Source of the DNA: the human T2T-CHM13v2.0 reference genome, Homo sapiens
DNA length: 64,000 nt
Reading direction: 5' to 3' (one strand)
Assembly (NCBI RefSeq): GCF_009914755.1
Contig: NC_060933.1
In this document: positions 1-64,000 of the stretch, piece after piece
Layout: the number at the start of each line of letters is the position of its first letter
Numbering within the stretch: position 1 is the first letter of the stretch
Notes under the pieces: generated by a model
What the model saw: the letters and a program-made list of their open reading frames with translations, nothing else
What the model was told of the DNA's origin: nothing
Databases searched by the model: none
Program-made: the position numbers and the translations under genes

Positions 1-3000
1 GAATGGAATGGAATGCAATGGAATGGAATCTTCCGGAATGGAATGGAATGGAATGTAATGGAATGAAATGCAATGGATTCAACTCGATTGAAATGGAATG
101 GAATAGAATGGAATGGAATGGAATGGAATTAACCCGAATAGAATGGAATGGAATGCAATGGAACGGAATGGAATGGAATGGAATGGAATGGAATGCAATG
201 GAATGGAATCAACCCGAGTACAATGGAATGGAATGGAATGGAATGGAATGGAATGGAATGGAATGGAATGGAATGGAATGGAATGATACGGAATAGAATG
301 GAATGGAACGAAATGGAATGGAATGGAATGGAATGGAATGGAATGGAATGGAATGGAATCGTTCCGAGTGGAATAGGAGGGAATGTATTCGAGTGGAATG
401 GAAAGGAATGGAATCAACCAGAGTGGAATGGAAGGGAATGGAATGGAATGGAAACTAATAGAATGGAATCAACCCGAGAGGAATAGAATGGAAAGGACTG
501 GAATGGAATGGAATGGAATGGAATCAACTCGATTGTAATGGAATGGAATGGAATGGAATGGAATGGAATGGAATTAACCCGAATACAATGCAATGGAATG
601 GAATGGAACGGAATGGAGTGGAATGGAATGGAATCAACCCGAGTGCAGGGGAATGGAATGGAATGGAATGCAATGGAATGCAATCATCCGGAATGGAATG
701 GAATGGAATGGAATGCAAAGCAATGGAATCAACTCGATTGCAATGGAATGGAATGGAATGGAAAGGAATACATTGGAATCAACCCGAGTGGAATGGAATG
801 GAAAGGACTGGAATGGAGTGGAATGGAATGGAATGGAATGGAATGGAATCAACTCGATTGGAATGGAATGGAATGGAATGGAATGGAATGAAATGGAATT
901 AACCCGAATAGAATGGAATGGAATGGAATGGAACGGAACGGAACGGAACGGAACGGAACGGAATGGAATGGAATGGAATGGAATGGAATGGAATGGAAAC
1001 AACCCGACTGCAGGGGAATGGAATGGAATGGAATGCAATGGAATGGATTCAACTTGAATGGAATGGAAAGAATGGAATCAACACGAGTCGAATGGCATGG
1101 ATTGGAATGGAATGGAATGGAATCAACCCGAGTACAGGGGAATGGAATGGAATGGAACGCAATGGAATGGAATCATCCGTAATGGAATGGAAAGGAATGG
1201 AATGGAATGGAATGGAATGGAATGGAATGGAATGGAATGGAATGCAATGGAATGGAATCTTCCGGAATGGAATGGAATGGAATGGAATGGAATGCAATGG
1301 ATTCAAATCGATTGCAATGGAATGGAATAGAATGGAATGGAATGGAATGGAATGGAATGGAATGGAATTAAACCGAATAGAATGGAATGGAATGGTATGG
1401 AACGGAATGGAACGGAACGGAACGGAACGGAGTGGAATGGAATGGAATGGAATTGTATGCAATGGAATGGAATGGTACGGAATAGAATGGAATGGAAAGA
1501 ATTGGAATGGAATGGAATGGAATGGAATGGAATGGAATGGAATGGAATCAACCCGAGTGCAGGGGAATGTAATGGAACGGAATGCAATGGAATGGAATCA
1601 TCCGGAATGGAATGGAATGGAATGGAATGGAATGGAATCAATCCGAGTGCAATGGAATAGAGTGGAATGGAATGGAATGGAATGGAACAACCCGAATGGA
1701 ATGGAATGTAATGAAGAGTAAGGGAGTTGAATAGAATCAATCCGAATGAAATGGAATGGAATGCAACAGAATGGAATGGAATGGAATGGAATGGAATGCA
1801 ATGGAATTGAATCAAACCGAGTACAATGGAATGGAATGGAATGGAATGGAATGGAATGGAATGGAATGGAATGGAATGATACGGAATAGAATGGAATGGA
1901 ACGAAATGGAATGGAATGGAATGGAATGGATTGGAATGGAATGGAATGGAATGGAATGCCTTCAAACCGAATGGAATGGAAAGGAATGAAATCAAAACGA
2001 GTGGAATGGAATGGAATGGAATGGAATGGAATGGAATGATACGGAATAGAATGGAATGGAACGAAATGGAATGGAATGGAATGTAATGGAATGGAATGGA
2101 ATGGAATGGAATCGTTCCGAGTGGAATAGGAGGGAATGTATTCGAGTGGAATGGAAAGGAATGGAATCAACCAGAGTGGAATGGAAGGGAATGGAATGGA
2201 ATGGAAACTAATAGAATGGAATCAACCCGAGTGGAATGGAATGGAAAGGACTGGAATGGAAAGGAATGGAATGGAATGGAATGGAATGGAATGGAATGGA
2301 ATCAACGCGAGTGCAGGGGAATGGAATGGAATGGAATGGAATGGAATGGAATGGAATGGAATTTAATCAACCCGAGTGCAGGGGAATGTAATGGAACGGA
2401 ATGCAATGGAATGGAATCATCCGGAATGGAATGCAATGGAATGGAATGGAATCAACCCGAGTGCAATGGAATGGAGTGGAATGGAATGGAATTGAATGGA
2501 ACAATCCGAATGGAATGGAATGTAATGGAGAGTAAGGGAGTTGAAAAGAATCAATCCGAATGTAATGGAATGGAACGGAATGGAATGGAATGGAATGGAA
2601 TGGAATGGAATGGAATGGAATGGAATGCAATGGAATGGAATCAACCCGAGTACAATGGAATGGAATGGAATGGAATGGAATGGAATGGAATGATACGGAA
2701 TAGAATGGAATGGAACGAAATGGAATGGAATGGAATGGAATGGAATGGAATGGAATGGAATGGAATCGTTCCGAGTGGAATAGGAGGGAATGTATTCGAG
2801 TGGAATGGAAAGGAATGGAATCAACCAGAGTGGAATGGAAGGCAATGGAATGGAATGGAAACTAATAGAATGGAATCAACCCGAGTGGAATGGAATGGAA
2901 AGGAATGGAATGGAATGGAATGGAATGGAATCAACTCGATTGTAATGGAATGGAATGGAATGGAATGGAATGGAATGGAATGGAATGGAATGGAATGGAA

Positions 3001-6000
3001 TCAACCCGAGTGCAATGGAATGGAGTGGAATGGAATGGAATGGAATGGAACAACCTGAATGGAATGGAATGGAATGGAGAGTAAGGGAGTTGAATAGAAT
3101 CAATCCGCATGTAATGGAATTGAATGCAACGGAATGGAATTGAATGGAATGGAATGGAATGCAATGGAATGGAATCAACCCGAGTGCAATGGAATGGAGA
3201 GGAATGGAATGGAATGGAATGGAAACTACCCGAATGGAATGGAATGTAATGCAGTGTAAGGGAATTGAATAGAATCAATCCGAATGTAATGGAATGTAAT
3301 GGAATGGAATGGAATGGAATGGAATGGAATGGAATTGAATGGAATGGAATGCAATGGAATGGAATCAACCCGAGTGCAATCGAATGGAATCAAATTGAAT
3401 GGAATGCAATGGAATGGATTCAACTTGAATGGAATGGAAAGAATGGAATCAACACGAGTGGAATGGCATGGATTGGAATGGAATGGAATGGAATAAACCC
3501 GAGTACAGGGGAATGGAATGGAATGGAATGCAATGGAATGGAATCATCCGTAATGGAATGGAAAGGAATGGAATGGAATGGAATGGAATGGAATGGAATC
3601 AACTCGATTGCAATCGAATGGAATGGAATGGAATTAACCCGAATAGAATGGAATGGAATGGAATGGAACGGAACGGAATGGAATGGAATGGAATGGAATG
3701 GAATGGAATGGAATGCAATGGAATGGAATGGAATGGAATGGAATGGAATGGTATGGAATGGAATGGAATGGTACGGAATAGAATGGAATCCAACGAATTG
3801 TAATGGAATGTAATTGAATGGAATGGAATGGAATGGAATGAACGCGTGTGCAGGGGAATGTAATGGAACGGAATGCAATGGAATGGAATCATCCGGAATG
3901 GAATGGAATGGAATGGAATGGAATCAACCCTAGTGCAATGGAATGGAGTGGAATGGAATGGAATGGAATGGAACAACCGGTATGGAATGGAATGTAATGG
4001 AGAGTAAGGGATTTGAATAGAATCAATCCGAATGTAATGGAATGGAATGCAAGGGAATGGAATGGAATGGAATGGAATGGAATGCAATGGAATGGAATCA
4101 ACCCGAGTACAATGGAATGGAATGGAATGGAATGGAATGGAATGCCTTCAAACCGAATGGAATGGAAAGGAATGGAATCAACACGAGTGGAATGGAATGG
4201 AATGGAATGGAACGGAATGGAATGGAATGATATGGAATAGAATGGAATGGAACGAATTGGAATCGAATGGAATGGAATGGAATGGAATCGTTCCGAGTGG
4301 AATAGGAGGGAATGTATTCGAGTGGAATGGAAAGGAATGGAATCAACCAGAGTGGAATGGAAGGGAATGGAATGGAATGGAAACTAATGGAATGGAATCA
4401 ACCCGAGTGGAATGGAAAGGAAAGGACTGGAATGGAATGGAATGGAATGGAATGGAATGGAATCAACTCGATTGTAATGGAATGGAATGGAATGGAATGG
4501 AATGGAATGGAATTAACCCGAATACAATGGAATGGAATGGAATGGAACGGAATGGAGTGGAATGGAATGGAATCAACCCGAGTACAGGGGAATGGAATGG
4601 AATAGAATGCAATGGAATGGAATCATCCGGAATGGAATGGAATGGAATGGAATGCAAAGCAATGGAATCAACTCGATTGCAATGGAATGGAATGGAATGG
4701 AAAGGAATACATTGGAATCAACCCGAGTGGAATGGAATGGAAAGGACTGGAATGGAGTGGAATGGAATGGATTGGAATGGAATGGAATCAACTCGATTGG
4801 AATGGAATGGAATGGAATGGAATGGAATGGAATGGAATGGAATTAACCCGAATAGAATGGAATGGAATGGAATGGAATGGAACGGAATGGAATGGAATGG
4901 AATGGAATGGAATGGAATGGAATCAACCCGACTGCAGGGGTATGGAATGGAAGGGATTGCAATGGAATGGATTCAACTTGAATGGAATGGAAAGAATGGA
5001 ATCAACACGAGTGGAATGGCATGGATTGGAATGGAATGGAATGGAATCAACCCGAGTACAGGGGAATGGAATGGAATGGAATGCAATGGAATGGAATCAT
5101 CCGTAATTGAATGAAAAGGAATGGAATGGAATGCAATGGAATGGAATGAAATCAACTCGATTGCAATCGAATGGAATGGAATGGAATTAACCCGAATAGA
5201 ATGGAATGGAATGGAATGGAACGGAACGGATCGGAATGGAATGGAATGGAATGGAATGGAATGGAATGGAATGGAATCAACGCGAGTGCAGGGGAATGGA
5301 ATGGAATGGAATGCAATGGAATGGAATCTTCCGGAATGGAATGGAATGGAATGGAATGAAATGGAATAAACCTGAGTGCAATGGAATGGAGTGGAATGGA
5401 ATGGAATGGAATGGAACAAGCCGAATGCAATGGAATGTAATGGAGAGTAAGGGAGTTGAATAGAGTCAATCCGAATGTAATGGAATGGAATGGAACGGAA
5501 TGGAATGGAATGGAATGCAATGGAATGGAATCAACCCGAGTGCAATGGAATGAAGAGGAATGGAATGGAATGGAATGGAAACTACCCGAATGGAATGGAA
5601 TGTAATGGAGTGTAAGGGAATTGAATAGAATCAATCCGAATGTAATGGAATGGAATGGAACGGAATGGAATGGAATGGAATGGAATGGAATGGAATGGAA
5701 TGCAATGGAATGGAATCAACCCGAGTGCAATCGAATGGAATCGAATGGAATGGAATGCAATGGAATAGATTCAACTTGAATGGAATGGAAAGAATGGAAT
5801 CAACACGAGTGGAAGGGCATGGATTGGAATGCAAAGGAATGGAATCAACCCGATTACAGGGGAATGGAATGGAATGGAATGCAATGGAATGGAATCATCC
5901 GTAATGGAATGGAAAGGAATGGAATGGAATGGAATGGAATGGAATGGAATCAACACGATTGCAATCGAATGGAATGGAGTGGAATTAACCCGAATAGAAT

Positions 6001-7211
6001 GGAATGGAATGGAATGGAACGGAACGGAATGGAATGGAATGGAATGGAATGGAATGGAACGGAACGGAACGGAATGGAATGGAATGGAATGGAATGGAAT
6101 GGAATGGAATGGAATCAACGCGAGTGCAGGGGAATGGCATGGAATGGAATGCAATGGAATGGAATCTTCCGGAATGGAATGGAATAGAATGGAATGAAAT
6201 GCAATGGATTCAACTCGGTTGCAATGGAATGGAATAGAATGGAATGGAATGGAATGGAATGGGATTAACCCGAATAGAATGGAATTGAATGGAATGAAAC
6301 GGAATGGAACGGAATGGAATGCAACGGAATGGAACGGAATGGAATGGAATGGAATGGAATGGAATGGAATGGTATGGAATGGAATGGAATGGTACGGAAT
6401 AGAATGGAATGGAACGAATTGTAATGGAATGGAATTGAATGGAAAGGAATGGAATGGAATGGAATCAACGCGAGTGCAGGGGAATGTAATGGAACGGAAT
6501 GCAATGGAATGGAATCATCCGGAATGGAATGGAATGGAATGGAATGGAATGGAATGGAATCAACCCGAGTGCAATGGAATGGAGTGGAATGGAATGGAAT
6601 GGAATGGAACAATCCGAATGGAATGGAATGTAATGGAGAGTAAGGGAGTTGAATAGAATCAATCCGAATGTAATGGAATGGAATGCAACAGAATGGAATG
6701 GAATGGAATGGAATGGAATGGAATGCAAAGGAATTTAATCAACCCGAGTGGAATGGCATGGAATGGAATGCAATGGATTGGAATGGAATGGAATCAACTC
6801 GAGTGGAAAGGAATGGAATGGAATGGAAAGGAATGGAATGAACTCAACTCGAGTGGAATGGAATGGAATGGAATGGATTGGAATGGATTGCAATGGAATG
6901 AACTGGAATGGAATGGAATGGAATCAATCATGGAAGGGAATGTAATGGAGTGGAAAGAAGGGAATGGAATCAACCCGAGTGGAATGCAAGGCAATGGAAT
7001 GGAATGGAAAGGAATGGAATGCAATCAACTCGATTGCAATGGAATGGAATGGAATGGAATGGAATGGAGTTAACCGGAATAGAATGGAATGGAACGGAAT
7101 GGAATGGAATGGAAGGGAATGGAATCAACACGAGTGCAGGGGAATGGAATGGAATGGAATGCAATGGAATGGAATCATCCGGAATGGAATGGAATGGAAT
7201 GGAATAAACCC
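1..7211 (+). repeat. HSat3 block 1, G-rich (GGAAT) strand on +, dialect A
   Basis: GGAAT on + until ...GGAATAAACCC at 7201-7211. Confidence 0.97.
25..39. promoter_or_regulatory. Perfect heat-shock element nGAAn-nTTCn-nGAAn (first of 29 counted)
   Basis: GGAAT-CTTCC-GGAAT matches the canonical HSF trimer site; function is not shown by the sequence. Confidence 0.6.
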
Positions 7212-7230
7212 ATTCCGTTCCATTGTACTC
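7201..7230. other. Strand-switch junction 1 (convergent G-rich strands)
   Basis: GGAATAAAC[CC]ATTCCGTTCCATTGTACTC; CC at 7210-7211 fits both orientations. Confidence 0.95.
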
Positions 7231-10200
7231 GGGTTGATTCCATTCCATTGCATTCCTTTCCATTCCATTCCATTCCATTCCATTCCAATCCATTCCATTC
7301 CGTTTCATTCCATTACATTCGGATTGATTCTATTCAACTCCCTTACTCTCCATTACATTCCATTCCATTCGGGTTGTTCCATTCCATTCCATTCCATTCC
7401 ACTCCATTCCATTGCACTCCGGTTGATTCCATTCCATTCCATTCCATTCCATTCGATTCCATTCCATTCCAATTCTTTCCATTCCATTCTATTCCGTACC
7501 ATGCCATTCCATTCCATACAATTCCATTCCATTCCATTCCACTCATTCCACTCCGTTCCGTTCCGTTCCGTTCCGTTCCATTCCATTCCATTCCATTCTA
7601 TTCGGGTTAATTCCATTCCATTCCATTCGATTGCAATCGAGTTGATTCCATTCCATTCCATTCCATTCCATTCCATTCCATTCCATTCCTTTCCATTCCA
7701 TTACGGATGATTCCATTCCATTGCATTCCATTCCATTCCATTCCCCTGTGCTCGGGTTGATTCCATTCCATTCCATTCCAATCCATGGCATTCCACTCGT
7801 GTTGATTCCATTCTTTCCATTCCATTCAAGTTGAATCCATTCCATTGCATTCCATTCCATTCGATTCCATTCGATTGCACTCGGGTTGATTCCATTCCAT
7901 TGCATTCCATTCCATTCGATTCCATTCCATTCCATTCCATTCCATTCCATTCCGTTCCATTCCATTCCATTACATTCGGATTGATTCTATTCAATTCCCT
8001 TACACTCCATTACATTCCATTCCATTCGGGTAGTTTCCATTCCATTCCATTCCATTCCTCTCCATTCCATTGCACTCGGGTTGATTCCATTCCATTCCAT
8101 TCCATTCAATTCCATTCCGTTCCATTCCATTCCATTACATTCGGATTGATTCTATTCAACTCCCTTACTCTCCATTACATTGCATTCCATTCGGGTTGTT
8201 CCATTCCATTCCATTCCATTCCACTCCATTCCATTGCACTCGGGTTTATTCCATTCCATTCCATTCCATTCCATTCCATTCCATTCCATTCCATTCCATT
8301 ACATTCGGATTGATTCTATTCAATTCCCTTACACTCCATTACATTCCATTCCATTCGGGTAGTTTCCACTCCATTCCATTCCATTCCGCTCCATTCTATT
8401 GCACTTGGGTTGATTCCATTCCATTCCATTCCATTCCATTCCATTCCATTCCATGCCATTCCATTCCATTCCATTCCGTTCCATTGTACTCGGGTTGATT
8501 CCATTCCATTGCATTCCATTCCATTCCATTCCATTCCATTCCATTCCGTTCCATTCCATTACATTCGGATTGATTCTATTCAACTCCCTAACTCTCCATT
8601 ACATTCCATTCCATTCGGGTTGTTCCATTCCATTCCATTCCATTCCACTCCATTCCATTGCACTCGGGTTGATTCCATTCCATTCCATTCCATTCAATTC
8701 CATTCCATTCCATTCCGGATGATTCCATTCCATTGCATTCCGTTCCATTACATTCCCCTGCACTCGGGTTGATTCCATTCCATTCCACTCCATTCCATTC
8801 GATTCCATTCCATTCCAATTCTTTCCATTCCATTCTATTCCGTAACATTCCATTCCATTCCATACAATTCCATTCCATTCCATTCCACTCCGTTCCGTTC
8901 CGTTCCGTTCCGTTCCATTCTATTCCATTCCATTCTATTCGGTTTAATTCCATTCCATTCCATTCCATTCCATTCTATTCCATTCCATTGCAATCGAGTT
9001 GAGTCCATTGCATTCCATTCCATTCCATTCCATTCCATTCCATTCCGGAAGATTCCATTCCATTGCATTCCATTCCATTCCATTCCATTCCATTCCATTC
9101 CATTCCATTCCATTCCATTGTACTCGGGTTGATTCCATTCCATTGCATTCCATTCCATTCCATTCCATTCCATTCCATTCCATTCCGTTCCATTCCATTC
9201 CATTACATTCAGATTGATTCTTTTCAACTCCCTTACTCTCCATTACATTCCATTCCATTCGGGTTGTTCCATTCCATTCCTTTCCATTCCACTCCATTCC
9301 ATTGCACTCGGGTTGATTCCATTCCATTCCATTCCATTCCATTCCGGATGATTCCATTCCATTGCATTCCGTTCCATTACATTCCCCTGCACTCGGGTTG
9401 ATTCCATTCCATTCCATTCCATTCCATTCCATTCCATTCCCCTGCACTCGCGTTGATTCCATTCCATTCCATTCCATTCCATTCCATTCCATTCCATTCC
9501 TTTCCATTCCAGTCCTTTCCATTCCATTCCACTCGGGTTGATTCCATTCTATTAGTTTCCATTCCATTCCATTACCTTCCATTCCACTGTAGTTGATTCC
9601 ATTCCTTTCCATTCCACTCGAATACGTTCCCTCCTATTCCACTCGGAACGATTCCATTCCATTCCATTCCATTCCATTCCATTCCATTCCATTCCATTCC
9701 ATTTCGTTGCATTCCATTCTATTCCGTATCATTCCATTCCATTCCATTCCATTCCATTCCATTCCACTCGTGTTGATTCCATTCCTTTCCATTCCTTTCG
9801 GTTTGAAGGCATTCCATTCCATTCCATTCCATTCCATTCCATTCCATTCCATTCCGTTCCATTCCATTCCATTACATTCGGATTGATTCTATTCAATTCC
9901 CTTACACTCCATTCCATTCCATTCCATTCGGGTAGTCTCCATTCCATTCCATTCCATTCCTCTCCATTCCATTGCACTCGGGTTGATTCCATTCCATTCC
10001 ATTCCATTCAATTCCATTCCGTTCCATTCCTTTCCATTACATTCGGATTGATTCTATTTAACTCCCTTACTCTCCATTACATTCCATTCCATTCGGGTTG
10101 TTCCATTCCATTCCATTCCATTCCACTCCATTCCATTGCACTCGGGTTTTTTCCATTCCATTCCATTCCATTCCATTCCATTCCATTCCATTCCGGAAGA

Positions 10201-12039
10201 TTCCATTCCATTGCATTCCATTCCATTCCATTCCCCTGAACTCGCGTTGATTCCATTCCATTCCATTCCTTTCCGTTCCATTCCATTCCATTCCATTCCA
10301 TTCCAATCCATTCCATTCCGTTCCGTTCCGTTCCATTCCATTCCATTCCATTCTATTCGGGTTAATTCCATTCCATTCCATTCGATTGCAATCGAGTTGA
10401 TTCCATTCCATTCTATTCCATTCCATTCCATTCCATTCCATTCCATTCCTTTCCATTCCATTACGGATGATTCCATTCCATTGCATTCCATTCCATTCCA
10501 TTCCCATGTACTCGGGTTGATTCCATTCCATTCCATTCCAATCCATGCCATTCCACTCGTGTTGATTCCATTCTTTCCATTCCATTCAAGTTGAATCCAT
10601 TCCATTGCATTTAATTCCATTCCATTCCCCTGCACTCACGTTGATTCCATTCCATTCCATTCCATCTCATTCCATTCCGTACCGTTCCATTCCATTCCGT
10701 TCCATTCCGTTCCGTTCCATTCCATTCCATTCCATTCTATTCGGGTTAATTCCATTCCATTCCATTCGATTGCAATCGAGTTGATTCCATTCCATTCCAT
10801 TCCATTCCATTCCATTCCATTCCATTCCTTTCCATTCCATTACGGATGATTCCATTCCATTGCATTCCATTCCATTCCATTCCCCTGTACTCGGGTTGAT
10901 TCCATTCCATTCCATTCCAATCCATGGCATTCCACTCGTGTTGATTCCATTCTTTCCATTCCATTCAAGTTGAATCCATTCCATTGCATTCCATTCCATT
11001 CGATTCCATTCGATTGCACTCGGGTTGATTCCATTCCATTGCATTCCATTCCATTCGATTCCATTCCATTCCATTCCATTCCATTCCATTCCGTTCCATT
11101 CCATTCCATTACATTCGGATTGATTCTATTCAATTCCGTTACACTCCATTACATTCCATTCCATTCGGGTAGTTTCCATTCCATTCCATTCCATTCCTCT
11201 CCATTCCATTGCACTCGGGTTGATTCCATTCCATTCCATTCCATTCAATTCCATTCCGTTCCATTCCATTCCATTACATTCGGATTGATTCTATTCAACT
11301 CCCTTACTCTCCATTACATTCCATTCCATTCGGGTTGTTCCATTCCATTCCATTCCATTCCACTCCATTCCATTGTACTCGGGTTTATTCCATTCCATTC
11401 CATTCCATTCCATTCCGTTCCGTTCCATTCCATTCCATTCCATTCTATTCGGGTTAATTCCATTCCATTCCATTCCATTCCATTCCAATCGAGTTGATTC
11501 CATTCCATTCCATTCCATTCCATTCCACTCCATTCCAGTCCTTTCCATTCCATTCCACTCGGGTTGATTCCAATGTATTCCTTTCCATTCCATTTCATTC
11601 CATTGCAATCGAGTTGATTCCATTGCTTTGCATTCCATTCCTTTCCATTCCATTCCGGATGATTCCATTCCATTGCATTCCATTCCATTCCATTCTCCTG
11701 CACTCGGGTTGATTCCATTCCATTCCACTCCATTCCATTCCATTCCATTCCATTCCATTGTATTCGGGTTAATTCCATTCCATTGCATTCCATTCCATTC
11801 CATTCCATTACAATCGAGTTGATTCCATTCCATTCCATTCCATTCCAATCCTTTCCATTCCATTCCACTTGGGTTGATTCCATTCTATTAGTTTCCATTC
11901 CATTCCATTCCCTTCCATTCCACTCTGGTTGATACCTTTCCTTTCCATTCCACTCGAATACATTCCCTCCTATTCCACTCGGAACGATTCCATTCCATTC
12001 CATTCCATTCCATTCCATTCCATTCCATTCCATTCCATT

Positions 12040-15000
12040 CCATTGTACTCGGGTTGATTCAATTCCATTGCATTCCATTCCATTCCATTCCATTCCATTC
12101 CGTTGCATTCCATTCCATTACTTTCGGATTCATTCTATTCAACTCCCTTACTCTCCATTACATTCCATTCCATTCGGGTTGTTCCATTCCATTCCATTCC
12201 ATTCCACTCCATTCCATTGCACTCGGGTTGATTCCATTCCATTCCATTCCATTCCATTCCATTCCGGATGATTCCATTCCATTGCATTCCGTTCCATTAC
12301 ATTCCCCTGCACTCGCGTTGATTCCATTCCATTCCATTCCATTCCATTCAATTACATTCCATTACAATTCGTTCGATTCCATTCTATTCCCTACCATTCC
12401 ATTCCATTCCATACCCTTCCATTCCATTCCATTCCATTCCATTCCGTTCCATTCCGTTCCATTCCATTCCATTCCATTCTATTCGGATTAATTCCATTCC
12501 ATTCCATTCCATTCCATTCTATTCCATTCCATTGCAATCGAGTTGAATCCATTGCATTTCATTCCATTCCATTCCATTCCATTCCATTCCGGAAGATTCC
12601 ATTCCATTGCATTCCATTCCATTCCATTCCTCTGCACTCGCGTTGATTCCATTCCATTCCAATCCATTCCATTCCATTCCATTCCATTCCATTCCGTTCC
12701 GTTCCATTCCATTCCACTCCATTCCATTCCATTCCGTTCCGTTCCATTCCATTCCATTCCATTCTATTCGGGTTAATTCCATTCCATTCCATTCGATTGC
12801 AATCGAGTTGATTCCATTCCATTCCATTCCATTCCATTCCATTCCTTTCCATTCCATTACGGATGATTCCATTCCATTGCATTCCATTCCATTCCATTCC
12901 CCTGTCCTCGGGTTGATTCCATTCCATTCCATTCCAATCCATGCCATTCCACTCGTGTTGATTCCATTCTTTCCATTCCATTCAAGTTGAATCCATTCCA
13001 TTGCATTCCATTCCATTCGATTCCATTCGATTGCACTCGGGTTGATTCCATTCCATTGCATTCCATTCCATTCCATTCCATTCCATTCCATTCCATTCCG
13101 TTTCATTCCATTACTTTCGGATTGATTCTATTCAATTCCCTTACACTCCATTACATTCCATTCCATTCGGGTAGTTTCCATTCCATTCCATTCCATTCCT
13201 CTCCATTCCATTGCAGTCGGGTTGATTCCATTCCATTGCATTCCATTCCATTCCATTCAATTCCATTCCGTTCCATTCCATTCCATTACATTCGGATTGA
13301 TTCTATTCAACTCCCTTACTCTCCATTACATTCCATTCCATTCGGGTTGTTCCATTCCATTCCATTCCATTCCACTCCATTCCATTGCACTCGGGTTGAT
13401 TCCATTCCATTCCATTCCATTCCATTCCATTCCATTCCATTCCATTGCATTCCATTCCATTGCATTCCATTCCATTCCATTCCCCTGCACTCGCGTTGAT
13501 TCCATTCCATTCCATTCCATTCTATTCCATTCCATTCCATTCCATTCCATTCCATTCCATTCCATTCCGTTCCGTTCCATTCCATTCCATTCCATTCCAT
13601 TCCAATCCATTCCATTCCGTTCCGTTCCGTTCCATTCCATTCCATTCCATTCTATTTGGTTTAATTCCATTCCATTCCATTCGATTGCAATCGAGTTGAT
13701 TCCATTCCATTCCATTCCATTCCATTCCATTCCATTCCTTTCCATTCCATTACGGATGATTCCATTCCATTGCATTCCATTCCATTCCATTCCCCTGTAC
13801 TCGGGTTGATTCCATTCCATTCCATTCCAATCCATGCCATTCCACTCGTGTTGATTCCATTCTTTCCATTCCATTCAAGTTGAACCCATTCCATTGCATT
13901 CCATTCCATTCCATTCCCCTGCAGTCTGGTTGTTTCCATTCCATTCCATTCCATTCCGTTCCGTTCCATTCCATTCCATTCCATTCTATTCGGGTTAATT
14001 CCATTCCATTCCATTCCATTCCATTCCGTTCCATTCCATTCCATTCCATTCTATTCGGGTTAATTCCATTCCATTCCATTCCATTGCATTCCAATCGAGT
14101 TGATTCCATTCCATTCCATTCCATTCCAGTCCATTCCAGTCCTTTCCATTCCATTCCACTCGGGTTGATTCCAATGTATTCCTTTCCATTCCATTCCATT
14201 CCATTGCAATCGAGTTGATTCCATTGCTTTGCATTCCATTCCATTCCATTCCATTCCATTCCGGATGATTCCATTCCATTGCATTCCATTCCATTCCATT
14301 CCCCAGCACTCGGGTATATTCCATTCCATTCCATTCCATTCCATTCCATTCCATTCCATTTCGTTCCATTCCATTCTATTCCGTATCATTCCATTCCATT
14401 CCATTCCATTCCATTCCATTCCATTCCACTCCATTCCATTCCATTGTACTCGGGTTGATTCAATTCCATTGCATTCCATTCCATTCCATTCCATTCCATT
14501 CCGTTGCATTCCATTCCATTACTTTCGGATTCATTCTATTCAACTCCCTTACTCTCCATTACATTCCATTCCATTCTGGTTGTTCCATTCCATTCCATTC
14601 CATTCCACTCCATTCCATTGCACTCGGGTTGATTCCATTCCATTCCATTCCATTCCATTCCATTCCGGATGATTCCATTCCATTGCATTCCTTTCCATTA
14701 CATTCCCCTGCACTCGCGTTGATTCCATTGCATTCCATTCCATTACATTCAATTCCATTCCATTTCAATTCGTTCCATTCCATTCTATTCCGTACCATTC
14801 CATTCCATTCCATACAATTCCATTCCATTCCATTCCATTCCATTCCGTTCCATTCCGTTCCATTGCATTCCATTCCATTCTATTCGGATTAATTCCATTC
14901 CATTCCATTCCATTCCATTCTATTCCATTCCATTGCAATCGAGTTGACTCCATTGCATTTCATTCCATTCCATTCCATTCCATTCCATTCCGGAAGATTC

Positions 15001-15780
15001 CATTCCATTGCATTCCATTCCATTCCATTCCCCTGCACTCGCGTTGATTCCATTCCATTCCATTCCATTCCGTTCCGTTCCATTCCATTCCATTCCATTC
15101 CATTCCGTTCCGTTCCATTCCATTCCATTCCATTCTATTCGGGTTAATTCCATTCCATTCCATTCGATTGCAATCGATTTGATTCCATTCCATTCCATTC
15201 CACTCCATTCCATTCCATTCCATTCCATTCCTTTCCATTCCATTACGGTTGATTCCATTCCATTGCATTCCATTCCATTCCATTCCCCTGTACTCGGGTT
15301 GATTCCATTCCATCCCATTCCAATCCATGCCATTCCACTCGTGTTGATTCCATTCTTTCCATTCCATTCAAGTTGAATCCATTCCATTGCATTCCATTCC
15401 ATTCGATTCCATTTGATTGCACTCGGGTTGATTCCATTCCATTGCATTCCATTCCATTCCATTCCATTCCATTCCATTCCGTTCCATTCCATTCCATTAC
15501 ATTCGGATTGATTCTATTCAATTCCCTTACACTCCATTACATTCCATTCGGGTAGTTTCCATTGCATTCCATTCCATTTCTCTACATTCCATTGCACTCG
15601 GGTTGATTCCATTCCATTGCATTCCATTCCATTCCATTCAATTCCATTCCGTTCCATTCCATTCCATTACATTCGAATTGATTCTATTCAACTCCCTTAC
15701 TCTCCATTACATTCCATTCCATTCGGGTTGTTCCATTCCATTCCATTCCATTCCACTCCATTCCATTGCAATCGGGTTGA
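12040..15780 (-). repeat. ~1.3-kb block duplicated at ~2.4-kb offset (about 12040-13400 and 14440-15780)
   Basis: Shared rare variants GGGTTGATTCAATTCC (~12051/14452), CTTTCGGATTCATTC (12121/14522), ATTCGGATTAATT (12481/14882). Confidence 0.75.
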
Positions 15781-17879
15781 TTCCATTCAATTCCATTCCA
15801 TTCCATTCCATTCCATTCCGGAAGATTCCATTCCATTGCATTCCATTCCATTCCATTCTCCTGCACTCGCGTTGATTCCATTCCATTCCATTCTATTCCA
15901 TTCCATTCCCTTCCTTTCCTTTCCATTCCATTCCATTCCATTCCATTCCATTCCGTTCCGTTCCGTTCCATTCCATTCCATTCCATTCTATTCGGGTTAA
16001 TTCCACTCCATTCCATTCGATTGCAATCGAGTTGATTCCATTCCATTCCATTCCATTCCATTCCATTCCATTCCTTTCCATTCCATTACGGATGATTCCA
16101 TTCCATTGCATTCCATTCCATTCCATTCCGCTGTACTCGGGTTGATTCCATTCCATTACATTCCAATCCATGGCATTCCACTCGTGTTGATTCCATTCTT
16201 TCCATTCCATTCAAGTTGAATCCATTCCATTGCATTCCATTCCATTCGATTCCATTCGATTGCACTCGGGTTGATTCCATTCCACTGCATTCCATTCCAT
16301 TCCATTCCATTCCATTCCATTCCATTCCATTCCATTCCATTCCGTTCCATTCCATTCCATTACATTCGGATTGATTCTATTCAATTCCCTTAGACTCCAT
16401 TACATTCCATTCCATTCGGGTAGTTTCCATTCCATTCCATTCCATTTCTCTCCATTCCATTGAACTCGGGTTGATTCCATTCCATTCCATTCCATTCCAT
16501 TCCATTCAATTCCATTCCGTTCCATTCCATTCCATTACATTCGGATTGATTCTATTCAACTCCCTTACTCTCCATTACATTCCATTCCATTCGGGTTGTT
16601 CCATTCCATTCCATTCCATTTCACTCCATTCCATTGCACTCGGGTTTATTCCATTCCATTCCATTCCATTCCATTCCATTCCATTCCATTCCATTCCGGA
16701 AGATTCCATTCCATTGCATTCCATTCCATTCCATTGCCCTGCACTCGCGTTGATTCCATTCCATTCCATTCCATTCCATTCCATTCCATTCCATTCCTTT
16801 CCGTTCCATTCCATTCCATTCCATTCCAATCCATTCCATTCCGTTCCGTTCCATTCCATTCCATTCCATTCCATTCTATTCGGGTTAATTCCATTCCATT
16901 CCGTTCGATTGCAATCGAGTTGATTCCATTCCATTCCATTCCATTCCATTCCATTCCTTTCCATTCCATTACGGATAATTCCATTCCATTGCATTCCATT
17001 CCATTCCATTCCTCTGTACTCGGGTTGATTCCATTCCATTCCATTCCAATCCATGCCATTCCACTCGTGTTGATTCCATTCTTTCCATTTCATTCAAGTT
17101 GAATCCATTCCTTTGCATTCCATTCCATTCCATTCCCCTGCAGTCGGGTTGTTTCCATTCCATTCCATTCCATTCCCCTGCTGTCGGGTTGTTTCCATTC
17201 CATTCCATTCCATTCCATTCCATTCCATTCCATTCCGTTCCGTTCCATTCCATTCCATTCCATTCTATTCGGTTTAATTCCATTCCATTCCATTCCATTT
17301 TATTCCATTCCATTCCAATCGAGTTGATTCCATTCCATTCCATTCCATTCCATTCCACTCCATTCCAGTCCTTTCCATTCCATTCCACTCGGGTTGATTC
17401 CAATGTATTCCTTTCCATTCCATTCCATTCCATTGCAATCGAGTTGATTCCATTGCTTTGCATTCCATTCCATTCCATTCCATTCCGGATGATTCCATTC
17501 CATTGCATTCCATTCCATTCCATTCCCCTGCACTCGGGTTGATTCCATTCCATTCCACTCCATTCCGTTCCATTCCATTCCATTGCATTGTATTCGGGTT
17601 AATTCCATTCCATTCCATTCCATTCCATTCCATTCCATTCCAGTCCTTTCCATTCCATTCCACTCGGGTTGATTCCATTCTATTAGTTTCCTTTCCATTC
17701 CATTCCCTTCCATTCCACTCTGGTTGATTCCATTCCTTTCCATTCCACTCGAATACATTCCCTCCTATTCCACTCGGAACGATTCCATTCCATTCCATTC
17801 CATTCCATTCCATTCCATTCCATTCCATTCCATTCCATTTCGTTCCATTCCATTCTATTCCGTGTCCTTCCATTCCATT

Positions 17880-20800
17880 CCATTCCATTCCATTCCCCTG
17901 CAGTCGGGTTGTTTCCATTCCATTCAATTCCCTTCCATTCCATTCCATTCCATTCCATTCCGATCCGTTCCATTCCATTCCATTCCATTCTATTCGGGTT
18001 AATTCCATTCCATTCCATTCCATTCCATTCCATTCCATTCCATTCCAATCGAGTTGATTCCATTCCATTCCATTCCATTCCATTCCAGTCCATTCCAGTC
18101 CTTTCCATTCCATTCCACTCGGGTTGATTCCAATGTATTCCTTTCCATTCCATTCCATTCCATTGCAATCGAGTTGATTCCATTGCTTTGCATTCCATTC
18201 CATTCCTTTCCATTCCGGATGATTCCATTCCATTGCATTCCATTCCATTCCATTCCTCTCCATTCCATTGCACTCGGGTTGATTCCATTCCATTCCATTC
18301 CATTCCATTCCATTCCATTCCATTACATTACATTACATTACATTCCGTTCCTTTGTACTCGGGATGATTCCATTCCATTGCATTCCATTCCATTCCATTC
18401 CATTCCATTCCATTCCCTTCCATTCCATTCCGTTCCATTCCATTACATTCGGATTGATTCAATTCAACTCCCTTACTCTCCATTACATTCCATTCCATTC
18501 GGGTTGTTCCATTCCATTCCATTCCATTCCACTCCATTCCATTGCGCTCGGGTTGATTCCATTCCATTCCATTCCATTCCATTCCATTCCATTCCATTCC
18601 GGATGATTCCATTCCATTGCATTCCGTCCCATTACATTCCCTTGCACTCGGGTTGATTCCATTCCATTCCATTCCATTCCATTCGATTCCATTCCATTCC
18701 AATTCTTTCCATTCCATTCTATTCCGTACCATTCCATTCCATTCCATACAATTCCATTCCATTCCATTCCACTCCGTTCCGTTCCTTTCCGTTCTGTTCC
18801 GTTCCATTCCATTCCATTCCATTCTATTCGGTTTAATTCCATTCCATTCCATTCCATTCCATTCCATTCTATTCCATTCCATTGCAATCGAGTTGAATCC
18901 ATTGCATTCCATTCCATTCCATTCCATTCCATTCCGGAAGATTCCATTCCATTGCATTCCATTCCATTCCATTCCATTCCATTCTATTCCATTCCATTGT
19001 ACTCGGGTTGATTCCATTCCATTGCATTCCATTCCATTCCATTCCATTCCGTTCCATTCCATTCCATTACATTCGGATTGATTCTTTTCAACTCCCTTAC
19101 TCTCCATTACATTCCATTCCATTCGGGTTGTTCCATTCCATTCCATTCCATTCCACTCCATTCCATTGCACTCGGGTTGATTCCATTCCATTCCATTCCG
19201 GATGATTCCATTCCATTGCATTCCGTTCCATTACATTCCCCTGCACTCGGGTTGATTCCATTCCATTCCTTTCCATTCCATTCGATTCCATTCCATTCCC
19301 CTGCACGCGCGTTGATTCCATTCCATTCCATTCCATTCCATTCCATTCCATTCCATTCCATTCCATTCCTTTCCGTTCCATTCCATTCCATTCCATTCCA
19401 TTCCGTTCCGTTCCATACCATTCCATTCCATTCTATTCGGGTTAATTCCATTCCATTCCATTCGATTGCAATCGAGTTGATTCCATTCCATTCCATACCA
19501 TTCGATTGCAATCGAGTTGATTCTATTCCATTCCATTACATTCCATTCCATTCCAGTCCTTTCCATTCCTTTCCATTCCATTACTGATGATTCCATTCTA
19601 TTGCATTCCATTCCATTCCATTCCCCTGTACTCGGGTTGATTCCATTCCATTCCATTCCAATCCATGCCATTCCACTCGTGTTGATTCCATTCTTTCCTT
19701 TCCATTCAAGTTGAATCCATTCCATTGCATTCCATTCCATTCGATTCCATTCGATTGCACTCGGGTTGATTCCATTCCATTGCATTCCATTCCATTCCAT
19801 TCCATTCCGTTCCATTCCATTTCATTACATTCAGATTGATTCTATTCCATTCCCTTACACTCCAATATATTCCAATCCATTCTGGTTGTTTCCATTCCAT
19901 TCCATTCCATTTCACTCCATTCCATTGCACTCGGGTTGATTCCATTCCATTCCATTCCATTGCATTCCATTCCATTCCATTCCGGATGATTCCATTCCAT
20001 TGCATTCCATTCCATTCAATTCCCCTGCACTCGGGTTGATTCCATTTCATTCCATTCCATTACATTCCGTTCCATTCCATTCCATTCCATTCGGATTGAT
20101 TCTATTCAATTCCCTTACGCTCCATTACATTCCATTCCATTCGGTTAGTTTCCATTCCATTCCATTCCATTCCTCTCCATTCCATTGCACTCAGGTTGAT
20201 TCCATTCCATTCCATTCCATTCCATTCCATTCCATTCCATTACATTACATTCCATTCCGTTCCATTGTACTCGGGTTGATTCCATTCCATTGCATTCCAT
20301 TCCATTCCATTCCATTCCATTCCATTCCATTCCATTCCATTCCATTCCGTTCCATTCCATTACATTCGGAGTGATTCTATTCAACTCCCTTACTCTCCAT
20401 TACATTCCATTCCATTCGGGTTGTTCCATTCCATTCGATTCCATTCCACTCCATTCCATTCCATTCCATTCCACTCCATTCCATTGCACTCGGGTTTATT
20501 CCATTCCATTCCATTCCATTCCATTCCATTCCATTCCGTTCCATTCCGGAAGATTCCATTCCATTGCATTCCATTCCATTCCATTCCCCTGCACTCGCTT
20601 TGATTCCATTCCATTCCATTCCATTCCATTTCATTCCATTCCTTTCCGTTCCATTCCATTCCATTCCGTTCCGTTCCGTTCCATTCCATTCCATTCCATT
20701 CTATTCGGGTTAATTCCATTCCATTCCATTCGATTGCAATCGAGTTGATTCCATTCCATTCCATTCCATTCCATTCCATTCCATTCCATTCCATTCCTTT

Positions 20801-22560
20801 CCATTTCATTACGGATGATTCCATTCCATTGCATTCCATTACATTCCATTCCCCTGTACTCGGGTTGATTCCATTCCATTCCATTCCAATCCATGCCATT
20901 CCACTCGTGTTGATTCCATTCTTTCCATTCCATTCAAGTTGAATCCATTCCGTTGCATTCCATTCCATTCCATTCCCCTGCAGTCGGGTTGTTTCCATTC
21001 CATTCCATTCCCTTCCATTCCATTCCATTCCATTCCATTCCGATCCGTTCCATTCCATTCCATTCCATTCTATTCGGGTTAATTCCATTCCATTCCATTC
21101 CATTCCATTCCATTCCATTCCATTCCAATCGAGTTGATTCCATTCCATTCCATTCCATTCCATTCCACTCCATTCCAGTCCTTTCCATTCCATTCCACTC
21201 GGGTTGATTCCAATGTATTCCTTTCCATTCCATTCCATTCCATTGCAATCGAGTTGATTCCATTGCTTTGCATTCCATTCCATTCCTTTCCATTCCGGAT
21301 GATTCCATTCCATTGCATTCCATTCCATTCCATTCCTCTCCATTCCATTGCACTCGGGTTGATTCCATTCCATTCCATTCCATTCCATTCCATTCCATTC
21401 CATTACATTCCATTCCGTTCCTTTGTACTCGGGTTGATTCCATTCCATTGCATTCCATTCCATTCCATTCCATTCCATTCCATTCCCTTCCATTCCATTC
21501 CGTTCCATTCCATTACATTCGGATTGATTCAATTCAACTCCCTTACTCTCCATTACATTCCATTCCATTCGGGTTGTTCCATTCCATTCCATTCCATTCC
21601 ACTCCATTCCATTGCGCTCGGGTTGATTCCATTCCATTCCATTCCATTCCATTCCATTCCATTCCATTCCGGATGATTCCATTCCATTGCATTCCGTCCC
21701 ATTACATTCCCTTGCACTCGGGTTGATTCCATTCCATTCCATTCCATTCCATTCGATTCCATTCCATTCCAATTCTTTCCATTCCATTCTATTCCGTACC
21801 ATTCCATTCCATTCCATACAATTCCATTCCATTCCATTCCACTCCGTTCCGTTCCTTTCCGTTCTGTTCCGTTCCATTCCATTCCATTCCATTCTATTCG
21901 GTTTAATTCCATTCCATTCCATTCCATTCCATTCCATTCCATTCTATTCCATTCCATTGCAATCGAGTTGAATCCATTGCATTCCGTTCCATTCCATTCC
22001 ATTCCATTCCGGAAGATTCCATTCCATTGCATTCCATTCCATTCCATTCCATTCCATTCCATTCCATTCCATTCCATTGTACTCGGGTTGATTCCATTCC
22101 ATTGCATTCCATTCCATTCCATTCCATTCCGTTCCATTCCATTCCATTACATTCGGATTGATTCTTTTCAACTCCCTTACTCTCCATTACATTCCATTCC
22201 ATTCGGGTTGCTCCATTCCATTCCATTCCATTCCACTCCATTCCATTGCACTCGGGTTGATTCCATTCCATTCCATTCCGGATGATTCCATTCCATTGCA
22301 TTCCGTTCCATTACATTCCCCTGCACTCGGGTTGATTCCATTCCATTCCTTTCCATTCCATTCGATTCCATTCCATTCCCCTGCACGCGCGTTGATTCCA
22401 TTCCATTCCATTCCATTCCATTCCATTCCGTTCCGTTCCTTTCCGTTCCATTCCATTCCATTCCATTCCATTCCATTCCATTCCTTTCCGTTCCATTCCA
22501 TTCCATTCCATTCTATTCGGGTTAATTCCATTCCATTCCATTCGATTGCAATCGAGTTGA
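17880..22560 (-). repeat. ~1.6-kb block duplicated at ~3.07-kb offset (about 17880-19480 and 20960-22560)
   Basis: Shared rare variants CGATCCGTTC (17961/21041), CTTTGTACTC (18351/21421), ATTGCGCTCG (18541/21611), GTTCTGTTCC (18791/21861), CTGCACGCGC (19301/22381). Confidence 0.85.
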
Positions 22561-25500
22561 TTCCATTCCATTCCATTCCATTCCATTCCATTCCATTCCA
22601 TTCCGGAAGATTCCATTCCATTGCATTCCATTCCATTCCATTTCCCTGCACTCACGTTGATTCCATTCCATTCCATTCCATTCCATTCCATTCCATTCCA
22701 TTCCATTCCATTCCTTTCCGTTCCATTCCATTCCATTCCATTCCATTCCATTCCGTTCCGTTCCGTTCCATTCCATTCCATTCCATTCTATTCGGGTTAA
22801 TTCCATTCCATTCCATTCGATTGCAATCGAGTTGATTCCATGCCATTCCATTCCATTCCATTCCATTCCATTCCATTCCATTCCATACCTTTCCATTCCA
22901 TTACGGATGATTCCATTCCATTGCATTCCATTCCATTCCTTTCCCCTGTACTCGGGTTGATTCCTTTCCATTCCATTCCAATCCATGGCATTCCACTCGT
23001 GTTGATTCCATTCTTTCCATTCCATTCAAGTTGAATCCATTCCATTGCTTTCCATTCCATTCCATTCCCCTGCAGTCGGGTTGATTCCATTCCATTCCAT
23101 TCCATTCCATTCCATTTCATTCCGTTCCGTTCCGTTCCGTTCCATTCCATTCCATTCCATTCTATTCGGGTTAATTCCATTCCATTCCATTCCATTCCAA
23201 TCGAGTTGATTCTATTCCATTCCATTCCATTCCATTCCACTCCATTCCATTGCACTCGGGTTGATTCCATTCCATTCCATTCCATTCCATTCCATTCCAT
23301 TCCGGATGATTCCATTCCATTGCATTCCGTTCCATTACATTCCCCTGCACTCGGGTTGATTCCATTCCATTCCATTCCATTCCATTCGATTGCATTCCAT
23401 TCCAATTCATTCCATTCCATTCTATTCCGTACCATTCCATTCCATTCCATACAATTCCATTCCATTCCATTCCACTCCGTTCCGTTCCGTTCAGTTCCAT
23501 TCCGTTCCGTTCCATTCCATTCCGTTCCATTCTATTCGGTTTAATTCCATTCCATTCCATTCCATTCCATTCTATTCCATTCCATTGGAATCGAGTTGAA
23601 TCCATTGCATTCCATTCCATTCCATTCCATTCCATTCCTTTCCATTCCGGAAGATTCCATTCCATTGCATTCCATTCCATTCCATTCCGTTCCATTCCAT
23701 TCCATTCCATTCCATTCCATTGTACTCGGGTTGATTCCATTCCATTGCATTCCATTCCATTCCATTCCATTCCGTTCCATTCCATTCCATTACATTCGGA
23801 TTGATTCTTTTCAACTCCCTTACTCTACATTACATTCCATTCCATTCGGGTTGTTCCATTCCATTCCATTCCATTCCACTCCATTCCATTGCACTCGGGT
23901 TGATTCCATTCCATTCCATTCCATTCCATTCCGGATGATTCCTTTCCATTGCATTCCGTTCCATTACATTCCCCTGCACTCGGGTTGATTCCATTCCTTT
24001 CCATTCCATTCGTGTTGAATCCATTCCATTCCATTCCATTACTTTCGATTCCATTCCATTGCACTCGGGTTGAACCCATTCCATTGGATTCCTTTCCATT
24101 CCATTGCATTCCATTCCGTTCCATTCCATTCCATTACATTCGTATTGATTCTATTCACTTCCCTTACACTCCATTCCATTCCATTCCATTCGGGTTGTTT
24201 CCATTCCATTCCATTCCATTCCACTCCATTCCATTGCAATCAGGTTGATTCCATTCCATTCCATTCCATTCCATTCCGTATGATTCCATTCCATTGCATT
24301 CCATTCCATTCCATTCCCCTGCACTCGGGTGGATTCCATTCTATTCCATTCCATTCCATTCCACTCTATTCCATTCCATTCCATTCCATTCCATTCCATT
24401 CCATTCCATTCTATTCGGGTTAATTTCATTCCATTCCATTCCATTCCATTCCATTGCATTCCATTCCATTCCATTGAAATCGAGTTGATTCCATTTCATT
24501 CCATTCCATTCCATTCCATTCCATTCCATTCCATTCCATTGCATTCTATTCCGGTTAATTCCATTCCATTCCATTCCATTCCATTCCCTTCCTTTCCATT
24601 CCATTCCATTCTATTAGGGTTAATTCCATTCCATTCCATTCCATTACATTCCATTGCAATCGAGTTGATTCCATTCCATTCCATTCCATTCCATTCAATT
24701 CCGGATGATTGCATTCCATTGCCTTCCATTCCATTCCATTCCCCTGCACTCGGGTTGATTCCATTCCATTCCTTTCCATTCCATTCCATTCCATTCCATT
24801 TCGTTTCATTCCGTTCTATTCCGTACCATTCCATTCCATTCCATTCCATTTCATTCCATTCCATTCCATGCCATTCCACTCGGGTTGATTCCATTCCTTT
24901 CCATTCCATTCGACTTGAATCCATTCCATTCCATTCCATTCCATTCGATTCCATTCCATTGCACACGGGTTCATTCCATTCCATTCCATTCCATTCCATT
25001 CCATTCCATTCCATTCCACTCGGGATGATTCCATTCCTTTCCATTCCATTCGGGTTGAAACCATTCCATTCCATTCCATTCCTTTCGATTCCATTCCATT
25101 ACACTCGGGTTGATCCCATTCCATTGCATTGCATTCCATTCCATTGCATTCCATTCCGTTCCATTCCATTCCATTACATTCGTATTGATTCTATTCAATT
25201 CCCTTACACTCCATTACATTCCATTCCATTCGGGTTGTTTCCATTCCATTCCATTCCATTCCACTCCATTCCATTGCAATCGGGTTGATTCCATTCCATT
25301 CTATTCCATTCCATTCCGTTCCATTCCATTCCATTCCTTTCCATTCTGTTCAGGTTAATTCCATTCCATTCCATTCCCTTCCATTCCATTCCATTCCATT
25401 CCATTCCATTCCATCCAATTGCAATCGAGTTGATTCCATTGCATTCCATTCCATTCCATTCCATTCCATTGCATTCCATTCCATTCCATTCCCCTGCACT

Positions 25501-28440
25501 CAGATTGATTCCATTCCATCCCATTCCATTCTATTCCGTTCCATTCCATTCCATTCCATTCTATTCCCGTTAATTCCATTCCATTCCATTACATTCCATT
25601 GCAATCGAGTTGATTCCATTCCATTCCGTTCCATTCCATTCCATTCCATTCCATTTCGTTCCATTCCATTCTATTCCGTACCATTCCATTCCATTCCATT
25701 CCATTCCATTCCATGCCATTCCACTCGGGTTGATTCTATTGCTTTCCATTCCATTTTGGTTGAATCCAATACATTCCATTCCATTCCATTCCATTCCATT
25801 CCATTGCACTAGGTTTGATTCCATTCCACTGCATTCCATTCCATTCCATTCCGTTCCATTCCATTCCATTACATTCGGATTGATTGTATTCAATTCCTTA
25901 CACTCCATTACATTCCATTCCATTCGGGTTGTTTCCATTCCATTCCATTCCATTCCATTTTGTTCCATTCCATTCTATTCCGTACCATTCCATTCCATTC
26001 CATTCCATTCCATTCCATTTCATTCCATTCCATTCCATGCCATTCCACTCGGGTTGATTCCATTCCTTTCCATTCCATTCTAGTTGAATCCATTCCATTG
26101 CATTCCATTCCATTCGATTCCATTCAATTGCACACGGGTTCATTCCATTCCATTCCATTCCATTCCATTTCGTTCCATTCCATTCTATTCCGTACCATTC
26201 CCTTCCATTCAATTCCATTCCACTCTATTCCATGCCATTCCACTCGGGTTTATTCCATTCCCTTCCATTCCATTCGGGTTGAATCCATTCCATTCCATTC
26301 CATTCCATTCCATTCCATTCCATTCCATGCCATTCCACTCGGGTTGATTCCATTCTTTTCCATTCCATTCGAGTTGAACCCATTCCATTCCATTCCATTC
26401 CATTCCATTCCATTCCATTCCACTCGGGTTGATTCCATTCCTTTCCATTCCATTCGGGTTGAAACCATTCCATTCTATTCCATTCCTTTCGATTCCATTC
26501 CATTTCACTCGGGTTGATCCCATTCCATTGCATTCCATTCCATTCCATTGCATTCCATTCCGTTCCATTCCATTCCATTACATTCGTATTGATTCTATTC
26601 AATTCCCTTACTCTCCATTACATTCCATTCCATTCGGGTTGTTTCCATTCCATTCCATTCCATTCCACTCCATTCCATTGCAATCGGGTTGATTCCATTC
26701 CATTCCATTGCATTCCATTCCATTTCATTCCATTCCATTCCATTCCATTCCATTCCGTATGATTCCATTCCATTGCATTCCATTCCATTCCATTCCACTG
26801 CACTCGGTTGGATTCCATTCTATTCCATTCCATTCCATTCCATTCCATTCCATTCCATTCCATTCCATTCCATTCTATTCGGGTTAATTTCATTCCATTC
26901 CCTTCCATTCCATTCCATTCCATTCCATTCCATTCCATTCCATTGAAATCGAGTTGATTCCATTCCATTCCATTCCATTCCATTCCATTCCATTCTATTC
27001 GTGTTAATTCCATTCCATTCCATTCCATTCCATTCCATTCCATTCCATTCCATTCCATTCCATTCCATTCTATTAGGGTTAATTCCATTCCATTCCATTC
27101 CATTGCATTCCATTCCATTCCACTCCATTCCATGCCATTCCACTCGGGTTTATTCCATTCCTTTCCATTCCATTCGGGTTGAGTCCATTCCATTCCATTC
27201 CATTCCATTCCATTCCATTCCATGCCATTGCACTCGGGTTGATTCCATTCCTTTCCATTCCATTCGAATTGAACCCATTCCATTCCCTTCCATTCCATTC
27301 CATTCCATTCCATTCCATTGCTCACGGGTTCATTCCATTCCATTCCATTCCATTCCGTTCCATTCCATTCCATTTCGTTCCATTCCATTCTATTCCGTAC
27401 CATTCCATTCCATTCCATTCCCTTCCATGCCATTTCACTCGGGTTTATTCCATTCCTTTCCGTTCCATTCGGGTTGAATCCATTCCATTCCATTCCATTC
27501 CATTCCATTGTGCTCGGGTTGATTCCATTCCATTCTATGCCATTCCATTTCATTCCGTTCTATTCCATTCCATTCCTTTCCATTCCTTTCCTTTCAATTC
27601 CATTCCATTACATTCGGATTGATTCTTTTTAATTCCCTTACACTCCATTACATTCCATTCCATTCGGGTACTTTCCATTCCATTCCATTCCATTCCACTG
27701 CATTCTATTGCACTCGGGTTGATTGATTCCATTAGATTGCATTCCATTCCATTCCATTCCCCTGCACTCGGGTTGATCCCATTCCATTGCATTCCATTCC
27801 ATTCCGTTCCATTCCATTCCATTCCATTCTTTTCAGGTTAATTCCATTCCATTCCATTCCATTCCATTCCATTCCATTCCATTCCATCCCATTGCAATCT
27901 AGTTGATTCCATTGCATTCCATTCCATTCCATTCCATTCCATTGCATTCCATTCCATTGCATTCCCCTGCACTCAGATTGATTCCATTCCATCCCATTCC
28001 ATTCCATTCCGTTCCATTACATTCCATTCCATTCTATTCGCGTTAATTCCATTCCATTCCATTCCATTACATTCCATTGCAATCGAGTTGATTCCATTCC
28101 ATTCCGTTCCATTCCATTCCATTCCATTCCATTTCGTTCCATTCCATTCTATTCTGTACCATTCCATTCCATTCCATTCCATTCCATTCCATTCCATGCC
28201 ATTCCACTCGGGTTGATTCCATTGCTTTCCATTCCATTTGGGTTGAATCCAATCCATTCCATTCCATTCCATTCCATTCCATTCCATTCCATTCCATTTC
28301 ATTCCATTGCACTAGGTTTGATTCCATTCCGCTGCATTCCATTCCATTCCATTCCGTTCCATTCCATTCCATTACATTCGGATTGATTGTATTCAATTCC
28401 CTTACACTCCAATACATTCCATTCCATTCGGGTTGTTTCC

Positions 28441-28470
28441 ATTCCATTCCATTCCGTGTGCAATGGAATG
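28441..28470. other. Strand-switch junction 2 (divergent G-rich strands)
   Basis: ATTCCATTCCATT[CC]GTGTGCAATGGAATG; the right side is a truncated GAACCCGTGTGCAAT motif; CC at 28454-28455 is shared. Confidence 0.95.
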
Positions 28471-30680
28471 GAATGGAATGGAATGGAATGGAATGGGTTC
28501 AACTAGAATGGAATGGAAAGGAATGGAATCAACCCGAGTGGAATGGCATGGAATGGAATGGAATGGAATGGAATGGAAAGCAATGGAATGAAATGGAATG
28601 GAAGGGAATGGATTGAAATGGAAAGGAATGGAATGGAATCAACCCGAGTGCAATGTAATGGAATTGAATGGAATGGAATGGAATGCAATGGAATGAATTC
28701 AACCCGAATGGAATGGAAAGGAATGGAATAAACCCGAGTGGAATGGCATGGAATGGAGTGGAATGGAATGGAATGGAATACTACGGAAGAGAATGGAATG
28801 GAACGAAATGGAATGGAATGGAATGGAATGGAATGGAATGGAATGGAATGAACACGTGAGCAATTGAATGGAATCGAATGGAATGGAATGGAATGGAATG
28901 GATTCAACACGAATGGAATGGAAAGGAATGGAATAAACCCGAGTGGAATGGCATGGAGTGGAGTGGAATGGAATGGAATGGAATAGAATGGAATGGTACG
29001 GAATAGAATGGAATGGAACGAAATGGAATGGAATGGAATGGAATGGAATGGAATGGAATGGAATGGAATCAAACCGAGTGCAGGGGAATGGAATGGAATT
29101 GAAGGCAATGGAATGGAATCATCCGGAATTGAATGGAATGGAATGGAATCAACTCGATTGCAATGGAATGGAATGGAATGGCATGGAATGGAATGGAATG
29201 GAATGCAATGCAATGGAATGCAATGGAATGGAATGGAATTAACCCGAATAGAATGGAATGGAATGGAATGGAAGTAAATGGAATGGAAGGTAATGAACCC
29301 GAGTGCAGGGGAATGGAATGGAATGGAATGCAATGGAATGGAGTCATCCGGAATGGAACGGAAAGGAATGGAATGGAACCAACCCGTGTGCAATGGAATT
29401 GAAAGGAATGGAATGGAATGGAATGGAATGGAATGGAATGGAATGGATTCAACCCGAATGGATTGGAAAGGAAGGGAATCAACCCAAGTGGAATGGCATG
29501 GAATGGAATGGATTGGAATGGAATGGAATGGAATGCTACCGAATAGAATGGAATGGAACGAAATGGAGTAGAATGGAATGGAATGGAATGCAATCAACCC
29601 GAGTGCAATGGAATGGAGTGGAATGGATTGGAATGGAATGGAAACAACCTGAATGGAATGGAATGAAATGGAGTGTAAGGGAATTGAATACAATCAAACC
29701 GAATGTAATGGAATGGAATGGAACGGAATGGAATGGAATGGAATGGAATGGAATGCAGTGGAATGGAATCAAACCTAGTGCAATGGAATGGAATGGAATG
29801 GAATGGAATAGAATGGAATGGAATCAATTCGATTGCAATGGAATGGAATGGAATGGAATGGAATGGAATGGAATGGGTTCAACTCGAATGGAATGGAAAG
29901 GAATGGAATCAACGCGAGTGGAACGGCATGGAATGGAATGCAATGGAATGGAATGGAATGGAATGGAATGCAATGGAATGGAATGGAATGCAATGGAATC
30001 AACCCGAGTGCTATGTAATGGAATTGAATGGAATGGAATGGAATGGAATGGAATGGAATGGATTCAACCCGAATGGAATGGAAAGGAATGGAATAAACCC
30101 GAGTGGAATGGCATGGAATGGAGTGGAATGGAATGGAATGGAATGGAATGGAATGGAATGGAATGGTACGGAATAGAATGGAATGGAACGAAATGGAATG
30201 TAATGTAATGGAATGGAATGGAATGGAATGAACCCGTGTGCAATGGAATGGAATGGAAAGCAATGGAATGGAATGGAATGAACCCGTGTGCAATGGAATG
30301 GAATCGAATGGAATGGAATCAACTCGATTGCAATGGAATGTAATGGAATGGAATGGAATGGAATTAACCCTAATAGAATGGAATGGAATGGAATGGAATG
30401 GAATGGAATGGAAAGGAATGGAATGGAATAAACCCGAGTGTAGGTGAATGGAATGGAATGGAAGGCAATGGAATGCAATCATCCGGAATTGAATGGAATG
30501 GAATGGAATGGAATGGAATCAACTCGATTGCAATGGAATGTAATGGAATGGAATGGAATGGAATTAACCCTAATAGAATGGAATGGAATGGAATGGAAGG
30601 GAATGGAATGGAATGGAATGGAACGGAATTAACCGGAATAAAATGCAATGGAATGGAATGGAATGGAATGGAATGGAATG

Positions 30681-33600
30681 GAATGAAATGGAATCAACTC
30701 GATTTCAATGGAATGGAATGGAATGGAATGGAACGGAATGGAATGGAATGGAATGGAATGAAATTAACCCGAATAGAATGGAATAGAATGGAATGGAATG
30801 GAATGGAATGGAATGGAATGGAATGGAATGGAATGGAATAGAGTGGAATGGAATGGAATGGAATAGAATGGAATCCACCCGAGTGCAGGGGAATGGAATG
30901 GAATGGAATGCAATGGAATGGAATCATACGGAATGGAATGGAATGGAATGGAATGGAATCAACCCGATTGCAATGGAATGGAGTGGAATGGAATGGAATG
31001 GAATGGAAACAACCCGAATGGAATGGAATGGAATGGAATGGAGTGTAAGGGAATTGAATAGAATCAATACGAATGTAATGGAATGGAATGGAACGGAATG
31101 GAATGCAATGGAATGGAATGGAATCCAATGGAATGGGTTCAACCCGAGTGCAATGGAATGGAATCGAAAGTAATGGAATGGAATGGAATGGATTCAACAC
31201 GAATGGAATGGAAAGGAATGGCATCAACCCGAGTGGAATGGAATTTAATGGAATGGAATGGAATGGAATGGAATGCAGTGAAATGGAATCAAACCTAGTG
31301 CAATGGAATGGAATGGAATGGAATGGAATGGAATGGATTAGATTCAACCCAAATGGAATGGAAAGCAATGGAATCAACCCGAGAGGAATGGCATGGAATG
31401 GAATGGAATGGAATGGTATGGAAAGTTACGGAATAGAATGGAATGGAACGAAATGGAATGGAATGGAATGGAATGGAATGGAATGCAATGGAATAGAATG
31501 GAATCCACCCGATTACAGGGGAATGGAATGGAATGGAATGCAATGGAATGGAATGGAATGGATTCAACCCGAATGGAATGGAAAGGAAAGGAATAATCCC
31601 GAGTGAAATGGCATGGAAGGGAATGGAATGGAATGGAATGGTACGGAGTAGAATGGAATGGAACGAAATGGAATGGAATGGAATGGAATGGAAAGGAATG
31701 AACCCGTGAGCAATGGAATGGAATGGAATGGAATGGAATGGGTTCAACTCGAATGGAATGGAAAGGAATGGAATCAACCCGAGTGGAATGGCATGGAATG
31801 GAATGGAATGGAATGGAATGGAATGGAATGGAATGGAATGGATTCAACCCGAATGGAATGGAAAGGAATGGAATAAACCAGAGTGGAATGGCATGGAACG
31901 GAGTGGAATGGAATGGAATGGAAGGGAATGGTACGGAATAGAATGGAATGGAAAGAAATGGAATGGAATGGAACGGAATGGAATGGAATGGAATGGAATG
32001 GAATGGAATAGAATGAACCCGTGTGCAATTGAATGGAATCGAATGGAATAGAATGCAATGGAATGGATTCAACTAGAATGGAATGGAAACGAATGGAATC
32101 AACCCGAGTGGAATGGCATGGCATGGAATGGAATGGAATGGAATGGAATGGAAAGGTACGGAATAGAATGGAATGGAACGAAATGGAATGGAATGGAATG
32201 GAATGAATGGAATGGAATTGAATAAAATGGAATCCACCCGATTGCAGGGGAATGGAATGGAACGGAATGCAATGGAATAGAATGGAATGGATTCAACCCG
32301 AATGGAATGGAAAGGAATGGAATCAATCCGAGTGGAATGGCATGGAATGGAATGGAATGGAATGGAATGGTACGGAATAGAATGGAATGGAACGAAATGG
32401 AATGGAATGGAATGGAATGGAATGGAATGGAATCAACCTGAGTGCAATGGAATGGAGTGGAATGGAATGTAATGGAACGGAAACAACCCGAATGGAATGG
32501 AATGTAATGGAGTTTAAGGGAATTGAATACAATCAATCCGAATGTAATGGAATGGAATGGAACGGAATGGAATGGAATGGAATGGAATGGAATGAAATGG
32601 AATCAACTCGATTTCAATGGAATGGAATGGAATGGAATGGAATGGAATGGAATGGAATGGAATGAAATTAACCCGAATAGAATGGAATGGAATGGAATGG
32701 AATGGAATGGAATGGAATGGAATGGAATGGAATGGAATAGAGTGGAATGGAATGGAATGGAATAGAATGGAATCCACCCGAGTGCAGGGGAATGGAATGG
32801 AATGGAATGCAATGGAATGGAATCATACGGAATGGAATGGAATGGAATGGAATGGATTCAACCCGATTGCAATGGAATGGAGTGGAATGGAATGGAATGG
32901 AATGGAATGGAAACAACCCGAATGGAATGGAATAGAATGGAATGGAGTGTAAGGGAATTGAATAGAATCAATACGAATGTAATGGAATGGAATGGAACGG
33001 AATGGAATGCAATGGAATGGAATGGAATCCAATGGAATGGGTTCAACCCGAGTGCAATGGAATGGAATCGAAAGTAATGGAATGGAATGGAATGGATTCA
33101 ACACGAATGGAATGGAAAGCAATGGAATCAACCCGAGTGGAATGGAATTTAATGGAATGGAATGGAATGGAATGCAGTGAAATGGAATCAAACCTAGTGC
33201 AATGGAATGGAATGGAATGGAATGGAATGGAATGGAATGGAATGGATTAGATTCAACCCAAATGGAATGGAAAGCAATGGAATCAAACCGAGTGGAATGG
33301 CATGGAATGGAATGGAATGGAATGGAATGGAAAGGTATGGAATAGAATGGAATGGAACGAAATGGAATGGAATGGAATGGAATGGAATGGAATGGAATGG
33401 AATGGAATGGAATAGAATGGAATCCACCCGATTACAGGGGAATGGAATGGAATGGAATGCAATGGAATGGAATGGAATGGATTCAACCCGAATGGAATGG
33501 AAAGGAAAGGAATAATCCCGAGTGAAATGGCATGGAAGGGAATGGAATGGAATGGAATGGTATGGAGTAGAATGGAATGGAACGAAATGGAATGGAATGG

Positions 33601-34520
33601 AATGGAATGGAAAGGAATGAACCCGTGAGCAATGGAATGGAATGGAATGGAATGGAATGGAATGGGTTCAACTCGAATGGAATGGAAAGGAATGGAATCA
33701 ACCCGAGTGGAATGGCATGGAATGGAATGGAATGGAATGGAATGGATTCAACCCGAATGGAATGGAAAGGAATGGAATAAACCCGAGTGGAATGGCATGG
33801 AACGGAGTGGAATGGAATGGAATGGAAGGGAATGGTACGGAATAGAATGGAATGGAACGAAATGGAATGGAATGGAACGGAATGGAATGGAATGGAATGG
33901 AATGGAATAGAATGAACCCGTGTGCAATTGAATGGAATCGAATGGAATGGAATGCAATGGAATGGATTCAACTAGAATGGAATGGAAAGGAATGGAATCA
34001 ACCCGAGTGGAATGGCATGGCATTGAATGGAATGGAATGGAATGGAATGGAATGGAAAGGTACGGAATAGAATGGAATGGAACGAAATGGAATGGAATGG
34101 AATGGAATGAATGGAATGGAATGGAATAGAATGGAATCCACCCGATTGCAGGGGAATGGAATGGAACGGAATGCAATGGAATGGAATGGAATGGATTCAA
34201 CCCGAATGGAATGGAAAGGAATGGAATCAACCCGAGTGGAATGGCATGGAATGGAATGGAATGGAATGGAATGGTACGGAATAGAATGGAATGGAACGAA
34301 ATGGAATGGAATGGAATGGAATGGAATGGAATGGAATGGAATGGAATGGAATGGAATCAACCTGAGTGCAATGGAATGGAGTGGAATGGAATGTAATGGA
34401 ACGGAAACAACCCGAATGGAATGGAATGTAATGGAGTTTAAGGGAATTGAATACAATCAATCCGAATGTAATGGAATGGAATGGAACGGAATGGAATGGA
34501 ATGGAATGGAATGGAATGGA
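30681..34520 (+). repeat. Two tandem copies of a ~1.9-kb dialect-B unit
   Basis: GAATCCAATGG (31121/33025), GAATTTAATGG (31241/33145), GATTAGATTCAACCCAAA (31336/33245), GAATAATCCCGAGTGAAAT (31591/33510), GAGTTTAAGGG (32510/34434). Confidence 0.85.
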
Positions 34521-36249
34521 ATGGAATGACATGGAATGGCAGGGAATGGAATGGAATCAACCCGAGTGCAAAGGAATGGAATGGAATGGAATGGAAGGGA
34601 ATGGAATGGAATGGATTCAACCCGAATGGAATGGAAAGGAATGTAATAAACCTGAGTGGAATGGCATGGAATGGAATGGAATGGAATGGAATGGTACGGA
34701 ATAGAATAGAATGGAACGAAATGGAATGGAATGGATTGGAATGGAATGGAATCAACCTGAGTGCAATGGAATGGAGTGGAATGGAATGAAATGGAATGGA
34801 AACAACCCGAATGGAATGGAATGTAATGGAGTGTAAGGGAATTGAATACAATCAATCCGAATGTAATGGAATGGAATGGAACGGAATGGAATGGAATGGA
34901 ATGCCGTGGAATGGAATCAAACCTAGTGCAATGGAATGGAATGGAATGGAATGGAATGGAATGGAATGGAATGGATTGGATTCAACCCAAATGGAATGGA
35001 AAGCAATGGAATCAACCCGAGTGGAATGGCATGGAATGGAATGGAATGGAATGGAATGGAATGGAATGGAATGGAATGGAATGGTACAGAATAAAATGGA
35101 ATGGAACGAAATGGAATGGAATGGAAAGGAATGGAACGGAATGGAATGGAATCAACTCGATTGCAATGGAATGTAATGGAATGGAATGGAATGGAATGGA
35201 ATTAACGCGAATAGAATGGAATGGAATGTAATGGAACGGAATGGAATGGAATGGGATGGAATGGAATCAATCTGAGTGCAGGTGAATGGAATGGAATGGA
35301 ATGCAATGGAATGGAATGGAATGGAATGGAATGCAATGGAATCAACTAGATTGCAATGGGATGGAATGGAATGGAATGGAATGGAAGGGAATGGAATGGA
35401 ATGGAATTAACCTGAACAGAATGGAATGGAATGGAATGGAACGGAATGGAAGGGAATGGAATGGAATGGAATTAACCTGAACAGAATGGAATGGAATGGA
35501 ATGGAACGGAATGGAATGGAATGGAATGGAATGGAATGGAATTCAATGCAATGGGATCAACACGAGTGCAGGGGAATGGAATGGAATGGAATGCAATGGA
35601 ATGGAATCAATGAACCCGAGTGCAATAGAATGCAGTGGAATGGAATGGAATGGAATGGAAAGCACCCGAATGGAATGGAATGGAATGGAGTGTAAGGGAA
35701 TTAAAAAGAATCAATCCGAATGTAATGGAATGGAATGGAACGGAATGGAATGGAATGGAATGGAATGGAATGGAATCAACTCGATTGCAATGGAATGGAA
35801 TGGAATGGAATGGAATGGAATGGAATGGAATGGAATGGAATTAACCCGAATAGAATGGAATGGAATGGAATGGAATGGAATGGAATGGAATGGAATGGAA
35901 TGGAATTAACCCGAATAGAATGGAATGGAACGGAAAGGAAGGGAATGGAATGGAATGTAATCAACTCGAGTGCAGGGAAAAGCAATGCAATGGAATGAAA
36001 TGGAATGGAGTCATACGGAATGGAAGGGAATGGAATGGAATCAACCAGAGTGCAATGGAATGGAGTGGAATGGAATGGAATAGAATGGAAACAACACGAA
36101 TGGAATAGAATGTATTGGAGTGTAAGGGAATTGAATAGAATCAATCCGAATGTAATTGAATAGAACGGAAAGGAATGGAATGGAATGGAATGGAATGGAA
36201 TGGAATGGAATGGAATGGAATGAAATGGAATGGCATGGAATGGAATGGA

Positions 36250-36680
36250 ATCAACCCGAGTTCAATGGAATTGAATGGAATGGAATGGAATGGAATGGAA
36301 TGGAATGGAATCAACTCGATTGCAATGGAATGGAATGGAATGGGATGGAATGGAATGGAATGGAATGGAATGAAATTAACCCTAATAGAATGGAATGGAA
36401 TGGAATGGAATGGAATAGAATGGAATGGAAGGGAATGGAATGGAATGGAATGGAATGGAATTAACCCGAGTTCAATGGAATTGAATGGAATGGAATGGAA
36501 TGGAATGGAATGGAATCAACTCGATTGCAATGGAATGGAATGGAATGGGATGGAATGGAATGGAATGGAATGGAATGGAATGGAATGGAATGGAATTAAC
36601 CCTAATAGAACGGAATGGAATGGAATGGAATGGAATGGAATGGAATGGAATGGAATGGAATGGAATGGAATGGAATGGAA
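36250..36680 (+). repeat. Local ~210-220-bp tandem duplication
   Basis: AACCCGAGTTCAATGGAATTG at 36253 and 36463, each followed by CAACTCGATTGC...GGGATGG...TAACCCTAATAG. Confidence 0.75.
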
Positions 36681-39159
36681 TTAACCCGAATAGAATGGAA
36701 TGGAATGGAATGGAATGGAATGGAATGGAATGGAATGGAATGGAATCAACTCGATTTCAATGGAATGGAATGGAATGGAATGGAATGCAATGGAAGGGAA
36801 TGGAATGGAATGGAATGAAATTAACCCGAATAGAATGGAATGGAATGGAATGGAATGGAATGGAATGGAATAGAATGGAATCCACCCGAGTGCAAGGGAA
36901 TGGACTGGAATGGAATGCAATGGAATGGAATCATACGGAATGGAATGGAATGGAATGGAATGCAATGGAATGGAATGGAATCACCCGATTGAAATGGAAT
37001 GGAGTGGAATGGAATGGAATGGAATGGAAACAAGCCGAAAGGAATGGAATGTAATGGACAGTAAGGGAATTGAATAGAATCAATACGAATGTAATGGAAT
37101 GGAATGGAACGGAATGGAATGCAATGGAATGGAATGGAATGCAATGGAATGGGATCAACCCGAGTGAAATGGAATGGAATCGAAAGGAATGGAATAGAAT
37201 GGAATGGTTTCAACCCGAATGGAATGGAAAGGAATGGAATCAACACGAGTGGAATGGAATGGAATGGAATGGAATGGAATGGGTTCAACTCGAATGGAAT
37301 GGAAAGGAATGGAATCAACCCGAGTGGAATGGCATGGAATGGAATGGAATGGAATGGAATGGAATTGAATGGAATGGAATGGAATTAACCTGAAGAGAAT
37401 GGAAGGGAATGGAATGGAACGGAACGGAATGGAATGGAATGGAATGGAATGGAATGGAATGGGATCAACCCGAGTACAGGGGAATGGAATGCAATGGAAT
37501 GCAATGGAATGGAATCATCCCGAATGGAATGGAATGGAATGGAATGCAATGGAATGGAATCAATCAACCCGAGTGAAATAGAATGCAGTGGAATGGAATG
37601 GAATGGTATGGAAACTACCCGAATGGAATAGAATGTAATGGAGTGTAAGGGAATTAAAAAGAATCAATCCAAATGTAATGGAATTGAATGGAACGGAATG
37701 GAATGGAATGGAATGGAATGGAATGGAATGGAATTAACCCGAATAGAATGGAAAGGAATGGAATGGAATGGAATGTCATGGAATGGAATGGAATGGAATG
37801 GAACGGAAAAGAATGGAATGGAACGAAATGGAATGGAATGAAATGGAATGGAATGGAATGGAATGGAATGGAATCAAAACGAGTGCAGGGGAATGGAATG
37901 GAATTGAAGGCAATGGAATGGAATCATCCGGAATTGAATGGAATGGAATGGAATCAACTCGATTGCAATGGAATGCAATGGAATGCAATGGAATGGAATG
38001 GAATGGAATGGAATGGAATGGAATGGAATTAACACGAATAGAATGGAATTGAATGGAATAGAATGGAATGGAATGGAAGTAAATGGAATGGAATGTAATG
38101 AACCCGAGAGCAGGGGAATGGAATGGAATGGAATGCAATGGAATGGAGTCATCCGGAATGGAACAGAAAGGAATGGAATGGAATCAACCCGTGTGCAATG
38201 GAATGGAAAGGAATGGAATGGAATGGAATGGAATGGAATGGAATGGATTCAACCCGAATGGAATGGAAAGGAAGGGAATCACCCCAAGTGGAATGGCATG
38301 GAATGGAATGGAATGGAATGGAATGGAATGGAATGGTACAGAATAGAATGGAATAGAACGAAATGGAATAGAATGGAATGGAATGGTATGGAAACAACCC
38401 GAATGGAATGGAATGAAATGGAGTGTAAGGGAATTGAATACAATCAATCCGAATGTAATGGAATAGAATGGAACGGAATGGAATGGAATGGAATGGAATG
38501 CAGTGGAATGGAATCAAACCTAGTGCAATGGAATGGAATGGAATGGAATGGAATGGAATGGAATGGAATGGATTCAACCCAAATGGAATGGAAAGCAATG
38601 GAATCAACCCGAGTGGAATGGCATGGAATGGAATGGAACGGAATGGAATGGAATGTAATGGAATGGAATGGAATGGAATGGTACGGAATAGAATGGAATG
38701 GAACGAAATGGAATGGAATGGAATGGAATGGAACGGAAAGGAATGGAATGGATTCAACTCGAATGGAATGGAAAGGAATGGAATCAACCCGAGTGGAACA
38801 GCATGGATTGGAATGGAAAGGAATGGAATGGAATGGTATGGAATAGAGTGGAATGGAACGAAATGGAATGGAATGGAATGGAATGGAATGGAATGGAATG
38901 GAATGGAATGGAATGGAATCAACCCGAGTGCAGGGGAATGGAGTGGAATGGAAGGCAATGGAATGGAATCATCCGGAATGGAATGGAATGGAATGGAATG
39001 GAATGGAATGGAATGGAATCAAACTGAGTGCAGGGGAATGGAATGCAATGGAATGCAATGGAATGGAATGGAATGGAATGCAATGGAAACAACTCGATTG
39101 CAATGGAATGGAATGGAAAGGAATGGAATGGAATGGAATGGAATGGAATGGAATGGAAT

Positions 39160-41720
39160 GGAATGGAATCAACTCGATGGCAATGGAATGGAATGGAATG
39201 GAATTAACCCGAATAGAATGGAATGGAATGGAATGGAACGGAACGGAATGGAATGGAATGGAATGGAATGGAATGGAACGGAACGGAATGGAATGGAATG
39301 GAATGGAATGGAATCAACGCGAGTGCAGGGGAATGGAATGGATTGGAATGTAATGGAATGGAATCATCCGGAATGGAATGGAATGGAATGGAATGGAATG
39401 AAAGGTAATGGATTCAACTCGATTGCAATGGAATGGAATACAATGGAATGGAATGGAATGGAATGGAATTGAATGGAATGGAATGCCTTCAAACCGAATG
39501 GAATGGAAAGGAATGGAATCAACACGAGTGGAAAGGAATGGAATGGAAAGGAATGGAATGGAATGGAATGGTACGGAATAGAATGGAATGGAACGAACTG
39601 GAATGGAATGGAATGGAATGGAATGGAATGGAATCGTTCCGAGTGGAATAGGAGGGAATGTATTCGAGTGGAATGGAAAGGAATGGAATCAACCAGAGTG
39701 GAATGGAAGGGAATGGAATGGAATGGAAACTAATAGAACGGAATCAAGCCGAGTGGAATGGAATGGAAAGGACTGGAATGGAATGGAATGGAATGGAATC
39801 AACTCGATTGTAATGGAATGGAATGGAATGGAATGGAATGGAATGGAATGGAATTCACCCGAATAAAATGGAATGGAATGGAATGGAAGGGAATGGAGTG
39901 GAATGGAATGGAATCAACCCGAGTGCAGGGGAATGGAATGGAATGGAATGCAATGGAATGGAATCATCCGGAATGGAATGGAATGGAACGGAATGGAATG
40001 GAATGGAATGGTATCAACCCGAGTGCAGGGGAATGTAATGGAACGGAATGCAATGGAATGGAATCATCCGAAATGGAATGGAATGGAATGGAATGGAATG
40101 GAATCAACCCGAGTGCAATGGAATGGAGTGGAATGGAATGGAATGGAATGGCACAACCCGAATGGAATGGAATGTAATGGAGAGTAAGGGAGTTGAATAG
40201 AATCAATCCGAATGTAATGGAATGGAATGCAACGGAATGGAATGGAATGGAATGCAATGGAATGGAATGGAATGGAATGCAAAGGAATGGAATCAACCCG
40301 AGTGGAATGACATGGAATGGAATGCAATGGATTGGAATGGAATGGAATCAACTCGACTGGAAAGGAATGGAATGGAATGGAATGGAAAGGAATGGAATGA
40401 AGTCAACTCGAGTGGAATGGAATGGAACGGAATGGATTGGAATGGATTGCAATGGAATGAAATGGAATGGAATGGAATGGAATCAATCATTCCGAGTGGA
40501 ATGGAAGGGAATGTAATGGAGTTGAAAGAAGGGAATGGAATCAACCCGAGTGGAATGCAAGGCAATGGACTGGAATGGAAAGGAATGGAATGGAATCAAC
40601 TCGATTGCAATGGAATGGAATGGAATGGAATGGAATGGAATGGAATTAATCGGAATAGAATGGAATGGAATGGAATGAAATGGAAGGGAATGGAATCAAC
40701 ACGAGTGCAGGGGAATGGAATGGAATGGAATGCAATGGAATGGAATAATCCGGAATGGAATGGAATGGAATGGAATCAACTCCATTGCAATGGAATGGAA
40801 TGGAATGGAATGGAATAGAATGGAATGGAATTAACCCGAATAGAATGGAATGCAATAGAATGGAATGCAACGGAACCGAATGGAGTGGAATGGAATGGAA
40901 TGGAATCAACCCGAGTACAGGGGAATGGAATGGAATGGAATGCAATGGAATGGAGTCATCCGTAATGGCATGGAAAGGAATGGAATGGAATGGAATGGAA
41001 TGGAATGGAATGGAATCAACTCGATGGCAATCGAATGGAATGGAATGGAATTAACCCGAATAGAATGGAATGGAATGGAATGGAACGGAACAGAATGGAA
41101 TGGAATGGAATGGAATGGAATGGAATGGAACGGAACGGAATGGAATGGAATGGAATGGAATGGAATCAACGCGAGTGCAGGGGAATGGAATGGAATGGAA
41201 TGTAATGGAATGGAATCTTCCGGAATGGAATGGAATGGAATGGAATGAAAGGCAATGGATTAAACTCGATTGCAATGGAATGGAATAGAATGGAATGGAA
41301 TGGAATGGAATGGAATGGAATGGAATGGAATGCCTTCAAACCGAAAGGAATGGAAAGGAATGGAATCAACACGAGTGGAAAGGAATGGAATGGAAAGGAA
41401 TGGAATGGAATGGAATGGTACGGAATAGAATGGAATGGAACGAACTGGAATGGAATGGAATGGAATGGAATGGAATGGAATGGAATGGAATGGAATCGTT
41501 CCGAGTGCAATAGGAGGGAATGTATTCGAGTGGAATGGAAAGGAATGGAATCAACCAGAGTGGAATGGAAGGGAATGGAATGGAATGGAAACTAATAGAA
41601 TGGAATCAACCCGAGTGGAATGGAATGGAAAGGACTGGAATGGAATGGAATGGTATGGAATGGAATGGAATCAACTCGATTGTAATGGAATGGAATGGAA
41701 TGGAATGGAATGGAATGGAA
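39160..41720 (+). repeat. ~0.7-kb block duplicated at ~1.85-kb offset
   Basis: CAACTCGATGGCAAT (39170/41017), GAATGAAAGG(T/C)AATGGATT (~39396/41243), GAACGAACTGG (39591/41438). Confidence 0.7.
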
Positions 41721-41911
41721 TGGAATGGAATGGAATTAACCCGAATAGAATGGAATGGAATGGAATGGAATGGAACGGAACGGAACGGAACGGAACGGAA
41801 TGGAATGGAATGGAACGGAAAGGAATGGAATGGAATGGAATGGAATGGAATGGAATGGAATGGAATCAACGCGAGTGCAGGGGAATGGAATGGAATGGAA
41901 TGCAATGGAAT

Positions 41912-41926
41912 GGAAGCTTCCGGAAT
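41912..41926. promoter_or_regulatory. HSE variant GGAAGCTTCCGGAAT containing a HindIII site
   Basis: GGAAG-CTTCC-GGAAT keeps the nGAAn/nTTCn/nGAAn pattern; AAGCTT at 41914-41919. Confidence 0.55.
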
Positions 41927-44900
41927 GGAATGGAATGGAATGGAATGGAATGGAATGGAATGGAATGGAATAAACCCGAGTGCAATGGAATGGAGTGGAA
42001 TGGAATGGAATGGAATGGAACAACCCGAATGGAATGGAATGTAATGGAGAGTAAGGGAGTTGAATAGAGTCAATCCGAATGTAATGGAATGGAATGGAAC
42101 GGAATGGAATTGAATGGAATGGAATGGAATGCAATGGAATGGAATCAACCCGAGTGCAATGGAATGGAGAGGAATGGAATGGAATGGAATGGAAACTACC
42201 CGAATGGAATGGAATGTAATGGAGTGTAAGGGAATTGAATAGAATCAATCCGAATGTAATGGAATGGAATGGAACGGAATGGAATGGAATGGAATGGAAT
42301 GGAATGGAATGGAATTAACCCGAGTGCAATCGAATGGAATCGAATGGAATGGAATGCAATGGAATGGATTCAACTTGAATGGAATGGAAAGAATGGAATC
42401 AACACGAGTGGAAGGGCATGGATTGGAATGCAATGGAATGGAATCAACTCGAGTACAGGGGAATGGAATGGAATGGAATGCAATGGAATGGAATCATCCG
42501 TAATGGAATGGAAAGGAATGGAATGGAATGGAATGGAATGGAATGGAATGGAATGGAATCAACTCGATTGCAGTCGAATGGAATGGAATGGAATCAACCC
42601 GACTGCAGGGGAATGGAATGGAATGGAATGCAATGGAATGGATTCAACTTGAATGGAATGGAAAGAATGGAATGGAATGGAATGGAATGGAATGGAATGG
42701 AATGGAATCAACTCGATTGCAGTCGAATGGAATGGAATGGAATTAACCCGAATAGAATGGAATGGAATGGAATGGAACGGAACGGAACGGATCGGAATGG
42801 AATGGAATGGAATGGAATGGAACGGAAAGGAATGGAATGGAATGGAATGGAATGGAATGGAATGGAATCAACGCGAGTGCAGGGGAATGGAATGGAATGG
42901 AATGCAATGGAATGGAATCATCCGGAATGGAATGGAATGGAATGGAATGGAATCAACCCGAGTGCAATGGAATGGAGTGGAATGGAATGGAATGGAATGG
43001 AACAACCCGAATGGAATGGAATGTAATGGAGAGTAAGGGAGTTGAATAGAATCAATCCGAATGTAATGGAATGGAATGCAGCGGAATAGAATGGAATGGA
43101 ATGCAATGGAATGCAATCAACCCGAGTACAATGGAATGGAATGGAATGGAATGGAATGGAATGGAATGCCTTCAAACCGAATGGAATGGAAATGAATGGA
43201 ATCAACACGAGTGGAATGGAATGGAATGGAATGGAATGATACGGAATAGAATGGAATGGAACGAAATGGAATGGAATGGAATGGAATGGAATGGAATGGA
43301 ATGGATTGGAATCGTTCCGAGTGGAATAGGAGGGAATGTATTCGAGTGGAATGGAAAGGAATGGAATCAACCAGAGTGGAATGGAAGGGAATGGAATGGA
43401 ATGGAAACTAATAGAATGGAATCAACCCGAGTGGAATGGAATGGAAAGGACTGGAATGGAATGGAATGGAATGGAATGGAATGGAATCAATTCGATTGTA
43501 ATGGAATGGAATGGAATGGAATGGAATGGAATGGAATGGAATTAACCCGAATACAATGGAATGGAATGGAATGGAACGGAATGGAGTGGAATGGAATGGA
43601 ATCAACCCGAGTGCAGGGGAATGGAATGGAATGGAATGCAATGGAATGGAATCATCTGGAATGGAATGGAATGGAATGGAATGCAAAGCAATGGAATCAA
43701 CTCGATTGCAATGGAATGGAATGGAATGGAAAGGAATACATTGGAATCAACCCGAGTGGAATGGAATGGAAAGGACTGGAATGGAGTGGAATGGAATGGA
43801 ATGGAATGGAATGGAATGGAATCAACTCGATTGGAATGGAATGGAATGGAATGGAATGGAATGGAATTAACCCGAATAGAATGGAATGGAATGGAATGGA
43901 ACGGAACGGAACGGAACGGAACGGAACGGAATGGAATGGAATGGAATGGAAAGGAATGGAATCAACCCGACTGCAGGGGAATGGAATGGAATGGAATGCA
44001 ATGGAATGAATTCAACTTGAATGGAATGGAAAGAATGGAATCAACACGAGTGGAATGGCATGGATTGGAATGGAATGGAATGGAATGAAACCGAGTACAG
44101 GGGAATGGAATGGAATGGAATGCAATGGAATGGAATCATCCGTAATGGAATGGAAAGGAATGGAATGGAATGGAATGGAATGGAATCAACTCGATTGCAA
44201 TCGAATGGAATGGAATGGAATTAACCCGAATAGAATGGAATGGAATGGAATGGAACGGAACGGAACGGAATGGAATGGAATGGAATGGAATGGAATGCAA
44301 TGGAATGGAACGGAAAGGAATGGAATGGAATGGAATGGAATGGAATGGAATGGAATGGAATGGAATGGAATCAACGCGAGTGCAGGGGAATGGAATGGAA
44401 TGGAATGCAATGGAATGGAATCTTCCGGAATGGAATGGAATGGAATGGAATGGAATGGAATGGAATAAACCCGAGTGCAATGGAATGGAGTGGAATGGAA
44501 TGGAATGGAATGGAACAGCCCGAATGGAATGGAATGTAATGGAGAGTAAGGGAGTTGAATAGAATCAATCCGAATGTAATGGAATGGAATGAAACGGAAT
44601 GGAATTGAATGGAATGGAATGGAATGCAATGGAATGGAATCAACCCGAGTGCAATGGAATGGAGAGGAATGGAATGGAATGGAATGGAAACTACCTGAAT
44701 GGAATGGAATGTAATGGAGTGTAAGGGAATTGAATAGAATCAATCCGAGTGGAATGGAATGGAATGGAACGGAATGGAATGGAATGGAATGGAATGCAAT
44801 GGAATGGAATCAACCCGAGTGCAATCGAATGGAATCGAATGGAATGGAATGCAATGGAATGGATTCAACTTGAATGGAATGGAAAGAATGGAATCAACAC

Positions 44901-47900
44901 GAGTGGAAGGGCATGGATTGGAATGCAATGGAATGGAATCAACCCGAGTACAGGGGAATGGAATGGAATGGGATGCAATGGAATGGAATCATCCGTAATG
45001 GAATGGAAAGGAATGGAATGGAATGGAATGGAATGGAATGGAATGGAATGGAATGGAATCAACACGATTGCAATCGAATGGAATGGAATGGAAATAACCC
45101 GAATAGAATGGAATGGAATGGAATGGAATGGAACGGAATGGAATGGAATAGAATCAACCCGAGTGCAGGGGAATGGAATGGAATGGAATGCAATGGAATG
45201 GAATCATCCGGAATGGAATGGAATGGAATGGAATGCAAAGCAATGGAATCAACTCGATTGCAATGGAATGCAATGGAATGGAAAGGAATACATTGGAATC
45301 AACCCGAGTGGAATGGAATGGAAAGGACTGGAATGGAGTGGAATGGAATGGAATGGAATGGAATGGAATCAACTCGATTGGAATGGAATGGAATGGAATG
45401 GAATGGAATGGAATTAACCCGAATAGAATGGAATGGAATGGAGTGGAAACTACCCGAATGGAATGGAATGCAATGGAATGGAATCAACCCGAGTGCAATG
45501 GAATGGAGAGAAATGGAATGGAATGGAGTGGAAACTACCCGAATGGAATGGAATGTAATGGAGTGTAAGGGAATTGAATAGAATCAATCCGAATGTAATG
45601 GAAAAGAATGGAAAGGAATGGAATGGAATGGAATGGAATGGAATGGAATGGAATGGAAAGGAATGCAATGGAATGGAATCAATCCGAGTGCAATCGAATG
45701 GAATCGAATGGAATGGAATGCAATGGAATGGAATCAACTCGATTGCAATCAAATGGAATGGAATGGAATTAACCCAAATAGAATGGAATGGAATGGAATG
45801 GAAAGGAACGGAATGGAATGGAATGGAATGGAATGGAACGGAACGGAATGGAATGGAATGGAATGGAATGGAATCAACGCGAGTGCAGGGGAATGGAATG
45901 GAATGGAATGCAATGGAATGGAATGGAATGGGATCAACGCGAGTGCAGGGGAATGGAATGGAATGGAATGCAATGGAATGGAATCTTCCGGAATGGAATG
46001 GAATGGAATGGAATGGAATGAAATGCAATGGATTCAACTCGATTGCAATGGAATGGAATAGAATGGAATGGAATGGAATGGAATGGAATGAACCCGAATA
46101 GAATGGAATGGAATGCAATGGAACGGAATGGAACGGAATGGAATGGAATGGAATGGAATGGAATGGTATGGAACGGAATGGAATGGTACGGAATAGAATG
46201 GAATGTAACGAATTGTAATGGAATGGAATTGAATGGAATGGAATGGAATCAACGCGAGTGCAGGGGAATGTAATGCAACGGAATGCAATGGAATGGAATC
46301 ATCCGGAATGGAATGGAATGGAATGGAATGGAATGGAATGGAATGGAATGGAATCAACCCGAGTGCAATGGAATGGAGTGGAATGGAATGGAATGGAATG
46401 GAACAACCCGAATGGAATGGAATGTAATGGAATGTAAGGGAGTTGAATAGAATCAATCCGAATGTAATGGAATGGAATGCAACGGAATGGAATGGAATGG
46501 AATGCAATGGATAGCAATCAACCCGAGTACAATGGAATGGAATGGAATGGAATGGAATGGAATGGAATGGAATGCCTTCAAAACGAATGGAATGGAAAGG
46601 AATGGAATCAACACGAGTGGAATGGAATGGAATGGAATGGAATGGAATGGAATGATACGGAATAGAATGGAATGGAACGAAATGGAATGGAATGGAATGG
46701 AATGGAATGGAAAGGAATGGAATGGAATGGAATCGTTCCGAGTGGAATAGGAGGGAATGTATTCGAGTGGAATGGAAAGGAATGGAATCAACCAGAGTGG
46801 AATGGAAGGGAATGGAATGGAATGGAAACTAATAGAATGGAATTAACCCGAGTGGAATGGAATGGAAAGGACTGGAATGGAATGGAATGGAATGGTATCA
46901 ACTCGATTGTAATGGAATGTAATGGAATGGAATGGAATGGAATGGAATTAACCCCAATAAAATGGAATGGAATGGAATGGAATGGAATGGAGTGGAATGG
47001 AATGGAATCAACCCGAGTGCAGGGGAATGGAATGGAATGGAATGCAATGGAATGGAATAATCCGGTATGGAATGGAATGGAATGGAATGCAAAGCAATGG
47101 AATCAACTCGATTGCAATGGAATGGAATGCAATGGAAAGGAATACATTGGAATCAACCCGAGTGGAATGGAATGGAAACGACTGGAATGGAGTGGAATGG
47201 AATGGAATGGAATGGAATGGAATCGACTCGATTGGAATGGAATGGAATGGAATGGAATAGAATTGAATGGAATGGAATCAACCCGACTGCAGGGGAATGG
47301 AATGGAATGGAATGCAATGGAATGGATTCAACTTGAATGGAATGGAAAGAATGGAATCAACACGAGTGGAATGGCATGGATTGGAATGGAATGGAATGGA
47401 ATGAACCCGAGTACAGGGGAATGGAATGGAATGGAATGCAATGGAATGGAATCATCCGTAATGGAATGGAAAGGAATGGAATGGAATGGAATGGAATGGA
47501 ATGGAATGGAATGGAATCAACACGATTGCAATCGAATGGAATGGAATGGAATTAAACCGAATAGAATGGAATGGAATGGAATGGAACGGAACGGAGTGGA
47601 ATGGAATGGAATCAACCCGAGTGCAGGGGAATGGAATGGAATGGAATGCAATGGAATGGAATCATCCGGAATGGAATGGAATGGAATGGAATGCAAAGCA
47701 ATGGAATCAACTCGATTGCAATCGAATGGAATGGAATGGAATTAACCCGAATAGAATGGAATGGAATGGAATGGAAAGGAACGGAATGGAATGGAATGGA
47801 ATGGAATGGAATGGAACGGAACGGAATGGAATGGAATGGAATGGAATGGAATCAACGCGAGTGCAGGGGAATGTAATGGAAAGGAATGCAATGGAATGGA

Positions 47901-50900
47901 ATCATCCGGAATGGAATGGAATGGAATGGAATGGAACGGAATGAAATCAACCCGAGTGCAATGGAATGGAGTGGAATGGAATGGAATGGAATGGAACAAC
48001 ACGAATGGAATGGAATGTAATGGAATGTAAGGGAGTTGAATAGAATCAATCCGAATGTAATGGAATGGAATGCAACGGAATGGAATGGAATGGAATGCAA
48101 TGGAATGCAATCAACCAGAGTAAAATGGAATGGAATGGAATGGAATAGATTGGAATGGAATGGAATGGAATGGAATGCCTTCAAACCGAATGGAATGGTA
48201 AGGAATGGAATCAACACGAGTGGAATGGAATGGAATGGAATGGAATGGAATGGAATGGAATGGAATGGAATGATACGGAATAGAATGGAATGGAACGAAA
48301 TGGAATGGAATGGAATGGAATGGAATGGAATGGAATGGAATGGAATCGTTCCGAGTGGAATAGGAGGGAATGTATTCGAGTGGAATGGAAAGGAATGGAA
48401 TCAACCAGAGTGGAATGGAAGGGAATGGAATGGAATGGAAACTAATAGAATGGAATCAACCTGAGTGGAATGGAATGGAAAGCAATGGAATGGAATGGAA
48501 TGGAATGGAATCAACTCGATTGTAATGGAATGGAATGGAATGGAATGGAATGGAATGGAATGGAATGGAATTAACCCGAATACAATGGAATGGAATGGAA
48601 AGGAACGGAATGGAGTGTAATGGAATGGAATCAACCCGAGTGAAGGGGAATGGAATGGAATGGAATGGAATGCAATGGAATGGAATCATCCGGAATGGAA
48701 TGGAATGGAATGGAATGCAAAGCAATGGAATCAACTCGATTGCAATGGAATGGAATGGAATGGAAAGGAATACATTGGAATCAACCCGAGTGGAATGGAA
48801 TGGAAAGGACTGGAATGGAGTGGAATGGAATGGAATGGAATGGAATGGAATGGAATGAACTCGATTGGAATGGAATGGAATGCAATGGAATGGAATGGAA
48901 TGGAATGGAATTAACCCGAATAGAATGGAATGGAATGGCATGGAATGGAACGGAACGGAATGGAATGGAATGGAATGGAATGGAATGGAATGGAATCAAC
49001 CCGACTGCAGGGGAATGGAATGGAATGGAATGCAATGGAATGGATTCAACTTGAATGGAATGGAAAGAATGGAATCAACACGAGTGGAATGGCATGGATT
49101 GGAATGGAATGGAATGGAATGAACCCGAGTACAGGGGAATGGAATGGAATGGAATGCAATGGAATGGAATCATCAGTAATGGAATGGAAAGGAATGGAAT
49201 GGAATGGAATGGAATGGAATGGAATTGAATGGAATCAACTCGATTGCAATCGAATGGAATGGAATGGAATTAACCCTAATAGAATGGAATGGAATGGAAT
49301 GGAACGGAACGGAACGGAATGGAATGGAATGGAATGGAATGGAATGGAATGGAATGGAAAGGAAAGGAATGGAATGGAATGGAATGGAATGGAATGGAAT
49401 GTAACGGAATGGAATCAACGCGAGTGCAGGGGAATGGAATGGAATGGAATGCAATGGAATGGAATCTTCAGGAATGGAATGGAATGGAATGGAATGGAAT
49501 GGAATGGAATGGAATGGAATGGAATAAACCCGAGTGCAATGGAATGGAGTGGAATGGAATGGAATGGAATGGAACAGCCCAAATCGAATGGAACGTAATG
49601 TAGAGTAAGGGAGTTGAATAGAATCAATCCGAATGTAATGGAATGGAATGGAACGGAATGGAATTGAATGGAATGGAATGGAATGCAATGGAATGGAATC
49701 AACCCTAGTGCAATGGAATGGAGAGGAATGGAATGGAATGGAGTGCAAACTACTCGAATGGAATAGAATGTAATGGAGTGTAAGGGAATTGAATAGAATC
49801 AATCCGAATGTAATGGAATGGAATGGAACGGAATGGAATGGAATGGAATGGAATGGAATGGAATGGAATGGAATGCAATGGAATGGAATCAACCCGAGTG
49901 CAATCGAATGGAATCGAATGGAATGGAATGCAATGGAATGGATTCAACTTGAATGGAATGGAAAGAATGGAATCAACACGAGTGGAAGGGCATGGATTGG
50001 AATGCAATGGAATGGAATCAACCCGAGTACAGGGGAATGGAATGGAATGGAATGCAATGGAATGGAATCATCCGTAATGGAATGGAAAGGAATGGAATGG
50101 AATGGAATGGAATGGAATGGAATGGATTGGAATCAACACGATTGCAAACGAATGGAATGGAATGGAATTAACCCGAATAGAGTGGAATGGAATGGAATGG
50201 AACGGAACGGAATGGAATGGAATGGAATGGAATGGAATGGAACGGAACGGAACGGAATGGAATGGAATGGAATGGAATGGAATCAACGCGAGTGCAGGGG
50301 AATGGAATGGAATGCAATGCAATGGAATGGAATCTTCCGGAATGGAATGGAATGGAATGGAATGGAATGGAATGAAATGCAATGGATTCAACTCGATTGC
50401 AATGGAATGGAATAGAATGGAATGGAATGGAATGGAATGGAATTAACCCGAATAGAATGGAATGGAATGGAACGGAATGGAATGGAATGGAATGGAATGG
50501 AATGGAATGGAATGGAATGGAATGGTATGGAATGGAATAGAATGGTACGGAATAGAATGGAATGGAACGAATTGTAATGGAATGGAATTGAATGGAATGG
50601 AAAGGAATGGAATGGAATCAACGCGAGTGCAGGGGAATGTAATGGAACGGAATGCAATGGAATGGAATCATCCGGAATGGAATGGAATGGAATGGAATGG
50701 AATGGAATGGAATCAACCCGAGTGCAATGGAATGGAGTGGAAAGGAATGGAATGGAATGGAAGAACCCGAATGGAATGGAATGTAATGGACAGTAAGGGA
50801 GTTGAATAGAATCAATCCGAATGTAATGGAATGGAATGCAACGGAATGGAATGGAATGGAATGGAATGGAATGGAATGCAAAGGAATGGAATCAACCCGA

Positions 50901-52310
50901 GTGGAATGGCATGGAATGGAATGCAATGGAATGGAATGGAATGGAATCAACTCGAGTGGAAAGGAATGGAATGGAATGGAAAGGAATGGAATGAAGTCAA
51001 CTCGAGTGGAATGGAATGGAATGGAATGGATTGGAATGGATTGCAATGGAATGAAATGGAATGGAATGGAATGGAATCAATCATTCCGAGTGGAATGGAA
51101 GGGAATGTAATGGAGTGGAAAGAAGGGAATGGAATCAACCCGAGTGGAATGCAAGGCAATGGAATGGAATGGAAAGGAATGGAATGGAATCAACACGATT
51201 GCAATGGAATGGAATGGAATGGAATGGAATGGAATGGAATTAACCGGAATAGAATGGAATGGAATGGAATGGAAGGGAATGGAATGGAACGGAACGGAAT
51301 GGAATGGAGTGGAATGGAATGGAATCAACGCGAGTGCAGGGGAATGGAATGGAATGGAATGCAATGCAATGGAAACTTCCGGAATGGAATGGAATGGAAT
51401 GGAATGAAATGCAATGGATTCAACTCGATTGCAATGGAATGGAATAGAATGGAATGGAATGGAATGGAATGGAATTAATCCGAATAGAATGGAATGGAAT
51501 GGAATGGAACGGAATGGAACGGAATGGAATGGAATGGAATGGAATGGAATGGTATGGAATGGAATGGAATGGTACGGAATAGAATGGAATGGAACGAATT
51601 GTAATGGAATGGAATTGAATGGAATGGAATGGAATGGAATGGAATCAACGCGAGTGCAGGGGAATGTAATGGAACGGAATGCAATGGAATGGAATCATCC
51701 GGAATGGAATGGAATGGAATGGAATGGAATGGAATGGAATGGAATGGAATCAACCCGAGTGCAATGGAATGGAGTGGAATGGAATGGAATGGAATGGAAC
51801 AACCCGAATGGAATGGAATGTAATGGAGAGTAAGGGAGTTGAATAGAATCAATCCGAATGTAATGGAATGGAATGCAACGGAATGGAATGGAAAGGAATG
51901 GAATGGAATGCAATGGAATGGAATCAACCCGAGTACAATGGAATGGAATGGAATGGAATGGAATGGAATGGAATGGAATGGAATGATACGGAATAGAATG
52001 GAATGGAACGAAATGGAATGGAATGGAATGGAATGGAATGGAATGCAATGGAATGGAATGGAATGGAATGGAATGGAATCGTTCCGAGTGTAATAGGAGG
52101 GAATGTATTCGAGTGGAATGGAAAGGAATGGAATCAACCAGAGTGGAATGGAAGGGAATGGAATGGAAACTAATAGAATGGAATCAACCCGAGTGGAATA
52201 GAATGGAAAGGACTGGAATGGAATGGAATGGAATGGAATCAACTCGTTTGTAATGGAATGGAATGGAATGGAATGGAATGGAATGGAATGGAATGGAATG
52301 GAATGGAATG

Positions 52311-53960
52311 GAATTAACCCGAATACAATGGAAGGGAATGGAATGGAATGGAAACTAATAGAATGGAATCAACCTGAGTGGAATGGAATGGAAAGGACTG
52401 GAATGGAATAGAATGGAATGGAATGGAATCAACTCGATTGTAATGGAATGGAATGGAATGGAATGGAATGGAATGGAGTGGAATGGAATGGAGTGGAATG
52501 GAATGGAATCAACCCGAGTGCAGGGGAATGGAATGGAATGGAATGCAATGGAATGGAACCATCCGGAATGGAATGGAATGGAATGGAATGCAAAATAATG
52601 GAATCATCTCGATTGCAATGGAATGGAATGGAATAGAATGGAATGGAATTAACACGAATAGAATGGAATGTAATGGAATTGAATGGAACAGAAAGGAATG
52701 GAATGGAATGGAATGGAATGGAATGGAATCGAATGGAATGGAGTGGAATTAACCGGAATAGAATGGAATGGAATGGAATGGAACGGAATGAAATGGAATG
52801 GAATGGAATGGAATGGAATGGAATCAACCCGAGTGCAGGGGAATGGAATGGAATGGAATGCAATGGAATTAACCCGAATACAATGGAAGGGAATGGAATG
52901 GAATGGAAACTAATAGAATGGAATCAACCTGAGTGGAATGGAATGGAAAGGACTGGAATGGAATAGAATGGAATGGAATGGAATCAACTCGATTGTAATG
53001 GAATGGAATGGAATGGAATGGAATGGAATGGAGTGGAATGGAATGGAATCAACCCGAGTGCAGGGGAATGGAATGGAATGGAATGCAATGGAATGGAACC
53101 ATCCGGAATGGAATGGAATGGAATGGAATGCAAAATAATGGAATCATCTCGATTGCAATGGAATGGAATGGAATAGAATGGAATGGAATTAACACGAATA
53201 GAATGGAATGTAATGGAATTGAATGGAACAGAAAGGAATGGAATGGAATGGAATGGAATGGAATGGAATCGAATGGAATGGAGTGGAATTAACCGGAATA
53301 GAATGGAATGGAATGGAATGGAACGGAATGAAATGGAATGGAATGGAATGGAATGGAATGGAATGGAATGGAATCAACCCGAGTGCAGGGGAATGGAATG
53401 GAATGGAATGGAATGCAATGGAATTAACCCGAATACAATGGAAGGGAATGGAATGGAATGGAAACTAATAGAATGGAATCAACCTGAGTGGAATGGAATG
53501 GAAAGGACTGGAATGGAATAGAATGGAATGGAATGGAATCAACTCGATTGTAATGGAATGGAATGGAATGGAATGGAATGGAATGGAGTGGAATGGAATG
53601 GAATCAACCCGAGTGCACGGGAATGGAATGGAATGGAATGCAATGGAATGGAACCATCCGGAATGGAATGGAATGGAATGGAATGCAAAATAATGGAATC
53701 ATCTCGATTGCAATAGAATGGAATGGAATAGAATGGAATGGAATTAACACGAATAGAATGGAATGTAATGGAATTGAATGGAACAGAAAGGAATGGAATG
53801 GAATGGAATGGAATGGAATGGAATCGAATGGAATGGAGTGGAATTAACCGGAATAGAATGGAATGGAATGGAATGGAACGGAATGAAATGGAATGGAATG
53901 GAATGGAATGGAATGGAATCAACCCGAGTGCAGGGGAATGGAATGGAATGGAATGCAATG
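52311..53960 (+). repeat. Three tandem copies of a ~555-bp higher-order unit
   Basis: GAATTAACCCGAATACAATGGAAGGG at 52311, 52866 and 53421; GCAAAATAATGGAATCATCTCG at ~52590, 53130 and 53685. Confidence 0.92.
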
Positions 53961-56900
53961 GAATGGAATCATCCGGAATGGAATGGAATGGAATGGAATG
54001 CCATCAACCTGATGCAATGGAATGGAGTGGAATGGAATGGAATGGAAACATCCCGAATGGAATGGAATGCAATGGAGTGTAAGGGAATTGAATAGAATCA
54101 ATCCGAATGTAATGGAATGGAATGGAATGAAATGGAATGGAATGGAATGGAATGGAATCAACCCGAGTGCAATGGAATGGATTCGAATGGAATGGAATGG
54201 AATGGAATGGATTCAACAAGAATGGAATGGAAAGGAATGGAATCAACCCGAGTGTAATGGCATGGAATGGAACGGAATGGAATGGGATGGAATGGAATGG
54301 TATGGAATAGAATGGAATGGAATGAAATGGAATAGAATGGAATGGAATGGAATGGAATGGAATGAACCCGTGTGCAATGGAATGGAATGGAATGGAATGG
54401 AATGGATTCAACTCGAATGGAATCAACTCGATTGCAATGGAATGGAATGGAATTGAAAGGAATAGAATGGAATCAACCCGAGTGGAATGGAATGGAAAGG
54501 ACTGGAATGGAGTGGAATGGAATGGAATGGAATTAACCCGAATAGAATGAAATGGAACGGAATGGAATGGAATGTAATGGAATGGAATGGAATGGAATCA
54601 ACCCGAGTGCAGGGGAATGGAATGGAATGGAATGCAATGGAATGGAATCATCCGGAATGGAATGGAATGGAATTTAATGGAATGGAATGGAATCAACTCG
54701 ATTTCAATGGAAATGGAATGGAATAGAATGGAATGGAATTAACACGAATAGAATGGAATGGAATGGAATTGAATGGAACAGAAAGGAATGGAATGGAATG
54801 GAATGGAATCAACCCAAGTGCAGGAGAATGGAATGGAATGGAATTCAATGGAATGGAATCATCCGGAATGGAATGGAATGGAATGGAATGGAATGGAATG
54901 GAATGGAATCAACCCGAGTGCAATGGAATGGAGAGGAATGGAATGGAATGGAATGGAAACTACACGAATCGAATGGAATGTAATGGAGTGTAAGGGAATT
55001 GAATAGAATGAATCCGAATGGAATGGAATGGAAAGGAATGGAATGGAATGGAATGGAATGGAATGGAATGCAATGCCATGGAATCAACCCGAGTGCAATC
55101 GAATGGAATCGAATGGAATGGAATGCAATGGAATGGATTCAACTTGAATGGAATGGAAAGAATGGAATCAACACGAGTGGAATGGCATGGATTGGAATGG
55201 AATGGAATGGAATCAACCCGAGTACAGGGGAATGGAATGGAATGGAATGAAATGGAATGGAATCATCCGTAATGTAATGGAAAGGAATGGAATGGAATGG
55301 AATGGAATGGAATCAACTCTATTGCAATCGAATGGAATGGAATGGAATTAACCCGAATAGAATGGAATGGAATGGAATGGAATGGAATGGAACGGAACGG
55401 AACGGAACGGAACGGAATGGAATGGAATGGAATGGAATGGAATGCAATGGAATGGAATCAACTCGATTGCAATCGAATGGAATGGAATGGAATTAACCCG
55501 AATAGAATGGAATGGAATGGAATGGAATGGAATGGAACGGAACGGAACGGAACGGAATGGAATGGAATGGAATGGAATGGAATGGAATCAACTGATTGCA
55601 ATGGAATGGAATGGAATGGAATGGAATGGAATGGAATGGAATGGAATTAACCCGAATAGAATGGAATGGAATTAAATGGAACGGAACGGAATGGAATGGA
55701 ATGGAATGGAATGGAATGGAATGGAATGGAATCAACCCGACTGCAGGGGAATGGAATGGAATGGATTGCAATGGAATGGATTCAACTTGAATGGAATGGA
55801 AAGAATGGAATCAACACGAGTGGAATGGCATGAATTGGAATGGAATGGAATGGAATCAACCCGAGTACAGGGGAATGGAATGGAATGGAATGCAATGGAA
55901 TGGAATCATCCGTAATGGAATGGAAAGGAATGGAATGGAATGGAATGGAATGGAATGGAATGGAATGGAATCAACTCGATTGCAATGGAATGGAATGGAA
56001 TGGAATTAACCCAAATAGAATGGAATGGAATGGAATGGAACGGAACGGAACGGAATGGAATGGAATGGAATGGAATGGAATGGAACGGAAAGGAATGGAA
56101 TGGAACGGAATGGAATGGAATGGAATGGAATGGAATCAACGCGAGTGCAGGGGAATGGAATGGAATGGAATGCAATGGAATGGAATCTTCCGGAATGGAA
56201 TGGAATGGAATGGAATGGAATCAACCCGAGTGCAATGGAATGGAGTGGAATGGAATGGAATGGAATGGAACAACCCGAATGGAATGGAATGTAATGGAGA
56301 GTAAAGGAGTTGAATAGAATCATTCCGAATGTAATGGAATGGAATGGAACGGAATGGAATTGAATGGAATGGAATGGAATGCAATGGAATGGAATCAACC
56401 CGCGTGCAATGGAATGGAGAGGAATGGAATGGAATGGAATGGAAACTACCCGAATGGAATGGAATGTAATGGAGTGTAAGGGAATTGAATAGAATCAATC
56501 CGAATGTAATGGAATGGAATGGAACGGAATGGAATGGAATGGAATGGAATGGAATGGAATGGAATGGAATCAACCCGAGTGCAATCGAATGGAATCGAAT
56601 GGAATGCAATGCAATGGAATGGATTCAACTTGAATGGAATGGAAAGAATGGAATCAACACGAGTGGAATGGCATGGATTGGAATGGAATGGAATGGAATC
56701 AACCCGAGTACAGGGGAATGGAATGGAATGGAATGCAATGGAATGGAATCATCCGTAATGGAATGGAAAGGAATGGAATGGAATGGAATCAACTCGATTG
56801 CAATCGAATGGAATGGAATGGAATTAACCCAAATAGAATGGAATGGAATGGAATGGAACGGAACGGAATGGAATGGAATGGAATGGAATGGAATGGAACG

Positions 56901-59900
56901 GAACGGAACGGAACGGAACGGAATGGAATGGAATGGAATGGAAAGGAATCAACGCGAGTGCAGGGGAATGGAATGGAATGGAATGCAATGGAATGGAATC
57001 TTCCGGAATGGAATGGAATGGAATGGAATGGAATGGAATCAACCCGAGTGCAATGGAATGGAGTGGAATGGAATGGAATGGAATGGAACAACCCGAATTG
57101 AATGGAATGTAATGGAGAGTAAGGGAGTTGAATAGAATCAATCCGAATGTAATGGAATGGAATGGAACGGAATGGAATTGAATGGGATGGAATGGAATGC
57201 ATGGAATGGAGTCAACCCGAGTTCAACGGAATGGAGAGGAATGGAATGGAATGGAATGGAAACTACCCGAATGGAATGGAATGGAATGGAGTGTAAGGGA
57301 ATTGAATAGAATCAATCCGAATGTAATGTAATGGAATGGAATGGAATGGAATGGAATGGAATGGAATGGAATGGAATGCAATGGAATGGAATCAACCCGA
57401 GTGCAATCGAATGGAATCGAATGGAATGGAATGCAATGGAATGGATTCAACTTGAATGGAATGGAAAGAATGGAATCAACACGAGTGGAATGGCATGGAT
57501 TGGAATGGAATGGAATGGAATCAACCAGAGTACAGGGGAATGGAATGGAATGGAATGCAATGGAATGGAATCATCCGTAATGGAATGGAAAGGAATGGAA
57601 TGGAATGGAATGGAATGGAATGGAATGGAATGGAATGGAATCAACTCGATTGCAATCGAATGGAATGGAATGGAATTAACCCGAATAGAATGGAATGGAA
57701 TGGAATGGAATGGAACGGAACGGAATGGAATGGAATGGAATGGAACGGAACGGAATGGAATGGAATGGAATGGAATGGAATCAACGCGAGTGCAGGGGAA
57801 TGGAATGGAATGGAATGCAATGGAATGGAAACTTCCGGAATGGAATGGAATGGAATGGAATGGAATGGAATGGAATGGAATGGAATGCAATCAACCCGAC
57901 TGCAGGGGAATGGAATGGAATGGAATGGAATGGAATGGAATGGAATCATCCGGAACGGAATGGAATGGAATGGATTGGAATCAAATCGATTGCAATGGAA
58001 TGGAATGGAATGGAATGGAATCGAATGGAATGGAGTGGAATTAACCGGAATAGAATGGAATGGAATGGAATGGAACGGAATGAAATGGAATGGAATGGAA
58101 TGGAATGGAATGGAATCAACCCGAGTGCAGGGGAATGGAATGGAATGGAATGCAATGGAATGGAATCATCCGGAATGGAATGGAATGGAATGGAATGCAA
58201 TCAACCTGATGCAATGGAATGGAGTGGAATGGAATGGAATGGAATGGAAACATCCCGAATGGAATGGAATGTAATGGAGTGTAAGGGAATTGAATAGAAT
58301 CAATCCGAATGTAATGGAATGGAATGGAATGGAATGGAATCAACCCGAGTGCAATGGAATGGATTCGAATGGAATGGAATGGAATGGAATGGATTCAACA
58401 AGAATGGAATGGAAAGGAATGGAATCAACCCGAGTGTAATGGCATGGAATGGAACGGAATGGAATGGGATGGAATGGAATGGTATGGAATAGAATGGAAT
58501 GGAATGAAATGGAATAGAATGGAATGGAATGGAATGCAATGGAATGAACCCGTGTGCAATGGAATGGAATGGAATGGAATGGAATGGATTCAACTCGAAT
58601 GGAATCAACTCGATTGCAATGGAATGGAATGGAATTGAAAGGAATAGAATGGAATCAACCCGAGTGGAATGGAATGGAAAGGACTGGAATGGAGTGGAAT
58701 GGAATGGAATGGAATTAACCCGAATAGAATGAAATGGAACGGAATGGAATGGAATGTAATGGAATGGAATGGAATGGAATCAACCCGAGTGCAGGGGAAT
58801 GGAATGGAATGGAATGCAATGGAATGGAATCATCCGGAATGGAATGGAATGGAATGGAATGGAATGGAATGGAATCAACTCGATTTCAATGGAAATGGAA
58901 TGGAATAGAATGGAATGGAATTAACACGAATAGAATGGAATGGAATGGAATTGAATGGAACAGAAAGGAATGGAATGGAATGGAATGGAATCAACCCAAG
59001 TGCAGGGGAATGGAATGGAATGGAATTCAATGGAATGGAATCATCCGGAATGGAATGGAATGGAATGGAATGGAATGGAATGGAATGGAATGGAATGGAA
59101 TCAACCCGAGTGCAATGGAATGGAGAGGAATGGAATGGAATGGAATGGAAACTACACGAATCGAATGGAATGTAATGGAGTGTAAGGGACTTGAATAGAA
59201 TGAATCCGAATGGAATGGAATGGAAAGGAATGGAATGGAATGGAATGGAATGGAATGCAATGCCATGGAATCAACCCGAGTGCAATCGAATGGAATCGAA
59301 TGGAATGGAATGCAATGGAATGGATTCAACTTGAATGGAATGGAAAGAATGGAATCAACACGAGTGGAATGGCATGGATTGGAATGGAATGGAATGGAAT
59401 CAACCCGAGTACAGGGGAATGGAATGGAATGGAATGAAATGGAATGGAATCATCAGTAATGTAATGGAAAGGAATGGAATGGAATGGAATGGAATCAACT
59501 CTATTGCAATCGAATGGAATGGAATGGAATTAACCCGAATAGAATGGAATGGAATGGAATGGAATGGAACGGAACGGAACGGAACGGAACGGAATGGAAT
59601 GGAATGGAATGGAATGGAATGGAATGCAATGGAATCAACTGATTGCAATGGAATGGAATGGAATGGAATGGAATGGAATGGAATGGAATCAACCCGACTG
59701 CAGGGGAATGGAATGGAATGGATTGCAATGGAATGGATTCAACTTGAATGGAATGGAAAGAATGGAATCAACACGAGTGGAATGGCATGGATTGGAATGG
59801 AATGGAATGGAATCAACCCGAGTACAGGGGAATGGAATGGAATGGAATGCAATGGAATGGAATCATCCGTAATGGAATGGAAAGGAATGGAATGGAATGG

Positions 59901-62900
59901 AATGGAATGGAATGGAATGGAATGGAATCAACTCGATTGCAATGGAATGGAATGGAATGGAATTAACCCAAATAGAATGGAATGGAATGGAATGGAACGG
60001 AACGGAACGGAATGGAATGGAATGGAATGGAATGGAATGGAACGGAAAGGAATGGAATGGAACGGAATGGAATGGAATGGAATGGAATGGAATCAACGCG
60101 AGTGCAGGGGAATGGAATGGAATGGAATGCAATGGAATGGAATCTTCCGGAATGGAATGGAATGGAATGGAATGGAATCAACCCGAGTGCAATGGAATGG
60201 AGTGGAATGGAATGGAATGGAATGGAACAACCCGAATGGAATGGAATGTAATGGAGAGTAAAGTAGTTGAATAGAATCATTCCGAATGTAATGGAATGGA
60301 ATGGAACGGAATGGAATTGAATGGAATGGAATGGAATGCAATGGAATGGAATCAACCCGAGTGCAATGGAATGGAGAGGAATGGAATGGAATGGAATGGA
60401 AACTACCCGAATGGAATGGAATGTAATGGAGTGTAAGGGAATTGAATAGAATCAATCCGAATGTAATGGAATGGAATGGAACGGAATGGAATGGAATGGA
60501 ATGGAATGGAATGGAATGGAATCAACCCGAGTGCAATCGAATGGAATCGAATGCAATGCAATGCAATGGAATGGATTCAACTTGAATGGAATGGAAAGAA
60601 TGGAATCAACACGAGTGGAATGGCATGGATTGGAATGGAATGGAATGGAATCAACCCGAGTACAGGGGAATGGAATGGAATGGAATGCAATGGAATGGAA
60701 TCATCCGAAATGGAATGGAAAGGAATGGAATGGAATGGAATCAACTCGATTGCAATCGAATGGAATGGAATGGAATTAACCCAAATAGAATGGAATGGAA
60801 TGGAATGGAACGGAACGGAATGGAATGGAATGGAATGGAATGGAATGGAACGGAACGGAACGGAACGGAATGGAATGGAATGGAATGGAATGGAAAGGAA
60901 TCAACGCGAGTGCAGGGGAATGGAATGGAATGGAATGCAATGGAATGGAATCTTCCGGAATGGAATGCAATGGAATGGAATGGAATGGAATGGAATCAAC
61001 CAGAGTGCAATGGAATGGAGTGGAATGGAATGGAATGGAATGGAAAAACCCTAATTGTATGGAATGTAATGGAGAGTAAGGGAGTTGAATAGAATCAATC
61101 CGAATGTAATGGAATGGAATGGAACGGAATGGAATTGAATGGAATGGAATGGAATGCATGGAATGGAATCAACCCGAGTTCAACGGAATGGAGAGGAATG
61201 GAATGGAATGGAATGGAAACTACCCGAATGGAATGGAATGGAATGGAGTGTAAGGGAATTGAATAGAATCAATCCGAATGTAATGGAATGGAATGGAACG
61301 GAATGGAATGGAATGGAATGGAATGGAATGGAATGGAATGGAATGGAATGGAATGCAATGGAATGGAATCAACCCGAGTGCAATCGAATGGAATCGAATG
61401 GAATGGAATGCAATGGAATGGATTCAACTTGAATGGAATGGAAAGAATGGAATCAACACGAGTGGAATGGCATGGATTGGAATGGAATGGAATGGAATCA
61501 ACCCGAGTACAGGGGAATGGAATGGAATGGAATGCAATGGAATGGAATCATCCGTAATGGAATGGAAAGGAATGGAATGGAATGGAATGGAATGGAATGG
61601 AATCAACTCGATTGCAATCGAATGGAATGGAATGGAATTAACCCGAATAGAATGGAATGGAATGGAATGGAACGGAACGGAATGGAATGGAATGGAATGG
61701 AATGGAATGGAACGGAAAGGAAGGGAATGGAATGGAATAGAATGGAATGGAATGGAATCAACGCTAGTGCAGGGGAATGGAATGGAATGGAATGCAATGG
61801 AATGGAATCTTCCGGAATGGAATGGAATGGAATGGAATGGAATGGAATGGAATGGAATCAACCCTAGTGCAATGGAATGGAGTGGAATGGAATGGAATGG
61901 AATGGAACAACCCGAATGGAATGGAATGTAATGGAGAGTAAGGGAGTTGAATAGAATCAATCCGAATGTAATGGAATGGAATGGAACGGAATGGAATTGA
62001 ATGGAATGGAATGGAATGCAATGGAATGGAATCAACCCGAGTGCAATGGAATGGAGAGGAATGGAATGGAATGGAATGGAAACTACCCGAATGGAATGGA
62101 ATGTAATGGAGTGTAAGGGAATTGAATAGAATCAATCCGAATGTAATGGAATGGAATGGAAAGGAATGGAATGGAATGGAATGGAATGGAATGGAATGGA
62201 ATGGAATGCAATGGAATGGAATCAACCCGAGTGCAATCGAATGGAATCGAATGGAATGGAATGCAATGGAATGGATTCAACTTGAGTGGAATGGAAAGAA
62301 TGGAATCAACACGAGTGGAATGGTATGGATTGGAATGGAATGGAATGGAATCAACCCGAGTACAGGGGAATGGAATGGAATGGAATGCAATGGAATGGAA
62401 TCATCCGTAATGGAATGGAAAGGAATGGAATGGAATGGAATGGAATGGAATGGAATGGAATGGAATGGAATGGAATCAACTCGATTGCAATCGAATGGAA
62501 TGGAATGGAATTAACCCGAATAGAATGGAATGGAATGCAATGGAACGGAACGGAATGGAATGGAATGGAATGGAACGGAACGGAATGGAATGGAATGGAA
62601 TGGAATGGAATCAACGCGAGTGCAGGGGAATGGAATGGAATGGAATGCAATGGAATGGAAACTTCCGGAATGGAATGGAATGGAATGGAATGGAATGGAA
62701 TGGAATGGAATGGAATCAACCCGACTGCAGGGGAATGGAATGGAATGGAATGGAATCATCCGGAACGGAATGGAATGTAATGGAATGGAATCAAATCGAT
62801 TGCAATGGAATGGAATGGAATGGAATGGAATCGAATGGAATGGAGTGGAATTAACCGGAATAGAATGGAATGGAATGGAATGGAACGGAATGAAATGGAA

Positions 62901-64000
62901 TGGAATGGAATGGAATGGAATGGAATCAACCCGAGTGCAGGGGAATGGAATGGAATGGAATGCAATGGAATGGAATCATCCGGAATGGAATGGAATTTAA
63001 TGGAATGCAATCAACCTGATGCAATTGAATGGAGTGGAATGGAATGGAATGGAATGGAAACATCCCGAATGGAATGGAATGTAATGGAGTGTAAGGGAAT
63101 TGAATAGAATCAATCCGAATGTAATGGAATGGAATGGAATGAAATGGAATGTAATGGAATAGAATGGAATCAACCCGAGTGCAATGGAATGGATTCGAAT
63201 GGAATGGAATGGAATGGAATGGATTCAACAAGAATGGAATGGAAAGGAATGGAATCAACCCGAGTGTAATGGCATGGAATGGAACGGAATGGAATGGGAT
63301 GGAATGGAATGGTATGGAATAGAATGGAATGGAATGAAATGGAATAGAATGGAATGGAATGGAATGGAATGGAATGAACCCGTGTGCAATGGAATGGAAT
63401 GGAATGGAATGGATTCAACTCGAATGGAATCAACTCGATTGCAATGGAATGGAATGGAATTGAAAGGAATAGAATGGAATCAACCCGAGTGGAATGGAAT
63501 GCAAAGGACTGGAATGGAGTGGAATGGAATGGAATGGAATTAACCCGAATAGAATGAAATGGAACGGAATGGAATGAAATGTAATGGAATGGAATGGAAT
63601 GGAATCAACCCGAGTGCAGGGGAATGGAATGGAATGGAATGCAATGGAATGGAATCATCCGGAATGGAATGGAATGGAATGAAATGGAATGGAATGGAAT
63701 CAACCCGACTGCAGGGGAATGGAATGGAATGGAATGCAATGGAATGGATTCAACTTGAATGGAATGGAAAGAATGGAATCAACACGAGTGGAATGGCATG
63801 GATTGGAATGGAATGGAATGGAATCAACCCGAGTACAGGGGAATGGAATGCAATGGAATGAAATGGAATGGAATCATCCGTAATGTAATGGAAAGGAATG
63901 GAATGGAATGGAATGGAATCAACTCTATTGCAATCGAATGGAATGGAATGGAATTAACCCGAATAGAATGGAATGGAATGGAATGGAATGGAACGGAACG
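53810..64000 (+). repeat. ~4.2-4.8-kb higher-order repeat, two full copies plus a partial third
   Basis: CAACCTGATGCAAT (54005/58202/63012), GGAAACATCCCG (54044/58246/63056), GATTCAACAAG (54210/58392/63222), GCAATGCCATGG (55070/59257), CAACTGATTGC (55589/59635), GAATGCATGG (~57195/61152). Confidence 0.88.

What the first reader, a model, noticed from the sequence alone, without database searches (positions are those of the whole stretch)
25..62671. Perfect heat-shock elements are written into dialect A and absent for 17.5 kb across dialect B
Seen: the variant pentamer CTTCC turns the array into GGAAT-CTTCC-GGAAT, an exact nGAAn-nTTCn-nGAAn site. I count 29 starts: 25, 1254, 5323, 6161; on the inverted block 9042, 10190, 12586, 14987, 15815, 16693, 18931, 20543, 22006, 22600, 23644; then 41212, 41912, 44417, 45980, 49461, 50329, 51371, 56182, 56995, 57827, 60139, 60947, 61804, 62657. 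None lies in 23659-41211, where the same slot reads CATCC or CATAC. The recognisable variants (GGAAA-, GGAAG-, -CTTCA-) change only 'n' positions, although ascertainment favours this. Known: HSF1 trimers bind this consensus, and HSF1 drives Sat III transcription in nuclear stress bodies. Inference: a single A/T toggle (CATCC vs CTTCC) inside a repeated module could partition the array into HSF1-responsive and HSF1-poor domains, with the poor domain surrounding the divergent strand switch.
Basis: partly seen in the sequence, partly recalled or inferred. Interest (0 to 1): 0.8.

Follow-up and report, generated by a model that had tools for sequence, protein, structure and literature searches.

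The report
Heat-shock sites in chr9 satellite 3
The 29 perfect heat-shock-factor binding sites are real copies of one variant block of the chromosome 9 satellite 3 repeat, and the 17.5 kb without them is a patch of a different repeat variant; this patchy layout of such sites in satellite 3 is already described in print.

Summary
Observation confirmed exactly.

All 29 are one site family, GGAAT-CTTCC-GGAAT. It marks one paralogous sub-block of the chr9 HSat3 repeat, usually preceded by CAACGCGAGTGCAGGGG.

The "single A/T toggle between dialects" is not supported. CATCC slots are the majority inside dialect A too (76 of 105 slots). CTTCC never follows the CAACCCGAG terminator (0 of 50).

Dialect B is a real, separate sequence variant at about 23.9-39.15 kb. 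It lacks the CTTCC sub-block.

In 200 kb of fetched flanks, two more B-type patches of about 20 kb are also free of these sites: 0 in 19 B-type bins against 103 in 81 A-type bins. Neither contains a strand switch, so the link to the divergent switch is incidental.

The 15-mer occurs 12,700 times genome-wide.

Published work already states that HSF1 motifs lie in sub-regions of HSat3 arrays and that heat-shock HSF1 ChIP-seq follows motif density.

Verdict: a real feature, an ordinary consequence of repeat-variant structure, and largely known. HSF1 preference at this 15-20 kb scale remains untested.

The parts
1..7206 (+). A-type HSat3 with GGAAT on the + strand; 4 HSEs
7202..7216 (.). Convergent strand-switch junction (last GGAAT at 7201-7205, first ATTCC at 7212); A-type sequence on both sides
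7207..23900 (-). A-type HSat3 with GGAAT on the - strand; 11 HSEs
23900..28458 (-). B-type HSat3, minus-oriented arm; 0 HSEs; left boundary about 23.75-24.0 kb from 20-mer sharing
28451..28469 (.). Divergent strand-switch junction (last ATTCC at 28451-28455, first GGAAT at 28465); B-type sequence on both sides
28459..39150 (+). B-type HSat3, plus-oriented arm with a period of about 1.9 kb; 0 HSEs; right boundary about 39.0-39.25 kb
39151..64000 (+). A-type HSat3; 14 HSEs, the first at 41212
5278..5337 (+). Example of the HSE-bearing sub-block: CAACGCGAGTGCAGGGG, (GGAAT)n, GCAAT, GGAAT, GGAAT-CTTCC-GGAAT
25..39 (+). HSE GGAATCTTCCGGAAT
1254..1268 (+). HSE GGAATCTTCCGGAAT
5323..5337 (+). HSE GGAATCTTCCGGAAT
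6161..6175 (+). HSE GGAATCTTCCGGAAT
9042..9056 (-). HSE GGAATCTTCCGGAAT
10190..10204 (-). HSE GGAATCTTCCGGAAT
12586..12600 (-). HSE GGAATCTTCCGGAAT
14987..15001 (-). HSE GGAATCTTCCGGAAT
15815..15829 (-). HSE GGAATCTTCCGGAAT
16693..16707 (-). HSE GGAATCTTCCGGAAT
18931..18945 (-). HSE GGAATCTTCCGGAAT
20543..20557 (-). HSE GGAATCTTCCGGAAT
22006..22020 (-). HSE GGAATCTTCCGGAAT
22600..22614 (-). HSE GGAATCTTCCGGAAT
23644..23658 (-). HSE GGAATCTTCCGGAAT; last site before the B patch
41212..41226 (+). HSE GGAATCTTCCGGAAT; first site after the B patch, about 2 kb inside A-type sequence
41912..41926 (+). HSE variant GGAAGCTTCCGGAAT (change at an n position)
44417..44431 (+). HSE GGAATCTTCCGGAAT
45980..45994 (+). 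HSE GGAATCTTCCGGAAT
49461..49475 (+). HSE variant GGAATCTTCAGGAAT (change at an n position)
50329..50343 (+). HSE GGAATCTTCCGGAAT
51371..51385 (+). HSE variant GGAAACTTCCGGAAT (change at an n position)
56182..56196 (+). HSE GGAATCTTCCGGAAT
56995..57009 (+). HSE GGAATCTTCCGGAAT
57827..57841 (+). HSE variant GGAAACTTCCGGAAT (change at an n position)
60139..60153 (+). HSE GGAATCTTCCGGAAT
60947..60961 (+). HSE GGAATCTTCCGGAAT
61804..61818 (+). HSE GGAATCTTCCGGAAT
62657..62671 (+). HSE variant GGAAACTTCCGGAAT (change at an n position)
42914..42928 (+). Sub-block with the exact HSE-type upstream flank (CAACG terminator, 0 mismatches) but CATCC in the slot: a one-base non-HSE copy inside dialect A

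Best explanation
The window is chr9 pericentromeric HSat3.

Shown:
- The 29 sites are copies by descent of one variant pentamer, CTTCC. It is fixed in one paralogous sub-block of the nested repeat: usually CAACGCGAGTGCAGGGG, (GGAAT)3, GCAAT, GGAAT, then GGAAT-CTTCC-GGAAT.
- Between two GGAAT units, CTTCC makes exactly three alternating nGAAn units.
- The sub-block has been spread by repeat amplification to about 0.5-0.6 sites per kb across the array and about 12,700 copies in the genome.
- The 17.5 kb gap is a patch of a different HSat3 sub-variant, 'B', of about 15 kb with its own period of about 1.9 kb. B lacks this sub-block. A further 2 kb or so of ordinary A-type spacing completes the gap.
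- B-type patches of 15-22 kb recur in the array and are all HSE-free.
- The strand switch inside this B patch is incidental.

Inferred:
- Three alternating units is the canonical site for one HSF1 trimer.
- On heat shock, HSF1 trimers load mainly at these CTTCC sites. A-type sequence would then be HSF1-rich and B-type patches HSF1-poor. This matches the published statement that HSF1 ChIP-seq follows HSF1 motif density in sub-regions of HSat3 arrays.
For: Sites and positions.

Shared context of all 29 sites.

Linkage to the terminator type:
- 23 of 29 CTTC[CA] slots follow a CAACGCGAG-type 9-mer; 5 follow a GGAAT run; 1 is cut by the window edge.
- 0 of 50 slots behind CAACCCGAG are CTTCC. Fisher p = 3.8e-12.

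Flank-only ascertainment (143 blocks): 23 CAACG blocks carry CTTC[CA], 10 CAACG blocks carry CATCC, and no CAACC block carries CTTCC.

B is a separate domain:
- In the 20-mer sharing matrix, bins 24-38 stand apart.
- The boundaries are at about 23.9 and 39.15 kb.
- B has a 1.9 kb period.
- GGAAT density is the same as in A, 112.5 against 112.9 per kb, so B is not degraded sequence.

Out-of-sample repeat in the 200 kb of flanks:
- 81 A-type 2-kb bins hold 103 HSEs; 19 B-type bins hold 0.
- Over the 264 kb, the gaps above 5 kb are 20.8, 21.8, 17.6, 10.2 and 5.7 kb. The three largest are the three B-type patches.

Array-wide sample: of 20 samples of 2 kb between 50.5 and 76.5 Mb, 19 are A-type with 20 HSEs in 38 kb, and 1 is B-type with 0.

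Genome-wide: 6460 + 6240 copies of the 15-mer, against 0 + 3 for the reversed control. All 100 listed places are on chr9.

Site quality, using rules quoted in PMC8379338 (passages):
- The G of every GAA is present.
- G, not T, precedes each GAA on its own strand.
- The dinucleotide between TTC and the downstream GAA is pyrimidine-purine (CG).

Function, from print:
- bioRxiv 10.1101/2024.10.22.616524 (passages): HSF1 motifs lie in sub-regions of HSat3 arrays and heat-shock HSF1 ChIP-seq is enriched where motif density is high.
- PMC2173303 (passages): recombinant HSF1 shifts the 9q12 satellite III clone pHuR98, competes with an HSE, and does not shift a satellite II probe.
Against: - No HSF1 binding data were examined here at the scale of these 15-20 kb patches. 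The published correlation is stated for 'sub-regions', and I could not see its figure.
- B still holds 8 one-mismatch sites, and A holds 69, mostly GAATCATCCGGAA. These keep the key guanine, so the difference in affinity between CTTCC and CATCC may be modest.
- HSF1 DNA-binding domains have been crystallised on head-to-tail SatIII repeats (cited in PMC8379338), so plain GGAAT runs may also load HSF1.
- Every site has a CpG at its centre in what is reported as CpG-methylated heterochromatin. The effect of that on binding is unknown.
- One 10.2 kb stretch of A-type sequence also lacks HSEs, so A-type is not uniformly HSE-rich.
- The Poisson and Fisher values assume independent sites, which repeat copies are not. 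The honest sample is 3 of 3 B patches plus one 2-kb B sample.
Confidence: 0.72

Rival explanations
1. HSF1 loads across the whole array through direct GGAAT repeats and near-HSEs. The perfect CTTCC sites would then add little, and A and B would not differ in their heat-shock response. The CTTCC variant would be a neutral passenger of repeat amplification.
For: - HSF1 DNA-binding domains have been crystallised on head-to-tail SatIII repeats (cited in PMC8379338).
- GGAAT density is equal in A and B, 112.9 against 112.5 per kb.
- One-mismatch sites that keep the guanine are common: 77 in the window.
- There is no clear sign of constraint. With flank-only ascertainment, 8 of 117 blocks have core point changes and 18 have changes at n positions only. 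Those 18 are dominated by the CpG positions and one inherited n5 variant.
Against: [quoted passage not shown]
- A GGAAT-rich satellite II probe was not shifted by HSF1 in vitro.
- One-mismatch sites are also depleted in B, 0.52 against 1.42 per kb, so B would still be poorer.
Confidence: 0.18
2. One A/T toggle in a single repeated slot (CATCC against CTTCC) would partition the array into HSF1-responsive and HSF1-poor domains, with the poor domain organised around the divergent strand switch.
For: - CTTCC and CATCC differ by one base in an otherwise similar block.
- B slots read CATCC or CATAC.
- In this window the B patch does contain the divergent switch.
Against: - CATCC/CATCA fills 76 of 105 slots inside A.
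- CTTCC belongs to a distinct paralogous sub-block with a CAACGCGAG-type terminator and occurs behind CAACCCGAG in 0 of 50 slots.
- B differs from A across its whole length, not at one base.
- 2 of 3 B-type patches in 264 kb have no strand switch, and 2 of 3 switches lie in A-type sequence.
Confidence: 0.05
3. The CTTCC variant matters through another factor. On the C-rich strand it reads CCGGAAG, an ETS-type core (consensus recalled, not taken from a call). The sites would then be ETS-family sites, or would be silenced by CpG methylation and bound by nothing.
For: - CTTCCGG occurs 28 times in A and 0 times in B, on the G-rich strand orientation.
- The site centre is a CpG within CCGG.
Against: - The HSat3 transcription-factor screen reports that ETS motifs are not heavily enriched in HSat3, apart from ETV5-FOXO1 (passage).
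- The flanks of the core are not the recalled optimum.
- No ETS motif library was run here.
Confidence: 0.05

Closest known systems
HSF1 motif-rich sub-regions of HSat3 arrays in T2T-CHM13 (bioRxiv 10.1101/2024.10.22.616524; passages read)
   Same: It concerns the same assembly and the same satellite family. It states that HSF1 motifs lie in sub-regions of HSat3 arrays, unlike the evenly spread TEAD motifs, and that heat-shock HSF1 ChIP-seq (MCF7, GSE209667) is enriched where motif density is high.
   Different: The passages I could read name neither the variant pentamer nor the sub-block that carries it. They give no patch size, no HSE-free variant and no relation to strand switches. Its figure 2b and its supplements were not visible to me and may show more.
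Perfect HSEs in Yq12 satellite III (PMC7889540; passages read)
   Same: Canonical HSEs are interspersed in GGAAT-rich satellite III: 4 perfect HSEs in a 3564-bp unit. HSF1 ChIP was positive nearby after heat shock.
   Different: It concerns a different chromosome and subfamily. Its density of about 1.1 per kb compares with about 0.5-0.6 per kb here. The paper speculates that 9q12 may have fewer HSEs than Yq12.
9q12 satellite III as the primary HSF1 target (PMC2173303; PMC9032817; PMC10505914; passages read)
   Same: It is the same locus. Recombinant HSF1 binds the 9q12 clone pHuR98 in vitro. [quoted passage not shown] (our unpublished observation)'.
   Different: The site sequences are not given in the text I could search. 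The 12-mer ATCTTCCGGAAT is printed in no satellite III paper of the library. The total number of sites is said there to be unknown; here the 15-mer count is 12,700.
Subtelomeric HSEs that drive TERRA (as summarised in PMC9032817)
   Same: Only a subset of otherwise similar repeat-associated loci carries an HSE, and only those respond to HSF1.
   Different: Those are single-copy promoter-like positions at chromosome ends, not thousands of copies inside one array.

Membership tests
Canonical heat-shock element (HSF1 trimer site) | At least three contiguous nGAAn units in alternating orientation in a 5-bp register | tested here: met
   29 of 29 sites match GAAnnTTCnnGAA. The neighbouring units on both sides are GGAAT in direct orientation, so each site has exactly 3 units.
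Canonical heat-shock element (HSF1 trimer site) | Guanine of each GAA present; no thymine before GAA; pyrimidine-purine between TTC and the downstream GAA (rules as quoted in PMC8379338) | tested here: met
   In GGAAT-CTTCC-GGAAT, G precedes each GAA on its own strand, and the TTC-CG-GAA spacer is pyrimidine-purine.
Canonical heat-shock element (HSF1 trimer site) | Occupied by HSF1 after heat shock | not testable with these tools
   Only published statements at the level of array sub-regions are available. No reads were available here.
Canonical heat-shock element (HSF1 trimer site) | Heat-induced transcription depends on the site | not testable with these tools
   No expression data or mutants are available. 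G-rich SatIII RNA induction by HSF1 is published for the locus as a whole.
Human satellite 3, chr9 array (HSat3B5) | (GGAAT)n runs separated by CAAC(C/A)CGAGT-type terminators (formula quoted in PMC2241877) | tested here: met
   About 113 GGAAT per kb, and 5.0 (A) or 2.8 (B) CAAC.CGAG per kb.
Human satellite 3, chr9 array (HSat3B5) | Lies in the large chr9 pericentromeric array, which has frequent strand switches (over 200 breakpoints) | tested here: met
   The window is G000:C9:72912001-72976000. There are 2 switches in the window and 3 in 264 kb.
Human satellite 3, chr9 array (HSat3B5) | Subfamily-specific marker k-mers as defined in the subfamily classification | not tested
   No marker list was on hand. 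I cannot say whether B-type patches carry another subfamily label. The 35 exact forward matches of a B-type 60-mer are all on chr9, at 54.1-75.6 Mb.
ETS-family binding site | CCGGAAG core with favourable flanks (consensus recalled) | tested here: inconclusive
   The core is present on the C-rich strand at 28 sites in A and 0 in B. The flanks were not scored and no motif library was run.

The most novel reading that the evidence does not exclude
The chr9 HSat3 array may be built of alternating HSF1-competent stretches, which bear the CTTCC sub-block, and HSE-free B-type patches of 15-22 kb that are maintained rather than accidental. These patches would set the boundaries of stress-induced transcription units or of nuclear stress body seeding. 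In this window the B patch straddles a divergent switch, so neither arm has an HSE upstream in the sense of the G-rich RNA. That makes it a natural test case for a silent island inside an induced array.
Probability: 0.12. Interest if true: 0.55.

Novelty: already known. Interest (0 to 1): 0.3.

Why it matters
HSF1-driven transcription of 9q12 satellite III builds nuclear stress bodies. Reviews still call the number and identity of the HSF1 sites there unknown or unpublished.

This check pins the canonical site to one variant pentamer in one sub-block. It gives a genome-wide count of the exact 15-mer, 12,700. It also shows that HSE-free stretches are patches of another repeat variant, not a point toggle or an effect of inversion.

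That yields sequence-specific k-mers (CTTCC, CATCC, and the B-type CATAC block) with which existing ChIP-seq or long-read binding data can be re-read. The general picture, that HSF1 motifs are patchy within HSat3 and binding follows them, is already in print, so this adds detail rather than a new principle.

Tried and rejected
1. Fold-back or palindrome origin of the switches. A minus-strand blastn of each left arm against its right arm gave only general satellite similarity: best 78-81% around 28.46 kb and 80-91% around 7.2 kb. There was no mirror-symmetric diagonal. Rejected.

2. A fuzzy 39-mer allowing up to 6 mismatches, meant to define blocks, matched plain GGAAT runs (888 hits). The table and its Fisher value were dropped. 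I used the stricter slot rule and the flank-only rule instead.

3. My first slot regex had an error and found only 2 rows. It was corrected.

4. Test for constraint, core against n positions, with flank-only ascertainment over 264 kb. Of 117 blocks, 103 are perfect, 8 have core point changes and 6 have the slot replaced. The 18 n-only variants are dominated by CpG positions (7) and one inherited n5 variant (9). Inconclusive.

5. Genome count of a B-type 60-mer with up to 2 mismatches (2288 + 2318). It is contaminated by A-type CAACCCGAG...CATCC blocks, which sit at 2 mismatches. I used only the listed exact matches.

Twenty 2-kb pieces were used instead, so the per-sample HSE counts are small.

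7. Earlier findings of this scan were not open.

8. The first whole-genome search gave no answer and worked later.

9. I could not see chromosome-by-chromosome counts of the 15-mer, because only the first 100 places are listed. 'Mostly chr9' is an inference: the total count matches the sampled density multiplied by the array size.

Full report
**1. The observation**

A scan for GAANNTTCNNGAA on both strands finds 29 matches.
- 4 lie on the + strand between 26 and 6162.
- 11 lie on the - strand between 9043 and 23645.
- 14 lie on the + strand between 41213 and 62658.
- None lies between 23,658 and 41,213.

One hundred dinucleotide-preserving shuffles give 2.48 +/- 1.69, with a largest value of 7. 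Twenty-four sites are exactly GGAATCTTCCGGAAT. The other five change only n positions.

GGAAT and ATTCC counts per kb, and the junction sequences, place a convergent strand switch at 7206/7212 and a divergent one at 28455/28465.

**2. What the sites are**

All 29 sites share one context...GCAAT GGAAT GGAAT CTTCC GGAAT GGAAT...

In most cases this is preceded, 45 bases upstream of the 15-mer, by the terminator CAACGCGAGTGCAGGGG.

I tabulated every slot of the form C[AT]T[AC][CA] followed by G[GTA]AA[TC]. That gives 119 slots.
- In A-type sequence there are 73 CATCC, 3 CATCA, 28 CTTCC and 1 CTTCA.
- In 23.9-39.15 kb there are 8 CATCC and 6 CATAC.

So CATCC is the majority state inside dialect A as well.

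CTTCC is tied to a particular paralogous sub-block.
- 23 of the 29 CTTC[CA] slots follow a CAACGCGAG-type 9-mer, 5 follow a GGAAT run, and 1 is cut by the window edge.
- None follows CAACCCGAG.
- 50 CATCC/CATCA slots in A follow CAACCCGAG, and 9 follow CAACGCGAG.
- Fisher p = 3.8e-12.

I also ascertained blocks by the upstream flank alone, with up to 3 mismatches, which gives 143 blocks. The picture is the same: CAACG with CTTC[CA] 23 times, CAACG with CATCC 10 times, and CAACC with CTTCC never.

One copy, at 42914, has the exact HSE-type flank but CATCC in the slot.

The sites are therefore copies by descent of one variant sub-block. They are not the result of a free A/T toggle.

**3. What dialect B is**

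Sharing of 20-mers between 1-kb bins, with pure GGAAT words removed, sets bins 24-38 apart from all others. A finer scan puts the boundaries near 23.75-24.0 kb and 39.0-39.25 kb.

B compared with A:
- GGAAT density is the same, 112.5 against 112.9 per kb.
- CpG is somewhat lower, 20.5 against 26.0 per kb.
- B has its own period of about 1.9 kb on the + arm.
- It has fewer slots of any kind, 0.92 against 2.15 per kb.
- It has fewer one-mismatch HSEs, 8 against 69, or 0.52 against 1.42 per kb.

The HSE-free interval is thus about 15 kb of B plus about 2 kb of ordinary A-type spacing before the site at 41212.

**4. Does it repeat, and is the strand switch involved?**

The window is G000:C9:72912001-72976000. 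I fetched 100 kb on each side. I classified 2-kb bins by A-only and B-only 20-mers, which were defined in the window.

Two further B-type patches appear in the flanks.
- One runs from window -74.2 to -53.4 kb, an HSE gap of 20,781 bases.
- The other runs from window -45.2 to -23.4 kb, a gap of 21,842 bases.
- Both are uniformly + oriented.

In the flanks alone, 81 A-type bins hold 103 HSEs (0.64 per kb) and 19 B-type bins hold none. At the A rate, 24.2 would be expected in the B-type bins. The naive Poisson P is 3e-11.

Repeat copies are not independent, so the honest count is 3 of 3 B patches free of HSEs.

Across the 264 kb there are 132 HSEs. The median gap is 1273 bases and the 90th percentile is 3280. 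The only other gaps above 5 kb are 10,228 bases, in A-type sequence, and 5,693 bases.

Strand switches lie near -98.5 kb, 7.25 kb and 28.5 kb. One of three switches lies in B, and one of three B patches holds a switch.

The arms around each switch are not mirror images.

**5. Array and genome scale**

Twenty 2-kb samples were taken between 50.5 and 76.5 Mb.
- 19 are A-type, with 20 HSEs in 38 kb.
- 1 is B-type, at 62.2 Mb, with none.

The 15-mer occurs 6460 + 6240 times in the genome, against 0 + 3 for the reversed control. The 100 listed places are all on chr9, at 49.756-49.952 Mb. A 24-mer around the site occurs 5809 + 5536 times.

The 35 listed exact forward matches of a B-type 60-mer are all on chr9, scattered from 54.1 to 75.6 Mb.

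The perfect HSE is thus a standard feature of the chr9 array at about 0.5 per kb. B-type patches are a dispersed minority.

**6. Is there constraint on the core positions?**

Using only the 45-base upstream flank to find blocks in the 264 kb gives 117 blocks.
- 103 keep a perfect HSE.
- 8 have point changes at core positions.
- 6 have the slot replaced.

There are 18 variants that change only n positions. Seven of them are at the central CpG, and nine are one inherited T-to-A change at n5.

This neither shows nor excludes selection.

**7. Mechanism**

Shown:
- Each site has three alternating nGAAn units, and only three, because the neighbouring GGAAT units are in direct orientation.
- G precedes each GAA on its own strand, and a pyrimidine-purine CG lies between TTC and GAA. 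Both are favourable according to the structural paper whose passages I read (PMC8379338).

Inferred:
- One HSF1 trimer binds per site after heat shock.
- A-type sequence then loads HSF1 about every 1.3 kb, and B patches load little.

Evidence from print (passages only):
- HSF1 motifs lie in sub-regions of HSat3 arrays, and HSF1 ChIP-seq from heat-shocked MCF7 cells is enriched where motif density is high, unlike TEAD (bioRxiv 10.1101/2024.10.22.616524).
- Recombinant HSF1 shifts the 9q12 clone pHuR98, needs more protein than for a consensus HSE, is competed by the HSE, and does not shift a satellite II probe (PMC2173303).

Against a sharp A/B contrast:
- CATCC keeps the guanine that carries the main contact.
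- HSF1 DNA-binding domains have been crystallised on head-to-tail SatIII repeats (cited).
- The central CpG lies in heterochromatin reported as CpG-methylated.

**8. What is known already**

- Reviews speak of HSE-like sequences scattered in HSat3 (PMC10505914).
- They also mention putative HSEs at 9q12 as an unpublished observation, with the number of sites unknown (PMC9032817).
- Four perfect HSEs were reported in a 3564-bp Yq12 satellite III unit (PMC7889540).
- The chr9 HSat3B5 array is known to hold over 200 inversion breakpoints (bioRxiv 10.1101/2021.07.12.452052).

A search for the 12-mer ATCTTCCGGAAT anywhere in the library returned 3 papers. Judging by title and abstract start, none is on satellite III.

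My other searches gave no paper that names the CTTCC pentamer or an HSE-free variant patch. Figures are not held, in particular Fig. 2b of the HSat3 preprint and Fig. 4A of PMC2173303. bioRxiv supplements are closed. Either may show the site.

**9. Verdict**

The feature is real and the count is exact. The explanation is ordinary repeat-variant structure.

The functional idea is plausible, and its general form is already published. What this check adds:
- the identity of the sub-block;
- the refutation of the toggle and of the strand-switch link;
- the recurrence of HSE-free B patches of 15-22 kb;
- a genome count of the site.

Noticed in passing
window 52,500-53,700: There are three tandem units of about 540-555 bp. 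Each carries a GGAAC-CATCC variant of the slot, at 52555, 53095 and 53650. Bins 52 and 53 share 0.8 of their 20-mers.
   Followed up: partly
window 18,200-22,300 (- strand): There is a local duplication of about 3.07 kb. Slots at 18212, 18596 and 18931 recur at 21292, 21666 and 22006. Bins 18 and 21 share 0.8 of their 20-mers, and the period peaks are at 3070 and 3080.
   Followed up: partly
window 54,000-63,000: There is a nested repeat of about 3.96-4.18 kb. Bins 54/58, 55/59 and 56/60 share 0.8 of their 20-mers. HSEs at 56182, 56995 and 57827 recur at 60139, 60947 and 61804.
   Followed up: partly
window 7,206 and 28,458 junctions: A-type sequence lies on both sides of the 7.2 kb junction, and B-type on both sides of the 28.46 kb junction. 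A single inversion would need both breakpoints at A/B borders. A fold-back would need mirror arms, and those are not seen. The origin of the 21.25 kb inverted segment is unexplained.
   Followed up: partly
outside the window: window -18,970 to -8,742 (loci L009-L010): A 10.2 kb stretch of A-type 20-mers holds no perfect HSE, so some A-type repeat variants also lack the CTTCC sub-block.
   Followed up: no
window, upstream of many HSE sub-blocks (e.g. 5214-5240, 56890-56925): Short runs of GGAAC pentamers, each adding a CpG, often lie 60-110 bases upstream of the HSE.
   Followed up: no
window 23,900-39,150 against the rest: CpG density is lower in B (20.5 per kb) than in A (26.0 per kb). CCGG is 0.66 against 1.72 per kb. 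GGAAT density is equal.
   Followed up: no

What the first reader, a model, noticed from the sequence alone, without database searches (positions are those of the whole stretch)
7212..64000. Subfamily mirror symmetry (A B | B A) around junction 2: the inverted block is not a simple in-place inversion
Seen: reading outward from 28455 in G-rich orientation, both arms give dialect B first (~4.5 kb left, ~10.5 kb right) and then dialect A. Junction 1 joins A to A and junction 2 joins B to B. Flipping 7212-28455 back would create two new A/B joins and would not restore the motifs cut at either junction. Inference: this fits an inverted duplication or template switch between like-dialect sequence, or a large decayed palindromic B-A superunit, better than one cut-and-flip event.
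Basis: partly seen in the sequence, partly recalled or inferred. Interest (0 to 1): 0.7.

Follow-up and report, generated by a model that had tools for sequence, protein, structure and literature searches.

The report
Old inversion scar copied 85 times
The mirror pattern is real, but the strand-switch at its centre is one of 85 near-identical copies spread through a giant chromosome 9 satellite array, so it is likely an old inversion scar that was copied along with its neighbouring sequence, not a rearrangement that happened here.

Summary
In this chr9 HSat3 window a distinct dialect B spans 23,966-38,953 (4.5 kb left, 10.5 kb right of junction 2), and flipping 7212-28455 back restores nothing. 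The block is not one event. Junction 2 occurs 85 times and junction 1 22 times across 52-76 Mb. Five junction sequences make up 196 of 204 catalogued strand switches, and they pair with each other in every combination. B is a halo around junction-2 copies: 61 of 69 held-out kilobases within 5 kb, 0 of 51 beyond 15 kb. The arms are not a palindrome. They match at background level from the junction, and B lengths and B/A borders differ between copies. Best model: a few old breakpoints, passively amplified and reshuffled. More than 200 switches were already reported; I did not find their reduction to five founders in the papers I could search. B also lacks the heat-shock-element-like motif that A carries at about 0.6 per kb.

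The parts
1..7211 (+). Dialect A HSat3, G-rich strand on +; the nearest catalogued divergent junction lies about 106 kb upstream (J3/J5 family)
7199..7221 (.). Junction 1 (J1), convergent, A|A, cut after AAACCC, 2-bp overlap; 20 exact copies plus 2 variants on chr9
7212..23965 (-). Dialect A, G-rich strand on -
23966..28455 (-). Dialect B, left arm of junction 2 (4.5 kb)
28447..28467 (.). Junction 2 (J2), divergent, B|B, cut before GTGTGC; 85 copies on chr9 52.3-76.4 Mb, both orientations
28456..38953 (+). Dialect B, right arm of junction 2 (10.5 kb); no GAAnnTTCnnGAA motif in the whole 15-kb B island
34798..35438 (+). Un-inverted module that is the closest relative (1.5%) of the left arm's start (27810-28440, inverted); a second collinear pair is 36597-37331 with 26331-27081 (1.9%); a third, out of order, is 30460-31210 with 24002-24727 (1.0%)
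30685..34528 (+). 1.9-kb tandem duplication (1.0% apart) that lengthens the right B arm in this copy
38954..64000 (+). Dialect A, G-rich on +, with small B-like patches; the next catalogued switch (J9 family) is 733 kb past junction 2

Best explanation
Junction 2 is one of 85 near-identical copies of a single strand-switch sequence in the chromosome 9 HSat3 array, each copy read sitting in a halo of dialect B, so the A B | B A mirror is likely an old breakpoint formed once inside B-type sequence and then copied and reshuffled. SHOWN: five junction sequences (J2 85, J9 43, J4 29, J1 22, J3/5 17) make up 196 of 204 catalogued switches; they face each other in all side combinations over blocks of 1-733 kb; J2 copies share a core of about 0.4-0.9 kb and differ beyond it; some copies sit in multi-megabase direct duplications. 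INFERRED: (1) the founding event was a template switch or inverted duplication within one B domain, leaving a spacer of at least 1 kb; (2) tandem and segmental duplication or unequal exchange multiplied the junctions; (3) homologous exchange between inverted copies flipped and re-paired segments without making new junction sequences, which is why 7212-28455 has unrelated ends; (4) A expanded or replaced sequence away from junctions while B survived next to J2, with exchanges setting a different B/A border in each copy.
For: J2 21-mer: 85 of 86 genome matches on chr9, control pattern 0; 39 of 40 scored 201-bp hits at 97-100% identity. J1: 20 of 20 on chr9. Catalogue 102 divergent and 102 convergent, 18 more implied, in line with '>200 breakpoints'. 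J2's left side faces J1 15, J4 23, J9 30 times; its right side 23, 25, 25 times. The J1-J2 arrangement seen here recurs 10 times at 8.2-21.7 kb, beside 28 other J1-J2 facings. J2 cores differ by 0-3.4%, J1 by 0.6-3.7%. B bins in held-out DNA: 61/69 within 5 kb of J2, 16/60, 6/50, then 0/51 beyond 15 kb; 1 of 20 spot samples far from J2. Same-type junction pairs recur at offsets of 10.62-10.66 Mb (30 pairs) and 8.72-8.76 Mb (27 pairs); a recent multi-megabase duplication is in print. Switch number tracks array length across people, r = 0.90.
Against: Only 7 of 85 J2 copies were read on both sides, 3 of 17 J3/5, 5 of 22 J1, 2 of 29 J4 and 2 of 45 J9. The distance table rests on 8-9 related copies. 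At least 18 switches, and most of those in 49-52 Mb, are uncatalogued. The parent module for the left arm is present on the right arm in only 2 of 4 arm types tested. One spot sample at 49.2 Mb is mildly B-like without a J2 match. No other haplotype or ape sequence was available, so the order of events and the ages are inferred.
Confidence: 0.85

Rival explanations
1. A local inverted duplication or fold-back made a large B-A palindrome centred near junction 2, which has since decayed.
For: Inverted homology at 1.5-1.9% over two collinear modules offset by 6.3-6.8 kb; the B island is centred near 31.5 kb, close to that axis.
Against: Homology covers about 2 kb, a third module is out of order, and nothing continues into A. 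B/A borders on the two arms align only at background (7.8-8.3%). Other J2 copies have other arm lengths and offsets (1.1 kb in one copy, no such module in two). The junction pre-exists in 84 other places.
Confidence: 0.07
2. The same junction forms again and again at a hotspot, by microhomology at interrupting motifs of B, so the copies are independent events.
For: Apparent overlaps of 6-8 bp at J3/5, J6 and J9 (3 of 8 junction types; chance of 6 bp or more is 0.06-0.09 per join).
Against: Copies share the same two flanks for hundreds of bases at 97-100%, though the cut motif occurs dozens of times in the held sequence. J1 (2 bp) and J2 (4 bp) overlaps are within chance (P about 0.5 and 0.2).
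Confidence: 0.04
3. J1 and J2 are the two ends of one event (simple inversion, or inverted insertion of a circle), later copied together.
For: Both cuts fall in the same register of the AACCC-G(A/T)GTGC motif; the J1-J2 facing seen here recurs 10 times.
Against: Neither flip-back nor the outer-flank rejoin gives a 12-mer found in 364 kb. The un-inverted allele of J2's right start is preceded by a B motif, not J1's A context. Copy numbers differ fourfold and partners are mixed.
Confidence: 0.03
4. Assembly artefact.
For: Satellite arrays are hard to assemble.
Against: Copies carry graded divergence of 0-3.7%; independent assemblies report about 129 to hundreds of switches per haplotype.
Confidence: 0.01

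Closest known systems
HSat3B5 array of chr9 with >200 inversion breakpoints (Altemose et al., bioRxiv 10.1101/2021.07.12.452052; passages read)
   Same: Same array; my catalogue (204 found, at least 222 implied) matches the order of magnitude.
   Different: The passages count breakpoints; they do not say that five sequences account for most, nor describe a dialect tied to one of them. The Science version, the supplements and the 2022 review were not available and may say so.
Strand switches scaling with array length (bioRxiv 10.64898/2026.07.22.740206; passages read)
   Same: r = 0.90 with array length and 'byproducts of expansion' is what passive copying predicts.
   Different: That paper calls the switches stochastic and randomly placed; here they are copies of a few founders, not independent events.
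9qh+ multi-megabase tandem HSat3 duplication of CHM13 (Nurk et al., PMC9186530; passages read)
   Same: Junction pairs recur at about 10.6 Mb offset, likely this duplication.
   Different: It explains only part: 41 J2 copies lie in 52.3-63.0 Mb and 19 beyond 71.4 Mb.
Fold-back inverted duplication / template switch (recalled from general knowledge)
   Same: J4, elsewhere in the array, has arms 3.7% apart with a 140-bp offset; J2's left arm has an offset inverted relative.
   Different: J1 and J2 show no arm symmetry at the junction itself.

Membership tests
Human Satellite 3 | Enrichment of GGAAT pentamers in a large pericentromeric array | tested here: met
   4,827 GGAAT and 2,398 ATTCC in 64 kb; definition from PMC11526998
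HSat3B5 subfamily | k-mer assignment to subfamily B5 | not testable with these tools
   Position fits the chr9 array named HSat3B5; the subfamily k-mer sets were not at hand, so whether dialect B would be assigned elsewhere is open
Simple two-breakpoint inversion | Flipping back restores ancestral sequence at both ends | tested here: not met
   0 occurrences of either restored join in 364 kb
Simple two-breakpoint inversion | The two junctions are unique and always paired | tested here: not met
   85 versus 22 copies, all facings found
Fold-back palindrome | Arms are mirror copies outward from the centre | tested here: not met
   12.8% (J2) and 15.3% (J1) against a background of 11-12%
Inverted duplication with spacer (as founding event of J2) | One arm's nearest relative is an un-inverted parent nearby, with its own upstream flank | tested here: inconclusive
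   Parent at 1.6-2.0% versus 4.4-7% for other paralogs, present in 2 of 4 right-arm types
Microhomology-mediated junction | Overlap longer than chance | tested here: inconclusive
   J1 2 bp and J2 4 bp within the null; 3 of 8 types at 6 bp or more
Passively amplified breakpoint | Many dispersed copies sharing both flanks, with graded divergence | tested here: met

The most novel reading that the evidence does not exclude
The largest human satellite array is built from a handful of founder junctions, and the dominant one, J2 with its B halo, forms about 85 heat-shock-element-free islands at head-to-head strand switches that act as boundaries or start points for satellite III transcription or for array amplification, which would explain why one family supplies 83% of divergent switches while convergent ones come from several.
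Probability: 0.12. Interest if true: 0.75.

Novelty: new variant of a known kind. Interest (0 to 1): 0.45.

Why it matters
It changes what '>200 inversion breakpoints' means: about five old events copied many times, not hundreds of inversions. The junction cores are alignable 0.8-kb markers in an array that is otherwise hard to align, so they allow a tree and a duplication history of 9q12 and a comparison across haplotypes and apes. The B halo lacks the GAAnnTTCnnGAA motif (0 in 63 kb within 4 kb of J2, against 0.5-0.56 per kb beyond 8 kb), which gives a direct test on HSF1 binding and stress transcription. The window's block itself is an ordinary member of this mosaic.

Tried and rejected
BLASTN self-comparison timed out and was replaced by token and k-mer chaining. 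Palindrome centred on J2 or J1: rejected. Palindrome centred at about 31.5 kb with a shared B/A border: rejected. Inverted insertion (outer flanks rejoin): rejected. Arm-to-arm conversion within a copy as the keeper of the mirror: no support; a left arm did not match its own right arm better than other copies' right arms. 'Divergent = B, convergent = A' as a rule: fails for J3/5 (A|A), J8 (B|A) and possibly J6 (last 500 bp B-like). Three generic patterns missed the commonest convergent family before one search found it; my early guess that the missing convergent switches were all unique was wrong. Literature: one search gave 0 papers; passages of PMC12637528, PMC12873891, PMC4022460 and 10.64898/2026.07.13.738322 said nothing on junction identity. 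Earlier scan findings could not be consulted.

Full report
Setting. The window is (GGAAT)n satellite throughout, inside the chr9 HSat3 array according to the hub's coordinates. It has two strand switches: J1, convergent, at 7211/7212, and J2, divergent, at 28455/28456. A, B and the J numbers beyond 1 and 2 are working labels, not published names.

Observation. PCA of G-oriented 12-mers and a matrix of shared rare 25-mers separate 24-39 kb from the rest. A classifier trained only on the inverted block of 21 bins of the right B arm B, and 0 of 40 bins in 1-7 kb and 39-52 kb. Trained on the window, it is bimodal on 200 kb of other parts of the array. Flip-back joins occur 0 times in 364 kb. Against a clean picture: A has sub-structure, and B-like patches occur near 54, 58 and 63 kb.

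The junctions are multi-copy. The 201 bp around J2 hit 39 of 40 scored places at 97-100%. A 21-mer across J2 matches 86 times, 85 on chr9 between 52.3 and 76.4 Mb, in both orientations, control 0. J1 matches 20 times, plus 2 variants. Further searches gave divergent J3 (11) and J5 (6, counted from the rows), which share both arms and form one family. They also gave convergent J4 (29), J9 (45, counted from the 100 of 101 rows listed; 43 beyond 52.3 Mb, the 2 below were dropped) and 8 rarer ones. The catalogue has 102 divergent and 102 convergent switches; 18 same-kind neighbours imply at least 18 missed. Five families hold 196 of 204. J2 cores differ by 0-3.4% among 7 copies and J1 by 0.6-3.7% in 4 copies against the window.

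The block is not a unit. J2's left side faces J1 15, J4 23, J9 30 and rare types 7 times; its right side 23, 25, 25 and 3 times. The facing seen here recurs 10 times at 8.2-21.7 kb. Same-type pairs recur at about 10.64 Mb (30 pairs) and 8.74 Mb (27 pairs). Beyond a core of 0.4-0.9 kb the arms of different J2 copies are mosaics; recent copies share up to 6 kb. Inference: exchange between inverted copies re-pairs junctions without making new ones.

B rides with J2. In 230 kb of held-out DNA, B bins number 61/69 within 5 kb of a J2, 16/60 at 5-10 kb, 6/50 at 10-15 kb and 0/51 beyond; 1 of 20 spot samples far from J2 (49.2 Mb) is mildly B. B extents run 0.4-13 kb on the left-arm side and 5-10 kb on the right-arm side in 7 copies. 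J3/5 is divergent yet A|A in 3 of 3 copies read. J8, a single copy, is convergent and B|A. J1, J4, J9 and J7 are A|A where read, but A is most of the array, so that is expected.

Not a palindrome. The first 600 bp of the arms differ by 12.8% at J2 and 15.3% at J1; random pairs give 11-12%. Inverted homology exists only as 0.6-0.75-kb modules: two collinear at an offset of 6.3-6.8 kb and one out of order, 1.0-1.9% apart. B/A borders on the two arms are not homologous. The left arm's start is 1.6-2.0% from an un-inverted module that keeps its upstream flank, against 4.4-7% for other paralogs, about the distance between the two J2 clades (1.8%). That fits a founding inverted duplication inside B shortly before amplification, but the module is on the right arm in only 2 of 4 arm types. 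Apparent microhomology is 2 bp at J1 and 4 bp at J2, both within the simulated null; 3 of 8 junction types reach 6 bp or more, where the null gives 0.06-0.09 each (threshold chosen afterwards, about P 0.02 by hand).

A functional difference. The motif GAAnnTTCnnGAA (heat-shock-element consensus, recalled) occurs 0 times in 15 kb of window B and 29 times in 49 kb of A; held-out, 1 in 83 kb against 78 in 137 kb. Without the classifier: 0 in 63 kb within 4 kb of J2, 0.31, 0.50 and 0.56 per kb further out, and 13 in 22 kb around J3/5. The nine J2 copies are related, so this is not nine independent tests. A figure legend of PMC11526998 reports HSF1 reads enriched where HSF1 motif density is high. 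Binding was not tested here.

Literature. Passages seen: Altemose preprint, over 200 breakpoints; Nurk, recent multi-megabase duplication and 'mosaic inversion structure'; 10.64898/2026.07.22.740206, switch number versus array length r = 0.90; 10.64898/2026.09.03.749043, about 129 switches per haplotype. Nine searches (listings and abstract starts) turned up no statement that the switches are copies of a few junctions or that a dialect surrounds one. The Science version, the 2022 review and the preprint supplements were not seen and may hold this, so novelty is provisional.

Verdict. Observation confirmed; interpretation partly supported. The mirror is most likely the inherited surroundings of one old, heavily copied breakpoint (confidence 0.85). 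Interest 0.45, mostly for the array-wide result rather than for this block.

Noticed in passing
L004 (chr9 52,936,698) and L006 (52,957,882): J4 (29 copies) looks like a true fold-back: arms 3.7% apart with a 140-bp offset, homology to about 1.1 kb. A similar un-inverted stretch appears in the window near 19.6-20.2 kb (by eye).
   Followed up: partly
L011-L014 (chr9 70.845-70.872 Mb): A 9.5-kb tandem duplication carries J1 and J2 together and leaves a G-rich block of only 1.1 kb; the next J2 is flanked by inverted J1 copies at 8.4 and 8.2 kb.
   Followed up: partly
window 54000-63600: 4.0-kb tandem duplication (0.7% apart) plus 4.8-kb and 9.0-kb offsets; holds the B-like patches.
   Followed up: partly
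chr9 52,748,573-52,767,689 and 61,489,199-61,508,320 (L024): The outer flanks of the 19.1-kb block between J3 and J6 look contiguous with an overlap of about 45 bp, as for an inverted insertion; could be chance because the motif is common.
   Followed up: no
chr9 49.2-52.0 Mb (L029-L036): Strand changes at least three times without a J2 match; two J9 copies lie there; 49.2 Mb shows a mix of A and B motifs, perhaps an older layer.
   Followed up: partly
C13 9.61, C14 3.08 and 5.58, C15 4.97, C22 5.96 Mb: One divergent HSat junction sequence is shared by four acrocentric chromosomes, the same copied-breakpoint pattern between chromosomes; C7 58.7-59.0 Mb also has paired inverted junction copies.
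   Followed up: no
window 23966-38953 versus rest: B has fewer CpG (about 20.6 per kb) than A (about 26 per kb), also in held-out DNA.
   Followed up: no
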